Assembly (NCBI GenBank): GCA_965178125.1 | Contig: OZ237742.1 | Coordinates: forward strand, 496,001-560,000 | DNA from: Bilabrum cf. latius | Taxonomy: Eukaryota | DNA: 64,000 nucleotides | Direction of reading: 5' to 3' | Part shown: positions 1 to 64,000 of the stretch, in pieces | Layout of the letters: each line of letters opens with the position of its first letter | Position numbering within the stretch: position 1 is the stretch's first letter | Notes under the pieces: generated by a model | Databases searched by the model: none | The model's input: only the letters and a program-made list of their open reading frames with translations | What the model was told of the DNA's origin: nothing | Translations under genes and position numbers: made by a program

Positions 1-909
1 GGTGGGGAGGCGGGGGCTGCTGCTGCTGAGGAGGAGGAGGAGGAGGTGGATGATTTTCTCCTCGGGGGCGGGGACGACGACGGTGATGGGGGTGATGGAG
101 AGGAGGGAAAGTAGGGCGACGGATTTTTGCTCGCAGGGGAGGAAGGCGATGAAGAAGAGGGGCAGGGTGGGGAAGAAGATGGGTCGACCGGTGGCGGGTC
201 AGCGCATGGACCAGCAGCCAAGAAAAGGAGAACAGCGGCCTCCACTGTGCCTCTGTTCAAGAAAGAGGAGAGCCTGTTCGAGGAGCTGGGGGACGGCTCT
301 GACATGACCGAGGTGCCGGGCAGCTGGCGCGCTGCTTTCAGGGAAAAGGATCAGGGCAAGGCGCTCCGGAGGATGGCGTTCCAGGCCCAGCAGGGGGACA
401 CTGGCCTCACGGCAGAGTTCAGGGGCCGATACAGCGACACTGCCGCCAACAGGAAGGGCAAGTCGGGCGGGGCGTTGGATCGCGTGAAGAAGTAGCTGGC
501 CCGGGCGTACTTGCGGGAGATGAGGGGCCGAGGGCGGGGTAGAGGGGCTGGGCGCGGGGGCATGGGTGGGCGCGGGGGCATGGGTGGGCGCGGGGGCATG
601 GGTGGCCGCGGGGGCATGGGTGGCCGCGGGGGAGGGCGAGGGAGGGGGCGAGAGGGGGGGCGTGGTGGAGGTTTTGGTGCGGATTATGGGAGGGGGCGCG
701 GAGGTGGAAGTGGTCGAGGCGGCTACGGGGGTCGTGGGAGGGGCGGAGGGTTTGAGCGCGGTAGGGGGGGTGGGGGCCGGGGCGGGTGGGCCGACCGCGG
801 TGGTGGTCGAGGTCGAGGTGCATCGGGAGAAGGGACGGGCCGGGGAGATCACAGCCATGCGCCGAGGACAACCGCAGGTCCGGCAGGGCGCAAGCACATG
901 ACATTTTGA
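1..909 (+). CDS. 3' part of an acidic, RGG/GAR-repeat protein (probably RNA-binding/nucleolar); 5' end outside window
   Basis: Frame +1 is open from base 1 to TGA 907-909 if TAG 112-114 and 493-495 are sense. ORFs 127..495 and 511..909 share the frame. Glu/Asp-rich tract followed by GGMGGRG/RGG repeats. Confidence 0.7.
553..632 (+). repeat. 18-bp coding tandem repeat (ggcatgggtgg(g/c)cgcggg, ~4 copies) encoding GMGGRG
   Basis: Visible directly within the RGG tail. Confidence 0.85.
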
Positions 910-1178
910 TCGCAAATCTTTCAGCTCTGAAGGATTCTAACGCGTGGGGAGGGAAGCCGCACCACTGATCGAACCGCACAGAAGGTTCGTTTCTTTCCAC
1001 CAAACCTTCCGTGCAGAAGAAACAGAACTGAATTGCCTCAAGATAGCTGGTATCGCCGATTTCCTGGGACTAGAGCCAGCACAAGCTTGTACTAGACTTT
1101 AATTTTCTATAGCAGCCACTTTCCGCTGCAGTGACACGTGCGTGGCAGCTACCTGCGGCAGTCGCACGTTGGTGAAAG

Positions 1179-4100
1179 ATGAGTCGTCCAAGACGCACAT
1201 CGAAGCGTTCATCCGCTAAAAACGCTCTGGTAGGTTTGCCAGGCAGTAGAACCACAAAACCAGCTGGCGGTTCAGGGCGCCGACCTCCTTTCCTGGTGAA
1301 GCTCGTGCAGATGCTCGAAACCCCATCCCTATCTGATCTAATAGCATGGACACCGGATGGTCTCGGCATTCTAATCCAGAACCCAGATAAATTCGCGAGT
1401 GATGTGCTACCGCGCTTTTTCCGGCATAGCTCCCAAACATCATTCTTGCGATCGATGAACTTTTACGGGTTTCGCACGATCAAGCAGCTGAAGGGGCAGT
1501 GGCGAGTGTTCGGTAATCCCAGCTTCCGACGAGGCAACACGGAGCAGCTATTCCAGGAAAGACGAAACGTTCGCAACCTCCCCGGATCCTCCGGGATGGC
1601 CGCCACATCGCCGTTTGCAGGCGGCTCGCCGGGCCACCCTCACCCGGTCCCACCATCCGTGGGTGCGGCAGCTGCATACCCTTTCCAGCAGCAGCAGGCC
1701 CCGCAGGCGAACACATCAGCACCTCCTGCGCGTGCATTCCCAGGCGCATCGGCGTGGTCAGTCGGTGCGGGCGCTCCCCAGCCGTCCTATCCGTCGCATG
1801 CACGTGCAGGACCCGCCGGAGAGGACTCGCAAGGCTCAGCCATGACAGGCTCCGGGCAAGGGAGCGCCCCCAGGGCAGGAGCTAGCATGGGCATGCTGGA
1901 CGACTCCCTTGTCGGTTTCCCCGCGGATGGCAGCTCCGGTGCCGCTGCTGGTGCGAGACACCGTGGCGGGTCTGGAGCTCACGATCTTGACCTGGGTGCG
2001 CTGCAGGGCAGTGCAAGCATCGGCAGCCTGGGCATGGGAGGCTTTATTGGTTCCGGGTCCCTGAATGCCAGTGGCAATTCTCTGAGCGGGTTCAATTCGC
2101 AGTGGTCCATGGGCTTCGACTCGAGGCCAGCGGGAGAGGGTGCTGGGGGCGCTGGCGTGGATACCGGGGGAATGCACGATGTTGAAAGGAACAGGAACAG
2201 GGGCGGGCAGGAGGAAGAGGAGGCCGAGGCCGAGGCTGAGGCTGAGGAGAGAGAAGCGGCTGCGAGCGTGCTGACGGGCCTGAGCCATTCGTAGCACGGC
2301 AGACCTGACACTGGGCCCATCGCTGCAGAGGGGTAGGGCAGACTGACGGGGCTGGCGCTGTCAGCGTCACTGTCTCCCGAAGATCCCAAGGGCATCCGCA
2401 GGCGAAGAAGTTCTGGGGCGATTTCTGCGGCGGCGAGTGACTCTGCTTCCCGTGGGATTCCCCGCGCTGGCGTGGTGGGGCTGGTGGGCGGGGCATCGTC
2501 CGACAGTGCGTCGGCGTCGTTCCACCGAGGGGGCGCGGTGGCTGCTGCGGCCGAGGTTGACAGCGAGGTGGTGGGCGGGGGGCTCACTCCTGCGATCTCG
2601 CCCACCACCCCAAGGGGAATGCCCACACCCGTCCCCTCTACCGGCGGGTTGCACGTCGCAGAACTGTATGCTCCTCCCGTCAGAGCTGCGGCAGTCACCG
2701 CATCGCAGGTGCCCATGAGCAACGACGCAGGCCAGTCTGAACGTAATGGTACTGACGATGGTGCGTCGGGGCATCCACGACCAGCAGGCAGGGGTTTACT
2801 GTTTCCAGCGGAAGCAATCGCCGGCCCGGGCCCCGCTTCGATCTGCCAACGGCCTCCGCTGCTGCACCATTCCGCCTCTGGGTTCGAGCCCGCGAACATC
2901 GGCAAGCTCGTTGACACGTTGCAGCAAAAGGAGGACTGGGACAGCCTCGACTAGCTCTAGCAGCTGATGGAGGCCAGATCGATCATGCTGGAAGCGAGGT
3001 TGCGGCAGGCCGAGAGCCACAACCTGCGAGTTAGCAACATTCACGCTGCGCTGCGTTCGGCGGCTCGCACCGCGAACCAGTGCCTGGTAAAGCAAGCAGA
3101 CGAAGCTGACGAACTGCTCGACATCTATGATCGTCTCGAAGGGTTCGGCATGGGCCACAACCGCGGGGAGCTATCGGACCTCATTCAGCAAATGAAGGCG
3201 CACGCGGAGCCGTTGCGGGGGCGGCGCGTGCTGCTGGGCGCACGCGGTGCCAAGGGGTACACCGCGAGCGGCGGGCTCGGTACGATGTCCTTGGCAGAGG
3301 CTGCGCGAGTTGGAGGCCCTCCGCTCCTCACGCTGCACCCTTCGGTGATGAAGCGAATGCAGGCCACGGGTAGCAAGGCAGTTCCCCTGGAGCCCTTGCA
3401 TTCCTTCGCGCTGGTGCCACGTGACCTCGTGGACCAGGTGCGGCAGGGAGCAGCGCTGTAGCAGCAGGCGATGGATGCCGGGATGCACGGCGGGCAGGAA
3501 TAGAATGGAACCGGCAGTTCAGAGGACGAAAACGCGCTTGCTGCAGAGCCTATGCCCGCTGGGATCCATCGCCCGCAAGCACGGAGGAGATCTCTGTCTG
3601 AAGGCGACGACAGCAGGCACGCAGCATCAGCGAGTGTTGGTGCAGCCGGAGCCATAGGGCGATCCACTGGTCTTCTTGGCCCGCGTTTGCCTTCCTCTGG
3701 AGGCAATCTTCGCTCTTCTTCCAGCTCTGTGCCTCGAGAAACGCTGCAGATCGAAATAGGAAATAACCAGACAGCCAAGATTGTCGTAACGCCTGCAGCA
3801 CTGCCCATGGCGGCGCCCGGGAGCGACCAAGCAGGTGATACCACCAGCCCAAGCCAGGGAATGGTACAGGCAGCATTTGATCGGTTCAATCTGCCAGCAG
3901 TGGCACTAGCTGCAGGGCCTGGGTCTTCAGGCCGCGTCCGGGGTGGCACACCCGTGCGTGGACCTACCGAGCTGCAGAGCGCTGGCCTGATGCAATCCAC
4001 CGCGGCCGGTGCAGTGGACCGCAATCAGCGTCCCTCTTCTTCCTCGCCTGGCGGTGGCAGGCTCTCTGCAGGCCGTCCAGGCAGCCGGGGCGGTGTGTCT

Positions 4101-5450
4101 GCCTTCCGTCCGGCGATCGGATCGGGGTTGGTGCGATAGGCCAGGGGCACTGGGTCGTTCGGTTCCGGCCTAGTTGCTGCGGGGAGTCGAGAGGCCGGTG
4201 CCGGGGCTGGGGCTGGAACTGCCAGTCGGTTGGGTGGCAAGATGCCTCGCAGCCGATCCGATCCGGACCTTCCCTCTGCCGCGGCCATTGCCGCGGGCAG
4301 TTCTGCTAGCCGTTTCGATGCCTCTCTCGCTGGGTTCCGATCCAGGGATGGGCTGGATCGTAGCGATGCTGCGCCTGCGAAACGCCGGCGGATCGACAGC
4401 TCTGCCACAGGCATCGGCGACGGTCTCGCGGTGGGAGCGCACATGCTCGGCGACTCGCTGCACGGCGGTGGTCTCACCGGGCATTCGTGGTTCAACGAGC
4501 ATCCAAGTGCATCGCGGGATGGTAATCGCGCAGGCACAGGCACGCAGGCAGATACCAGCGGTTTTGGTGGATCGCTTGGTGCGCTTGGCGGTGGTCTCGA
4601 CATGTCCATCCAGATGAAAGACGGTTCTGCGCTGGCAGAAATTGTGCTTCGGAGCAATGGTGCGAGCAGTCGCAGCCATGTCCAGGCCGATCCAATGGAC
4701 AGCAGGCCCGGACACCATGCACACGGCATGCAAGAATCCCAGGGTGTTCCCACCCCAGACCAGCACGCACAGCCGCAGCAGCGCTCCTTGCGACTTGGCC
4801 TGCCTGCCTACCACCACCAGGACCGGGCAGGGTCGCATGCCCTCGGGGCTGCTGGCAAGCAGCAGGCATCGCAGCAGGGCAGGAATGCATTGGGTGGTCC
4901 GGAAGACTCGCGGTCTCTCGGTCTGCGGGATGGGCTGGTGAGCAGCCCGAGTGCAGAGATGCCCGAGTCCAGCAACGTCGGGCCGGAGCAAGGGCGTGGG
5001 CAGGGACAGAGCTCGAGCAGCAGCAATTGGCACGGTGTATCCAGTAGACAAGGCTCGTCTTCCTAGGGCCATGGTGGTGGTAGTGGTGGTGGTGCGGGAA
5101 CTCCAGTGACTCGCCCTGTGCCCTCGCGGACGTCTGGTGGCAAGCTGCGGCCCTCGCACCACGCTACCAGTGGCAGTGGCAGTGGCAGTGGCAGTGGCAG
5201 TGGCAGTGGCAGTGGCCGTGGCCCGGGCGCGCGTGGAGCATCTGTCGGTGGGGCAGAGCCAGAGCCTAGCCCCTGGATGTTCGCCAGGCACAACGCATCG
5301 AAGAAACGGTCAGATGAGCGGGTGGCGGCGAAGGCAGCCGGCGTGGCTGCGTCAGGTGCGCCTGGCGGCCATGGCACCAGCCGCTGGGCAGAGGAGGGCG
5401 ACCATAGGCATGGGGACGAGGACGACTACGAAGATGAGGATGACGGGGAC

Positions 5451-5482
<32 letters not shown>

Positions 5483-5732
5483 GGAAGAAAACGAACAAGA
5501 TGAGGACGATGAAGACGAGGACGACGATGAAGATGACGACGATGAAGATGAAGATGAGGATGAAGACGGTGTCGAAGACGACGGGGCGATCAGCGGGGAG
5601 GGCACGTTAGGAAGCCTGCAGGACGACGCCACAATGAAACCGAAGCGTAGGAGTCAGAAGAAGAGACCAGCACAAGATCCAGCTGCAAATTTGTAGCAGG
5701 AACTCGACGGAATCTTGGCTTTGGAGTCTTGA
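1179..5732 (+). CDS. HSF-type DNA-binding-domain transcription factor, ~1517 aa when TAG is read as Gln
   Basis: N-terminal HSF DBD motif PFLVKLVQML..LIAWTPDG..F...VLPRFFRHS..SFLRSMNFYGF. ORFs at 1179, 2472, 2967, 3552, 4230 and 5106 are all in one frame, separated only by TAG; the first TGA is 5730-5732. Confidence 0.85.
5168..5216 (+). repeat. (GGCAGT)n coding microsatellite (Gly-Ser run) in the HSF gene; an Asp/Glu triplet tract follows at ~5413-5582
   Basis: Visible directly. Confidence 0.85.
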
Positions 5733-5935
5733 TATTGGCCAAAGCTGGGCTGGATTACTAGTTCCGCTTTGGCGCCGTGACATGCGCGGCGCCAAACTGG
5801 TTGAGGTGTCGAGCAACATCCGACCAGGGCGAGCACTCTGCCCGGGCACACCCATCATTTTCCTGTTTGTTCAATTAATACCAGCACATAACAGTTTCCT
5901 CAATTGAAAGTAAAAGTGTTTGTGAACCCGTGAGA

Positions 5936-8563
5936 ATGGCGGCAACTAGAAGAAAATTCGTCATAAAGCGGCACACACCGACGAAAGTTTTTACGGTCGA
6001 AAAGGCTCGTGAAACGTGGCAGAAGCTGAAGTCAGCGATCGAGTAGATACAGGGGTAGAATGCTAGCAAGCTTAGTTTCGAGGAGCTCTACAGGTGAGGC
6101 ATGTGCATGCATCGGATGGTTGAAGCGTGCTCGTTCTCGCCAGCCTTGACTATTCGACCGCTTGCCTGGTCTGAAACCATCAACGGCCTTGCAGGTATTC
6201 ATACAATCTTGTTCTTTACAAGCATGGCCACATGCTGTACGATGGGGTGACCATGACGGTACGAAGCTTCCTGCAACAAGTAGCCGAATCCGTGGCGACC
6301 GCTAGCGATAACATGCTGCTGGAGACATTGCAAGATAAGTGGTAGATGCATCAGCTGACAATGAAGATGATTCGTGATATTCTGATGTACATGGTGAGCG
6401 AATGCTGCGTGTGGTCAGCGACCTAATGTGGTTCCGAGCCTCACCTCTGCGTGCTTCATCCCTCTCCATGGCCGGCACTTGCAGGACCGGACATATGTGC
6501 AACAATCCAAATGCCTTTCTGTGTATGAGATGGGGCTACGGGAGTTTCGAAACGTCGTCCTGAGACACGTTCGTGTCGGGGCCCGCGCACGGAACCTGGC
6601 GCTGCAGCAGATCAGGGAGCAGCGGCTCGGCGAGCAGGTTGACACGTCGCTGCTCCGGGGACACTTGCGAATGCTCGTGGAACTCGGGATCGGTAGCCTC
6701 GGGGTCTACGAGAGCGAGTTTGAATCGCAGTTCCTGCGGGACACCCGGGCGTTCTACCGGGAGGAGGCGCAGGACCTCCTCACGGCGAGCACGTGCCCTG
6801 GCTACCTCGCCAGAGCCGAGCAAAGAGTCGTGGAGGAGCGGGAGCGCGTGGGCGAGTACCTGGACATATCCACCGGGACGAAGCTCCGCACCGTGGTGGA
6901 GCAGGAACTGGTAGAGACCCACGCTGCCAGCCTGCTTGAGATGGACACCGGTATCATCCGCATGTTGGACGAGCACCAGATGGAGTACCTGCACCGCCTA
7001 TTCTAGCTGTTTAGCATGGTGAAGAGAACTTAGAAATGGGAGCAGCGCGCGCCAGTCGCAGGCGATGCCAAGGCCTCTGCGGCTGGATCGGTGTCACCGG
7101 CTGCAGCTGCTGCGGCTGGTGGTGCTGCGAGCGGTGCAGGTGCCTCCACTGGTGCTTCTGCGTCAGCTCCGGGCGTGACTCGGGTGCTCACCCCGATAGG
7201 TATCGTCCGAGCCATGATGCAGCAGCACTTGGAGGCGGTGGGCACTCAGCTCCTGGCCGACTCGACCGCCACCAAGGATCCGGTCGCCTTCGTGCGCAAG
7301 CTGCTCGAGCTCAGAGACCACTACGAAAAGGTAGTAAGAGAGGCTTTCCGAGGGAACAGGGAGATGGTCCGCGCCATGAAGGAGAGCTTCGAGAAGTTCC
7401 TCAATGTTGACCACAGGTGCGCCCAGTTCCTGTCGCTGTACGTGGATTCCGAGCTACGGACTGGCTTCAGGGGCCGCACGACGGACGATATCGACCACGA
7501 TCTCAACTGCGTGATCCTCCTGTTTCGGTATCTCCGCGACAAGGACGTCTTCGAGACGTTCTACAAGCAGCACCTGCAGAGGCGTCTGCTGGGTGGCCGG
7601 TCAGCCTCGGACGAGGCGGAGCGCATGATGATTGCTAAGCTCAAGAGCGAGTGCGGGTACCAGTTCACCAGCAACATCGAGGGCATGTTCACGGACCTCA
7701 CCAACAGCCGGGCACTCATGGCCGCGTATACGAAAGCGCTCCGCGAGCGGAGGCGCAAGCTGACCGCGGAGGCGAGCGAACCCAGCGGCGTGGTCCTGAC
7801 GGATGCCATCAACGGCGTCGAGCTTCACGCGACTGTGCTCACGACCGTGCACTGGCCCAACAGCCACGAGCCACCGTGCACCTTGCCCAAGGAAGTGCAG
7901 CCCACCGCGCACCATTTCAAGGACTGGTACCTGCAGTCGCACTCTGGCAGGCTGTTGCGGTGGCACACGGCGCAGGGAACCGCAGAGATCGGGCTCAAGT
8001 ACGCCAACCGGCGGTACGAGATCGTCGCGTCAACGTACCAGATGGCCATGCTATGCCAGTACAACGGAATTGAGACGCCGTCCCTCACCTACAGGCAGAT
8101 CGCGGACGCGACAACCGTCCCCGAGGCGGAGTGCAAGCGCCATCTGCTCTCGCTGACCACCCCGCTTGCGAGGATTCTGATCAAGGAGCGCAAGGGCAAG
8201 GACATCAAGGACGATGACGTGTTTAGGCTGAACCTCGCATTCAAGAGCCCGAAGCTGAGGAACAGAATCAAGCTGATCACGATGAAGAGCGCCACAGGGG
8301 GCACCTCTGCGGCTGCCAGCACCGAGCTGCCCGCACATGTTCTCGCCCAGCGCAACAACATGATCGACGCTGCCGTGGTGCGGATCATGAAGAGCCGAAA
8401 GTCTTTGCAGCACATGGCGCTCATTGCCGAAACTACGAGATAGCTCAGCCAGCGGTTCCAGCCTGACCCTCAGCTGGTGAGGAAGAGGATCGAGAACCTG
8501 ATCGACAGGGACTACCTGGAGCGAGACAATGACGACAGGAGGGTCTACCACTACATCGCGTGA
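5936..8563 (+). CDS. CUL3: Cullin-3; exons 5936-6093, 6195-6393, 6485-8563
   Basis: NASKLSFEELYR|YSYNLVLYKHG, MIRDILMYM|DRTYV, DKDVFETFYKQHLQRRLL, KLKSECGYQFTSNIEGMF, neddylation-site region IDAAVVRIMKSRK and RIENLIDRDYLER. GT-AG introns restore the frame. Internal TAGs (e.g. 7004-7006, 8441-8443); ends TGA. Confidence 0.93.
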
Positions 8564-8963
8564 GGGGATGCAGCGCGATGAAGGACAAGCTCTAATGGAT
8601 GGTGGGTTTGCTTGCGCCGGTGGCTGCGCGGTGGGCACTTGTTTGTTTCAGCGCGCCTTGGCGTGCTCTGGTGTATGGCTGCTGCTCTCGAAGCGCGGCC
8701 TCCCGAGGCACCCCTCTCTTTGTGCGGGCAGACATGTCCACGGCATCAAGGTCTTCACTTGTCTATTTTATGTCCTATGCAACAACGAAGACCGAATTTC
8801 GGCTTCTCGCTGCGAGTTGAGGTCGATGAACTCGGTCGCTCAACGCGCCGTGGCTGACAGTGGCCAAGCGGAAAAGTTCGCACATCCAATGTGGATACTA
8901 CACAGGCATGGTCGGGCCCAATCAGATGCATCAATTCGAAATGAGCCACTCCAGGCGCGCACC

Positions 8964-11079
8964 TCACTCCTTGCCCTTGCCGCCCACGTAGTGCTCCCTG
9001 AGCATCCCCTCGTATTTCTCTACGATGTCTCTGCTCTTGGAGTCACCGGCCAAGTTGACCAGGTCCCACGCGTCAAAATCCACGCCAGTTGCCTGGTCGT
9101 CCCTGTGGTCGTAGAGCTCGCGGGCATACGGCTCCGCGTTCCAGTCGACGGTCTGCGTTGTGCCATTCCATGCCCTCCATGAGACGTACCTGTACGACAT
9201 GTCTCTGATCGCGTAGCCCATGTAAGAGAGCTTGCTATCCTTGACCCTATTGCAGCTATCGTCGCCCGTGGCAATGTCGCCGCAGCGTGGGTAGATCGAC
9301 AGGGCGTACTCGTTGGGACCCTTCTCGTTCTCAGGGTCACGCAGCATGGACGCGAGCGACTTGCCATTGCCGACGGTCCCTGCGGGTGTGGGCAGCCCCA
9401 TGACGTCAGCCAGGGTGGGATACATGTCCACCAGCTCGGCAATCCCGCCAGCTCGCTTGCCTCGGTAGCCCGCAGGAGTGGTGTCGGGCGCCCTGATGAT
9501 GAGCGGCACTCGGGTGTGCCCCTCCATGTTGCCTTTTTTCTCCCACTGGCCATTTTCCTAAAGGAAGTAGCCGTGGTCAGCACTGCGAACTCGGTGCAGG
9601 AAGTGTGAGATGGGAAGGGGGCTTGGCCTGCTCTAATTGCAAGCGGTCGCACAAACGAAGCGGGAGCTGCGGCAAGGAACGGCTCAGGCCCAAACACGCG
9701 CAGCTGCGCTCAGAACCAATCTAGAAGCAACCACTGCACTGGCTATCACACTCACTGAAACACCGTCACTGTGTCGTCCCACACGCCCAGCTCCTTGGCC
9801 GTGTCCATGATGGTGCCAAAAAGGTAGTCGGCCATGGACACGCACGCGTAGTAGGCTCTCCGGTTGAGTGCCTCGATGTCCGAGGGGACGGGCGAGGTTC
9901 TGTTCCAAGCAAACGACTTGCCGTCAGCGTCCTTCACGGCGAAATTGTGGATCCAGGCGACGTCTGGGGCCGTCGGGGGAAAGGTCGGGTGCTTGGCGCC
10001 AGCAACGGAGGAAGGGTCGTACATGCCGTAGAACTCGGGGAGGCAGGCCCAGGGCGCGTGGGGCGAGCGCAGCCCTGCCATGATGAAAAAAGGCTCCGGG
10101 TCGCTCCCCTGCAGCTCTTGTTCCCTCTGCTTGGACACGGCAAACTTGAGGTATTCGATCGTCGCGTTCGCGACACCGATGTCGTAAATCAGGGACTGGT
10201 CCGAGGTGGAGCACCAGCCGCCGCCCTCCCCGGCATGAGAGGACCGGGGGCACCTATTTCCTCCCTGGGGGTAGTATGGCTTCTGCTGGCTCCAGCTGTA
10301 GGGCTCATCGTTGTTCGGGGGCTCCCCCGGGCTGCGCGAAGTGAGCAACTGGCGCTGAGCGGCCGCCGGTGGTTAGGTGCAAGGGTGCGCACGAGGAGCT
10401 CAGGCGTGTTACACTGTGGATTAGTGCCTCACTGGTACGTTTTGCCTAGACCGAGGGTGAGGAAGCCGTTCTCCTTGAAGTACTGCGGCATGCTGACGGT
10501 AGTGTTGCCCCCGGGTGCGTCCCGGAAATTCACCAGGAAGTCATAGACAGATATGTTTGTCGGTCGTCGACCGGACATGAAGCTATTTCTGCGGTATTGG
10601 TTCTATCTGGCGGGTGTTGGGGGAATCACAAGGCGGCCATGAGAATAGTGCATAGGCCCCAGTCGCGATGGCTCACCTGCTTGGGCTGCACACAGCAAAC
10701 TACGAATAGGCACGGTCAAATACAACTCCATCCTATGCTAGGCTATCCAAGTGCGGCGTCTGCATGAACTTGTTGCCGTACACGCCGAGCTGGGGCCTCA
10801 TATCGTCGGCCAGGAGATCTGCGCTGCTTGACACTACTAAGGGAGCATGCACGCGATCGCATAAGGAACAAATGAAATCACCATGCACTCATTGATCACA
10901 AATGGAACTTACAAAGCACCTGCGAAAGTATCGTAGCGAAGGACGCAAGAGACCTGTTTCATGTCAAATAACAGGCTTTCTATGGCAGCGACAGAGTCGC
11001 CCAAATCGCTCACGTTCTTTGCCGCATCTCCAACTTGAAAATATGCGAACGCTCCAGCAGCAAAAATGAAACTGCGCAT
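8964..11079 (-). CDS. Secreted iduronate-2-sulfatase-like (formylglycine) sulfatase, ~5 introns
   Basis: Signal-peptide-like MRSFIFAAGAFAYF; KN|VLY|LLADDMRPQLG; AYS(TAG)FAVCSPSR|NSFMSGRRP (CxPSR motif); GKTYHPG; PHAPW; ADHG; TRVPLII; ELYDH; ends TGA 8964-8966. Introns about 10920-11013, 10819-10912, 10590-10676, 10333-10432, 9583-9755. Confidence 0.88.
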
Positions 11080-11256
11080 AGTTTGGTTCAGTCAATAGTA
11101 TACCGTCTCACGAGTGCAGCGGGAAATCAGAATCGGAATGTACGCGTTACTTCAAGATGCAGCCATCGCCTCTCGTGGTCTTCTGTGGCAAAGGCTCGTC
11201 TCTCCGTTGCCGCCTAGCACCAGCACGTGCGCGGGGAACAGCGTGTGTACCACACT

Positions 11257-11577
11257 ATGTACTCACGGGTCATGCAGGACCACTCAAGGATCCTCGATTT
11301 TGTCTCGAAGGGATCGAGGAGGGCTGCAGCGAAGGCCAAACGGGCGCTCGCAAGGGCGGTCCGGGAGGACTTTGCCAGCCTGGCTGTAGGGGCAGCCGAA
11401 AACAACAACCTCGCCGTGGCGATCGCCAACGTCAAGGCAGGGTTGGCTCAGAACGGGCAGCAGGACGGGGTGCCGGCAGCGGGCGCCGGAGGGAACGTGA
11501 ACGCTGACGCTCCCCAGGGGGAAATGGGTCCCCAGGGTGGAGCTTAGGTGGTTTAGGCCATTGCAGCTGAAGCGTGA
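11257..11577 (+). CDS. Possible short hypothetical protein (~106 aa)
   Basis: GC3-rich Ala/Gly-rich frame, ATG 11257 to TGA 11575-11577 with two internal TAGs. No recognisable motif; start uncertain. Confidence 0.3.
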
Positions 11578-12248
11578 AGTCTGGTAGGTCCCGGGCCCTC
11601 GTTCCAGATGTTTCTTCGTGATAGCGTGCGCTTTTGAGTTGAGTCCACAAAATATCAGATCCCCCCCATTGGGAGGCGAGGACTCCGAGGAGGCCAAGTT
11701 AAAAAAGTTAACGCCCCACGCGATAATTAGCAACGGCGTGGATCCACCGCTAGGCTGTGGTGGCCCTACTGCCGGCCGTGTGGAGGGACTCGGTGCGGCA
11801 CTACTGCACCACTGCCAGTTCAACCACCCGATGGTGCCTCAACACGCTATACGCCTTTTCCCACGACGCACACAAGTCAAGCTTAGCAATGGTCAGGCGG
11901 CGGTGGCCAGGCAGGCAGGGACCCATAGGTTGAAGAGAGAGCGCTACCTTGCTCCAACTGGCAGTGGCACCCCACCCCACCCCAGTGCTGGACATCTCAT
12001 GCCGGGGTGCCACTGGCAGTGGGTGGGGGGGCCAGAGAGCTCACCCCGAATATGCCCGCCTCAGGTATGCCCGGTGAGCTTGCGCTGCTCAAACCAGCCA
12101 GTTCATTGACGGCCTCCACGTCCAACTGGCAACACAACAACGATCGTGACAACGGCTTGCCGGTCTCGTGAACCATTCGGAATCACAAATGTTCTTCGAG
12201 AACAACTGAGACCACAGTTTCGGCGGTGAAGCTGGAGACATCTTGACA

Positions 12249-12890
12249 ATGGCACAAGTTTGGGATGAAATCGAGATTGAAGATATGGATTTTAAGGAGA
12301 AGGAGGCCAAATTTTACTACCAGTGCCCCTGTGGAGACCTTTTCTAGATCACTTTGGTGAGATGCCGCCATCAGACCACTTCCCTGTCCACGTTGCCGGA
12401 CATTTCACAGCGTGTGCACCAGCGATGCCTTCAAATCTGTTCTAATTATATTGCAGGACGAACTTATGGACGGAGAGGATATTGCATCTTGTCCGAGCTG
12501 CTCGCTGAAGATTCGCGTGGTTTTTGATGATGTAAGGAAGCTCGTTTGCCGCCTCAACACTGTCCAAGCCAACGCGACACGGTTTTTGTGATATAGACTA
12601 TTTTGATTTACGGCTCGCAGGATGACCTGGAGGACTTTGCGGCAATGGCAGAGGAGGCGCAAATCGAATCTGAGGATGCAGCAGGTGCTGCCGCGGCCGC
12701 GGCAGAGAGCAGTTCTGGGTCTGTCGAGCCGCAGGCGACTACCCGAAGCGCAACTGCTGATCGACTAGCAGCAACGGGAGAAAAGAAATCCGCTGCAGCA
12801 GGAGCTGCGCCGGCGGCCGATTGCAGCTAGCAGGCAGCAATGGCGAAAGCACCCGCCGCAAGTGCAGACGCTCCTGCAAAAGCATCTTAA
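12249..12890 (+). CDS. DPH3: Diphthamide biosynthesis protein 3 (CSL zinc finger) with Ala-rich C-terminal extension; exons 12249-12356, 12457-12531, 12621-12890
   Basis: WDEIEIEDM..FYYQCPCGDLF(TAG)ITL|DELMDGEDIASCPSCSLKIRVVFD matches the DPH3/KTI11 pattern; ends TAA 12888-12890. Absent from the ORF track. Confidence 0.9.
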
Positions 12891-13441
12891 ATCCCGCTAT
12901 GCGCAAGATAGTAGGTGTGTTTATACATGCGCGCCTCCGTGAATATTCGCGGGGGTACCCTCCGAGCAAAAGCAAAGCATGGCGCCAGACAAGCTCGCGC
13001 TGGGGCAGCGCTAGCAGCATCGCCAAAAGGAGTATGACGGCGAAGCGGAAGGCAATAAATCGGCAAAAGAGTGCTATGGCAAAACCGTGTGCACCTTAAT
13101 TTGCTGGCTTCAAGCTGCTGGACCTGTAGATCAGGTTGTGCTGGTCCCCAACTTGAGTGCGTCGCGGTTGCGGCACCATGTGCTGAATGAGCGCGACCCG
13201 AGGAGTCCATGTGACGTGGGAGCCAACATGACAATATGGCCAGGTTTGCATTGGTTGCTCTCGTACAGTATGTACATGAGCAGAGCCGCTGCAGCGCTGA
13301 CCAGCCTGGATGCACTATGATTAGGCCACCAGACGAGGACAGGGCCATGAGCAGGTCAGCACGGAAGAACTTGTGTCTGAATAACAAAGCGTAATGGTAA
13401 ACTAGCAGAGACTATCGTAATCAAGTGTTCACGCGCAGACG

Positions 13442-13876
13442 TCAACCCTCCAGCGACTTTTCGATCTCCCCCACTCTTGTCAATATCTGCGTTCGACTTG
13501 TTTCTAACACTTCACCGCCGAGCATGAACTCGTCTAAGATTACGTACGTTCTGGCAAAGTTGAAAACTAGGTCCAACTCGCAAACGTTGCCAAAGTGACG
13601 ATCCAAGGTCTCCACAAAATTGTGGATGGCTTCCAGGTAAGACAGCTCGTTGTCCCTGGTATCCACGCACAAAATAAAGTATAACCCTGCATATCTCCTG
13701 TACACCAGCTTGTACGACTTGAATTCCACGAAATTAGTAAACTTGGAATCTCGCTGCGTAACGATCTTGTACACCTCCCCTTCGATTCTTCGCTTCTCCT
13801 CCTCCTCCACCGATACGAACCACTTCGACAAACGAGTCTTTCCAATTCGATTCTGGAGCAGGAAAAACCGAATCAT
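13442..13876 (-). CDS. AP2S1: AP-2 clathrin adaptor sigma subunit
   Basis: [68 protein letters not shown]; intronless; ends TGA. Confidence 0.92.
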
Positions 13877-14037
13877 GGTTCTTTGCGTGCCAGTTAATTG
13901 CGCACGTCGTTCCGACCAAAAAAATATCATTTTACTTGTTACATGCACCTTACATTGTGCCCGACAGGACTTGCCAAAATACAAAGCGATTATGTTGTCT
14001 TTAAACAGTCGTACACGCAAGCAACGCCGGGAAGCCA

Positions 14038-15370
14038 TCAGAGGAGCTCAGAATTGGGACGGCTGGCAGCGCCAGACGACGAGCTGCTACTAGCCGTCTG
14101 GCGCGCTCGAGCCGCCGCCGCACCCTGCACTGTCTGCAGCTGGCGATTAACCTTCGCCAGCTGCTCCAGCAGTTCTTGCCTCCTCTGCGCAAGCCCAGTG
14201 TGCACCGACACCAGGCCCTGCACGGCCTCCGCCGGGGAAGGGGCGCAGGCAACTGCCGCACCCTGCCCCGACCCTGCTCCCGCTCCTGACCACGCATCCG
14301 CACCCGCACCCGCGCCGGCAACGGCAGCCGATGCGCCCCTCGAGCCACCAGCACTCCTGCCGACCGCTGCGGCGTTCGAACCCGCCGCCGCGGCATTCTC
14401 AACCTGCTCCTCCAGCAGCTGCTGCTGCCTCCTCTTCTTGGCCTCGGAGTAGTTGAGCACCGGCAGGCCCATCTGGCGGCGCAGTGGGGCCCACAGCCTC
14501 TTGCGGCCGTTGGTCAGCCACACGTTCAGCCTGCCCACCGTGATGCGGGCCCGTCTGGCCATCTCCTGCTTGACTGGCTCGTCTGGCCACGGGAAGTTGA
14601 ACAGCTGGGGGCTCAGCAGCCACTCTCTCAGCATTTTGGTGGTGGATGCGGGCAGAGGCCGACCGCTCTTGAGCTGCTTGCAGTCCTCGTCCGCCATCGA
14701 GGAGGGCAGGGAGGCGCGCTGCTCCGCGGTATCCGGCAGACGGGAATCGGAGCCCTGTCCGGCCGCGGCCTCCTCCAGTCGGGCGCGCGCCTGCGCTGCC
14801 GCGTCGCTGTCCAGCTGAAGCTATTGCTGGTGCCTGTGCTTCTGCGCGGCGGCTGCTCGCCGCCTCAGCCTGCGCCCCGCCACCTGCCCCGCCCCACCCG
14901 AGGATGGCACGGCGTGAGTCTGCATGCCGTGCCCCGCCAGGGAGGCAGACAGCCCCTGGCTGTGGCTCTGGCTCTGGTGTGAAGCGCCCCCCACCATGGG
15001 GAACCCCAGGGGGCCCCTTGCCACCTTGGGGGCGCGCTGCCCGAGCAGAGGCTCCTCGACGGCCCCGCGCTTGCGACCGATCGCCGAGGACTCCATCCCA
15101 CTCGTCACACTCGACTGCCCGTCCAGCTGCCTAAGGCCGTGCGGGAGCTTGGGCTTGGGGCTGCCTCCGGGGAACTGAAGCAGGCTGCCGGTTTGGGGCG
15201 CATACCCGGGCACACTGCCTCCCATGACAGAAGGCAGCAGTCCCGCGGCCGCGCTGGAGGTGGGCGGCATGGTCAAAGCCATTCCCATTGCGGCGCCGTC
15301 CGTTTGCGGAACCTGCAGGGAGGTGCCGTACATGGGCTGCTGCCCGGTCATGTTGGCCGGCAGTGCGGAG

Positions 15371-15418
<48 letters not shown>

Positions 15419-16407
15419 AAAGACAGCACGTTGTGCTCTGAAGAACCGCCCCACGCCATCCCGCCCGGCCCTCGGGACACTCCCGCGACCTCCGACTCGG
15501 AGTCGTTCATGCTGGCGGGTGCGGGCGCCGGCACGGGCGCGATGGCCTCCTGGTAGGCCTGCTCGTCGGCGTTCATGGGAGCGGAACCGGCGCCGCGCAC
15601 CACCCCTCCGGACCCGTACGCGCTGGAGGCTCTACGTGCGCAGTAGGGGTTCTTCAGAGATCGGATCATGGCGTCGATCGCGTCATCGGAGCGCATCTCG
15701 TCGGGGAAATCCGCGATGCCGGCCTTCCCATCCAGAGCCTCGTCGAGCTCCTGCTGCATGGCCGACAGGCTCGATGCCAGGCTCGACGGCGTGCACGACC
15801 CGGAGTTTCTCGAGGACGAGCGGGGGTCCCACTGGCAGCTGCCGGCCCTGCTGCCGCGGCGGCCCCCCAGGCGGTCCGCCGAGGCCGAGCCGGCCGGGCC
15901 GGGCGCGGGGCAGAAGGCCTCCGGGGTCATGGCCGCCTCGCCGCGGGACGCCTGTGCGATGACGCCCGGGCTCAGGGTGCGCAGAGAAGACGTCGGTCCG
16001 GAGCCTCCGCTCGACGATCCTGATCCGCCTCCGATAGAGGGCGAAGATGCGGACATCGTGTCGGAGCCTGCGTAGGAGGCGGCTCGGCCCCTCGCGCTCG
16101 AGCTGCCGGGTGGCATCTCCAGATCAATTTCAGAGAGATTGAACTCCATCTTGTCCTCCCCATGGTCTGCGATTCCTTTCACCCGAGCCATCCAGGCCGC
16201 GCGTTCCTTCCCGCTCATTTCTCCGCCGTGCACAAGAGACATAGCACCGGGAGGAGCCACGCCTTCAGACGGGAACCAGCATACGGCACATGAAAGGTTT
16301 TCGCCGGGGGCAGCCTCTGCGCCTTGCTTCCAGTCATTCTCATTCGTGTCGAGCGAGAAATCAGCTAGCCAGTTCGCGTTAGGGTTGCGGTCGATTTGCT
16401 CCGACAT
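14038..16407 (-). CDS. TALE-class (Homeobox_KN) homeodomain protein, ~789 aa
   Basis: [55 protein letters not shown]. ORFs 14821..16407 and 14038..14697 are in one frame, joined through TAG in a Gln run (cag caa tag ctt cag); ends TGA. Confidence 0.8.
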
Positions 16408-17240
16408 TTGTCTGATGTTCGGTCACGGTTTCTGCTCTTGGAGGAAGAAGGAAAGCAAGGAAAGGGGGTAGCGCAAGAACAGAGCGCTCAACTCAAGACA
16501 TTGAGCGGAGCAGCATGAACAGAACAACTGTCAGCTGTTCCATGCATGAACACCAACAATTGATGAACCCAAGCGACATACTCAGCACCACACCGCCAAA
16601 TATAATTGAATGTGCCTATCAAATCGACAAGCCGCTCCGCTTCAACGAAGACAACCCAAAGGCGATGCATGGGTGCAAGCGTACTACGGACCTGCCAAAA
16701 TGTTCGAACGGCTACAGAGCTATGGATCCGAGGGGCAAACCGTGTAGCTGCCGACATGTATTACCAAAGCACTAATTTATTAATGCGTAGGCTTTGACTG
16801 TCCCTGACCGGTGGATTGGCACCGCCGCAAACAGGGTGAAGAAGAACGCTAAGGGCGAGAAGCGAGGCTTATACTGTAACAAAGCGACTTCGAACACATA
16901 TTACGCAAAATATCTTCTTCATATCATACATGTGAATCCCTTGGATACGTAAAACTACAAGTCAGCATCGTGCACGGGCCCATCAACCTCAAAAGGGTGT
17001 TAACACGTTCAACGCCGCACCAGACATCAAACGATCTGCAAGAAGCACCTCTCTTTAGTTTAAATCCATCAAGTCAATCAATCTCACAATGAGTATCTAT
17101 ATAAATTCTTGGTAAAACCCACCAGAAAGCCTCCTGAGAGACGCGTAGGTACGGGTGGCAGCATACGGGAGCGATTCGTCGATCCTCATGAAAAATCAGA
17201 TTTACGTTGAATGTAACGTAATGCTATGCATGCGTACACT

Positions 17241-18821
17241 TCAGTACACTTCCTTTCCGCTAACGTCGCTACCTGAGCCCCATCCAGCCACCAAAACGGC
17301 CTTCACCGCTTCGTACACACCCCAGCTCAGCGCCATGGAGGGCGCTGTTTTTGCAACCCTCGCCCAAGACCCGGCGAACATGGCTCGCATGCCTCCCTCG
17401 GCCCACACCTTGCCAGCCGTGTCAACCACCCCCACGTACTGCGGTGCAACGGCACCATGACCCCCCTGGCTGCGCAAGGACGGCGTGGATGACGCTCGCT
17501 GCGACGATTTCGAGTAGAAGAAAGCAACCTGCGGCCGGCCGCCCCCTCCTTGCGTGCCACTCCCGCCGCCGGACCCTTGCGCACCACTGACGCTCCCTAA
17601 CCCACCCTTCACCCCGCCAAGCAGCTCCCCAGCCGCCCCCTTGGCTGCAGATACCAGCCCCCTGCCCACATGCAGGTTTCTACCTCCCTATCGACCGGCT
17701 CCATGGCCCTGCCCGCCAGTCGCAGTAGACCCTCCCTATCGACCGGCTCCATGGCCCTGCCCGCCAGTCGCAGTAGACCCTCCCTATCGACAAGCTCCGT
17801 GGCCCTGCCCGCCAGTCGCAGTAGACCCGCAAGCACCCCCGCCGGCTGCTGCCGTGCCCGCTCGCAGCGCCATGCCCGGCTCCATCGACGGGCCCGCTCC
17901 CATGCTCGGACTAGGGGCGTGCAAGCCCTGAGTCTGCAGCCTCGTCTTGATGACGTCGAATGGGTTTGTCGCGAGAGCGGCGATGCCCCCAGCCACCGCG
18001 CCGGCGCCGAGCGCCGTCCCGATCGACACGTTTCCCGAGGGGTCAATGACCTTCCGGAGGGACTCGTTGGAGGCGACCATCACGGCCTGGAAGGGGACAC
18101 TCATCGCCACAGTCGTGGGGTAGGACCGGAAGAAGGCCATCAGGCCCTCCTTGCGGAGCACCTGCCTGGCGCAGTCGAGCGTGCCTCGGTACAGCCCGAG
18201 CTGCAGCCGCTGCTTGACGACATCGACCGGCGTGAGGATCAAATCATGCAGCATTGTTGCAGCTGCACCAGCAGAAGCGGCTGCTAGCGGGTGGTGCCCC
18301 GGCTTGTTGGCGCCAGTCGCCTCTTTGGCATATTCGTACACGGAGAAGAAGGCGGCGTGAGACGGAACGCAGCCCGCCGCGACTGTTGGGGCGCCGCGCC
18401 ATAGTTCTCGCATGCCGTGCTATCGCATAAATGTCTTGAAGCGAAGTGGCGCCTAACCAGCCGTGCGGCGAACCTACAAGTGAGTCTGCGAGGACAATGA
18501 AACCGCCAATGGTGCGCAGCAGGGATGATTGCCGCGTCTTTACAATTCGTGTGACATTTGGCGCCCACCAAGCATACACAGGAGATCATCCAACAAATTG
18601 GATAGTCCCGAGAGCCGAGGCGGCCGGTAAGGCTTTGGTTGCCAGATCGGCCAGCGTCACGTGCCACGTCCGTCATCCCTTGCCCATCTCACCTTGTATG
18701 TGTCAAGAGGAAACATCCCCACATGCTCAGCAATACCTGCTGCTGCCCCTGCAATCATATGAATTTTGAAGGAGCCCTTGCTTGGGTTCCAATCTTCCCA
18801 GTCCTCATCCCAGTCAGACAT
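17241..18821 (-). CDS. Mitochondrial carrier, mitoferrin-like (SLC25A28/37, MRS3/4); intron 18486-18692
   Basis: HMIAGAAAGIAEHVGMFPLDTYK|THL(TAG); GCVPSHAAFFSVYE; HDLILTPVDVVKQRLQ; AFFRSYPTTVAMSVPF; NPFDVIKTRLQ; APSMALSWGVYE; ends TGA. Confidence 0.88.
17684..17828 (-). repeat. 48-bp tandem repeat x3 inside the mitoferrin CDS (GGSTATGGQGHGAGR+TAG)
   Basis: Plus-strand unit ctccctatcgaccggctccatggccctgcccgccagtcgcagtagacc occurs three times with minor variants. Confidence 0.9.
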
Positions 18822-19179
18822 GGCTGATGTTCACTGATTCTGTCGGCCACGCGCGCTTCTAGAAGCCGACTTAAGTTGGAAACTTGGATGGCCAAGATGT
18901 GGGCTCCAGTGAAAGTGTATAGATTGAAAAAGCGTTGCTTTCCTACCCTCTCGCAACTGCTGCCTGAGGCCCTGCAAGTTGACAAAACCACAATCGACGA
19001 TGACTGGCGATGGCGGTTGCAACCTTCCATAGATTCGGCACACGTCTTTGTGTGCCTGATTGCATGGGCAATGCGAGGGGACAGAAACCATAAATCCTGC
19101 CGAGATGTCTCAATTCGTCAACAAGCATGGTTGAAGGCCACTCTTACCCCTCCCCTGCACCACATGCAATGTGTGACGC

Positions 19180-21234
19180 TCAGACTTGGTCGTCGTCGTC
19201 GTCCAGCAGCATGTCGTAGCCTCCGAATGCAGATGCTGCAGGAGCAGGGACGGAAGCAGGAGCAGGGGCAGGTGTGGGAGCAGGGGCAGGGGCGGGAGCA
19301 GCTGTCCCTGCCCCCGAGACCTCCCCGCTTGTACTGGCAGCAGCCTTGCCCGGGGACTGAGGCTGCCCCCTCTTTGCCTTCAGCTCGTCCAGCAGGCCGT
19401 CCAGCTGCACCGAGGCGGGGGACGAGGGGCGTTCCGTGTGCCGAGTGTCCTTGTCCCCGTCCTCCGGCTCCGAGTCGCCCACGGCTGGGCGCGGTAGCGA
19501 GCTGTTCCCACGCCCGGGGCTGCCAGTGGGGTCAGCGCGTGACGGCTTGCCAGCCGGCTCGGACTCGGGCGGCTTGCTGCTGCTGGCCCCTCGTCCAGCT
19601 GCAGCTGCAGTTGCAGTGGCTGCAGGCTCGACGGCCGGTGCCCCCGCTGCCTTCGGCTGGGCACTGCCGGATTGTTCCCCCAGCCCGGAGCCTGCTCCTC
19701 GAGGAATAACACCCTTGTCCGAGCCCGCCTAGCCACTCGTCACACCCCCAAACAGCGAGGGCGCGGCCTGGATGGCCGCCTGCAGCAGGTCGCTCCGCGC
19801 CCTGACTTCGAACCTCACAGGCCGCAGCACCTGCTCGGAGGCCATCTGGGCCATGCCGGGGGGACCCTGCGGGCCGCCAGGGCTGGCGGCCTGCCGTGCT
19901 CCCGCCATCGCGAGCAGCTGTGCGTTGGTGAGCGGCAGCGGGCCAAGGGCATGTACGGCGAATGACCCCGACACCCGCGCGGCAAGCAGCCTGCGAGCGC
20001 CCGCCTGCCCGGGGAGCATACACGCGCCGTGCAGCATGCAAACTACGGCACGCAAAGTCAGAGCCTTCTCCGTCTCGAGGCGCGAGCCCCTCGGTCCATC
20101 GACTCGAGCACCTGCTTGGGTGCTCGCACCGAACGCTCGAGCCAGCGCGTCGAGGTGCACGGGCATGGGCGCGTCCTCTGCAGAGATGAGACCCTCCGCA
20201 ATCAGAGGATCCGGGGCGGGAGAGCCAAATTCATCGGTATGCCCGAAGGCCTCGTCGGACCGCACGCCGGCGTGCGAGGACGGCGAGGGAGCAGCGTGGA
20301 GCGCCTCGGCCAGCACATCGAAGACGCCGTCCCTCTAGGAGCGAAGGAGAACCTTCAGAGCCACGACTGCGGTCAAAGCGAATGTTCGTTCAATCCCACC
20401 GAGCGAACCGGCCCCGGCGGCGCTGCGTGCGGCCGGCCTGCTGCTTCCAGGACCTGCTCGGAGCAGCTCGTCGAGCGAGGCGCTCGAGTCCTCGCTATGC
20501 TTTCTCGTGGCCGCCTGCAGCAGGCTGCGGACTGGAATGGATTTCTACGAAGCACCCCCTGCGGACACGGACGACTTGGCCAGCTCGCACGCCAAGGCTG
20601 CTAGGGCGTCACCATCTGCTGCCAGGTCCTGCGAGCCTCCAGCGTCAGCCGTCAAGTCTCGCCAGCACAAAATCTGCGACACTGCCTCGATGCTAAAGTT
20701 TGATGCCTCATCAAACTCATCGTCATTTGTCTTGGAGTCTCCGCCGGAAGCGCCAGAAAGGTGCGACTGTCGGATCACGCCCAGGCCACCGCTGCTTGCC
20801 GTGCGGCCGGCCAGCTGCGGCTCCACAGCGCTCATATAGGCGCACAGCCAAGCTACGAGCTCATTGGCTGCAATTGAATTCAACCTTACATCTGCGTATT
20901 GAGGGTACGCGTTGGCATCTGCAACGTATACACAATGGATCTACTTGGGTCGGTTGACTCCAGCACTCCAGCAGTGTGTAGCACTCACGCGCGCGTGAAG
21001 CGCATTGCTAGCGGATGTATTGCGTAATATATTACATCATTGCACAATCTTACCTCCAGACGCCGCACACAACAAGTGGCCAGCGGCAGATTCTACTCCA
21101 TCCCCGCCATCATCGGCTCCGTGCATGGCCCTAAGCTGCCTGGCTGCATTAGCCGCAAGCTTGCCGGCCAGAGCGAAGTGCTCGGAAAACGGTGAACCGG
21201 ACACAGGGAACGATTGTACAGCTCGCAAACTCAT
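19180..21234 (-). CDS. Hypothetical protein; 5' exon structure uncertain
   Basis: ORFs 20545..20883, 19729..20316 and 19180..19482 share a frame with TAG interruptions; ends TGA 19180-19182. Putative first exon 21234-21054 (gccATG start, GTAAG donor). Confidence 0.55.
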
Positions 21235-21387
21235 GGCTGCGACAGTGCTGCTTAGATACCCATTCGAAGCCCCGTGCCAAGAAGCATCGCATTGCCCAGT
21301 TGATCCGGTCGCAGCTTGCGGTCGCACAGGCAGGCACCACTTTTATGCTGATCGCCAGTCGCAACGCATCCTCCCGCGTTGCATCCT

Positions 21388-22827
21388 TTAATTATCTGGA
21401 GAAATTAGTGAGAACTTGGCAGCCATGAGCAAGTGGTCGCTTGGCATCCTTTCGCAAGGCAGCCGATCCGGCCCAATGTCCTCATCTGTGGGCAGCGCAA
21501 GCACCCCATCGATCGCCAGCTACAGAGGAGCAGGGGCCAGGCCGTCGGCCTCCCCAGGGCAATCAAACCAAAGTCTCTTCTCTGCGCTATCCGAACCCGG
21601 CGCCTCCTTCCCTTTCTCTGGAGCACTTGCTCCGTGCTCGCCCCTCCCGCTCTGCACCATGATGAAATCAATCGCCCTGCGCTTGGCGACTTCCTTGCCG
21701 CCCACCAGCCTGTGCTTGGTGGTCGTAAACTCCACGGCACGAGGACCGCCCAGCATCTCGCTGTAGGCGCATTGCATTGCAGGGAGTCCGAACCGCAGAT
21801 CGTCTAGCACGCTCGTCGTGGCGGTCGATGAGGCAATCTGAGAGGATGCCTGTGCGGCAGTTGCAGCGCCGGCCATGGCGACACTCGCTGCATCCTCACA
21901 TGAAACCCCTGCTGCACCCCCACTCGTCACACCACCATCCTTGTCACCGCGGTACCGATCCCCCGTAAGCAGTGCAAACACCGACGCGCTCGGCCCGGGC
22001 CTGCCGCTGGCCGCCGCTCTCGACAGCGCCGGATCGGCAGGGGGGCTCTCCTCGCCCAGCTCACCGCCGCCGTACGAGGCACCCGGCTCCGGGCGGCGGA
22101 ACACGGGCCGGGCCGTGGACACGTGGAGCGGGGTAACAGGTTCCGCCGGTCCATCGGCGGTTGTGTTGAAGTCCCCGCAGAATATGAAGGGGCAGGACCC
22201 TGGCAGCTGGCCTCGCGCTCGCATGGCTCGCTGGGAAACTCGCAGGATCTGCCTGACCTGATGGACGCGTGTCTGCTCGTTTCCCACGGCTTCCTTAGCC
22301 TTCAAGTGCGATGTGGCAACCATTAAATCAAACGGAGCTCCCTCCGGCGCGGACGCACCATCGGTGCATTTAAGAACGGCAAGAATCGCCCTCGCCTTCG
22401 TTGGCTTGCCTTCAGGGGAGACCAAGCTGATGCCCTGCGTTGATACCAGACGAAAGGCCGATGCCCTGACGCAAATTGCAACTCCATCGGCCGTAACGCC
22501 CGACGAGACCGCAGGGGACGCCCCTCCGGATACGTAGCAGCTAGTGTATCCGGCCGCCTCCATCGCCGGCCCGACAGTGTCCTCCCAGCGTGACACTTCT
22601 TGCAGACATACTACGTCAGCATCTGCCCGTTCAATACATTTTAGCAGTCCTGTCCACCTTTTGTCGAACGACATGTCCAGCTTGGCTCGTGGAAAGCCAC
22701 CGAACTCGGCCAGTCCGTCCGCGAGAATATTGAATTGGGCCAGGGTAAATGAAGAACGGCTCCCAACACGTGGTAGCCCATCTGCCATGATCCATGATCT
22801 CTTAAGGAGGCCACCACCTGCGGACAT
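21388..22827 (-). CDS. Nocturnin/CCR4-like EEP-family phosphoesterase
   Basis: QFNILADGL, DVVCLQEV, ATSHLKAK, FCGDFNT, EFTTTK, IDFIM. The terminal catalytic PSDHL motif lies downstream of TAG 21520-21522; ends TAA 21388-21390. Confidence 0.85.
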
Positions 22828-23123
22828 GCCCAAAAAAGCTTTAAAATGCCGCCAAAGTGAGGAAGAGAGAACCACCGGAAGCTCCGAATCATGCCTGCGC
22901 TCTCAATCGTTTCCTATCCCGCCAACGCAACAGGTGTCCGACTCCAATACTTCAACAAAAAGACTTACCATCAGGTCTGTGGGACACGATCTGCAGTTTA
23001 GGGTGTCTGGGACGAACAAGAAGACGTTAATTCTCTGCAGTTGCAGTTTGCTTACCACCAATACTATCAGGAAAGCCCTAACGAGCTATCTTGCAAAGTC
23101 AAGTCCTCTGCTGAATTCAATCA

Positions 23124-24218
23124 ATGGCGGCTGTTTCCGGACCGGACAGAGCCGAAGCGCCTGCGATCACCACAAGGCCTGCGGCGGGGGCTTCGGATCA
23201 ATCGAGCACTCAACCAACTGCTGACGCCCCTTGGCCCGTGCTTGGCTGCGATAGGATAGTCCTTCCTAGATCCAGCGGTGTCTAGATGCCAGCAATCGGC
23301 TTGGGAACCTGGCTGGCGAAAGATGATGACTGCTACAACGCAGTTTTGCTCGGCCTCCGACGTGCAGGACTGCGACACGTAGACACTGCATCGGTGTACC
23401 GAAACGAAGAGGTGATCGGCAAGGCGATCAGAGATAGCAAAATTCCCAGGGATGAAATATTTCTGACGTCGAAGTTGCATCCGGCAGACGCAGGCGACCC
23501 CGCAAAGGTCGTGGCGGCCTGCAAAGCGAGCATCGCCAGGCTGGGCGTGGAGCATCTCGACCTCTTCCTGGTGCACTGGCCCGGCATCTCGGGCAAAGAC
23601 CCGGGGTGGAAAGGCCATGGGAAAGCACGCGAACTCACCTGGCAGGGCATGCAGCGCGTTCTCAAGGATGGGCTGGCCCGGGCCATCGGGGTCAGCAATT
23701 GGCTGCCGCAGCACCTCGACGAGTTGGCGCGGGGGACCCACTCAGAGGACGGCAAAGGGCCCGACGTGATGCCGATGGTGAACCAGTTCGAGCTTCATCC
23801 ATTGCTGTAGCAGAGAGACATCTAGGAGGCGTGTCGCAAGCACGACATCCTGGTGCAGCCCTACTGCCCCCTCGCTAGAGCAGACGACAGGCTGTTCAAG
23901 AACGAGAGTTTCCTGGGCATTTGCAAGAAACACAGCCGGACGCCCGCACAAGTAGCTATTCGATGGGCACTTCAACACGGCTGGCCAAGCATTCCCAAGA
24001 GCGTAACTCCGTCTCGAATTCTGGAGAACTGCAGCCCTGGGATCCTGACCTTTGAGCTGTCAGCCGAGGACATGGCTGCGATCGATGGCATGCAGATCAC
24101 TCCGGTGGCGGTGGACAAAGGCGAAACAGGAGCTCCAAGCAAGGAAACCGCTGATCCGGATGACAAAGAAAAGCAGGAAACGGGGCGGCTGTGCTGGGAT
24201 CCAACCGTGGTTGCGTGA
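23124..24218 (+). CDS. Aldo-keto reductase
   Basis: GV(TAG)MPAIGLGTW, RHVDTASVYRNE, IFLTSKL, LDLFLVHWP, RAIGVSNW, NQFELHPLL(TAG)Q, TPAQVAIRWALQ, IPKSVTPSRILEN; ends TGA. Confidence 0.92.
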
Positions 24219-24352
24219 GTGTGCTGAGGGCGTGTTGGTGTGATTGCGGCTACAGGCCTATCTGGACATACTCGGGTATGATCCGATACAAACAACACAA
24301 TATCATCAACATCTTAACCTACTGATCGAGCAGCAGCGGTTGCTGTGGGTCT

Positions 24353-27300
24353 TCACGTTTCGCCGCCTGCCTCCACAGCCAAGTCCGCACGGGGCAACGC
24401 ATCTGCCGCCGCGGCGCTGCCGTGTGGAACCACGAGCTTGGCCGCGATTCCATCCGGCTGCACGTAGGCAAGAAGAGACTGGAGGTCCTTGCCGACCGGC
24501 AGCTCGTACGCGTCCTCCCGCTTCAGCAGAATTTCCATGACCTTCGCCTCCCTCTTGGCGGTGCTTGCCACCTACACCAGCCGCTGCAGCTCGCCGTCCT
24601 CTTGCGCCATCACCCGCGTGAAATGAGGAGCAGTCCTGCTGGCAGGCATGCCGTCTACCGGTGCCGTCGAGGCCCGGGAGGCGCCAGGCCTAGATGCTCT
24701 TGCCGCACCGTGCAACGGCCACTTTGCATCTGAGCCTGATAGCTTGGCAAGGCCCGCAGCTACGGGACGACCATACGTCCCGGCCTGCACAGGGCTAGCA
24801 CGCACGTCTGAAGAAGCCGAAGCAGCTGCCATTTCTGGTGATTTTGGTGGAGAACCCGTGCCGTATTCCTTAGGGCTTGTTCTCTGGTTTCTGGACGCTG
24901 TCCGCCGCCCGCTCTTCACCAGCCTAGCCTTAGCGTTGTTGGCCACCATCGTTCGCAGCCTTTCCCTGTCCCCGTGGGGCATCTACTGCATGCGATTCAC
25001 CTCTCTGTGCATGGCCCTCTCCGAGGCGGTGCCCAGGGCGGTAGATGCCACCACTTCGCCGTCCATAACCAGCCTCTCTCCGAAGACTGGGCGCCCGTCC
25101 CACCCTTTCGGTGCCCCGCCGGTGGCTGACGCCTGCGCACCGCGAGAGCCCGCCCTGCGCTTGCTGCTTTGTCGGGCAGGCGTGCGGCTCTCCCCCTCGG
25201 ATTCCGAGCCAGATGAAGACGAGGAAACGGATTCGTAGCCAGACACGGCAGACAGCCTCCCTGTTGCATCCTTGGTGGCAGACCCGCCTAGGCCCGACGT
25301 CTCGTGCATCAGCCGTCTGTATGCCTTCGCTTCTAGCTTTTCTAATATGGATGCTGTTTTGTGCACGCTGCTCTCCTGCTCGTCCAACTAAGTTTCGAGT
25401 GGCTCCAAGCCCTTGGGCCTCCGGAAGGGGGAGAAAGCCACGTCTGCCTCTGAGGGGCTCGAGGACCCCGGCTGGTCGCGGGCCTGAGCAGCGCTTCCAG
25501 TCCTTGCGCTCGCCTGCTTTCTGGGCCGGGTGATGGTCGACTTCTCGAGCATGGCCAGATTCTGGGAGGCTTGTGTCATCAGGCTCGTGGATCTGAGGTA
25601 CCTGGCCTCTTCCTCGTTCCCTGCCTGTCCATGTGCAATCCGCTCCACCTCGCCGTCGATTCGCTTGCCAGTCGCCTGCAGCCGTACCCACAACGGCTTC
25701 TTCGGGCGCCGAATGGTCAGCCCACTGCGAGCACCTGGGTGTTGGGCCGGCTAGCTGCCCCTGGACTGCTTGCTTGCTGCAGTGCCAGCCCGTGACGACT
25801 TCGATTTCGATGCCATCGACCATGGCCGGCTGCCCGTCAGTGCGTCGTGCTCGTCCAGCTCGTCGCTATCCACTACCTCGTCGTCCCACATGGACTCGTC
25901 GACGCCCCTTGCGGCTGTCTTTGCCCCGGCAGTGTCCGGCTCGCTTGATTCGGGACGTCTTGCCAAGGAAGCATCGGCTGTGGACCGCTGCACGGAATTG
26001 TGCTTGGCATCAGACCGATCCTGCAGCTGTGTGCCTAATTTCGCAGATAGTTTCTGGGCGACTCGCTTGTAGTAGCTCGGCCCTGCGTCTCCTTTCGCTG
26101 CTTCATGCTGCAAGTAGAGCCTGTCTGCCGCCCTCTACGCCTCTAGCCGCGCTTGGTGCATTCTCATGGAGAACTGACTTCCAGAGGCCATGCGGATGCT
26201 GTGGGTCGCTGTCCTGATCTCCACCGCAACTAGGCTGTCCCCTTCATCTGCAGGTAAGTCGTCGCTGGCTCGGTCATATCCCCCGTGCCGCATGCGGCGG
26301 GCTCGCGCCAGCTGCGCCCGAGCCTGTGATGTAAGTGCATCACCGTGCCTGTGCGACCTAGTGGTACGCTTGCCACCGCCGGTGTCGACCAGAAACACCT
26401 GAAAAACGCCGCGGAGATCCACCTTGAAGGGGCCATGCACGCCGCTCTCCAGCCGGTTCAATATGACCCGCCTGGCGCCCATATACCGCCGCATGTACTC
26501 GAGGGAAGTCTGCGCCACAGCACTACGCAACGACCTGCGGGACATATCAGCAGGAAGCTTGGACGTTGCTGCAACACCAGCGGCCTCTCCATGGTCCCCC
26601 TTTCCACCGGCACCCTCGATAGAGCCTGCCAATGACTTGCCAGCTAAACCGGTGTCGGCAGGGGGCCCGGCAGCCCGAGCCGTCTCTGCCTCCTGTTGCT
26701 CGGCTTGATGAGCCAACATGGCCTCGATTCTCCGCGATTCGATTTCTTGCAGAGAAGGTGGCACCTCCACGGCATGCTTGGCATCACCGCATAGGTAGAG
26801 CCAGTCCTAGGAGAGGTATACCTTGCTCCCGTTGAGGAGCTTGTCACCCTTTCGCAAGATCTGGTTGTTGGCGGACCTGCCGCCAAGCGCGTGCTTGTCC
26901 TCGCTCTTGACGGCATTCGCGAGGTCATGCATATGGGCCTCCATGCGCTTCCTCACGGCCAGGTCCTTTGGATGCATCTCAGCTTCTCGCCGCTGCTTGG
27001 CCAGTTTTTCCTCGTTGCCGCTGCTTTTCCATTCAAATGCGGCCTCGTCTGCGTCTGAGGTGAGCTGCTTAGACTAGCCACTTTTCGCTCCCACGCTGGA
27101 ACCTCCACCCGACTCGCCTGTGGACGAACGGGCCTTGGGGCCTCCGTCTTTATCATCTTGCATCGAGATGGGGGCGTTCGACTTGCGCGTCTCTGGGCCT
27201 ACGGCGCCCAGCACGCTTCCGTCGGAGAGCCTCGTCTTGTACGCCGGTTCCACGAGCCACTTGCCCAGCACGATGGCCTTCTTGTTCGCCTGCTGGTACA

Positions 27301-29950
27301 GCACGCGGTAACCCGGATCGCCTGGCTTGTATGCGCCTTCAACGTTCTCTTGCGTGGTTGGCCCGAGCAACACGTTCTCAGCTTGAGCACGGGGCACGAA
27401 GGCCTTGGTGGGCACCGGAACGCCCAGCTCTCCGCCTACCTTGTCGATGGGGTTGATTTCTTCCGCGCTACCCATTGCTTTTCCGCGCAACCGCTGGCTT
27501 GCATCGCCAGCCACGTCATCGGCGTCGAATTGCTCCGTCACGCTAGCCCTTCGCTTCGATATGCCACCAAGGCCCACGGCATTCTGATGGCACCTGCTCA
27601 CGTACTTGACCACCATGTCATCGAGCGTGATGAGAGCTTTCTCAGCGGTGCTGCCGCCACCCGTCTGCACTACGTGACTGGCAAACATGGATTCTGCCAC
27701 AGGGCCATTGGTGGGCGAGAGCTTTGACGCATTTGCTGCCTTGGGATTCGACTGGCCGCTCGGTGACCCTGCCTGCTTGCTTTTGGTACTGTCGGTAATC
27801 CCTCGCAAGGTGATCGCCTTCCTTGCCCTAGCCATGAGCTGCCTTGCGATGGGAGCCGCTTCTTCTGTTCCGCTGGCATGCCCCCCTTGTTTGCGGTTGG
27901 TCGCTTTGGCAGGCAGTCCCGCGTTCGCGCCGCTGCTGTCAAGTGCGTCCAGGACAGCCTATACCTGGTCTGAAGGGATATCCTTGGCCTGCTCTAGCAG
28001 CCCCTTCTCCCGAAAATCCGGAGGCACTGCAAGCAGGTTCATGGAGTCGTTGCGCACCGCATCGAGCGCCGTTGCGGTGTAGGGTGCAGACGCCGCCTGC
28101 TCCAGCTCCACACCCTGCTGCACGTGGGTGCCCAGAACGCTGCCCTTGCGCCACGTGCCTTCCCCCCTCCCACCAGCGACAACCAACCACACAGGGTCAC
28201 CGAGTCGAATGACAGCGCCATTACTCGGGCTGCTTAAATCGACTACTTTGAACAGAAAGAAGGGGCACGGGATCATGCGGCTGTCCCCAGGTCCCACCCG
28301 AGTGGCCTGAAACGGCGACACGCCCCGCTCCCTCCACCGAGGCTCAGGCGCCTGCAGTCTCACCTCCCCGCTGAGAGGGTCGACGACAAGGAAGCGGCCG
28401 TCTGCACTCGCGAGTGCTATCGTGCTGCCGTACGATACAGCGCTGGACATGGACTCTGCAAATAGCGCGTTTGCCTGTATGCCCGCACGCTTGTCTCGCA
28501 CCCGCTTCGCTATGGCGATCCCCGCAGAAATGGCCGCGGTTTGACTGCCCTGCTGCTGCCCGTGACCCCCCAGCACGTGCTCGATGCGATCATGCAGGCT
28601 CCATCCGTACGAGACGCGCCCGAACTCAGACAGCGACCCGCGCCCACTGCCACGGCTGCTCCCGCCCGTACGCCTGGCTAGGTCCGCGAGCGCAGTGCCA
28701 GGGTACTACGCCTCGATGCCTCTCATAGCAGTCGTGAGCGCCTTTCCATCTATGGCTCGGCTCGGGGCCAGAGCGCGGGGGCCTTGTCTGGATGCCAGCG
28801 GCTGCCCCATGTTTTCCCTAATGACCCTGTCCTCGATGATGAGCGCCGCCTCCTGCTGCACGTGGTCACGTACGCCGCCATCTCCAGTGTTTGGTTCTTC
28901 TACTACGTCTTCTGGGTGCTTTCTGTTGGCCGTGCTTGCCTCTTCTTGAGCTGGCACGGTGGTCTCGCCAGGCTCGTCGCCTTTGGCATCGTGCTCCCCT
29001 GCAGCACTCAAGAACAGCCTGGCGAGGTCCCTGGCCCTTGCCACCTTATTGGCCGCTTGAAGAGACTTCCGACTCTTCGAAGCACCGCTGTTCAGAGCCT
29101 TCCTGCGCCTGTACAAGCTGCGCAGCGAAACCCTATCGTCTTCCTTGCTAGCATCCTACTCATTTCCAGCCTGGCTGCTCCCCCCACTGCCTGCACTTGC
29201 ACGCTTCAACCTGTTGTCGTGCTCCTCCAACTGTTTCTTGCGGTGGCGTGCTACTTCCTCCAGCCTACGAGCTTCTGCTAGCGTGGTTGCTTGCAGGCTG
29301 TGCTTCATTCTGTGCTTAAAACGACTGGCGGCAGGGTTGCCGGGTCTGGGGGCGTCTCGCGTCGACAGCTCCGGGCCGTTCTTGCTGCTGCTCGTGGAGC
29401 CGTGGAGTTCTTCCTCTGCCAGAATCGGACCTGCCTCTGCTTTCGATGAGACTACTTCCAAAGCGCCGCTGGACGAGCCGAGAGACTGGCAGTGGCTGCC
29501 GCGCGACGGCAACGAACCTGCCGAGCCGAAGCCAGTGGCAACGGCTGCTGCCGCCCCTGCATCGGTTTCGCTCGGTAAGCTGTACAGGCTGGGCATTTCA
29601 TCCAGACTTCCAACTGGCATGCCTTCCATGGGCTGCCCAGTGTAGGTATGATCTGAACTTCCATCAGCCCGGCGGTGATGGGAGTGCAGCACGGGTCGGA
29701 ATGCCGCGTCGCCTGGTTCAGAGGTCGGCGGCGGTGCTAGCGAAGCGGTTGCCGCGCTTCGGAGAGGAGAAAATACCCGGCTGTCTCGCTCCTCAGAAGG
29801 TCTTTTCCGCTTCAGATCGAGATTACGCTTTACGTCGTCGGCAAACGACAGACGGGACTCGTGGGCAGCTGCCTGCGGCAACTCCACTGAACCCCACTGC
29901 CTGAGCGATCTACTCTCCAACTCATTATTTCCGTGCTCCATAGCGCTCAT
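24353..29950 (-). CDS. Large hypothetical protein, ~1865 aa when TAG is read as Gln
   Basis: Ten consecutive minus-strand ORFs (29156..29950 down to 24353..24571) share one frame; the stops checked are TAG; terminal TGA 24353-24355. No family recognised. Confidence 0.7.
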
Positions 29951-30480
29951 GATAGAATTTAAAACCGAAGCGGGCGGCTTAGTCCTCTTGCTTCGCTATG
30001 CCGCAATGACTACTGGGCTCGACAAGCCTGTTGCTAGCCGTTGCCCCCTTCGAACAACATGAAGCAACGATTCCGACTTTGCTCTGCGACACTTGCGCGG
30101 CGGACGAATTGAAGTATGCACAAAAATCACCACACGCAGCCGCTACATTGTCCGCCTGCGGCTCATAGCGAGACGAATAATATAATGCCAGCTCTTACAC
30201 GAAAGACCACACTGGCGCATTCCTAGACATTGTTTTCGGGTCCCTTCCTCGCCGTACTGAAGAATAATACCGTTCCAGGCCATCTGACTTGGCTTCCTTT
30301 CCAGCATCATCCATTTGATCGCTTTTAAATGGACAAGTTGCGGCCATCGTCACATCGGCGATTAATACAGATTTCGCCGTCGTGAACAAGTTACGTGTAA
30401 TTGCGAGTTGCCTTTGGGCAGTCACGGCCTTTCAGTGGCTGTGAGGTTGCCAACTACGTTGCCGGGAGTATTTCTGTACC

Positions 30481-33300
30481 ATGTCCCACGTTGTGTATCA
30501 CTAGTTTATATGGAGACGGGGAGGTGACAGCGTACAGGTCACAGGTAGCTTCAGAGGATGGAAGGATGGGGTCCCCATGCAGAAGCTCGCAGATGGCAGT
30601 TACGGTGAGATGGATTTGCTGGCGCTGCACCACTCCTTAATTAGTTATCAGTCGTCCTGGAGCGGGCTAAACCATGTGCTTCGCTGCTGAGGTCCTCTTG
30701 CCACGTGAATCAGTCGATTCTATCTGGTTGAAATCAGCGTCGCAGTGGCATACGTGCAACTTCCTGCGAATTCGAGAATTCACTACAAGTACATTGTGGA
30801 CCGAAATTGGTAGTATGATCCATCCGCTTCATGGGAACATGATGGGTACGGCAACATCAACAACGTGCTGATAACTGAAGGCACCGCAAGATCGGGTTCA
30901 GCTGGACTACCAGGAGGCAGTCCGCCCGGCTCCGCGGTGGCCGAAAAAGCATCCTCACATGATGATTCCCCCTTACCTGATGGAATCTACCAGCCCGAAG
31001 CATTGTCTGCCGAAGCTGCAACGGCAATGCACGAGGCCAACGCATTCAGCATGGCCCTTGCTCACCCGTCAGGCTCTGGCCGCGGCGACACCACTGGCAT
31101 GAGAACCGCCGCCGCTGGTCCCGCGGGGTCTGATTCAGGATCGCTTGCCGCTACCATGGCAGGCATGCGTGCGAGATCGGATGGCTCTAGCTCCGCCGGT
31201 GGTCAGCATGCGGCTCGCGCAGCGGAGGGCAGACTGCTGATCGAGTCGGCACTGCTGGACGGCGGGCCAGTGGAAGTCCCCGAGATCGCGCGGCCTTTCA
31301 TGCAGTGGGCCACCCCTGCAGAGGTGGTGGCAGCGGTCCGCTCGATGCGCACCACGCCACCAGTCCCGCAGGAAGTGAGTGAAGGCGGCGGCGATCCCAC
31401 CACCACCACCACCGCCACCCCACAGGGCGAAGATAGGGCCAGGCCTGCCGGCATCACGTCCAAGGAGACCCACGATGAGGCTGAGAGTCCCACCGACGCA
31501 CCTCCCGACTCACCCATGGGCGAGGGCATGCCAGAGAGTCCCAGAATCACGGTGCAGTCGCTCACGGGAGCCACTGGGTCCGGGCCTGGATCTGCGACGG
31601 CCCCCCGTCCCGTGGCTCGCAGCGAGAAGGGATCAGAGGACACACTGGGCCTGAAAGTGGCGGCGGGTCTGGACTAGATCATCGGAGGGGGGCGCGTGTC
31701 CAGCACGGGCGAGATGCGGAACATCAAGGACGACAAGGCGCGCTCCAATGACCTGCACGTCCACATGAAAGAGTACGGTCTAGAACCTGTGACGGTTGCT
31801 GCGGCCGGTGCCGCCGCACCGGCGGCATCGTCATCCGGGGGCGGTTCGTCCACGGCACCTGCAGAGGCCCTGCAGGCCCTGAGGGCCTCGTTTGTCGAGC
31901 AGAGCGACTCCCAGGCAGCCGCGTACAAGCATGCGCGGACGGCTGGAGCCGCCGGTGCTGCATCCGGGACGTCCCCTGGCGCGCCATCTGACGCGTCCGT
32001 GCTGAGCTCTGGCCGAACCACCGGCAGAGGCGCCGGAGGCAGCACAACGATGCTGTCGCACGTTGCCGCCACTGTGAGGAAGGAGGGCAAGCTGGTCATC
32101 GCCGTCGTGGGGCTGCCGGCCCGCGGCAAGACGTACATCGCGCGCAAGCTGAAGCGGCACCTTACCTGGATGGGTCTCAAGACAGAGATATATAATGTGG
32201 GCAACTACCGTAGGAAGCATATCGGGGCGGCACAGCCGGCCGGTTTCTTCGATCCGTCCAACAGGGAAGGTGTGCGCCTGCGGCGGCAGATGGCCAGCGC
32301 CGCGCTGGAGGAAATGATGCGAGCGTTGCAGGGCGATGTGGACATTGCCGTGTTCGATGCCACCAACTCGAGCAGGGATCGGCGGGCCTGGCTACGGTCC
32401 GCGCTGGCGTCCCAGTTCGGCGACACGGTGCGGCTCATGTTCCTTGAAAGCATCTGCACAGATGAAGCAACCATTCGGAGCAACGTGCGCGAGACCAAGC
32501 TGAAAAGCCCCGACTACCAGCACATGACGGAGGCTGAGGCCGTCTCGGATTTCTTGCAGCGGATCGCGCACTACGTCAAGGTGTACTAGCCTGTGGACGA
32601 GACGGAAGACGTCCCTTACATCAAGCTGGTAGACGTAGGACGTTAGATCGTTGCGAATCGGGTGCAGGGATACCTGAACTCAAGGATTATGTTCTTCTTG
32701 TCCAACCTGCACATCACCCCGAGGCCTATCTGGATCACTCGGCACGGGGAGTCGCAGTATAATGTCCTCGGCAGGATCGGGGGCGACAGCAAGCTGTCAC
32801 CCCGGGGATCGGAGTACAGCCGAAGGCTGGCAGAGTTCATGAAGCGGCACTATCCCGACGAGAAGCGGCTGACGGTGTGGACCTCGACGCTGCGACGGAC
32901 ATCTGAGACGGGGCAGCACCTGGAGCAGGAGCTGGTCCAGTGGAAGCAGCTCGACGAGATCGAGGCCGGCGTGTGCGACGGGATGACGTACGAGGCCATC
33001 GCAGCGACCATGCCGGACGAGTATCGCGCCAGAGCCAAGGACAAGTACAACTACAGGTATCCCAGGGGGGAGTCCTACCGCGACCTGACCCACCGGCTGG
33101 AACCTGTCATCATGGAGTTGATGCGGCAGAAGGGACCTGTGCTCATTATTTCGCACCAGGCCACCCTTCGCGTGCTCTATGCGTATCTTACCGACAAGCC
33201 GCCGTCTTCCTGCCCCAAGCTCATGATGCCGCTGCATACGTTGGTGCAACTCACGCCTAAAGCATACGGCTGTGAGGAGGTGCGGCATGAACTCATGTGA
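30481..33300 (+). CDS. PFKFB: Bifunctional 6-phosphofructo-2-kinase/fructose-2,6-bisphosphatase with N-terminal CBM48 (AMPK-beta-type) domain; intron 30605-30745
   Basis: VGLPARGKTYIARKL P-loop, FDATNSSRDRR, TKLKSPDY, ITRHGESQYN, LDEIEAG, RYPRGESY, ISHQA. N-terminus FIWRRGGDSVQVTGSFRGW..YKYIVDRNW(TAG)YDP..DGYGNINN; ends TGA. Confidence 0.92.
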
Positions 33301-33349
33301 TCAACGCCATGAAATGGGAACAACTCACTTTTGTGATCCCTGCCATTAG

Positions 33350-33526
33350 CGGCCTGGAGTGGGCCCACAGATAAAAAAGGTCGGCAAGCTCCCCAAGTGC
33401 CCAGCGGGTCCGCTCGGCAAGCAGCTGGAAGGTCCTTGCCAGCTGGGAGGGAACCACGGGCCCCTTGGAGAAGAAGAGGCCCTTGGTTGCTCTATCTGTA
33501 GAGAGGCAGCGTCGTTCTGATCGTGG
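33350..33526 (+). pseudogene. Inverted, diverged duplicate of the last ~56 codons of the MYCBP2-like gene
   Basis: Matches the reverse complement of ~41423-41599; reads RPGVGPQIKKVGKLPKCPAGPLGKQLEGPCQLGGNHGPLGEEEALGCSICREAASF-TGA. Confidence 0.85.
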
Positions 33527-34161
33527 AAATTCGTGACTTGTCGGCAGACTCTCCGTTGAAGTGTCGCGGTGCTGTGGGCGAGGTGCGCTAGCCGGCGCGC
33601 GTGTGCGTAGGCAACGAGCTTAAGCATTCAAGTGCAGCGGGCGCTGCGTAGCCTCGGTCGCATTGAAGTGGTCATGCAAGCCGTGCGTTGCTTGTCGCTA
33701 CTTAGGCAGATTGTCGGTCGCTGGGCCGCCTCTGTGGGATGACCGGCGGGCGACCCGCGCCTGGCCAGTCTGCGTGGCTCCACTGCGTTCAGGAGAGGGG
33801 CGGAGATTGGGTAATTTTGCCCACCCTCCCAACCCCCTCCTCGGCGGAGTAGTAGTGCACGTGCTCTTCCCAGCCCCGGTCAGTCCGGTCAAGAGTCGCG
33901 CACAGGCACAGCTTTGTCAGATCTGAATGATTATGAGAATAGGTTGCGCATACACTCTGGCATCAGTTGCGTGAACTCGTGTGATATCCGTTGGTGAGGC
34001 CGGCAAGGTCTTTGAGATTGAGGTCACGCGGTGGGCGCAGGACCCGCTCGAGGTGCAGGAGGAGATGCGAGATGGAACTTGCCATCGCGCAGTTATAGTA
34101 TGGTAGTCACGCTTAGGTGTCTAACTCTATCGTAAAAGATCTATTGACGTCATGGTCACAT

Positions 34162-37100
34162 TCAATCATCATCCATATATTCTAATAGCAAATCTACGCA
34201 CCGAGTATGTCCACCTATGGTCGCAGCTTCGAGTGCTGAGACATGCTGGCCCGGGCCCGTTTCAACTAGCAATGAAAGTCCGCCTGCCTTCCAACCTAGC
34301 CGGAGCCTAGCTTGCAGCTCCTTGTACCGCCCATGCATCGCTGCTAGCGGTACAAGTGGTGCATCGCGGTGGGCGCCGTGCGCAGCTCGAAATCCCAACA
34401 CAGCTTCAAGGCGAGTACGACGTACAACGGGTTCGCACATACATTGCTAGACTCCAGGATCAGACTCTGTAGACTGCTGCAAAAGCTGTGATCTGTCCGA
34501 TGCCAGAATACGTCGTACGTTCAGAACGGTCGTATGTGCGGCATCGAAGGAGTCGACAATTAGTGGATGGGTGCGAAGAAACGGTCGGTTGGCGTGAATG
34601 CTCAGGTGTCCATCGATCCTGGATTGGACCCGATCAAACGGTTCTGCAGCATTGTAGAACTCCACAACAGCCTATTTGGCATCCTACATGCGCCCAATCT
34701 CGGCACGCGACTGCCTGGCCGTCCTGATGAGTGCCTCTCGGCATGAAGCCACGCACTGGATCCATCGGATTGCCGAGTCTCGTCCTTGGATCCTGTTGGC
34801 AGCACCAACGCCCAGATTTTGAATCACAAGCCGATCAGATCGAGAACATAGTCCGGGTACCCACTGATCAGCAGGAACACCAATCGAAAGCACACGCTCT
34901 CCCACCTTGGGATAGCACATCATGCGAGCTAGACCCATGGTTCTGACCATGCCTTCCTCTGCATCCAGTCCACCAACTACTGATTCTCGCATCCTGTTGA
35001 AGTCTAGCAGCCATGGCTTCCTGGCAATGTTCTTCTCCCAATTGTTGGCCTGGAATACTACGCTCTCGAATCGATCGCGGCCGATTGCAACAAACACCCA
35101 ACGCAGCCCGTCGATGCTGCGTGGTGGTGCATGGCCTCCTAGTGCAACTCTGAGGGCCTCTAGTACCACCGCAGGATTCTGTTGCATCAGACAGACTCCA
35201 ACCACACCGTCACGATCTACTCGCCCGATAGCAGAGCCGCGGCCTTCAACGACCTCATCCTTGCTAAAGTAGAGCTGGTCGAAGCGATCGCCGGGAACCT
35301 CCACCCTAACCTCTTCAAGCACACGATCCTAGTCAGTTGGGCAATTGCATGCCAAGAGAGTACCCATATTCAGTTGGGCGCGCTGCTATAGGTCTATTTC
35401 GCCCCCCATACAACCCTCCCATACGCTGCCCACGGCTGGATCAGGGTAGGCAGGGGCGGCTCGACCTTGCACAAACCGAGGCGAAATAAGAGATGCAGCA
35501 GCATCTAGAAATCTCTCAACACGATCCCATTTGACGCGAAGGACGGGGTGCTCCTTAAGCCTCGGCTCTCCCTTAAATGTCCTTTCCAGTTTTCGAAGTG
35601 ACATACAGACTGGAGCACGTGACGGACCGCCAATGAAGTTCAAAGTCGTCTTATTTACCTCTGTCACGGTACTCGGCCGCCCCCTTGATTGGTATGCTGC
35701 CTCGATCGCAGGTATAACAAGGTGCGCGTGGTTCGACACCAACACGGCGAAACGGATACACTGCCACCGAGTAGTTCGCTACCTGCCAGTTCCTAACAGG
35801 CGACTACCGGGGCCAACAGTCGGCAATACCGTCGGCGGCCAATCTTCTGCACCCACATAGACATCAATGGCTTCAGCATCGTTGAACTTTGCATCGCAAT
35901 GCGCCGACTCTTCTGTGAGAAAAGGAGGACCAGCAAAGCCGGTAGACAGTGCTGCCGGCATCCTGACCGGGAATGCTGCCAAAATTGCACGTACTCTGGG
36001 TCCATTTAGTGCTGCTGGATCCTGCTACTAGCGAGGACTACTAGTAGACTGACTAGCCTCGAGTAACATTGAGTCTATTTCCGCATCAGATGCAGCAAGG
36101 CGGCAAATGTCGAACGCAACGCCCCGCCACTATGTAACCCTGGATCGCAGCAGCGAGGGTGAGCGCCGAATGTATTTGAAGATTAACTGTGGACAGTCCC
36201 GTAATTCTACACTGTTCACTAAGGCCCGCAGAACAATTTGTGCTTGTTGCCGAATCCCACCTGTCTCATGATTGTCCACAATACTTCGAGTCGCGCGTCG
36301 ACGGTGTTCGTCATTCCTCCATACTTGAATACCAGGAATAGAACCTGGAGGAGGAGGACCAAACGTATCAATGAGACCAAGAACAGTATCCAGAGAAGCA
36401 TACATAGTGTTCATTGTCAAGTTCGCCCTATGCAGATCCGGCCATCGCAACGGGTTCAATGAAATAATACTGCGGGATGCTGCTTCTGCTGTGCCAGTGA
36501 ATGGTGTGGACGGTAGCCATGCCAACAGACGTCCAAAGCACTCCAAAGATAGGTGCCCGCGAACCGCACATACTCGGCGATACAAATTTGTACGCTAGTC
36601 CTGATTGCGGTAAAGATGCTTCATCTCTGCCACCTTTGCGGTGCCATGGGCCGACGAAGTAAATCTCAACAAAGAGCAAGCCACGGTGAAAGAATGCGAC
36701 TGGCGGTTCATAAAATAATACAGCTGGCGCTCAGGAATATCAGCTATTGCTGCTAGCTTGCTGGCCGCAATACCACTAACTGCGTTGCGTGCGTTCTCAG
36801 CTATCGTCCTTTGCTCTCTCTCTGCGCCGTCAGCCGCAAGCTGCATGATGGTATCGGGGACGATGCAACCCTGCCAATGCTGAAGGACTGCCACATCTTC
36901 TACAAGTGGGGCAGCACCACCGATATGAGCGTGATTCTACGTGGCCAGCATGGGAAGGGCGCTGTTCAGAAAATCGTACTCGGCAGCCACTGCCACCCCC
37001 TTCTAACTCGATGCTGAGTCAGCTCCGCGCACAAGCGCAGGCCCGCGAGAATCTGCAAGGCACTCCAATTTCACCTTTGCAATAGCAACTGTAAACGAAA

Positions 37101-40100
37101 GCATTGCACCTGGCAAATTGCTGTCGGGCGCGATGGATGACTGTGCAGATGGGCCGCTGCTGGACGAATCGGCCGCCCGGACGTTGAAGCGCCCTAGTGC
37201 TTGGCTGACGTCTATTGAACCAACGAGAACTTTGAAATACCCATTGGCCCTAGATAAGCTATCAAAACTGTGCTCCCCGGCCTATTCCAGAATTCTATTG
37301 CCGATTTGCTCCCAGTGCTTGCTCTACTTGCTGGGCTAGCCGGCACCCAGGTCTGCTGCATGCGCCTGGCCAGTAACCCCACGAAAGCCACGCGAGTGCT
37401 ACCCGGCTCGCCTAGAAAGGTCAATACTTGACCCGGGGTATATTACCTGATATTGGGACGTCAAAAGAAAAAAAGAAACAAAGATCGTGATAGCATATGA
37501 GTAATTGGCCGATGATTCATGGTGTCCTAATTTCGAAAGAGGCATACACTATACAGACGGCAACATTCTCACTTCAAACTGACCTGACTCGTTGGAGGCC
37601 CGATGCATACTAACTGGATCTGAAGCTTCGAGTGATACAGGCATGGTGATCACAACCCAATAGGCCCCGGAGATGGTGTCATCCGGACGCACTAGCTGTC
37701 GAGCCAGTTGCTGCACATGTGAAGGGGATGGAGATAGCACACCACCAAGTGTAGTACGAATCACGCTCAGCTATCCCTAGGTTGGCGCAAGAACTATCAA
37801 TGACTTCTGCAGAGGCACACCAGATGCACGCCAAGCATTGCAGACAGCCAATAGTTTACGAGCATCGCTCATCCACAGAGGCTGGCCGCCATTTGACGCA
37901 CCCAAGCTGCATTCTGGCCGAATTATTGCGAGATCAACGCAGAGAATCTCATGTTTAGCCGCCTCTTCAAGTACGTACTTGTGAAGAGCTGCCTCTGCCT
38001 TCTGCTCCTCGGCTGCTGAGATCAAGCAACCCCCGGTCGTGAGCTCGTGTGCCCATGCTGGATTACTGATGAACATGTCCAGCACCTGACCGAGCACCTC
38101 CATTGATGAAGTTACTTTACACTAGGCTTCCTTGTCATTTGCGTCAGTCTGCAGCTTGTGTATGTCGAGCATCTCCTTGGCTCTCATAGCATGAACCCAC
38201 ACGCTTGGCTAGGCACTAATGTCACGAACGCCCACTTTCGGTCCAGCACCGCTTTTAGGAAGTCTGACACGGGTCGGGTTGCGCAAATGCGTCCTGGCGA
38301 CTGGGCTGCTGGTGGCAGCAGCGAATCTCTATGTGCTAGTCGGGGGAGTCTCGACCGCAGAGCTGCGAATACACTACAGAAGTGCTAATAGGCTGGCTAT
38401 AGGATCCACTGTTCCTTGCTTCTGCCTTGAGACTTCATCAGTAGCTAGAAGCGCTGCAGAGTGAGGCAGACCGTTTGACAGTATCATCGAAACAGACTCT
38501 GTGAGCGCAATGGCCGTAGCCTGTTCCTGGATGTCGCGCCTGCAGGCGGGGTAGGTGTTCTTTGCAAGGGGAGTGCGCTTCGCGCTCATCCCTCGGTCCG
38601 TCTATATCTTGCGAATACTATCGTACTTCCCCTGAATGGCACCGATTATAACCCGGCAAATTGTAGCTGAATCCGATCCACGACCCAAAGCCACGAGTTC
38701 GAGCTTTGCCCTAAGGTCTCGATCCATTAGGTTGAGTGAAAGAGCCTCTGCGTCCATGCTTGATATGGCTGCTGCTGCGCGAGCTTTGCGAGACACGAAG
38801 TTCGTGCGGCGTAAATCCACTGAATTTTCCTTAATTGCCGTACGTCCACGTGAGTGACTACTATCTGATAACTGCTCAACTGTTTCTGCACCTGGAAAGC
38901 TTAGTGCAACTCCGGCACCAGGTGCACCATCTTGTCCAACCACATCTGCAGTGCCGATGCTACAACTCCCCGAAATACCTTCGAGGGGCTAACTTGTGTG
39001 GAGATGGCCATGCATGGGTCCAGCGCCGGAGGACTGCGAGCCTGTTGCCTTGCTCCAGACGCCCTGCATGGGTCCAGCGCCGGAGGACTGCGAGCCTGTT
39101 GCCTTGCTCCAGACGCCCTGCATGGGTCCAGCGCCGGAGGACTGCGAGCCTGTTGCCTTGCTCCGGCTGCCCTTCGATGAGCCAGCATTGCGGAACAGCG
39201 AGCCTGTTGCCTTGCTCCAGACGCCCTGCATGGGTCCAGCGCCGGAGGACTGCGAGCCTGTTGCCTTGCTCCAGACGCCCTGCATGGGTCCAGCGCCGGA
39301 GGACTGCGAGCCTGTTGCCTTGCTCCAGACGCCCTGCATGGGTCCAGCGCCGGAGGACTGCGAGCCTGTTGCCTTGCTCCAGACGCCCTGCATGGGTCCA
39401 GCGCCGGAGGACTGCGAGCCTGTTGCCTTGCTCCAGACGCCCTGCATGGGTCCAGCGCCGGAGGACTGCGAGCCTGTTGCCTTGCTCCAGACGCCCTGCA
39501 TGGGTCCAGCGCCGGAGGACTGCGAGCCTGTTGCCTTGCTCCAGACGCCCTGCATGGGTCCAGCGCCGGAGGACTGCGAGCCTGTTGCCTTGCTCCAGAC
39601 GCCCTGCATGGGTCCAGCGCCGGAGGACTGCGAGCCTGTTGCCTTGCTCCAGACGCCCTGCATGGGTCCAGCGCCGGAGGACTGCGAGCCTGTTGCCTTG
39701 CTCCAGACGCCCTGCATGGGTCCAGCGCCGGAGGACTGCGAGCCTGTTGCCTTGCTCCAGACGCCCTGCATGGGTCCAGCGCCGGAGGACTGCGAGCCTG
39801 TTGCCTTGCTCCAGACGCCCTGCATGGGTCCAGCGCCGGAGGACTGCGAGCCTGTTGCCTTGCTCCAGACGCCCTGCATGGGTCCAGCGCCGGAGGACTG
39901 CGAGCCTGTTGCCTTGCTCCAGCTGCCCTTCGATGAGCCAGCATTGCTGAACAGCGAGCCTGTTGCCTTGCTCCAGACGCCCTGCATGGGTCCAGCGCCG
40001 GAGGACTGCGAGCCTGTTGCCTTGCTCTGGGCGTCCTGCATGGGGCCAGCGCCGGAGGACTGCGAGCCTGTTGCCTTGCTCTGGGCGTCCTGCATGGGTC

Positions 40101-40660
40101 CAGCGCCGGAGGACTGCGAGCCTGTTGCCTTGCTCCAGACGCCCTGCATGAGGCCAGCGCCGGAGGACTGCGAGCCTGTTGCGTTGCCTTGGTAGCTGGC
40201 ATCAGTGCGTTGCTTGAATGATCCTGTGTCTGGTATCTACGGGTGCTCCTTAGTGCCCGGCACATGGCGGCGTTTTTTATTGGGATCGGTACTTGCGATT
40301 GGCGACACGACGACCGGCACTTGGTCTTGTCGGTCCCCGGAGAGGTCCCCACCGTCATGGCGTACCGATCTGGCAGAACGGACATTACCACTGCTTCGAG
40401 AGGTACGTTCGCTGTCCTAAAAAACGCCGAATGGTGAGCTCTCAATGTCTTCGCTGGCAGCATAGCGGCGTCCCTGCCCGGCAGAACGCCGTCCGTCCGG
40501 CGGTGGCGGTGCCGAGCTTGCCGTTCGTGAAGACAGAATGCCAGCGGACCGATCAGACGTCAGGCCCTGAGCATCAGTCCTACTAATGGTATTCTGATAG
40601 CCATGTTGTCTCCCTTGCAATCCTTTGACAGACCGCAAGGATCCTCTCGAGGTCTCCTGC
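34162..40660 (-). CDS. Orphan protein of ~2170 codons with 18-aa tandem repeats and a C-terminal ankyrin-like pair; 5' end unresolved (probable upstream exon)
   Basis: Thirteen minus-strand ORFs from 40417..40710 to 34162..34440 share a frame; gaps read contain only TAG (incl. TAG-TAG-CAG at 36022-36030); terminal TGA 34162-34164. C-terminus PLAAMHGRYKEL..SALEAATIGGHTRCVDLLLEY. Confidence 0.7.
39011..40190. repeat. 54-bp minisatellite, ~22 units (MQGVWSKATGSQSSGAGP on the minus strand)
   Basis: Unit tgcatgggtccagcgccggaggactgcgagcctgttgccttgctccagacgccc repeated head-to-tail; two related variant units near 39165-39200 and 39921-39956. Confidence 0.97.
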
Positions 40661-41428
40661 GTGCAGCAAGAAAGCGAGCAATCACGAGATACGGTCCGTT
40701 TCAGCCACAAACGCGAGGTAGACTCGGGCCTTTTGCCGCCAAACCGTTTAAATGTGCTAGTAATATCAATAATAGGATGTCAACAAAAGGCTGGCCGGAT
40801 CCTGGACCCGGTAATTTTTGAACGAAAGCAAATGCTCGCCCAAATTGCGATCTCACAGTCTCCGCACCGTAGATAGATTGCGGCCTACAAATAAACCACC
40901 AACTGAATACTTATGTACATGAGCATACACACAATAGCTTGGTGTGGCCAAATTAACAGGCACTGCAGGATCGATACACAGCTGTGCAATCGAATGAGCA
41001 AACCACACACCGACCTATCTCGGTCACAATCTCGGTTTCCGTGTGCTACTTCGCACAAGCAGTAGAAAACAGCATCAAAACTCACCATAGATTGATCGGA
41101 AACGGACTGGTAGTCGCAATTCATTGCGCGACTGAGGTGAACCGTCGAGAGATGGTCGCCACATTGGGCGCAAACCGGAACAAATTACTGCGATAGCGAA
41201 AGTTCGGCACAATTCCGGGATGTTCGTGAACTCGCTAAAACATCAGGAAACACGGTCTGCACCCAGACTATCAACCTACCCGACAAGAGAAATCGTAGTA
41301 CAGTACTCAATCACTGGCTCTCCTTCTTGGGGAGCCTCCGAATCAATATTGTGGGTCTATCCACCGTTCCATCGCGCAATCCTGCACGGTGCACCAACGC
41401 TGCATGCAACACACGATCATCCCCACGC

Positions 41429-44400
41429 TCAGAACGACGCTGCCTCTCTACAGATAGAGCAACCAAGGGCCTCTTCATCCCCGATGGGCGCATGGCTGCC
41501 TCCAAATGGGCAAGGACCTTCCAGCTGCTTGCCGAGCGGACCCGCTGGGCACTTGGGGAGCTTGCCGTCCTTCTTCATCTGTGGGCCCACTCCAGGCCGG
41601 TTGTGGCAGTCCCCACAAAAGTGAGTTGTTCCCCAACAGAACCAAACTGCAGGAGAGCAGCAGAACTGGCACCGCCACTGGATAAAGTCGGTGCCGTGCT
41701 TGGGGCAGGCGGCATCAGCAGCCATTGGCTGGCACGACGGGCAGATCAGCTCGCTCTTGTCGAATTCCGGGGCACCAGCTGCTCTGCACATATGCCTTCC
41801 ACCATAGTATGGTTTGCTGCATTTAAAGCACTCCATGTAGTCAAACTCGTGCAACGCAAACGCGAGCTTGTCCCCGCCGTAGTCCGCCTTGATCGCAGGG
41901 TCATTCTCTAGGTTTTCGTACCTCAACCGCATCAAAGCACGCTTGTGGTGTTCCTATTGCACCTTAAGCAAAGGATCAATTAGGTCAGAAAGAGCAGGGT
42001 GGTCCATCTGCTGCCGGCAAGTCATGCAGCCAAGGAACTTCCAAGAGATCTCGGGTCCTGGGTATCCAGACTTGACCCTTTGCTGAGCGCAGTGCTAATG
42101 GAAATTGTGACCACAGCTAAGATGGACACAGGGAGCTTCGTTAAGTGCTTCCGTGTAGCAGGCGGTGCACATATCCTCTCCTTCGATGTTGACTCCGTCA
42201 CACCCCTGGAAGCACGGCATGTGCTTCTCCTCGCCCTTCACGCCGAAACACATGTGGCCGCACTCGAGCAGCGCGCCGCAGGCTTTGGACGCATACTCCT
42301 CGCAGTCCTCGTCGTTGCACACGTCTCGCAGGCCGGGCCCCTCGAACTCCTTCGAGGTTCTGTTCTGCTCAGAGAGGCCCGTCTTGCAGAAGCGGCATTC
42401 CGAGGTGCCTGCCGATGCCTGCGCACCGGACGATCCTGCCGAGAACGGGTCCTTCTTGAAGTCGAGTACGGCCAGGAATTTGCCATTGTATACCACACAG
42501 TGCAACCAAGAGAACTTGACTCTGGCAGTGTCCCCTCCACCGGTGGTTTCGAGCGATGGCAGTCGCTTTGCCAGCCTCTGACGCACTTCCGCTTCGGTAG
42601 GCAGCTCGAGCTTTTTCTGAAGAGCCGCCTTGGCCTCCGCCACGGCCTTGCGGGCCTCTTCGGACAGCTGTGGTTCCTGTGCCGCAGGACTTCCGGCTTC
42701 CAAGTCCTCTTCCTTAGACTCCTCCTTCAGGGGCTTTCTTCGGTGTCCGCGGACAGATCGAGGCAGGTGCAGCACCTTGTCGCATTCAGCGCACGTAAAC
42801 AGGGGCCGGTTGAGACCGCGCAGCTTGCCGCAATCGAGGCACTCGAAGTCCGCTTCCGTTTCGCCATCATCGTGCTGGTCGCAGTAGCACACAAGGGGGC
42901 GGATGTAAGCCTCAGCCTGCTTCTCCTTGGATAACTCTGTCGCTGGGGGCAAGATGCCGTCCAGGTCGGTGCGCTTCGCAAGCTCTTCGTCGCCTCGGAT
43001 GAGGGCGAGGGCACCGACCGCGAGCCACGAGCGCGCAAAGTACGCCACCTTGACAGGGGCAGAGACTGCTTGCTCCGCGCGTGCAGCCAGCGACAAGATA
43101 GTGGCCCCGACCACGCTCTTGATTCTGGTGGACCAGCCGCTGCTGGCGCTCCTGCCCATATCCAACGACGTCACCTTGGGCTTCTTGTGCTGTTCCAGCC
43201 CGGCGTCCTTCGCGATGTCGCTGTGAGACAGCAGCGGATACACCAGCTGGCGGGTTATCACTTTGGCACGCTCTGACAAGCTATCGGCCTTCTCGACACT
43301 CAGCAGACGGGCACTGTCACCAGCGGCAAAGCGAGCCGCTGCTACGGCCTCTGGATCGAGTGGAGGAGGTGACGCACCGGACGCAGCCCCGCTACCAGCC
43401 GCAACAGCTTCTCCGAGTATTTCTGCGGCCGCCGCTGCCGCCTCTTCCGGGGGATGGCCAAACTCTGAATCAATGGCAAATGGGTCGGCGGCTCCTGCCC
43501 CACTCGCGGCTGCTCCGGCCTCCGCCTGCGCCATAGCCTGCGCACTGGCTGCCTCGGCGATCTCGTTCAGGGCCTCTTTCGCCGCATCGGTGCCCTTGTC
43601 CTGCTCCCACAGCTGACGTAATAGCCTGACGAGTCCTCGAGCCACCCCGTGGTCCACGCTACCTACGACGCCCAACCGATCGCTCATGACCGCCTTACCG
43701 CTCACTGACCTACCGCCAGCCTTACCCCTCACCTGCATCTCAAACGCCTTGGCAATGACCATGAGAATTGCCACGACGATGCCAGCACGTCCGCTCTCCA
43801 TGTGGGCAGCATCGTCTGCGCTCAGGTCTGGCAGCTGCGATGCCGAATCCACGGACTTCAAGGCATCCTTCGCCATGGATTCCGGGAGGCATTCCCTCTG
43901 CACCTTGATGGAGGAATCGAGGCTGGACGGCGCCACCAGCGGAAGCACTCGCCTGAGGACGCCAAGGATGGATCTCTGGATCCTTGGCGAGCCCAGGGGC
44001 AGCAGCCTTAGCAGCTGAGGGACAATCCTGGAGGCAGACTTGACAACCTTAAGCTAGCCAGGCTTGGTCCCGACGAGTGCGTGGAGCATCTCGACCATTT
44101 CGAACATGTGCGCCTCCTGCGCGGGCGACGATGCAGTCTTGAGCGCTTCTGCACCAGCGGTGGCGCTGCGCTGGCCCCGCCCCGCCTGGCGCACCGCTGC
44201 CGCGGCGATGCTCCCGAGACGCTAGGCTTCCATCTCGACCTCGCCGGCCACGAGGTTGAAGACGTTGTGCTGCAAGCCAGAGAGGGCCGCCCTCGCAGGT
44301 GCGAGTGCCTCTGCGCTGCCGTGCACGCCAAACAGAAGGCTCGCGACCCTGTGACGGACGTCCGAAGCATCCTTCGCGAACTGAGGCGACGCAATCGCCT

Positions 44401-47400
44401 ACATGGCAAGCTCCTGCTGCCTGCCGCCGGCATCGTAGCCGTCGTCGCCGTGGTCCACGTTACCCTCTTCATCCACCTGCACCCCAGGCGCCTGCAGGCT
44501 CCCAAACACGCGCTCCGCGAGGGACCGGAACGTGGACAGGGCCGATTCTCGGATCGAGTCGGCCACGGGGATCTTCGGCACCGACGTGCACATGATCTGC
44601 ACGCCGCGGATGCGTGGGTTGCCCTTGCCGGTCTTGACCGTCACGCGGAGCATGGGCGGCAGAGCGCACCGCAAAGACTTTGCGAAGCTGCGGGACGCTG
44701 CCTCGGACACGCCAGCCTCACCGCTATCGGCGGCCCCCGGCAGGTTCCAGCCGCCCGCAGAGAGTCCCATCGCGGCCGACATGTGCGTCGTCTTGGCGAT
44801 CGAAAGGGGCAGCCAGCCGCAGAACTTTGGCGGAACCTTCGCCGACGCCACCTGTTTGAGTTTGGCAGCCGACTCGCCCAGGTGCAGCTGCACCTCGGAG
44901 GGTGCGTTGTTCTCGTCTCTCGACGTATCCACAGCCACGAGGACGCAGGCCAGTTCGGGCGAGGCTCCATCGGGCAAGCCCACCAGATCGCGCACCGCGA
45001 CCTCATTCGGGCGGAAATCGACCTCCCTCTTGCTGTCGCCGCCGCTCGGTTCCCAGAACGTGTCTGTTGCGGCGTCCGTCACGTAGCGTTTCCTGGCCTC
45101 GTTCGAGGACACGGCAACTTCGCAGGATCCCGCAACGTCGATCTGAGCAGCCACGGCAGACCTTGACCCGCCCCGCATCTGGCGATGCTTTTTGGCCAGC
45201 GCCCTCTTGCCAGCCAGGGCCTCCTTGGCCTGCTTGGCCAGCTCCTGCGCCCGCTGCCTGCGGGCAGCGCGTTCTTCAGCGTCGGCCTCGGGTGCAGCGG
45301 CAGCGGCGGCCCCGCCCGGCGCCGCGTGGGCGTCGTCGCCGTCCACCGCTGCACCATCAGCGCCTGCCGCCGCGCCCCCAGCGCCTTCCCCTTTGCCCTT
45401 GCCTTCAGACTCCTCATCAGCTCCAGCCCCCGACGCTGGTCCATCATCAGGCTGTCCGTCCTGGTCCTCGTCCTCGTCGTCCTCGTCCTCCAGCTCGATC
45501 TCGGCATGCCCAAAGTCCACGTCATAAGACTGCCACCACTCGTCATCGGTGGAAACACCATCTGTGCTATGGGCATGCATTAGGTCCTTCAGCTGGTCGA
45601 AGACAGACGACGCGGCGAGCAGCGGGTGGTCTCCAGCGTCCAGTCGAAGGGACCAGCTTTGGAGGGCAAGCTCCTGGATGGACCGCAGAGTAGAGCTCGG
45701 GGCCGCCAGGTGCGGCACCGGCACGAGCTCCAGTGGCTTGCTCGACGCCTCGTCCGCCTCATGGCCATCGGCCCCCTCAGCCTCCTTGGACTCCTCGGCG
45801 CCCGCGCCCACCGAATGCATCCGTCTCGGAGGCATCATCGCGAGCTCACCCGGGTCGGGAGCGGGCGCCTCCGGTTCGTCCGCGCCCGCGCCAGACGAAG
45901 GTCCGGCGGATGGCTCCCTCTTGACCAGCATGGAGGCTTCATCCGGCATGGCCCTAATGCTGGTCAGGCGACTGGCCACCTGATCCAGAAGCAGGTGCAT
46001 AGCTCGCCTAGCAGCCGCCATCGACAGCGCGCCGGCTGCCTTGCAACCAGCCAGGATAGGGGCACACTCCCGCTCAATGTTCTATTGGTACATGTGCACG
46101 CCACGCTGCTCCGCCTTGAACTTGGGAGCAGCTGCCTGGATCGCCTTTGGCACTTCCCCTGCCAGCTCCTGCACCACACCAAAATCGGGGTGGCCACCAG
46201 CGGACAGGAGTTCCGCGAGCACTCGTTGCAGGACCCCTGTGGAGCCCAGAGCCACGGACACATCGTCTGTCGCCTCGTCAACCCCTATCTCACCGCGCAG
46301 AATGGCGGCACAGAACCACAGGGCCGTCCGAAGCAAGGCTGGTGATCGGCTGGTGCTTATCATCTACCGGGCGAGATCCAGACCCCTTCGCCTGTAGCTT
46401 GCCTGCACTCCTGCTGCCACCGCCGCGCACCGAATAGCATCTGGATCGGCTGGCAGCTGGCCGCTTAGGAACGACATCACCCCCAGGATGGTCCTTGGGA
46501 GCGCAGCACCCGGGCCGCTGGCTGCCTGGGCGGCACCTGCGGCAGCTGCGTCCCCTTCTAGGCTCAGCGAAGTGGGATCGGCTCCGCTTGCGTTGGAGAG
46601 AGGCTTCCTAGCCGTTGACAAGGCATGCACCTGCCCCGTGCCGTCGAAGCTGCCGGCCTGGCTGGCAGCCTGCGAGAGCTTTGCCAGGGCCCTGGTCGGC
46701 ACGTCAACCTGCCGGGCGTACCTGTTCCCGACGATCACTACGTCGAGACCCTAAGATGGCATCGAGTGCGCCACCCGTCCGACCGACTCGACCACCGCGC
46801 CCCCAGCACCTTGGTCCGATCTCGACCGCATCAGCCTGGGCGGGGCAACGTGGGGCAGCGCAAGCGTCTCGGACCCTCGGCGCTAGGTCGGCATGCCGCC
46901 CCCGCGCGCCGGTGCCACGGCCGGTCTCGACCCCTGCGAGGAGTCGTAGCTGCTCGCCCGCACCAGAGGAGCAGGGGTGATCGTTGCGCCCGGATCGCTC
47001 ATGCCCCGGCCAGGCCCCGGAGGAGCGCCGAGTCCCAGCCCGGGGGGCGCAGCTGCACCAGCCTTCTCCTGGTCATGCTGCTCCTACTCCGCCTCCTCCG
47101 CAAGGTAGCTCGCCCTGCGGATCAGCGGGGGGGCCTCCTCGCCATCCCGCAGCATCATCTGCTGCACCGCGTCGTCAGCAATGCCCGCACGTGCCGCCGC
47201 GGCTGCGGCATTCGCCTGTGACTGCAGCACACTGCTGGTCGCTAGCCGCTGCAGATCGAGAGCTTCCGCAGAGGCCCTACCAGACGAATTGAACTCCAGC
47301 AGCAGCAGCGCGCGGGCCTCGATCTACGAGGCGCTGGCGGCGCCCGCCGTGGTCGCTGAATTGAACAGGCCCTAGGCCGCGATCGCCTGCGCCAGCGAAC

Positions 47401-50400
47401 GGGCATAGCCCGCCTTGTCCGCCTGCTGCTTGCGTCCCACCAGATCGGTGATGGCACCACCAGCGCGACGGCCGAGCTCGTGCATCACGTGCGACTGCAG
47501 AGCACGAGTACCTGGCAGGGCAGACCACGTGCTGGACGCAGCCTCTAGCACCGTCTGCACTGCCAGTGCCTGGGCCTCGACCGTAGAGCCCTTTCTGAAG
47601 TCTCCAAGGAGCAAAGGCAGCTCAAAGCCGGAGCCAGCCATGACCTCACGCACGGTCTATTTCCCACCGGCCGCAGCATCGACCAGCCCAAGCCTGTAGC
47701 CAGCCGCCGCAATGGCACCGGGGCGCTAGGCCTCCAGTCTAGCGAGCCTGAATGGCTCAGAGCCAAAGTTCATGTGAACCTTAGTGCCCTGAGACATGGC
47801 CACGCAGGCCCGGACCGACGCGAAGTTCACGTCAGGCAGCGATTCCTGCTCCTTGAACCACTCCGGGCCGTATATCGGCGGGAGCTCCTGCCCATTGAGC
47901 GTGAAGAACACCGATCTTGTCGAGGGGCTGTACCCTACGCCGACCGTGTCCCCTGCCTTGCCGAAGCGGGGACCGGCCGGCATGCGGGAGTTGTAAAAGT
48001 TTCCATCTCGGCCGTACCACCCGAGGCTACCCGGCGCACCGCCTGGGTGGCACTTGATCGCCTCACGTCCGTCATCCGCGACGAGTCCTACTGAGATAGA
48101 CCCGTGGTAGCCTTCATTCACAATGGTGCACTCAAAGTAGGTGAGGCCATCGGGTGCCCGTGCCCTCGGATCCCCTGGAAGGTCAGACTTTCCGGAGAGC
48201 ATCCACTCCCACGTTTCGAAGGGAGTGCTCAGCACGGCGCAATCGGTGCAGTGGGGCAAGCCAGGCTTCATGGGATAGCCGCGGCTCGGGTCGTCGAGCA
48301 GCTCTGCCCGCACGTCAGCATCGGCATCGACGTCGGCGCTGGCAACTACACCTGCAGCAGCACTGCCGGCAACTTTGTCGTCGCTCGATGCCTGCTTGTC
48401 GTCGGCAACCACGGACCAGCCGCTCTCTTCTTTGCCAAATAGACCTCCCATCATCGCACCGCTCGCTTCACTGCTATAGCTACCCTCGCTTTCGTCTCTC
48501 TGCTATGCGATGCCAGGTTGCTCCAGACCAGACTTGGCCTCGCCCCCCCCTTCGAGCGGCTCTGGTGCCGCTTTCACCCCCGCTGCGTCCAGTGCAGTCT
48601 TCTCCCCACCGTCTTTGTTTGCTTCTGCGCTGAGTGGCAGCGCACTCTGCTCGATGGGACCCGAAGTGGCAGCATTTGCCGCCTTGCCTTCAAGGCTCTG
48701 GACTTTTGCCTAGTGGCTGCGCTTCATGTCAACCCTCTGACCCAGCGTAACTATCAACGGCTGCTCACGCAGCTCCCTCCAGAGATCAAGCATCTGCTGC
48801 TTGTGGAACTGCGATACTCGAGCCGAGATCGCTGCGGGCCGGTCGCCCACGCTGCCTCCGTGAACACCGAACTTGGGCACGCGCTTCGGATCGGCAAGCA
48901 TGGCCATGGCGGCAGCTGGCGCCTCGCCAGCCTTCGGAGACATACGGACCTTGGTTCGCCCCTTTTGATCCTTGTATCCGATGGCCAGCTGGAGGTCTTC
49001 AGGTCGTACCGGGAGACAGGGTGGATCGGCACCGACAACAAACGCAGGCACCGACCCAGGCCTGAGCTCGGCACCAAAAGGTCCTTGCGGGGCGCGGCCG
49101 CGAGTCGTCCGCTCTTCAAAAGCCTAGGCGCCCTCGTGCACCAGGGTCAACACGTCGCTGCGCTGCACGCTTGCAGCCACAGTGGACCGCAGCAGCCGCG
49201 ACAATTCGAACATCGACCTCAGCACAGCGGGCAGGCTGTCTGCCACGGCGGCAGCCTCCTTCGCACCGGCGCACCGAGCTGCTGTCTCGGGTGTTACGCT
49301 GACCTTGACCTCGTCCGCCGGCTCGGTGGCATCTGCTCCAGCGCCAGACGCAGCTGCCACTGCGCCGGCGATGTCGCCCTCACCTGCCGCTGGCTTGAGG
49401 CCCTGCAGTCCCGACCTAGGGTGCAGCTCCAGGTAGGATGCAGCCACTTGCGCGTCCCTCGCCACGTTCATGTGCCAGCAAAGAGCCGCAAAGGACGTGA
49501 GCATGGCGCGCATGTCGCCCTCGTCCGGGCGGAAACGGCGAGGCAGCACGGACGCAACGGGCTTGCCTGTAGATTTGCCCTACTTCTCGGTCTGGCTGTC
49601 CGCAGCCGCGTCAGCCTCAGTCGCAGCAGCGGCTGCATCACCACCTTCTACATCGGTTGAGCCCTTGTCGTCTAGAAGGTCTGATTCTTGCTCCTTCATC
49701 ATGCGCTCGATCTCGCCTGTCTCCTTCCACTGGAGAACTAGCGCCATGGCCTCATTCGGGTCGTTGTCCGACATCTCAATTGCCTTGGCCATGCTTTCAA
49801 GGGGGCACCACACGAGGCCCATAGCCTCGATCAGGTCTTTCGCGATCTGGAAAGGGGCAGACTTCATCCTCTCTTCTCTCTCCTTCTCAGCCTGTTCGCG
49901 CTTCTTCTTGGCCTCCTCGGCCGCCTGCGCCTTTTTGGTCTCAAGCTCCTTCTGCTTGCGCACCTTAACCTCTTCTTCCAGCTTGCCGGACGCGTCCTAC
50001 AGGTTCGATCGGTAGAGCAGGTACGCAGACTTGGCGCTTTCGCTCTCCCGGAGCCAGACCAGGCAGAGCCACGCGCCGAGTCGCTGCCCCGGCGGGAGCA
50101 CTCGGATCGCGGATGCAATTCGCTGCAGGTCCTGCGCGCCCGGTGAGCCGCCTCGAATACCCGCGGACTCCTTGGCATCTTTCAGGGCATCTACGCCCAT
50201 GCAGAGCTCTTTGAAGAAAGCCAACGACTGGTCTTCTTCCCGCAATTTCTTAGAAGAGGGACCATACCCTTGCACTTGGGCTGCTTGGCGCATCCGCGCG
50301 GTTGTCGCCTGGATTCCGCCGGACAGCAGCGGCGATTCAAGCAGCGGTCGTGATCGGAGCACCTGCAGCGCCAGAGGAAGCCTGGAGCTATCCGACTGCG

Positions 50401-53400
50401 AACCAAACGCAAGAAGGGGCTCTAGCTCCTTGTGAAGACGACCAAGCGCCGCCATATCAGCCGAGCGATCCCTAAGCAGACCGACTTGCATCGACATTGC
50501 AGCCGGAACCGAAATTCTGGGACCTCGTCGAAGGAGCGCCGGTTGAGACTATTCTACAGCCGGCACACCCTCATCGTCAGAATCCGACTGCTGCTCATCG
50601 CTAGCTCCTTCGCCTGCTTCAGCCGATGCCTCGCCTCCCTCCTTCAAGTGCTCTGCCATTTCCTGCTTGGCGACGGGGTCAGCAAACACAGACAGGACCT
50701 TGATCGAGCGCATGTTCGTCGTGCAAACGAATGTCGGATAGAGAAGCGCGTCTGAGAAGGCGGGTGGCAGCCTGGATAGAATGTACTGGCAGATCATCTG
50801 CGGCTACTTCTGCTTCGCGTTGAGATTCTCGTAGTACATGGTACCACCTGACTTGCTTCCCATGTACGTAACGCGAACAATGTCGCCAGTGCGAGCCTTC
50901 AACCGAGGCGGTCCCTTGGTCGCTTTTGCAACTCCGCCAGTGTATCCGTAGTTGTTGCTGGCCCTGTACATGAACAAACCCTTGGTGGAGAACATGGAGC
51001 TGCTAGGCTTCACTTCGATGTGCTCCTTAGCCTTAAGACCGAAGCCGTAGCACCACCCAATAGCAGTCGATTTGTCTTCGACGACCTTGACAACGACCTG
51101 AATGACACCCTTGCGGGTACCAGCGGACAGCTGAGCGAGGCAGCCCTTCCTGTTCACGGACATCAGGGTTGACGCGTCCCTGTCGATCGACATTTCGCCG
51201 ACAGGGTCTCCAATGCTGTGCTTGACGCGGTACAAAGCCCCAAATACATCGGTGCGCCCTGGGGCCTTCGTGGCTTCTTCCTCTGACGGACCAGAGGACA
51301 TACCACCAGCAGCTGGGCTTGCCTTGTCTCGGCCTCTCTTCCGTTTGCCCGCCTGCTCTTTTGCAATCGAAAACTTCACGGCCGCAGCTGCAGCCGCATC
51401 GTCGCCCTCTGCCAGCATCAGCTCGTCCTGTTCCATCATCACGCGGATCTCGTCGCCAGGCTTCTAGACGTACAAGAGATCGCTTGGATTTACAATATCA
51501 TCGAACCGATCCACTCCGCTGATAGCGGCAGCCGCAGCAATGAGATCACCATAGGCACCAGCACTGGGCACCACACTGCTCTTGTCAGTCTGGCCTGACT
51601 GCAGCCGCATGGCCATTGCAGCTGCATCGAGCGGCGCTGATACTACCGCGGGAAGACCGACACCACACGCAGAGACCAGGCACGTGCCGAGAGCCATAGA
51701 GGTACCTTCCAACAGCCGCTGGACTGGCTGCAGCTCGGCCGGATAGCTGCTGTGACCGTTCGCCACTACCCTGACGCCAAATCGACTGAGGGCGGGGTTG
51801 TTCACGTAGTCGGTGACGGTCGACAGCGTGATTAGCACAGTGCGCCCGGGCACGAGAATCTTGTCTGCCGGCCAGCCCTTTCCCCCAGCAGGCCCGCTGT
51901 AGTCTGCCCCGTGCACGGCATGCTTGCTCGCAAAGTCAGAGTAGACCCTAACGACGTCCTCTACTTGTGCAGTGGCACAGCGGGGATCGAACTCCAGAGT
52001 GACAAACTGGGTGCCTTCTGGGAAGGCGAGCTCCCAGCGGTAGTTCTGACAGACCTTGTACGGCGATGGCGACTCGACCACGATGCTCGGAGCAGCGCCA
52101 GGCGCAGTCACCTCATCCAGGTGCGGAAGCATGGCTCTTGGGTCTAGGTCTCGAGAGGCTGCCTTCGACTCCAGCGCCGCAGCAGTGCGCAAAGGCAGCT
52201 GGGTGCGCGCATCGTCGCATGCTTGGACAATGCTCCGCAGGCGACCCAGCATAGGGCGACTAAGCCCCGCAAACGAGGACACCAGGTCTGCAGCAATGCT
52301 AGCGCTACGAGGACCGACGACGTTTATCAGTGCATTCTGTCGCGCCGCGCTGGCGGCAAGGATTGGGTTCCTGGGCGCGTACAGCACCAGCTGGTTCACT
52401 TCATCCTCCGTCGCTGCGAGCACCTGGCCGACGACGTAAGCCAGTCTCCCGAGAGTGTTGGCTCTCCGGTGCACCCAGGCAACATACGCCTGAGTGACGG
52501 CTTCACGGGCAGCCTGAATCGGTCCGGCACTGTCATCAGCCGTATGTGGCACGTCAGCCAATGTGTCAGAGTCGAGGGTGCTCGCGAATGCAAGCGCACC
52601 GGCGGACGGTCCTTGCTTCTTGCTCTTCGACTTTCGGAGGCTGACGACATTCTCATCTGGGTTGAGGGTCTCGATCTACATGTCTTCGGCTTCGTCTAGG
52701 ACATGCTCACTGGGGGGCACGTGGTAGTAAATACGAGGTATTTGCCCACCGCTTGTGCTGGTTCCGTTCGTCCCACCGCTGGCTGCTGAGAACACGAACT
52801 GAATCTCATCGTCTAGCATCTTGGGTTTTGGTTTCCCACCGCTCAAAGACTACGTAGACTGGTTGTCGTGGGCCATCTGTACGAGCACATAGTCTTTATT
52901 CTTCTTGATGCGAGCAGGTTTCTTGAAGAAACATGCAAGTTTCTTGGCTTCCGATGCTACCATTTGGTCTCCAGCGCACTACCCGGATTCCGCAAGCGCC
53001 TTGGACTTGTCTGCCCTTGAATTCTTGCCATCCAAGATGTATACCGTGCGCTTGAACTGCTTGTTGGTCTGCGGAATGCAGCCAACTCCTACAATCAGTA
53101 TCTCGTCTGGACCAGAAGTGTACTTGAAGGCAATAGCATCCTTGGACCCATTGCTGTATCCCCACCCACTTCCGAAGGTCACACCTCGTTGCACCGCTCG
53201 CAATGGACCAAACATGCGAAGCAAGTCCTTCGGATAGTGCGGGCACGCCACAATCGAGGTTGTAGTAGAGTGCACAGCAAAGCCGTGCTGCTTCCCGGGC
53301 GGCTTCTCCGCCCACTTGCCTAGAAATCCTGCGGGCACCTCGGGGGCGTCTTCCCCGTACCCGCTCGGGCCAAGACCTGCGACAGAGGCCAACCTTGCAC

Positions 53401-56400
53401 CTGCCGCTGATGAATCGAAGGCGTTCACGAGCGGGCCCAGCAGACGAACCAGCTTGTCGTCTTCCGTCGGTTGGTCTCCTTTTGACGCGTCACCCTGCTT
53501 CTGCGTGTCACTGCGCTCCATCTCGGCCAGGAACTTAGACACGTCAGGCAGCTTGGGTTGCACCATTCTTGCTTCGAGCTCTACTTGGAGCTGCCCCTGC
53601 AGCGATACCAACAGGTCCGACAAGGCACTCCTTAGGCTCTTGCCTCTAGAGTCCAAGCATTCCATCAAACCAAGGGCCGCCTCAACGCTTGAGGCGCTAG
53701 TTGAGGCCGCATACTCCCGCTCGATGGATCCGAGGTGCTTCAGCAGCGCGACGAACGGTGCAGTGCCGACCCGGCGGAGGTCCTCGGTGTCCATCTAGTC
53801 GATGGCCGCAGATGCAGCGCTGGTGCTCGCTGCCTCATCAGTTGCCGCAACTTGCTCTCGCAGCATCTTGAGCTCTTCCTCCACCTCGCTAAACAGGCTC
53901 GTTGGGAAAGCGATGGGGTCAGTCAACGCAGTCAACGCCTTGCGCTGCCCCACCGCTGCAGATTCGTCACCGCCATCAGGCAAGGGCACGTCAGCGCCGG
54001 CTCCGCTGGCGGCAGGCACCACGTCAATATCTTCGCTCTGCTTCGACTCGGCAGCACCGCCTGCATCCACGTCTTCCAGCATGCCAAGACCGGCTTGCAG
54101 CTCAGACGCACCGGCCAGGCCCAGATGATCGTCCAGCGCATCCGCTGGCAGGGCATCTCGAGAGATATCCGGAAACATGCCAGCAAAATCTGCCTGTGGG
54201 GCGAGGTACCCGGCAAACATCGGGACGAGATTCTTGCTCGAGCTCACGCTCTGCAGCAGTGCTGTCAGGAGGGACACCTCCTGTGCTGCAGGATCAAACT
54301 AGTGCTGCTCGCACTGCTGTAGCACTGCAGCAGTGAGCTCGTGCACTTTCCGCAGTTGCGTCGCAGGCGACGGCAGCAGCAGCGGCATCAGCACCCGCGA
54401 GCACAGCCCGGCTTCCTCCGCTACGCGACCACTTCCAATGGACATTGCTCTGCGCAGAGACGTATCGAGAGTCCACAAAAGCATCGCTACCTAGTCCGGT
54501 GGCGCGAGGCACCATGGCGGCAGCTTTGCAGGCTCGTCATCCTCAGCTGCGGCTCCTGTCTTCTTGGAAGAAGCCTCCTTCTCGAGATTAACCGCGAACT
54601 GATCGTCATCTCTGTCAAGTGCATCTGAGGCAGGTGCTGACAAGGGCAACAACATGCGGCACAGACGCAAAGCAGAGAGCAGGAGGCCTTCCTCCGCCTT
54701 GAAGTCGGCAGGAGCAACTCCACCGCGCTGCAAGCGTTCAACACCACCTTGTACAACTGCCAGAAGGTCTTGAGCACCGCTTAAATCGATGCCAGGCTTC
54801 ACCAGGTCCAGGACTCTCGATCGAGCGGCACCAATGGTCGAGAAGTCAGCCATAGATTTGCCGTCTGCGGACAGCGCTGACTCCGACTCAAAGGAAACTC
54901 CAACAGGGCCATTGCCTCCGTACTGCATCGACAAGTACGCTTGTTCAAGATCGGCCATTCGAACAAAATAAAAGGCCGGAAGTCGCCCGCTTGATGTAGA
55001 GGTTCCGTTGCTGCGTGGCTCGCCCGTCTGGCCAAGCGTGAAGTCCACCCCCGCGACGGAGAAATCCTTTCCATTAGAACCCGGGGCAACGCTTCCAGTC
55101 CACCCGTTTGATCCACTGGTGTACTTCGAAGCGAAGTGGTAGTCCTTCCCGCCCACGAGAGGTACTGGGCGCGGGAATTCCACGCGGTTTTCCTGTCGCG
55201 AGCCCTGGTTGTCCAGGCTGACCGGGTGGAACGCGAGCCTATCTTTCTCGCCGCCCGACTGCGCCGAAGGGCCCTCGTGGATCATGATATGGCCATTCAG
55301 CTTGCCACCGCTGCGACAGGAATACAGCGCAAACCCAATAATCGCCACGCTCTCCGATGCCTTTATCTTGTGGCCATCCCAGCCACCCGTCATGCCCCAC
55401 CCGCTGCCACCGCGGGAAGGGTCTGGGAACCGTGCCATCTTGTGCTCTTCAACGCGACTCAGCAGCCGCTACAGTGTAGCATCGTCCAATTCACTCAAGT
55501 CAAAGGCGCCAGACTGTCCTGCACTACCAGTCCCACCGCCCTGTGATGAAGAGCCTGCGCTACTAGGGATCTCGAAGCCTGGATCCAGCTTGAAACGCGC
55601 GGAATCTGAATTTTGTCCATCGCCAAGCCCTCCGTCCAGAAGTGCTGCCTCAACATCGGGCGAAAACACCTTCAAGCGCTTGTTCTCAATCTCCCGCATG
55701 ACTTCTTTTTCGATGATTTCGGTGGCAGCAAGCGTGCAAAGGGACGCCAGACTCTTGGCATCAACCCACCCGTGCTGCTCCCGTTCGTCTGCCAGCCCCC
55801 CTCCGAACCCGCTTGTTGATGCCATCATAGCCGTCTGCAGCGGCGAGCTGCCTGCAACGCTCGCCACAGGCTCAGCGGCATGCCTCAGAATGATGTTCAG
55901 CCCTTCTTGCAGTGCGTCTTCTTGCATCTATCCCGCGGCAGTCCAGCGCCCCGCTGCTGCCGTCTCCTGCTGGGACTCAGCTTGCCTGCATTCCGTTGCC
56001 ACGGATGGCAGCAGATGCATTGCAAGGCCAGCGACCGGATGATCGCCCAGCTTGCCGATGCCAACCACGTACGTCGCTTGGTCTACGGGGTCGGAAGCAA
56101 CTGCCACGTCCGCACTAGATAGGCAAAGTTCGGCACTTGCAGCCTTGCAGACCTCCACCATTTCCTTTGGCATTGAATCAAGCAACTTTGCCACCCTCAT
56201 GGCAGCAGGGCTGAGGGCACCAGCGACATTAAAATCAACCTGTGCCTGGAGCTCAGTTGGTGGCGCGCCCAGCTCCTTGGAAAGAAGCGCAGCAGACCGC
56301 ATTCGTGTGCGGGCCGGTACGATTGGCAGCACCTTCTTAATAGCACGAGTAGCCTCGTCATCTGGCGAACTGCCCGGCGATAGATCCGAGATGGTCAGCA

Positions 56401-59400
56401 TCGCTGAGTTGGCGGACTTGATTGCATCGGCGCTGATCTCCTCGGCACCCTTGGCCTTACAGTAGACTGTACCGACGCGCAAAGGTTCGCCCCTAATCAC
56501 GAGCCGACCACGCCGCAACGCTGCGACTGGGGGCATGAGGGGAGCGGTAAAGCACCCGAGCATGCTGCCGCGGCTTCCAAAGTCCACCAAGGAAAGCACG
56601 GAAACTTTATTGCACTGCTTGTCAAGCTGCTTCAGTGCTTTCTCTGCATCGTACGAGGCCCTTCCTTCAGGGGTGGCGAGGGACTTCAGCCAACCCAAGG
56701 TTGGCAGCGGCACAAAGTTTGGGCATGTGACCAGGTATGGGCCTTGCTTCAGGGATGCATCTGGTGACTCGCGCCTCTTCTTGTCTGCTTCGGTCAGGTT
56801 GATTGCGTCCTGGCCCCAAATCGCAACTCGCCCGCGGGCAGAGCGGACTGCCGCTCGACCGGACTGTGACACGTGAACGTCGACGATGGGTCCTATGCCG
56901 GGCGGCATTGGCACTTCGTGCGGGACACCATTGGCACTGGGTCCACTGAGCACCTCGGATGACCGTGAGCCCGTGATCTTTGCCACGATCGGAACGGTGA
57001 CTTCAGAGTCATTCATCGGTGACACAAGGCTGTGCTTGGCATCTCCGAACGCAAACACTCGCCCATCCTGACACCCTGCGATCGTGACGGTGTCACCGCA
57101 CCCAACGGACGTGACGCGGAATCCTTTGTCCCACAAGCACCGGTTCACAGTCACATCTGCAACGTCCTCGTTGCACTTTGATGAAGGCACACCGCAGCGA
57201 CCTCCTTCGTTGAAGCCGCACGTTATCAGGTGACCCGCGTTGGTGACAAAGGCTGTGTGATTCGCACCGAGAGCAATCTCGACGACTCGGCACTTCCCAT
57301 CGAAGCCATGCGCGCACATCGATTTATCCAACGAGGCGGCATCTATTTCAGCTTGAAGCTCGGCCATAAGCTTGTCTAGCGCAGTGAACCGGACAAAGTT
57401 CGACTTTTTTTGCACTTCAACTTTGCCCTGCTATTCCTCTGCGAAGCCAAGCTCGTTGTAGCCGCCGTCCATGCCAGCACAAAACACCCCGCCGTCCTCA
57501 AGTAAGACAGCTGTCTTTCCTGTCAGCACTGCAGCATCGATGACGGCACCGCCCTTGTCACTGTCAGGTGCTCCGGCTTCGCGCAAAGAAGCCCGCAGCT
57601 GCGTGGGCTTTGTCCCTCCACCGGCTTGCTTCTTCACGCCGAGTGCGTTTGCGTGCTGACTGCCGAGACCGTAAGCCTCTCCGTTGCTTGCGATTACGAT
57701 CGAGTGCGAGGCACCTCTCTTTCCAACAATCTTCACTGGCTTCACCGAAGATTTTCTCGCCACCACAGCAGGGAACAGAAGTGACCTGGGTACCATCAGC
57801 CACGGCAACTGCTTCTTGCCGTAGTCCGTAAGCTCTCCTTCCGCGTCATACATTTTGCTGTGCAGCCCGCGCATCTGCTCCGCGGAAGACTCCATGGCAT
57901 CAGTGTTGGCGCCAGCAAGACTGACATTGCCCGCGAAGAGCTTCTTGCCCGACGTCCAGACATGGCCGTCGTTTGTAATGCCCAAAATACCGCCATGAGT
58001 GTTGGTTGCTTGGACCAAAATAGGCGGCTCATTCGTGCCTAGCACCCGTCCAACTTCCTCCTCGCTGAAACCACCTCTTGTTTCAATCAGTGCCGTCAGG
58101 TCCTTGTTTGCACCCTTCCCCTTTCCACTCTTAGAAAAGTGCGACTGAATCGCAGTGCACGTCGCCACGCTCGGTACCACGCCAAGCGTAATGTGGCACT
58201 GCTATTTGGAAATATGAAACGGCCACGACAGGGTCGAGTGGATAGCGTAGCTTGCTTCCATTGAAGCAGCTGATGGCTCAGATACGCCCGGTTGGTCGCT
58301 CGGTACAAGCGTGTTGTCGAGTGGAAGACCTGCGACAGCAACCTGTCTGCAGCGGGCTGCATCGCCAGTGAACTCCACGCTAAACTGCCTGGCGACAGTC
58401 GAGTACTGAGTCGCGTCAATAAGCTGCTACACGTGCTATGGGACTGGGGTCCGGTACCCAACTGCAGCTGTTGCCGCCTTGGCAGCAGCAGCTGGGGTGC
58501 GGGCATCCTCCCGTGCTGCGCCACCAGCCGCAGCTCCACCGGCAGCTGCTCCTGCAGCTGTTGCGGTTGCATCGTCAACAGTCTTCTCCATGCCTTCGCA
58601 TCCAACGTACGACTTATGGGGCATATGCAGACTATCGATGCACACGATCTGGCTGCCAGATCCGTCCACATCATTAGGGTCCGACGTGATTGACCTGGCC
58701 ACCCACACCTCGCCAGTGTCCTCACCGGATGCACTGCGTGGTGCGGACGGCATTGCGAGACGGCCGTCGATCTTAAAGCTGCCCGATGACTCGTTGACAG
58801 CGAGCACAGTTGCACTGGCCTCCAGTTTAGCTGCAATTCCGGCTTTGTTCAGGAACTGCTCTTCGTCGCTCTCAGCCAGCGACAGCATCAGTGCGACGGC
58901 GACGGCACGCTCTCGATTCCCACCAGTTGGTACTGCGGACGATCGGGCGGCTGGGGAGGCCCCATCGCTGCTTCCGGCACCCGATGAGGCCTGCGCCTCT
59001 CTTTTGTTAAAAATTGCTAGAGAAAGCATCCAGTCTGATCGCTCAAGAGCCTCTTTAACCGACAAGGAGGCACCGGGCTCCTCGTCGGACTTCTCGGTGG
59101 GTGCAGTCCCGGCAGCAGCCAGACCGAGGTCAAGAATGGACAGGTCAGAGCGAGCCACAACCCGTCCCAGAGACAGCTGACCCCGTGAGGAGCTGCGCCC
59201 CTAGATGGCGAGAATTCGCACCGCTGGCGTCTCCACGGATTGGTCCGTTTCTTTCGACTTGGCCTGGAGGGCCGCAGCTACGTACACCACGCCATCGTAG
59301 GCAGCCACGCTGAGCGCACGGCCTATGGCAGGGACGAACGCATCGCCATCTTGGTAAAGCTGCCCGCATAGGTCCAATCGGTCCGCAAGTGAGGCAAGGG

Positions 59401-60526
59401 AGGGCAGGGGGGCTCCCGACTGGGCTTTCTGCGGGTTTGCTGCGGCGACGAGGCTCGCAGCCGACGCAGGAATAGGCACCTTGAGCCTCTTCTTGGAAGC
59501 AGTCCCACCGCTTGCGGGGCTGGCGTCCTCGAGCTGGTCTTGCGCCGCGTTGAGCTTGGACACACCGGCTAGCAGTCCTGCCACGGTTCCCTTGGCCAGT
59601 CCCATGCCGAGGAGGGCGCCCAGGGCCCTGGCTTTGCCGTCACCCAGCGGTCCCGCGGTGTGGTCTCCGTCAACGCTGGTGAATTTCCGAAGGAGAGCTT
59701 CGACCTGCTCCACAATTTCGGGTGCCTCCGCCCTCATGCCGCCCATTGGCATGTCCCCGAGCGCCGCTGCGAGTACGCGGAGGGGGCCCAGGCACAGCTC
59801 CGGGTGCGTCTCGGCAGCTGCTCGGATGAAGGAGAAGGAGGAGGCCACTGAGAGTGCCATGGTGCGTGGGAGCTATCCCGAGCTCGATGAAAACGAGGCG
59901 TCGTCCTCCTTGCTCTCCTTGCCTTCCTCCAGGGCGCGGCGTGCGGCGTCCTGCACGGCCTTGAGAGAGACCTGCTTGCCCATCGCCTTCATCTGCGATT
60001 CCGCGATTTTGTACGCCTTTGCAAGTCGCAGGTCGCGCTTGAGACGCTCGATCTCTCGATCGATAGTCGCCGAGTTGCTGGACGCAGTAGCCAGCTCGCG
60101 CTCCATTGCGAGGGCGGCAAGTTGAACTCTGCAGAAGTGCACGAATGTGGGTGCATACTCAACGGGGAGAGCTGCGACTAGCCTGCTGCTGCCACTTTCT
60201 TTGATGGATGCCGAGCCTGAACTGACACCATCAGCTCCAAGCAATGCGTCACGAGCAGCTTTGAGCCCCTTCTTAATAGCGAAGCCTTCCGAGTTGGCGG
60301 ATTCCACTGGCAGAACCACCGAGTCGAGGAGCTCAGATGCAGCCTCAATTGACTCTTCTGATACGACCTAACTGGCCAATCCCCGCATTTTCTCGACCAC
60401 TTGAACGAGCTTTTGGTTGGCTTGGGCCTTCTGAAGTTGCTTGGAGACCGCCTCCTCATCCTGGAGCCTTAATAGGAATTTTGCTTCGGCCTTCTTCGAA
60501 TCAAAGTCAGCTTCCCTAGAGCTCAT
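41429..60526 (-). CDS. MYCBP2: Giant PHR-family (MYCBP2/Highwire/RPM-1-like) RING-Cys-relay E3 ubiquitin ligase, ~6365 aa
   Basis: More than 20 ORFs share one frame from ATG 60524-60526 to TGA 41429-41431. RCC1-like repeats (~56800-58100), two PHR domains ending NGTS...G(R/Q)(L/I)P, ESPSPYK..LEFDPRCAT module, DOC-like (DTFWEP), B-box CDQHDDGET, RING CTACYTEAL..CGHNFH, tandem-cysteine domain CPKHGTDF..CCSPAVWFCWGTTHFC. Not every inter-ORF gap was read codon by codon. Confidence 0.9.
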
Positions 60527-60847
60527 CTTGATGTCTGCGATGCAGATTTATGGTGAACAACGTACCAAAAGAATTAGGCAGTGAAGAGCTGGGGCAAGGA
60601 ATCTAGAAGTGCGATCCTTGTTCTCGCGAGCCGGGAATGCAGTCATTAAACAGGAACAAACGTATCAGTCCCAGCTCCAAACCGTACATTTATTTTCACT
60701 TCGTAACAGTCAATCGCGTACACCGATACTTACGCGTTTAACCCAGCGAAACGCACTTCAATAGTGGTGTAGAATGTACAATTCACGATTTAATCTATAA
60801 CATATCGTTACAATGTTGTGGCAGCTTGGACTCGGAATTTGGAGGTT

Positions 60848-63800
60848 TCAGATTTCTTCTTCTTCCGCGCCCGCAGCCGCACCAGACAATCGAGGACCCA
60901 TTCGCATGGTACCGCGACGATCTGGGCCGCTGCCAAACATGGCGCCCCAACCGGACAGTACAGTCTACGAACCAGGGGCAGACGCAAGCCCTTTTTCATC
61001 ATTCCCGTCATCATCGTCATCATCATCCCAGGCCTACCCCCTATCCATAGCTCGCAGCCCAGCACCGGCGGCGGCAGCTGCAGCAGCTGCCGCCGCCGCA
61101 CTGGGACCAGCTGTCGTCTTCACGAAGTCAGCGAGGGCAAGCAACCCGCCTGTCCTCGACGACGTCCCTCCGCCAAGCCCACCACTACCACCCTTGGCCC
61201 CCGATGGGCTGCCCACATCATACACACCCACCTCCGATCCATCATCTCCTGAGGCAGGGTGACCTCCTCGCTTCCGTTTCTTCCCAGCGATCGCCAGCCC
61301 GTGCCCGTGCCCTTGCCCTCGCCGTTGTTGTCCGGTGCTCGATCGAGCGGTGGTGGTGGTGCCCCGTCGCGACCTCGCTTTGCCCATACGAGATGATGAC
61401 GATGACGAGCGAGACTTCGAAGTGCTGCCACCCTCTCCGCTGAGTGCATCATCCTCCTCCTTCTCCTCCTCATCGTCGTCGTCTTTCTGGTCCCCGCGGT
61501 CTCTGCTAGATTCCGCCGCCATGGCCGCACGCATGGCATCCTCCAGCCGCTCCTCCGCCTCAACGAGCTCTTCAGCGTGGCTTGCTGCCGCCTTGCGACC
61601 AGCGATCTGGGCTTTTTGAGCAAGTGCCTGCAGCTCGGCCACGGCCTCGCCGCCGTCCTCCCCCTCTATTGCCCCCTCGCCGCCACCACTGATCGCCTCC
61701 ATCATGCCCTCGGCAGTTGCGAGGCTGTGAAGCGAGAACAGCCTAGATGGCTCGCACCTCAAACCGCTCCGGTACGTGATGAACGGCATGTACCACGGTT
61801 TTTGCCTGAGGAAGAGGGGGTGGGCGGCCACGACCCTGGTCGTTGTCGTGCCGCTGGCGCCTCGGCTGGTCTGTCCGTCTCCAGACGAGTCCTCGCCAGT
61901 GTGCTCCACCAACACGTCAAACTGCACCTGGGAAAGCCTCTGCAAGAACGCGTTCTGTCGCAATCCCTTCTGTCCGAGATCCAGGAAGTGCGAGGAAAAG
62001 AAAATGCCAGGGCATGTGACAACGAATCCGCCGCTTTGGAGGAAATAGGCAATCCCAAGCGACTCCCCGAGGGATACCAAGTCGAACGCGATTCGCACCG
62101 GCTTGCACGCTTCCGGAAACATGCGGTTGTAGATCCTGCTGGCAGCGACGACACACCCGACAGCCACCGGGCGGCTCTCGTTGAACATTCGAGACGTGCC
62201 GGGGGCGTCATCGACGATTGCCCCCGACGTGAAGGCAACCAAGTAGTCGCGTGGCAACGGATCTGTCAGCTCCAGCCCTTCTGCAGCTACCGGGCTAGTC
62301 TGCTCGGAGCCGTTCCCAGCACCACCACGGCCAGCTGTGCTCGAATCTGGCTCGGCACTGCCTGCGCTCACAGCAGCTGCAGAAGACGAGGATGAGGAAG
62401 TGGAAGTCACCGCGAGAGAGCGGCCATGGCCATGGCCTGCTGCTGGCGCACTCTTCGCCACCAGGGGCTGCAAGGCGTAAGGGAGGATGGAGAGGGCCCC
62501 GATCTCGATGTTGCCACCCACAGGCTCCTCCGCACTGTCTCCTGCCCCGCGAGTTCGGGTCCGGGAGTCTGTGCTCCCGATACTGTCCTCGCTGAGACCC
62601 AGGCCGGCGTGGTCGATTGCTAGGTGCTCGATGCCAGCCGTCAGATCTTGATCGGCGGAAACCAGGCCGCTGCCTCTAGACTGAGACGATCTCTCGCTGG
62701 AAGGCTCAAGGGACAGACTGCCCATCGACTTCATTTTCCGCAGCACGCCGAGACGAACACGAACCACCACACGACTGCCGTCCCCGAGCCCGGTCGGCTG
62801 GCCGTTCTCTCCGATCGAGCTTCTGGCCTGCAGAGCGCCAATGGCAGCACTCGCGGCTTTGCGCCTCGCATGACTGCTGCCACTCCCAACAGCAGCGTAG
62901 GCCTGAAAGTCCTCACCTTCATCTTTGCGCCTGTAGGCAAGCACTTTGGCCTCCCAGGTGCTTGGAGGTGTGACCATCAAGATCTGCCTCCAAAGCGTTG
63001 GCCTGGGCGCTATCAGCCGTGCAATTTTCTTTTCAGACAGAGAGTGCCATGGTCCTTCTCTCGTGTCGCTTCCAGATGGGGCTGCGCCGGTTTCAGTCTG
63101 CTGCTCGTCCCCCCGGTCCTCTGCAGCATCGACGATAAGGCTACCAAGCATTCGGTCCATCGCGCCGCTGCCGGGCACGCAGTGCTGAAAGCCAGCGACG
63201 TGATTCCTCATTCTTGCACCGAGTGACTAGGCGTCAGGTGATTGCCACGCATTGCGATTCTGTGAAAGCTAAGCGCGGTTCCACCGCTCCGCCAGTGCGT
63301 GCTCTTCTGTTCCCCGGTGCAGGCCAAAGGCAGCCCGCAGGTCCTCAAGCAGCGATCCGATGCGGTGCAGCTGCAGCTGCTAGAAGGGCCACCAGCCGTC
63401 CTTTTCCCGCTGGAAAGAATCGATCGAGTCGTCCTGGCGTCTTGTCTCCAGGAGGCCGTGCAGCGTCGATGTCTTGACATGGTGCCCCCGACGAGCCCGC
63501 CCGGCACCACGCCGAACTGACCGCCTACCGTCACCGCCTTCGTCAACTGAGTCACTGTCGGAGTCACTGTGCTCGCTTGTATCGTCCTATTCATCATCAT
63601 CTTCATCCTCGTCCTCATCCTCGTCCTCGTCCTCATCAACCCCCCGCATGGCAGGCTGGCCACGAGATCCCCGCCCACTCCCCCGCCCTCGCCCTCGCTC
63701 TCTCTCTCGTCTGGTGGACCCAGTCGTCTCCTAGCCCCGGCGAGAGCCGCGGTGCCTTCGACGGTTGGACGCCGTGCGAGGTTTTGGGTGGGGCGAGCTC

Positions 63801-64000
63801 GATTCCGAATCGGTCGACGCGTCCTCACCACCATGCGATGCAGCTGCCGTCCCTGTGTGTCGCCTGCTGTTGGTCGCATGCAGTGGCATCCCCATCAGAT
63901 GCAGAGGGTCATTCTTGTCCCCCAAAGCGCCCACAATGCGGCGATCCGCATCCATGGCAGCATCCGCGGGTAGGCCGAGCGTGGTGCGCATCGATGCTGC
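60848..64000 (-). CDS. Hypothetical protein, 3' part (5' end beyond window)
   Basis: ORFs 63731..63991 and 61034..63211 are in one frame; the intervening and downstream sequence contains only TAG until TGA 60848-60850. Confidence 0.7.

Follow-up and report, generated by a model that had tools for sequence, protein, structure and literature searches.

In-frame UAG codons point to a UAG-to-glutamine nuclear genetic code in a GC-rich, putative stramenopile

The stretch of 64,000 nucleotides analysed here, referred to as the window, has a GC content of 0.56–0.67 and carries eukaryotic genes on both strands, which are described below as they appear when TAG is read through (X denotes the residue encoded by TAG). 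A plus-strand frame of 1518 aa at 1176..5732 encodes an HSF-type DNA-binding protein (Pfam HSF_DNA-bind, E 1.5e-20) and contains nine TAG codons, the last of which lies only 11 codons 5' of the terminating TGA. It is followed on the same strand, at 6398..8563, by the C-terminal 721 aa of a cullin-3-like protein in a single frame (Pfam Cullin, E 3.5e-150; Cullin_Nedd8) with TAG at codons 203, 212, and 682, the latter at 8441-8443 in the context ETTR-X-LSQRF; human CUL3 chains from the PDB match this frame with E 8e-111 and are aligned through their last residue, and a TGA stands directly after the conserved C-terminus. A sulfatase gene composed of several exons lies on the minus strand at 8964..10888, and its TAG at 10700-10702 is located just before the CxPSR active-site motif (AYS-X-FAVCSPSR), with a second TAG 11 codons further upstream. 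An exon encoding a DPH3/Kti11-like protein (plus strand, 12210..12527; PDB Kti11/DPH3, E 6.5e-08) carries TAG at 12345-12347 (CPCGDLF-X-I). The small minus-strand frame at 13442..14047, the translation of which resembles, by eye, a clathrin-adaptor sigma subunit, is free of TAG and ends in TGA, while the neighbouring minus-strand frame of 794 aa at 14038..16422 encodes a TALE (KN) homeobox protein (Pfam Homeobox_KN, E 4e-05, slightly below the gathering score), the single TAG of which (14821) lies within a Q-rich run.

A mitochondrial carrier gene with six TAG codons occupies 17241..18900 on the minus strand (Pfam Mito_carr, E 7e-46, four stretches) and includes a 48-nt coding repeat at 17683-17828 with one TAG per copy. 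The first-pass annotation had read a carrier motif PLDTYKTHL-X here; THL-X is indeed present at 18474, at the position taken by Q in the gene's own repeats 2 and 3 (KQRLQ, KTRLQ), but the motif is not contiguous in the DNA and would be joined only by removal of a GT..AG intron, of which the gene appears to contain at least one after PLDTYK. Further along the minus strand are a 618-aa frame without Pfam family (19180..21036; four TAG) and a nocturnin/CCR4-like frame of the endo/exonuclease/phosphatase family (21388..22902; Pfam Exo_endo_phos, E 3e-11), which has one TAG at codon 461, ahead of the PSDH motif, and is the sole frame ending in TAA. The plus-strand aldo-keto reductase (AKR) gene at 23115..24218 (Pfam Aldo_ket_red, E 9.1e-41; 24,078 relatives at E≤0.001) has TAG at codons 57, 232, and 237, codon 232 being at 23808 (HPLL-X-Q). 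A CBM-6-phosphofructo-2-kinase/fructose-2,6-bisphosphatase (PFKFB) is encoded on the plus strand at 30709..33300 (Pfam 6PF2K, E 1.5e-71; His_Phos_1; AMPK1_CBM; PDB PFKFB3, E 1e-120), with TAG at codons 35, 323, 627, and 646. Three more minus-strand frames belong to no Pfam family: one of 1998 aa at 24353..30349 (12 TAG), the N-terminal part of which has an orthologue on the metagenome contig L001; one of 2205 aa at 34162..40779 (27 TAG), with a TAG-free 54-nt tandem repeat array of 21.9 copies at 39007-40187; and one of 1050 aa at 60848..64000 (seven TAG) that leaves the window. As the Pfam and PDB matches show, the window holds intron-bearing eukaryotic nuclear genes, and TAG codons sit in real conserved ones. 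All positions at which the first-pass annotation had placed TAG proved correct in frame and context, including Y-X-PVD at 32587 and the TAGs within Gln runs at 3459 (AAL-X-QQ), 14821 (HQQ-X-LQ), and 36025 plus 36028 (PR-XX-Q). A count of Q neighbours gave 16/226 for TAG against 76/1388 for Q codons, a weak hint only.

The longest gene, intron-less and located on the minus strand at 41429..60547, encodes a MYCBP2/PHR-type E3 ligase of 6372 aa and contains 37 TAG codons. Its layout comprises an RCC1-like region, two PHR stretches (Pfam PHR, E 1.1e-29), SPRY, and a RING with a tandem-cysteine domain. The PDB MYCBP2 entry 5o6c matches with E 2.6e-70 and is aligned through its last residue, TGA following directly after the conserved C-terminus; in this alignment with a single human chain, X is paired with L and E. 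Residues 1373-6372 of the 6372-aa protein, used as a query, scored none of 874 candidate homologues. Across 41400-60600, contigs of four runs from four studies differ at 0-1 letters, except for a single short alternative contig at 41538-41633, and run X6 provides a 19,010-nt contig with no difference to the gene. As its letters are reproduced across four runs, the TAG codons of this gene are not assembly errors. The many joints at about 45457-45491 do not represent introns; they are low-complexity acidic repeats that also occur in other contigs.

No frame of the window exceeds 730 aa in the standard code, and reading TAG as sense lets frames of 6372, 2205, 1998, and 1518 aa emerge. The same operation with TAA brings no gain, the longest frame staying at 730 aa, and with TGA it yields at most 829 aa. 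The 12 long frames, 17,454 codons in all, contain 114 TAG and neither an internal TAA nor an internal TGA, for comparison with 768 TGA and 220 TAA trinucleotides across the window; this pattern is far beyond chance. The earlier description of a 19-kb frame and two frames of about 6 kb (34162-40779 and 24353-30349), and of genes nearly all broken by TAG alone, the TAG-free adaptor frame aside, is borne out by these counts. Every long gene has TAG, at conserved and catalytic positions included, and conserved parts lie beyond it as had been claimed: the neddylation domain of the cullin, the phosphatase domain of PFKFB, the PSDH motif of the exo-endo-phosphatase-family protein, and the second half of the RING together with the entire tandem-cysteine domain of the MYCBP2-like protein. 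A scripted criterion for frame-length gain by TAG read-through flagged none of 79 other metagenome loci, many of which are GC-rich, where read-through of any stop lengthens frames.

The remaining two stop codons have kept their function. If UAA were a sense codon and tracked the CAA:CAG ratio of 147:548, about 30 in-frame TAA would be expected, and none is observed; UAA has no sense role in this code, and it terminates one frame. UGA likewise lacks a sense role, with no internal occurrence, and ends 13 of the 14 frames. Three of these TGA ends adjoin C-termini that are aligned to homologues, the comparison resting on human chains for the cullin and the MYCBP2-like protein and on two organisms for PFKFB. 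This bears on the possibility that UAG is ambiguous, being Gln inside genes and a stop close to the 3' end of some mRNAs, as in Condylostoma and karyorelicts. Such ambiguous codes are reported from ciliates (PMC4967479; bioRxiv 10.1101/2022.04.12.488043), and the last TAG of the HSF frame, merely 11 codons from TGA, could be of this kind; moreover, the frames are delimited by TAG read-through, so that a terminating TAG would be hidden. However, dedicated stops exist and are in use (13 TGA and one TAA), and TGA stands directly after the conserved end in the cullin, the MYCBP2-like protein, and the PFKFB of both organisms, for which reason we regard an ambiguous UAG as improbable.

The second of these organisms is represented by L001, a metagenome contig from a relative whose PFKFB orthologue has 85% protein and about 76% nucleotide identity. 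At PFKFB codons 35, 323, 627, and 646 the window has TAG and L001 has CAG, and at codon 817 the situation is reversed; thus TAG is exchanged with CAG at all five TAG positions, and never with AAG or GAG. Of 119 homologues, 112 have Q in the column of codon 817. Reading through the TAG in L001 regains a 46-aa C-terminus identical to that of the window protein, which is followed by TGA TGA. A second, clearly different organism has the TAG = Gln trait too. The gene at 24353-30349 is uninformative in this respect because of its low conservation: its ten aligned TAG pairs, in which L001 has AAA, CGA, GGT, CCG, ACG, AAC, GAG, GAC, GCT, and CGC rather than CAG or CAA, all lie either where identity is low or in the 5' part, which is doubtful. 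The L001 orthologue, which carries a TAG of its own where Gln is conserved, also speaks against the reading of the TAG codons as lesions of pseudogenes or as errors of sequencing or assembly. We found nothing in favour of this reading, and it has to face in addition that just one of the three stops is found in frame, that the sequence recurs in contigs of four runs, and that the genes are conserved and otherwise intact; its probability is close to negligible.

Homologous columns were used to address which residue UAG encodes. The claim that TAG sits where homologues usually have Gln holds for cullin codon 682 (Q in 78 of 101 homologues) and PFKFB codon 646 (Q in 80 of 119), and Q is also the commonest residue at AKR codon 232 (27 of 124). 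In PDB alignments, the two chains shown for the sulfatase (6hhm, 5fql) both have Q opposite X, with T and S opposite its other X, and X of the DPH3-like exon is paired with the Q of GDRFQI in the three alignments shown, all of yeast Kti11/DPH3. The claim does not hold for cullin codon 203 (D 41 and R 17 of 101), AKR codon 237 (V 37, L 29, and R 24 of 124), and PFKFB codon 627 (E 90 and Q 22 of 119). A profile inference over eight TAG columns from three families, performed with unflattened profiles and with control codons, assigned a posterior of 0.99996 to Q (log-likelihoods: Q -15.7, K -26.0, R -27.8, E -28.5) and recovered 57 of 60 control codons; when eight positions of another amino acid were sampled instead, 500 times for each, the call was Q in no more than 0.2% of the samples, and Leu and Ser were both outside the five best-scoring residues. 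A sense UAG for another residue, with Lys, Glu, and Arg as the nearest candidates, might be read from those TAG columns dominated by E, D/R, or K and from the default flattened profiles of HMMER, in which K (0.27) and E (0.25) come near Q (0.38) over the same eight columns. The flattened profiles, though, are undecided between these residues, and with them even CAG (n=50) was wrongly assigned to E; with unflattened profiles Q is ahead of K by 10 log units, the orthologue pairs know only CAG as partner, and a near-invariant Q column holds TAG in L001. A residue other than Gln is accordingly very improbable.

From two independent lines, the TAG/CAG orthologue pairs and the profile inference, we conclude with a probability of roughly 0.9 that the organism reads UAG as Gln in its nuclear genes, with UGA (dominant) and UAA as stops, which is equivalent to NCBI table 15, as the first-pass annotation had proposed. 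TAG would then be an ordinary Gln codon, accounting for about 14% of all Gln codons (TAG 114, CAG 548, CAA 147). The standard code might still apply if UAG were edited to CAG in the RNA by U-to-C conversion, or if TAG were bypassed: TAG and CAG differ in just this base, and the data are at the DNA level or of uncertain kind. Within 52 kb of coding sequence, however, editing would have to act on 114 sites, all of them in-frame TAG, with no counterpart at TAA or TGA, and the contigs of X6 and X8, which may be RNA though their kind is unproven, keep the genomic letters, a hint only. To our knowledge there is no nuclear editing system of such a kind, and we consider this explanation, too, very improbable. 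Returning to UAG as Gln, the decoder would be a tRNA-Gln with the anticodon CUA, which pairs with UAG and not with UAA and could have arisen from a duplicated tRNA-Gln(CUG) through substitution of a single anticodon base. Glutaminyl-tRNA synthetase would have to accept this tRNA, and the grip of eRF1 on UAG would be weakened, presumably by changes in its stop-recognition motifs (GTS, NIKS, YxCxxxF); the same argument on mechanism is made for Iotanema spirale (PMC5304391). A tRNA scan detected no tRNA gene in the 64-kb window or on L001, and the window has no match to Rfam families, no rRNA gene, and no gene for eRF1.

The phylogenetic position of the source organism was approached by its proteins. 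In a quick tree of PFKFB, the window protein and the public ORF P0103 form a pair with support 100, which shares a clade of 28 rows (support 99) with Cafeteria roenbergensis and oomycetes; the amoebozoan, fungal, animal, and plant rows are separate from it. The CBM+PFKFB architecture is common to the window protein, Cafeteria roenbergensis, and oomycetes. This suggests that the source organism is a stramenopile. In the cullin tree, the window protein has a long branch and falls, together with two apicomplexan-type rows, into a clade (support 95) without internal resolution. Ciliates are absent from the organism-named cullin and PFKFB matches, and neither tree contains a ciliate row. The nearest sampled PFKFB relatives, with 65-69% identity, probably lack the code change, because their ORFs of 1,020-1,047 aa are uninterrupted under the standard code.

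Among known codes, that of Iotanema spirale (Metamonada, Fornicata) is reported in PMC5304391 to read UAG as Gln and to retain UAA as stop, as here. Iotanema belongs to an unrelated lineage, whereas the window proteins appear to group with stramenopiles; it also differs in that the window is GC-rich with TGA as near-exclusive stop, and its code was inferred from a transcriptome, while that of the window is deduced from genomic DNA. UAG-only reassignment to Gln is likewise described for two lineages of phyllopharyngean ciliates and for Protocruzia tuzeti, as changes of recent and independent origin (PMC11687900), but these are members of a group with many code changes, and the matches of the window include no named ciliate. 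Codes of the table 6 type, with UAR as Gln, are listed for many ciliates, Hexamita, Streblomastix, some Ulvophyceae, and Amoeboaphelidium (PMC11687900). They represent the same change from stop to Gln, presumably by a mutated tRNA-Gln, and differ by reading UAA as Gln as well, which occurs in frame at none of the 17,454 codons of the window. UAG is also uncoupled from UAA, as here, in an uncultured rhizarian (UAG = Leu) and in Scotinosphaera (UAG = Ser) according to PMC11687900 and PMC5304391; the residue differs, as TAG in the window fits Gln with CAG in all orthologue pairs. Code 15 as described for crAss-like and Lak phages (PMC9523058) is formally the same table, with TAG as Q, yet it is used in phage genomes in bacterial hosts and not in intron-bearing eukaryotic nuclear genes.

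The variant itself is already known, the separation of UAG from UAA being described for Iotanema, Protocruzia, two phyllopharyngean lineages, one rhizarian, and Scotinosphaera (PMC11687900), and the lineage is probably new. The suggestion of the first-pass annotation that this is an independent case is plausible in view of the apparent grouping with stramenopiles: the UAG-only cases in the consulted text of PMC11687900 include no stramenopile, and a literature search returned no stramenopile with such a reassignment. On balance, we lean slightly towards an independent and unreported origin of UAG-to-Gln, in which UAA and UGA still terminate, in a stramenopile clade that is GC-rich, evolves fast, and has two or more divergent members, among them the organism of the window and that of L001. 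If this is true, Stramenopiles would gain their first non-canonical nuclear code.

Public gene calls are affected in practice. The standard-code ORFs P0001, P0103, and P0373 stop exactly at TAG codons, P0001 at cullin codon 682; since calls are cut at TAG, database proteomes are fragmented, and phylogenomic and functional surveys under-count these organisms unless table 15 is applied. Few eukaryotes depart from the standard nuclear code, and fewer still separate UAG from UAA. An independent case beyond ciliates, in GC-rich DNA with TGA as almost the sole stop, bears on the origin of code changes: TAG may first have become rare as a stop and then have been captured by a mutated tRNA-Gln. With nearest relatives that probably lack the change, it would be datable and intermediate stages could be found, and two divergent members would allow tRNA-Gln, glutaminyl-tRNA synthetase, and eRF1 to be compared before and after the change.

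When the window is read in the standard code, its longest stop-to-stop frame is 730 aa, and reading through TAG alone gives frames of 6372, 2205, 1998, 1518, and 1050 aa; with TAA alone read through, the maximum is still 730 aa, and with TGA alone it is 829 aa. The 12 long frames (17,454 codons) contain 114 in-frame TAG codons and neither an internal TAA nor an internal TGA. The sequence contains no N, its GC content is 0.56-0.67 across 4-kb bins, and it holds 768 TGA and 220 TAA trinucleotides in total. At the ratio of CAA to CAG (147:548), about 30 TAA codons would be expected beside 114 TAG; none was observed. The frames end at 13 TGA and one TAA codon; since they were defined by reading TAG through, any terminating TAG is invisible in this count, and only genes with conserved C-termini are informative. 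In all of these, namely the cullin, the MYCBP2-like gene and PFKFB in two organisms, the stop is TGA.

The long frames are real genes. Pfam matches comprise HSF_DNA-bind, KN homeobox, Mito_carr and Exo_endo_phos, Cullin with Cullin_Nedd8 (E 3.5e-150) in the cullin-3-like gene (6398-8563, forward strand), Aldo_ket_red in the aldo-keto reductase gene (AKR; 23115-24218, forward strand), AMPK1_CBM, 6PF2K and His_Phos_1 within the PFKFB gene (forward strand), and RCC1-like, PHR, SPRY and RING domains in the 19-kb frame. Solved structures were matched as well: human cullin-3 (E 8e-111, with an alignment reaching the final residue), PFKFB3 (E 1e-120), iduronate-2-sulfatase-type structures for the sulfatase, and Kti11/DPH3. 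Essential parts of the proteins lie downstream of TAGs, as the first-pass annotation had stated, and at each coordinate it quoted a TAG stands in the context described. For the carrier motif PLDTYKTHL followed by TAG, the TAG is present, but the contiguity was mistaken, because PLDTYK and THLX (X being the residue encoded by an in-frame TAG) are joined only once a putative GT..AG intron is removed. Spliceosomal-type GT..AG introns split the carrier, sulfatase and DPH3 genes (18476-18900, 8964-10888 and 12210-12527, respectively); no introns break up the 19-kb gene or the two genes of ~6 kb, which are the largest. The first ~100 Pfam model positions are missing from the cullin frame, so that upstream exons are likely. 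In the PFKFB gene (30709-33300), as in P0118, P0128 and others, an AMPK-type carbohydrate-binding module (CBM) is fused to PFKFB; among named matches this fusion occurs in Cafeteria and many oomycetes.

The 19-kb frame (41429-60547, reverse strand) encodes a MYCBP2/Highwire-type E3 ligase of 6372 aa, apparently intron-less, with a tandem-cysteine domain next to the RING; over the C-terminal 250 aa it aligns throughout with the RING/tandem-cysteine domain of human MYCBP2 (E 2.6e-70), reaching the final residue, after which the window has TGA. Full-length relatives of this protein (size range 3504-11151 aa) were not found. Two repeats were also observed. At 39007-40187, inside the 2205-aa frame without known family, a 54-nt unit encoding 18 aa (about ATGSQSSGAGPMQGVWSK) is present in 21.9 copies with 93% matches; the array contains no TAG and the remainder of the frame contains 27. 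At 17683-17828, three copies of a 48-nt repeat are inserted in the mitochondrial carrier as GGSTATGGQGHGAGRXG-type units, and the TAG in each copy indicates that a TAG-bearing sequence was duplicated in frame.

The residue was addressed by homologue columns. Gln predominates at cullin codon 682 (78 of 101) and at PFKFB codon 646 (Q 80, K 26 of 119); the other columns have E 90 and Q 22 of 119 at PFKFB 627, K 26 and Q 22 of 62 non-gap residues at PFKFB 35, Q 27 and Y 23 of 124 at AKR 232, V 37, L 29 and R 24 of 124 at AKR 237, and D 41 and R 17 of 101 at cullin 203. A Codetta-style inference was carried out on eight TAG columns by aligning X-masked queries to homologue profiles, from which P0001 (the window's own truncated cullin) and P0103 (the PFKFB frame of a close relative) had been left out, and by summing log emission probabilities per codon. 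Its outcome depends on weighting: HMMER's default entropy weighting gave Gln only 0.38 (K 0.27, E 0.25), in a setting whose control recovered 53 of 61 sense codons and mis-called CAG as Glu, whereas unflattened profiles (--enone) gave Gln 0.99996 (log-likelihoods Q -15.7, K -26.0, R -27.8, E -28.5), with 57 of 60 sense codons recovered and the three misses each having ≤8 positions. In a power check with 500 sets of eight positions per amino acid, 87% of the sets drawn from true Gln were called Gln, and a Gln call was given to ≤0.2% of the sets drawn from any other amino acid. In the structure alignments X faces Gln immediately before CxPSR of the sulfatase in both chains shown (a second X faces T/S) and the Gln of yeast Kti11 in DPH3; it faces K and Q in CUL3, Q and R in PFKFB3, and L and E in MYCBP2. 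Weak hints come from Gln-codon neighbours, where the TAG share is the highest of all codon classes (16/226; Gln itself 76/1388), and from the carrier, whose TAG position is Gln in its own repeats 2 and 3.

Direct codon pairs were provided by the relative from which P0103 derives. This protein, found by the PFKFB homologue search (85% identity), is encoded on the metagenome contig L001 (7525 nt, GC 0.57), whose nucleotide identity to the window of ~76% over the PFKFB catalytic part marks it as a different organism. PFKFB codons 35, 323, 627 and 646 are TAG in the window and CAG in L001, and codon 817, the Q of 'SHQA' and Gln in 112 of 119 homologues, is CAG in the window and TAG in L001. Both P0103 and the ENA-derived P0373 terminate exactly at this TAG; reading through it adds 46 residues identical to the window's C-terminus, followed by TGA TGA. 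The exchange of TAG and CAG in all five pairs indicates that the code is common to L001. In the poorly conserved gene at 24353-30349, ten aligned TAGs face ten different non-Gln codons of L001; all ten lie in low-identity context or a probable 5' leader and are taken as ordinary divergence at variable sites. With the five pairs, the unflattened profiles and the lack of internal TAA and TGA, the reading already put forward in the first-pass annotation, in which UAG encodes Gln while TAA and TGA act as stops, is upheld, and we consider it very probable (about 0.9) on these sequence comparisons.

The DNA letters were compared with other data. The test stretch is present in 10 runs from five studies; over 41400-60600, contigs of the four runs compared (X2, X5, X6 and X8, from four studies) show 0-1 differences from the window, and one 19,010-nt contig of run X6 matches it at every letter. 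The listed differences all belong to one short alternative contig (41538-41633), which lies past the last of the 37 TAGs in gene direction, yet inside the final 70 codons of the MYCBP2-like frame. This contig, which has 10 differences over 96 nt and occurs alongside the window version in X2, X5 and X6, is either an allele of the 3'-terminal coding part of the gene or a second copy of it. Since the kind of run (RNA or DNA) is unrecorded and the compared gene is intron-less, the agreement confirms the DNA sequence and not the mRNA. The four runs carry four organism labels; either all four name one organism, or the sequence belongs to an organism that frequently accompanies or contaminates other cultures. 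Between 49733 and 52296 the depth of run X2 drops from ~93 to 0.6-3.7, and one of its contigs links 49637 directly to 54366, leaving out 4728 nt and placing four other letters in between; coverage of X6 and X8 is even over 49637-54366, and the joint may reflect a structural variant or an error of assembly.

The best named cullin matches are Bicosoecida sp. CB-2014 (42%), Chrysoparadoxa, diatoms and Pythium, and among named PFKFB matches Cafeteria roenbergensis ranks first (62%), ahead of oomycetes whose CBM and PFKFB architecture is the same. A quick PFKFB tree pairs the window with P0103 (support 100) and places the two within a 28-row clade (support 99) with Cafeteria, oomycetes and environmental rows; the rows of amoebozoans, fungi, animals and plants fall outside it. 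In the cullin tree the window's branch is long and falls in a clade that is not resolved. The named matches and the PFKFB tree point to a probable stramenopile. The next PFKFB relatives, P0104 and P0108-P0110 (64-69% identity), have ORFs of 1,020-1,047 aa, in collections where gene calls of the window and L001 organisms stop at TAG. As TAG makes up 0.65% of codons here, an uninterrupted 1,000-codon gene would occur at ~e^-6.5, which suggests that these relatives use the standard code.

As judged from the genes themselves, UAG is very probably decoded efficiently as a sense codon; one gene contains 37 TAGs, and its product would be lost if each of them caused termination even some of the time. 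By the argument that PMC5304391 makes for Iotanema and for the rhizarian exLh, a tRNA with a CUA anticodon would be required, the sole anticodon to read UAG but not UAA. Such a tRNA-Gln(CUA) would be one anticodon base away from tRNA-Gln(CUG); glutaminyl-tRNA synthetase, for which the anticodon is an identity element, may need adapting, and changes would be expected in N-domain motifs of eRF1. None of these components lies within the 64-kb window.

Nuclear reassignment of UAG only is described, in the part of PMC11687900 available, to Gln in Iotanema spirale, Protocruzia tuzeti and two phyllopharyngean lineages, to Leu in an uncultured rhizarian and some phyllopharyngeans, and to Ser in Scotinosphaera; no stramenopile is among the cases in that part. 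Searches of open-access full text yielded no report of a non-canonical nuclear code in any stramenopile, and an earlier publication in a subscription journal or a supplement may exist. NCBI table 15 also serves some phages (PMC9523058), so that these and the window organism have the same table (TAG = Gln). The finding adds a new lineage to those with this known kind of code change, which here is common to at least two divergent organisms. Standard-code gene calls P0001, P0103 and P0373 (and L001 2521-5274) end exactly at in-frame TAGs, and database proteins of this lineage are therefore truncated fragments. The reassignment is clearly of interest to those who study how genetic codes evolve, and it matters in practice when these genomes are annotated.

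Follow-up and report, generated by a model that had tools for sequence, protein, structure and literature searches.

Evidence that UAG is read as glutamine while UAA is kept as a stop in a 64-kb window of eukaryotic DNA

Can UAG be a sense codon at this locus while UAA remains a stop? The preliminary description of the window (the whole 64-kb stretch of DNA analysed here) had proposed exactly this split, with UAG as sense and UAA and UGA as stops. Frame counts, a flank test and gene ends upheld this coding inference. The nuclear code is very probably NCBI table 15, in which UAG is an ordinary Gln codon and UAA and UGA are the sole terminators, with UGA preferred.

We determined how the open frames of the 64-kb window respond when a stop triplet is read as sense. 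With TAG read, the longest open frame grew from 730 to 6372 codons; with TAA read instead, it stayed at 730 codons, with no gain. The summed length of frames of at least 150 aa was 33,311 aa, rising to 54,913 aa with TAG read and to 38,496 aa with TAA read. In 13 genes of the window (17,519 codons), we observed 113 in-frame TAG, 0 TAA and 0 TGA, which bears out the earlier remark that the long frames hold no in-frame TAA. The two off-frames of the same 13 genes contained TAA 42 and 73 times and TAG 130 and 117 times, and the antisense frames of this DNA contained 28-87 TAA. The in-frame density of TAG (113, versus 117-131 for each remaining frame of this DNA) equals the off-frame density; TAG is not avoided. 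UAG made up ~0.65% of codons and ~1/6 of G-ending Gln codons. In the flank test, coding-like, stop-free sequence was present on both sides of 27 of 913 TAG triplets, 0 of 413 TAA triplets and 0 of 1562 TGA triplets.

Two genes of the window, DPH3 and nocturnin, end at TAA. Their features are as follows (positions in the window):

12249..12890, + strand: DPH3/Kti11 gene; exons 12249-12356, 12457-12531 and 12621-12890; 150 codons including 2 TAG
12345..12347, + strand: in-frame TAG in DPH3 exon 1; Gln of yeast Kti11 CPCGDRFQI, A in the mouse homologue
12357-12456 and 12532-12620, + strand: DPH3 introns, GT-AG; both spliced out in RNA contigs of X6, X7 and X8, not in those of X5
12828..12830, + strand: second in-frame TAG of DPH3, 20 codons ahead of the TAA in an Ala-rich tail that is not conserved; RNA contigs without differing letters
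12888..12890, + strand: DPH3 TAA stop; next in-frame TGA 49 codons further; this end lacks a homology anchor
21388..22827, - strand: nocturnin/CCR4-type EEP phosphodiesterase gene; a single TAG (21522..21520) among 479 codons
21388..21390, - strand: nocturnin TAA stop, at the usual family C-terminus, within 4-5 residues of the end of the human nocturnin alignment
21343..21345, - strand: second in-frame TAA (tandem stop), 15 codons past the nocturnin stop

The DPH3 exon model was backed by spliced RNA contigs from three runs in two studies, and exon 1 matched yeast Kti11 and DPH3 (E 4e-8). The nocturnin gene matched Pfam Exo_endo_phos (3e-11) and human nocturnin (E 5e-16), the latter in two aligned stretches reaching residue 475 of 479. 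Past the aligned end, 4 residues follow in the window nocturnin, 7 in the human NOCT construct and 2 in ANGEL2. Both TAA codons were found where they had been described, at 12888-12890 for DPH3 and at 21388-21390 for nocturnin (CDS 22827..21391 and TAA 21390..21388, - strand). The spacing given for nocturnin, 11 codons after PSDHL, was incorrect: the TAA is the 14th codon, with 13 codons between.

The other genes considered here end at TGA:

6398..8563, + strand: Cullin-3-like gene, last large exon; 3 TAG; RVYHYIA then TGA, the family C-terminus
8964..11091, - strand: iduronate-sulfatase-like gene; several introns, TAG codons inside; TGA stop 8966..8964
13442..13876, - strand: clathrin-adaptor sigma subunit gene; Pfam Clat_adaptor_s 5e-53; no TAG; TGA stop 13444..13442
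14038..16422, - strand: TALE (KN) homeobox gene frame; 1 TAG; TGA stop; 5' intron 16432-17087 seen in RNA
17241..18485, - strand: mitochondrial carrier, last exon; Pfam Mito_carr 7e-46; 6 TAG; TGA stop
19180..20891, - strand: main exon of a gene without assigned function; 3 TAG in the exon; TGA stop
30709..33300, + strand: CBM-6-phosphofructo-2-kinase/fructose-2,6-bisphosphatase (PFK2) gene; 4 TAG; EVRHELM then TGA
41429..60547, - strand: MYCBP2/Highwire-like giant E3 ligase, single-exon frame; 6372 codons, 37 TAG, 0 TAA; TGA at the family C-terminus

The intron upstream of the mitochondrial carrier exon (18486-18692) has its joint in X6, X7 and X8, and three of the six TAG codons of this exon lie within a 3x 16-residue Gly-rich repeat. 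A 162-nt intron (20892-21053) links the exon at 19180..20891 to an upstream exon in the nocturnin frame (X6 record 13), and one X6 RNA contig spans nocturnin, both TAA codons and the next gene in the same frame, which leaves formal room for occasional UAA read-through. The genome is described as GC-rich, compact and intron-poor. Among cullin homologues, the best full-length matches had 38-43% identity over the whole query and one shorter unnamed match had 51% over two thirds of it; the cullin homologue search returned no near-identical named protein.

We assessed gene ends in 15 modelled genes of the 64-kb window. Thirteen end at TGA, none at TAG and two at TAA (nocturnin and DPH3), of which only the nocturnin end is homology-anchored. 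The earlier statement that all other genes end at TGA was therefore true for the 13 other modelled genes. The internal and terminal codon count suggested in the preliminary description, run within the window, gave 0 internal and 2/15 terminal TAA against 113 internal and 0/15 terminal TAG. Four C-termini are anchored by homology, and TAG stands at 0/4: the cullin has YHYIA then TGA, PFK2 has EVRHELM then TGA, likewise in its closest relatives, the RCR domain of MYCBP2 ends at TGA (the human domain aligns through its last residue), and nocturnin ends at TAA. In 13/15 genes the stop is backed up by another in-frame TGA or TAA no more than 16 codons downstream. Several genes carry a TAG 12-44 codons from the true stop, among them the HSF gene, with TAG 12 codons ahead of TGA. 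UAA and UGA are wholly excluded from the reading frames, and one or the other closes every gene.

Spliced RNA contigs of X6-X8 span 11 TAG codons (our own reckoning from the listed RNA contig ranges) and both TAA stops. We observed no differing letters, so these TAG and TAA codons are unedited and are not assembly errors. UAG is a frequent, unavoided and unedited in-frame codon. The public protein P0001, a standard-code call with 99% identity, breaks off precisely where the third cullin TAG stands, and public call P0128 comprises the PFK2 tail only. Standard-code public gene calls for this organism, such as these two, are truncated at each TAG, and annotation, orthology and BUSCO scores for the genome are wrong unless table 15 is applied.

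Alignment to homologues indicates that the meaning of UAG is glutamine. At the third cullin TAG, 102/119 homologues have Q, and Q is the plurality residue at the second PFK2 TAG (54/119) and the second aldo-keto reductase (AKR) TAG (34/125). Log-odds summed over seven alignable TAG sites gave Gln +11.7 bits, followed by H at -4.2; K came eighth (-11.5 bits), and L and S were outside the best eight. Homologues at the first PFK2 TAG have E in 107/119 cases, yet Q in 4/9 of the closest. Other residues occur elsewhere: one sulfatase TAG falls on the Gly conserved in the DHGxxLGEHG motif, two MYCBP2 TAG codons align to L and E in the human protein, and one AKR TAG is at a V/L/R column.

The sample comprised the 64-kb window and one 7.5-kb metagenome contig from a related species (L001). 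Its PFK2 shares 88% aa identity in the domain and 76% nt identity with the window PFK2. All four TAG codons of the window PFK2 are CAG in the L001 orthologue, and counted over both species, every PFK2 TAG site (5/5) has CAG as its counterpart. UAG and CAG thus interchange between two related species. In a poorly conserved neighbour gene (43% identity), 0/10 aligned TAG positions face a Gln codon on L001. Over 1658 codons, L001 has 7 in-frame TAG, 0 TAA and 0 TGA; its species has the same code as the window.

Codes of the table 6 type, in which UAA and UAG both mean Gln, are known in many ciliates, Dasycladales and other ulvophytes, diplomonads, oxymonads and Amoeboaphelidium. These lineages share the shift from stop to Gln with the window but read both codons as sense, whereas TAA is never in frame in the window. 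That both codons are reassigned here as well, with TAA missing merely through GC richness, is very improbable. Of the three stop triplets TAA is indeed the least frequent (413 versus 915 TAG over the whole window, both strands), and the long frames mostly have a third-position GC of 0.64-0.80 (0.55 in one long frame). A-ending codons are nevertheless common in the same frames: CAA 150, AAA 153, GAA 332 and CTA 95. By arithmetic from the codon counts of these genes, a TAA:TAG ratio equal to CAA:CAG (150:551) predicts ~31 in-frame TAA, and the lowest A-ending share (~14%, CTA and TTA) predicts ~18, for which the Poisson probability of zero is ~1e-8. Because ~18-31 were expected and none was observed, as against 42 and 73 off-frame, the deficit is far outside chance or GC bias. 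L001 likewise has no in-frame TAA, and two window genes end in TAA. With in-frame UAA at Gln positions in 0/17,519 codons against ~31 expected, we rejected a table 6 type code. Even less credible is that the TAG codons are artefacts, whether pseudogenes, assembly errors or sites of mRNA editing to CAG; nothing favours this beyond the standard-code callers cutting these genes (P0001, P0128). Intron-spliced RNA contigs keep the TAG codons, gene decay could not have left a frame of 6372 codons in which 37 TAG are the only stop triplets, and TAG sites swap with CAG in a second species. These observations contradict an artefact or editing, and we rejected this reading.

In ambiguous stop/sense codes, such as those of Condylostoma, karyorelictids, Blastocrithidia and Amoebophrya sp. 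Kv, the codon that has been reassigned still closes genes as well. Such dual use of UAG, with sense inside genes and termination close to mRNA 3' ends (the pattern of Condylostoma, karyorelictids and Amoebophrya sp. Kv), is improbable here. The DPH3 and HSF proteins could end at the TAG codons 20 and 12 codons before their stops, the former in an unconserved tail. However, TAG ends 0/15 genes and 0/4 homology-anchored C-termini (a small sample), shows no in-frame avoidance, and in several genes stands 12-44 codons away from the true stop. Ambiguous codes are described as usually depleted of the codon near true stops (PMC11687900). The same table 15 code could also operate through a UAG-blind eRF1 and near-cognate tRNA-Gln(CUG), with a first-position mismatch and no dedicated suppressor tRNA. 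We consider this unlikely. It has a precedent, in that read-through of UAG/UAA in organisms with the standard code is reportedly driven by near-cognate tRNA-Gln (PMC13192750). In its favour, too, no tRNA(CUA) was seen in the window, where ARAGORN found no tRNA genes in 64 kb. Full UAG density (113 in 17,519 codons; 37 in one gene of 6372 codons) demands efficient decoding, which argues against it. A cognate tRNA(CUA) was reportedly found in the study of exLh and Iotanema spirale.

The preliminary description also proposed an eRF1 that accepts UAA and UGA but not UAG, together with a CUA-anticodon tRNA only, which is a reasonable proposal given the similar cases of Iotanema and the rhizarian exLh (PMC5304391). 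In such a scheme UAG would be decoded by a dedicated tRNA-Gln(CUA). This tRNA would be one mutation away from tRNA-Gln(CUG) and would be unable to read UAA because C34 pairs only with G. On the same analogy, the eRF1 N-domain would recognise UAG inefficiently and still recognise UAA and UGA. The eRF1 gene is absent from the 64-kb window.

The uncoupling of UAA from UAG had been presented as unusual. It is real in the window, but its unusualness was overstated: UAG-only cases have been in print since 2017, and NCBI lists the code as table 15. Uncoupling of this kind was already known, and any novelty could lie at most in the lineage. One possible source of the window and L001 is a eukaryotic lineage outside both ciliates and fornicates for which this code is unreported, and they would then represent a further independent origin of UAG-only reassignment to Gln; we hold this tentatively, at slightly less than even confidence. 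If true, a GC-rich, UGA-main lineage with full-density UAG would be useful for asking how eRF1 separates UAG from UAA, and convenient, since public RNA and DNA runs exist and at least two species are involved. The lineage could also represent a host-type candidate for viruses with the same split code. Each independent UAG-only reassignment tests the idea of a UAA-UAG lock imposed by wobble-reading tRNAs and a single eRF1, and setting a GC-rich UGA-main lineage against UAA-main ciliates could reveal which eRF1 changes are truly required. The uncoupling in the window is an added case and not a new principle.

Known carriers of a UAG=Gln-only code are Iotanema spirale, Protocruzia and two phyllopharyngean ciliates (PMC5304391, PMC11687900). 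Iotanema spirale (Fornicata) resembles the window as a non-ciliate protist in which UAG alone became Gln and UAA was kept as a stop; it is described there as an anaerobic metamonad known from a transcriptome (PMC5304391). The window, by contrast, has 52-70% GC, a mitochondrial-carrier gene and ordinary protein evolution rates. Hartmannula sinica, Trochilia petrani and Protocruzia tuzeti have the same code as the window, and the evidence there was likewise UAG inside genes where Gln is conserved, together with C-termini at the other stops (PMC11687900). UAA is the main stop in those ciliates, at 93.5-100% of aligned C-termini (PMC11687900), whereas UGA is the main stop in the window (13/15). 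The window also differs from them in being a chromosome stretch that carries multiple genes within 64 kb and has GT-AG introns of 89-656 nt. UAG and UAA are also uncoupled, with UAA as a stop, in the rhizarian exLh (Leu), some ciliates (Leu) and Scotinosphaera (Ser) (PMC5304391; PMC11687900); the residue there is Leu or Ser, whereas in the window it is Gln (+11.7 bits; PFK2 5/5 CAG).

Reading TAG as a sense codon extended the longest stop-to-stop frame in the window from 730 codons under the standard code to 6372 codons, in line with the proposal of the preliminary description that UAG is sense here. Reading TAA as sense instead left the longest frame at 730 codons. The 13 long frames contained 113-114 in-frame TAG codons. 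This density (113 per 17,519 codons) was matched in the other five frames of these sequences (95-131), indicating that TAG is not avoided at all. We observed coding-like, stop-free flanks on both sides of 27 of 913 TAG codons, compared with 0 of 413 TAA and 0 of 1562 TGA; this test took 40 codons symmetrically on each side and serves as a control only, because its codon-usage classifier is weak (27 of 913 TAG passed). TAG is a sense codon in the window genes.

The window is a stretch of a eukaryotic nuclear genome with a GC content of 52-70% (2-kb bins). It is compact, with few introns and genes in co-oriented blocks. Gene identities were assigned from Pfam or PDB sequence matches:

1176-5732, plus strand: HSF-type factor
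6398-8563, plus strand: cullin-3-like protein, ending at 8563
8964-11091, minus strand: iduronate-sulfatase-like gene with several introns
12249-12890, plus strand: DPH3
13442-13876, minus strand: clathrin-adaptor sigma subunit
14038-16422, minus strand: TALE homeobox protein
17241-18485, minus strand, plus an upstream exon: mitochondrial carrier
19180-20891, minus strand, plus an upstream exon: gene without functional assignment
21388-22827, minus strand: nocturnin-type phosphodiesterase
23124-24218, plus strand: aldo-keto reductase (AKR)
30709-33300, plus strand: CBM-PFK2/FBPase-2
41429-60526, minus strand: MYCBP2/Highwire-like E3 ligase, 6365 residues in a single exon
Three further large proteins without Pfam families

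Genes lie on the plus strand up to ~12.9 kb and mostly on the minus strand thereafter, and the sign of the GC skew flips near 12-14 kb. No tRNA genes were found within the window, and no Rfam family reached its gathering score there. The giant E3 ligase (41429-60526, minus strand) carries RCC1-like, two PHR, SPRY and RING plus RCR domains, and the CBM-PFK2/FBPase-2 protein (30709-33300, plus strand) has an AMPK-type carbohydrate-binding module at its N-terminus. In the mitochondrial carrier, a 16-residue Gly-rich unit (GGSTATGGQGHGAGRQ) occurs three times (17690-17786, minus strand) with a TAG in each copy, so the TAG was duplicated together with the repeat. A 2205-codon protein contains ~20 tandem 18-residue units (KATGSQSSGAGPMQGVWS; ~38800-40200, minus strand). 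A GAC/GAG-rich low-complexity stretch in the TALE gene (15374-15424) draws hundreds of multi-mapping contigs; the depth spikes and 'goes back' joints at these positions resemble a repeat artefact more than a biological signal.

We observed no in-frame TAA in 17,519 codons, as had been noted for the long frames. The off-frames of the same codons contained 42 and 73 TAA in sense and 28-87 in antisense. TGA was likewise absent in frame, compared with 121-360 occurrences in the other frames. Codons ending in A were not rare in the window genes (CAA 150 vs CAG 551, AAA 153, GAA 332, CTA 95, TTA 34). From these codon counts, ~31 in-frame TAA would be expected if TAA:TAG followed CAA:CAG, and ~18 at the lowest observed share of A-ending codons. 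The exclusion of TAA is real and is more than GC bias.

The 15 modelled genes end in TGA (13 genes) or TAA (DPH3 and nocturnin), and none ends in TAG. Four C-termini were anchored by homology. The cullin ends in YHYIA followed by TGA, and PFK2 ends in EVRHELM followed by TGA, identical to the end of its closest relatives. For the MYCBP2 RCR domain, the human construct aligns through to its final residue, after which comes TGA. The alignment to human nocturnin runs to residue 475 of 479 in the window protein, followed by TAA, with a second in-frame TAA 15 codons past the stop. The preliminary description located both TAA stops correctly; it counted 11 codons between PSDHL and the nocturnin stop, where there are 13. 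The position of the DPH3 TAA stands, but this end is less firm than described, given an in-frame TAG 20 codons upstream in an Ala-rich tail without homologues.

Alignments with homologues identify glutamine as the amino acid encoded by TAG. At the third cullin TAG, the column holds Q in 102 of 119 homologues and H in 15. The second PFK2 TAG falls in a column where 54 of 119 homologues have Q, 38 have K and 19 have T; at the first, E prevails (107 of 119, Q in 11), and Q is present in four of the nine closest sequences. The DPH3 TAG aligns with Q in the yeast motif CPCGDRFQI, and the second AKR TAG with Q in 34 of 125 homologues (hits of 250-400 aa, out of 150 hits listed). Over seven alignable TAG sites, with one gappy site left out, the summed log-odds favored Gln (+11.7 bits), with His next at −4.2. 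Misfits were one sulfatase TAG at the Gly of a DHGxxLGEHG motif, two TAG where human MYCBP2 has L and E, and one AKR TAG in a V/L/R column.

The strongest single result for the code is the interchange of TAG and CAG with a contig from a related species (L001; 7525 nt, 57% GC), found by scanning metagenome contigs with the PFK2 domain. L001 shares the code and the arrangement of PFK2 with its divergent neighbour gene, and its PFK2 domain is 88% identical to that of the window in protein and 76% in DNA. Across 855 aligned codons, all four PFK2 TAG sites of the window are CAG in L001, and the only PFK2 TAG of L001 is CAG in the window, within a conserved ISHQATL stretch (5/5 sites interchanged across both orthologues). 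The 1658 codons of L001 include 7 in-frame TAG, 0 TAA and 0 TGA, and its PFK2 likewise terminates in EVRHELM and TGA. In the fast-evolving neighbour gene (43% identity), various codons, none of them for Gln, stand opposite the 10 TAG positions that align; we regard this alignment as uninformative. Downstream of PFK2, L001 has no clear orthologue of the neighbouring gene of the window. A second contig from the scan (L002) was AT-rich (37% GC) and unrelated, and was dropped.

Contigs from three sequencing runs in two studies (X6, X7 and X8) lack both introns of DPH3 as well as the carrier intron and further ones, all with GT-AG ends, whereas contigs from a fourth run (X5) retain them, indicating that X6-X8 derive from spliced RNA. 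None of the matching runs listed is recorded as RNA; three labelled 'RNA?' gave the spliced contigs. As reckoned from contig ranges, these contigs span 11 TAG codons and both TAA stops. No letters differing from the window were reported in them, so the TAG and TAA codons are unedited. A standard-code cullin call from an independent assembly (P0001, 99% identical) has its end precisely at the third TAG of the cullin gene. A second database protein (P0128) comprises only the part of PFK2 after the last TAG (32050-33300). Proteins of this organism called publicly under the standard code are truncated at TAG. Overall, these data support the earlier coding reading, with UAG as sense and UAA and UGA as stops, and confirm the observation behind it.

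The RNA contigs do not mark transcript ends. One spliced X6 contig (19024-22122, minus strand) extends from the nocturnin interior across both TAA and, beyond an intron of 162 nt (20892-21053), into the following gene, which is in the same reading frame as nocturnin; it may reflect overlapping transcripts, a shared transcript or an assembler merge. DPH3 contigs extend 430-510 nt beyond the TAA (12890-13402, plus strand), reflecting either an unusually long 3' UTR or overlap with the transcript of the convergent neighbour. TALE-gene contigs end 50-65 nt beyond the TGA, and adaptor-sigma contigs begin ~10 nt upstream of the ATG.

In a FastTree phylogeny (57 rows: 27 named hits plus unnamed hits ranked 2-35), the window cullin joined three environmental or Logan proteins, the join with P0034 being flagged as long-branch, and fell outside the dinoflagellate, oomycete, diatom and plant/green-alga groups. 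No named protein was closer to this cullin than 41%. The nearest named relatives of PFK2 were myxobacterial (Sorangium and Polyangium, 51-55% identity), with environmental proteins ahead at 60-67%. Matches to the RCR domain of the giant E3 ligase comprised 62 database proteins (3500-11139 aa), nearly all of them from animals and including the choanoflagellate Salpingoeca; we drew no placement from them because this length filter favours well-annotated animals.

The code is demonstrated from sequence; the decoding machinery is proposed by analogy. The simplest machinery, as reported or proposed for known UAG-only lineages, would combine a tRNA-Gln with anticodon CUA, which would decode UAG and be unable to read UAA, with an altered eRF1 whose recognition of the G in UAG is weakened. 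According to PMC5304391, eRF1 carries T32G in the GTS motif of Iotanema and Ala at position 69 in the rhizarian exLh. Near-cognate reading of UAG by the normal tRNA-Gln(CUG) is possible, but we consider it less likely in view of the 37 UAG codons that one gene of 6372 codons contains.

The premise that UAA and UAG are usually reassigned together is correct, with exceptions published since 2017. NCBI table 15 specifies exactly UAG as glutamine with UAA and UGA as stops. UAG is read as Gln with UAA as stop in Iotanema spirale and as Leu in a rhizarian (PMC5304391). UAG is also Gln in Hartmannula sinica, Trochilia petrani and Protocruzia tuzeti, Leu in other ciliates and Ser in Scotinosphaera (PMC11687900). 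The contextual reading of all three stops described for the AT-rich Amoebophrya sp. Kv (PMC12005148) does not fit the window. We found no report of a UAG=Gln-only code in a GC-rich lineage outside ciliates and fornicates, in a literature search lying mostly outside subscription journals, a result that speaks only weakly for an unpublished case. Compared with the ciliate UAG-only cases, the main stop here is UGA, and the window is a long, multi-gene, GC-rich chromosome stretch. Its code is a further case, in at most a new lineage, of an already known UAG-only reassignment.
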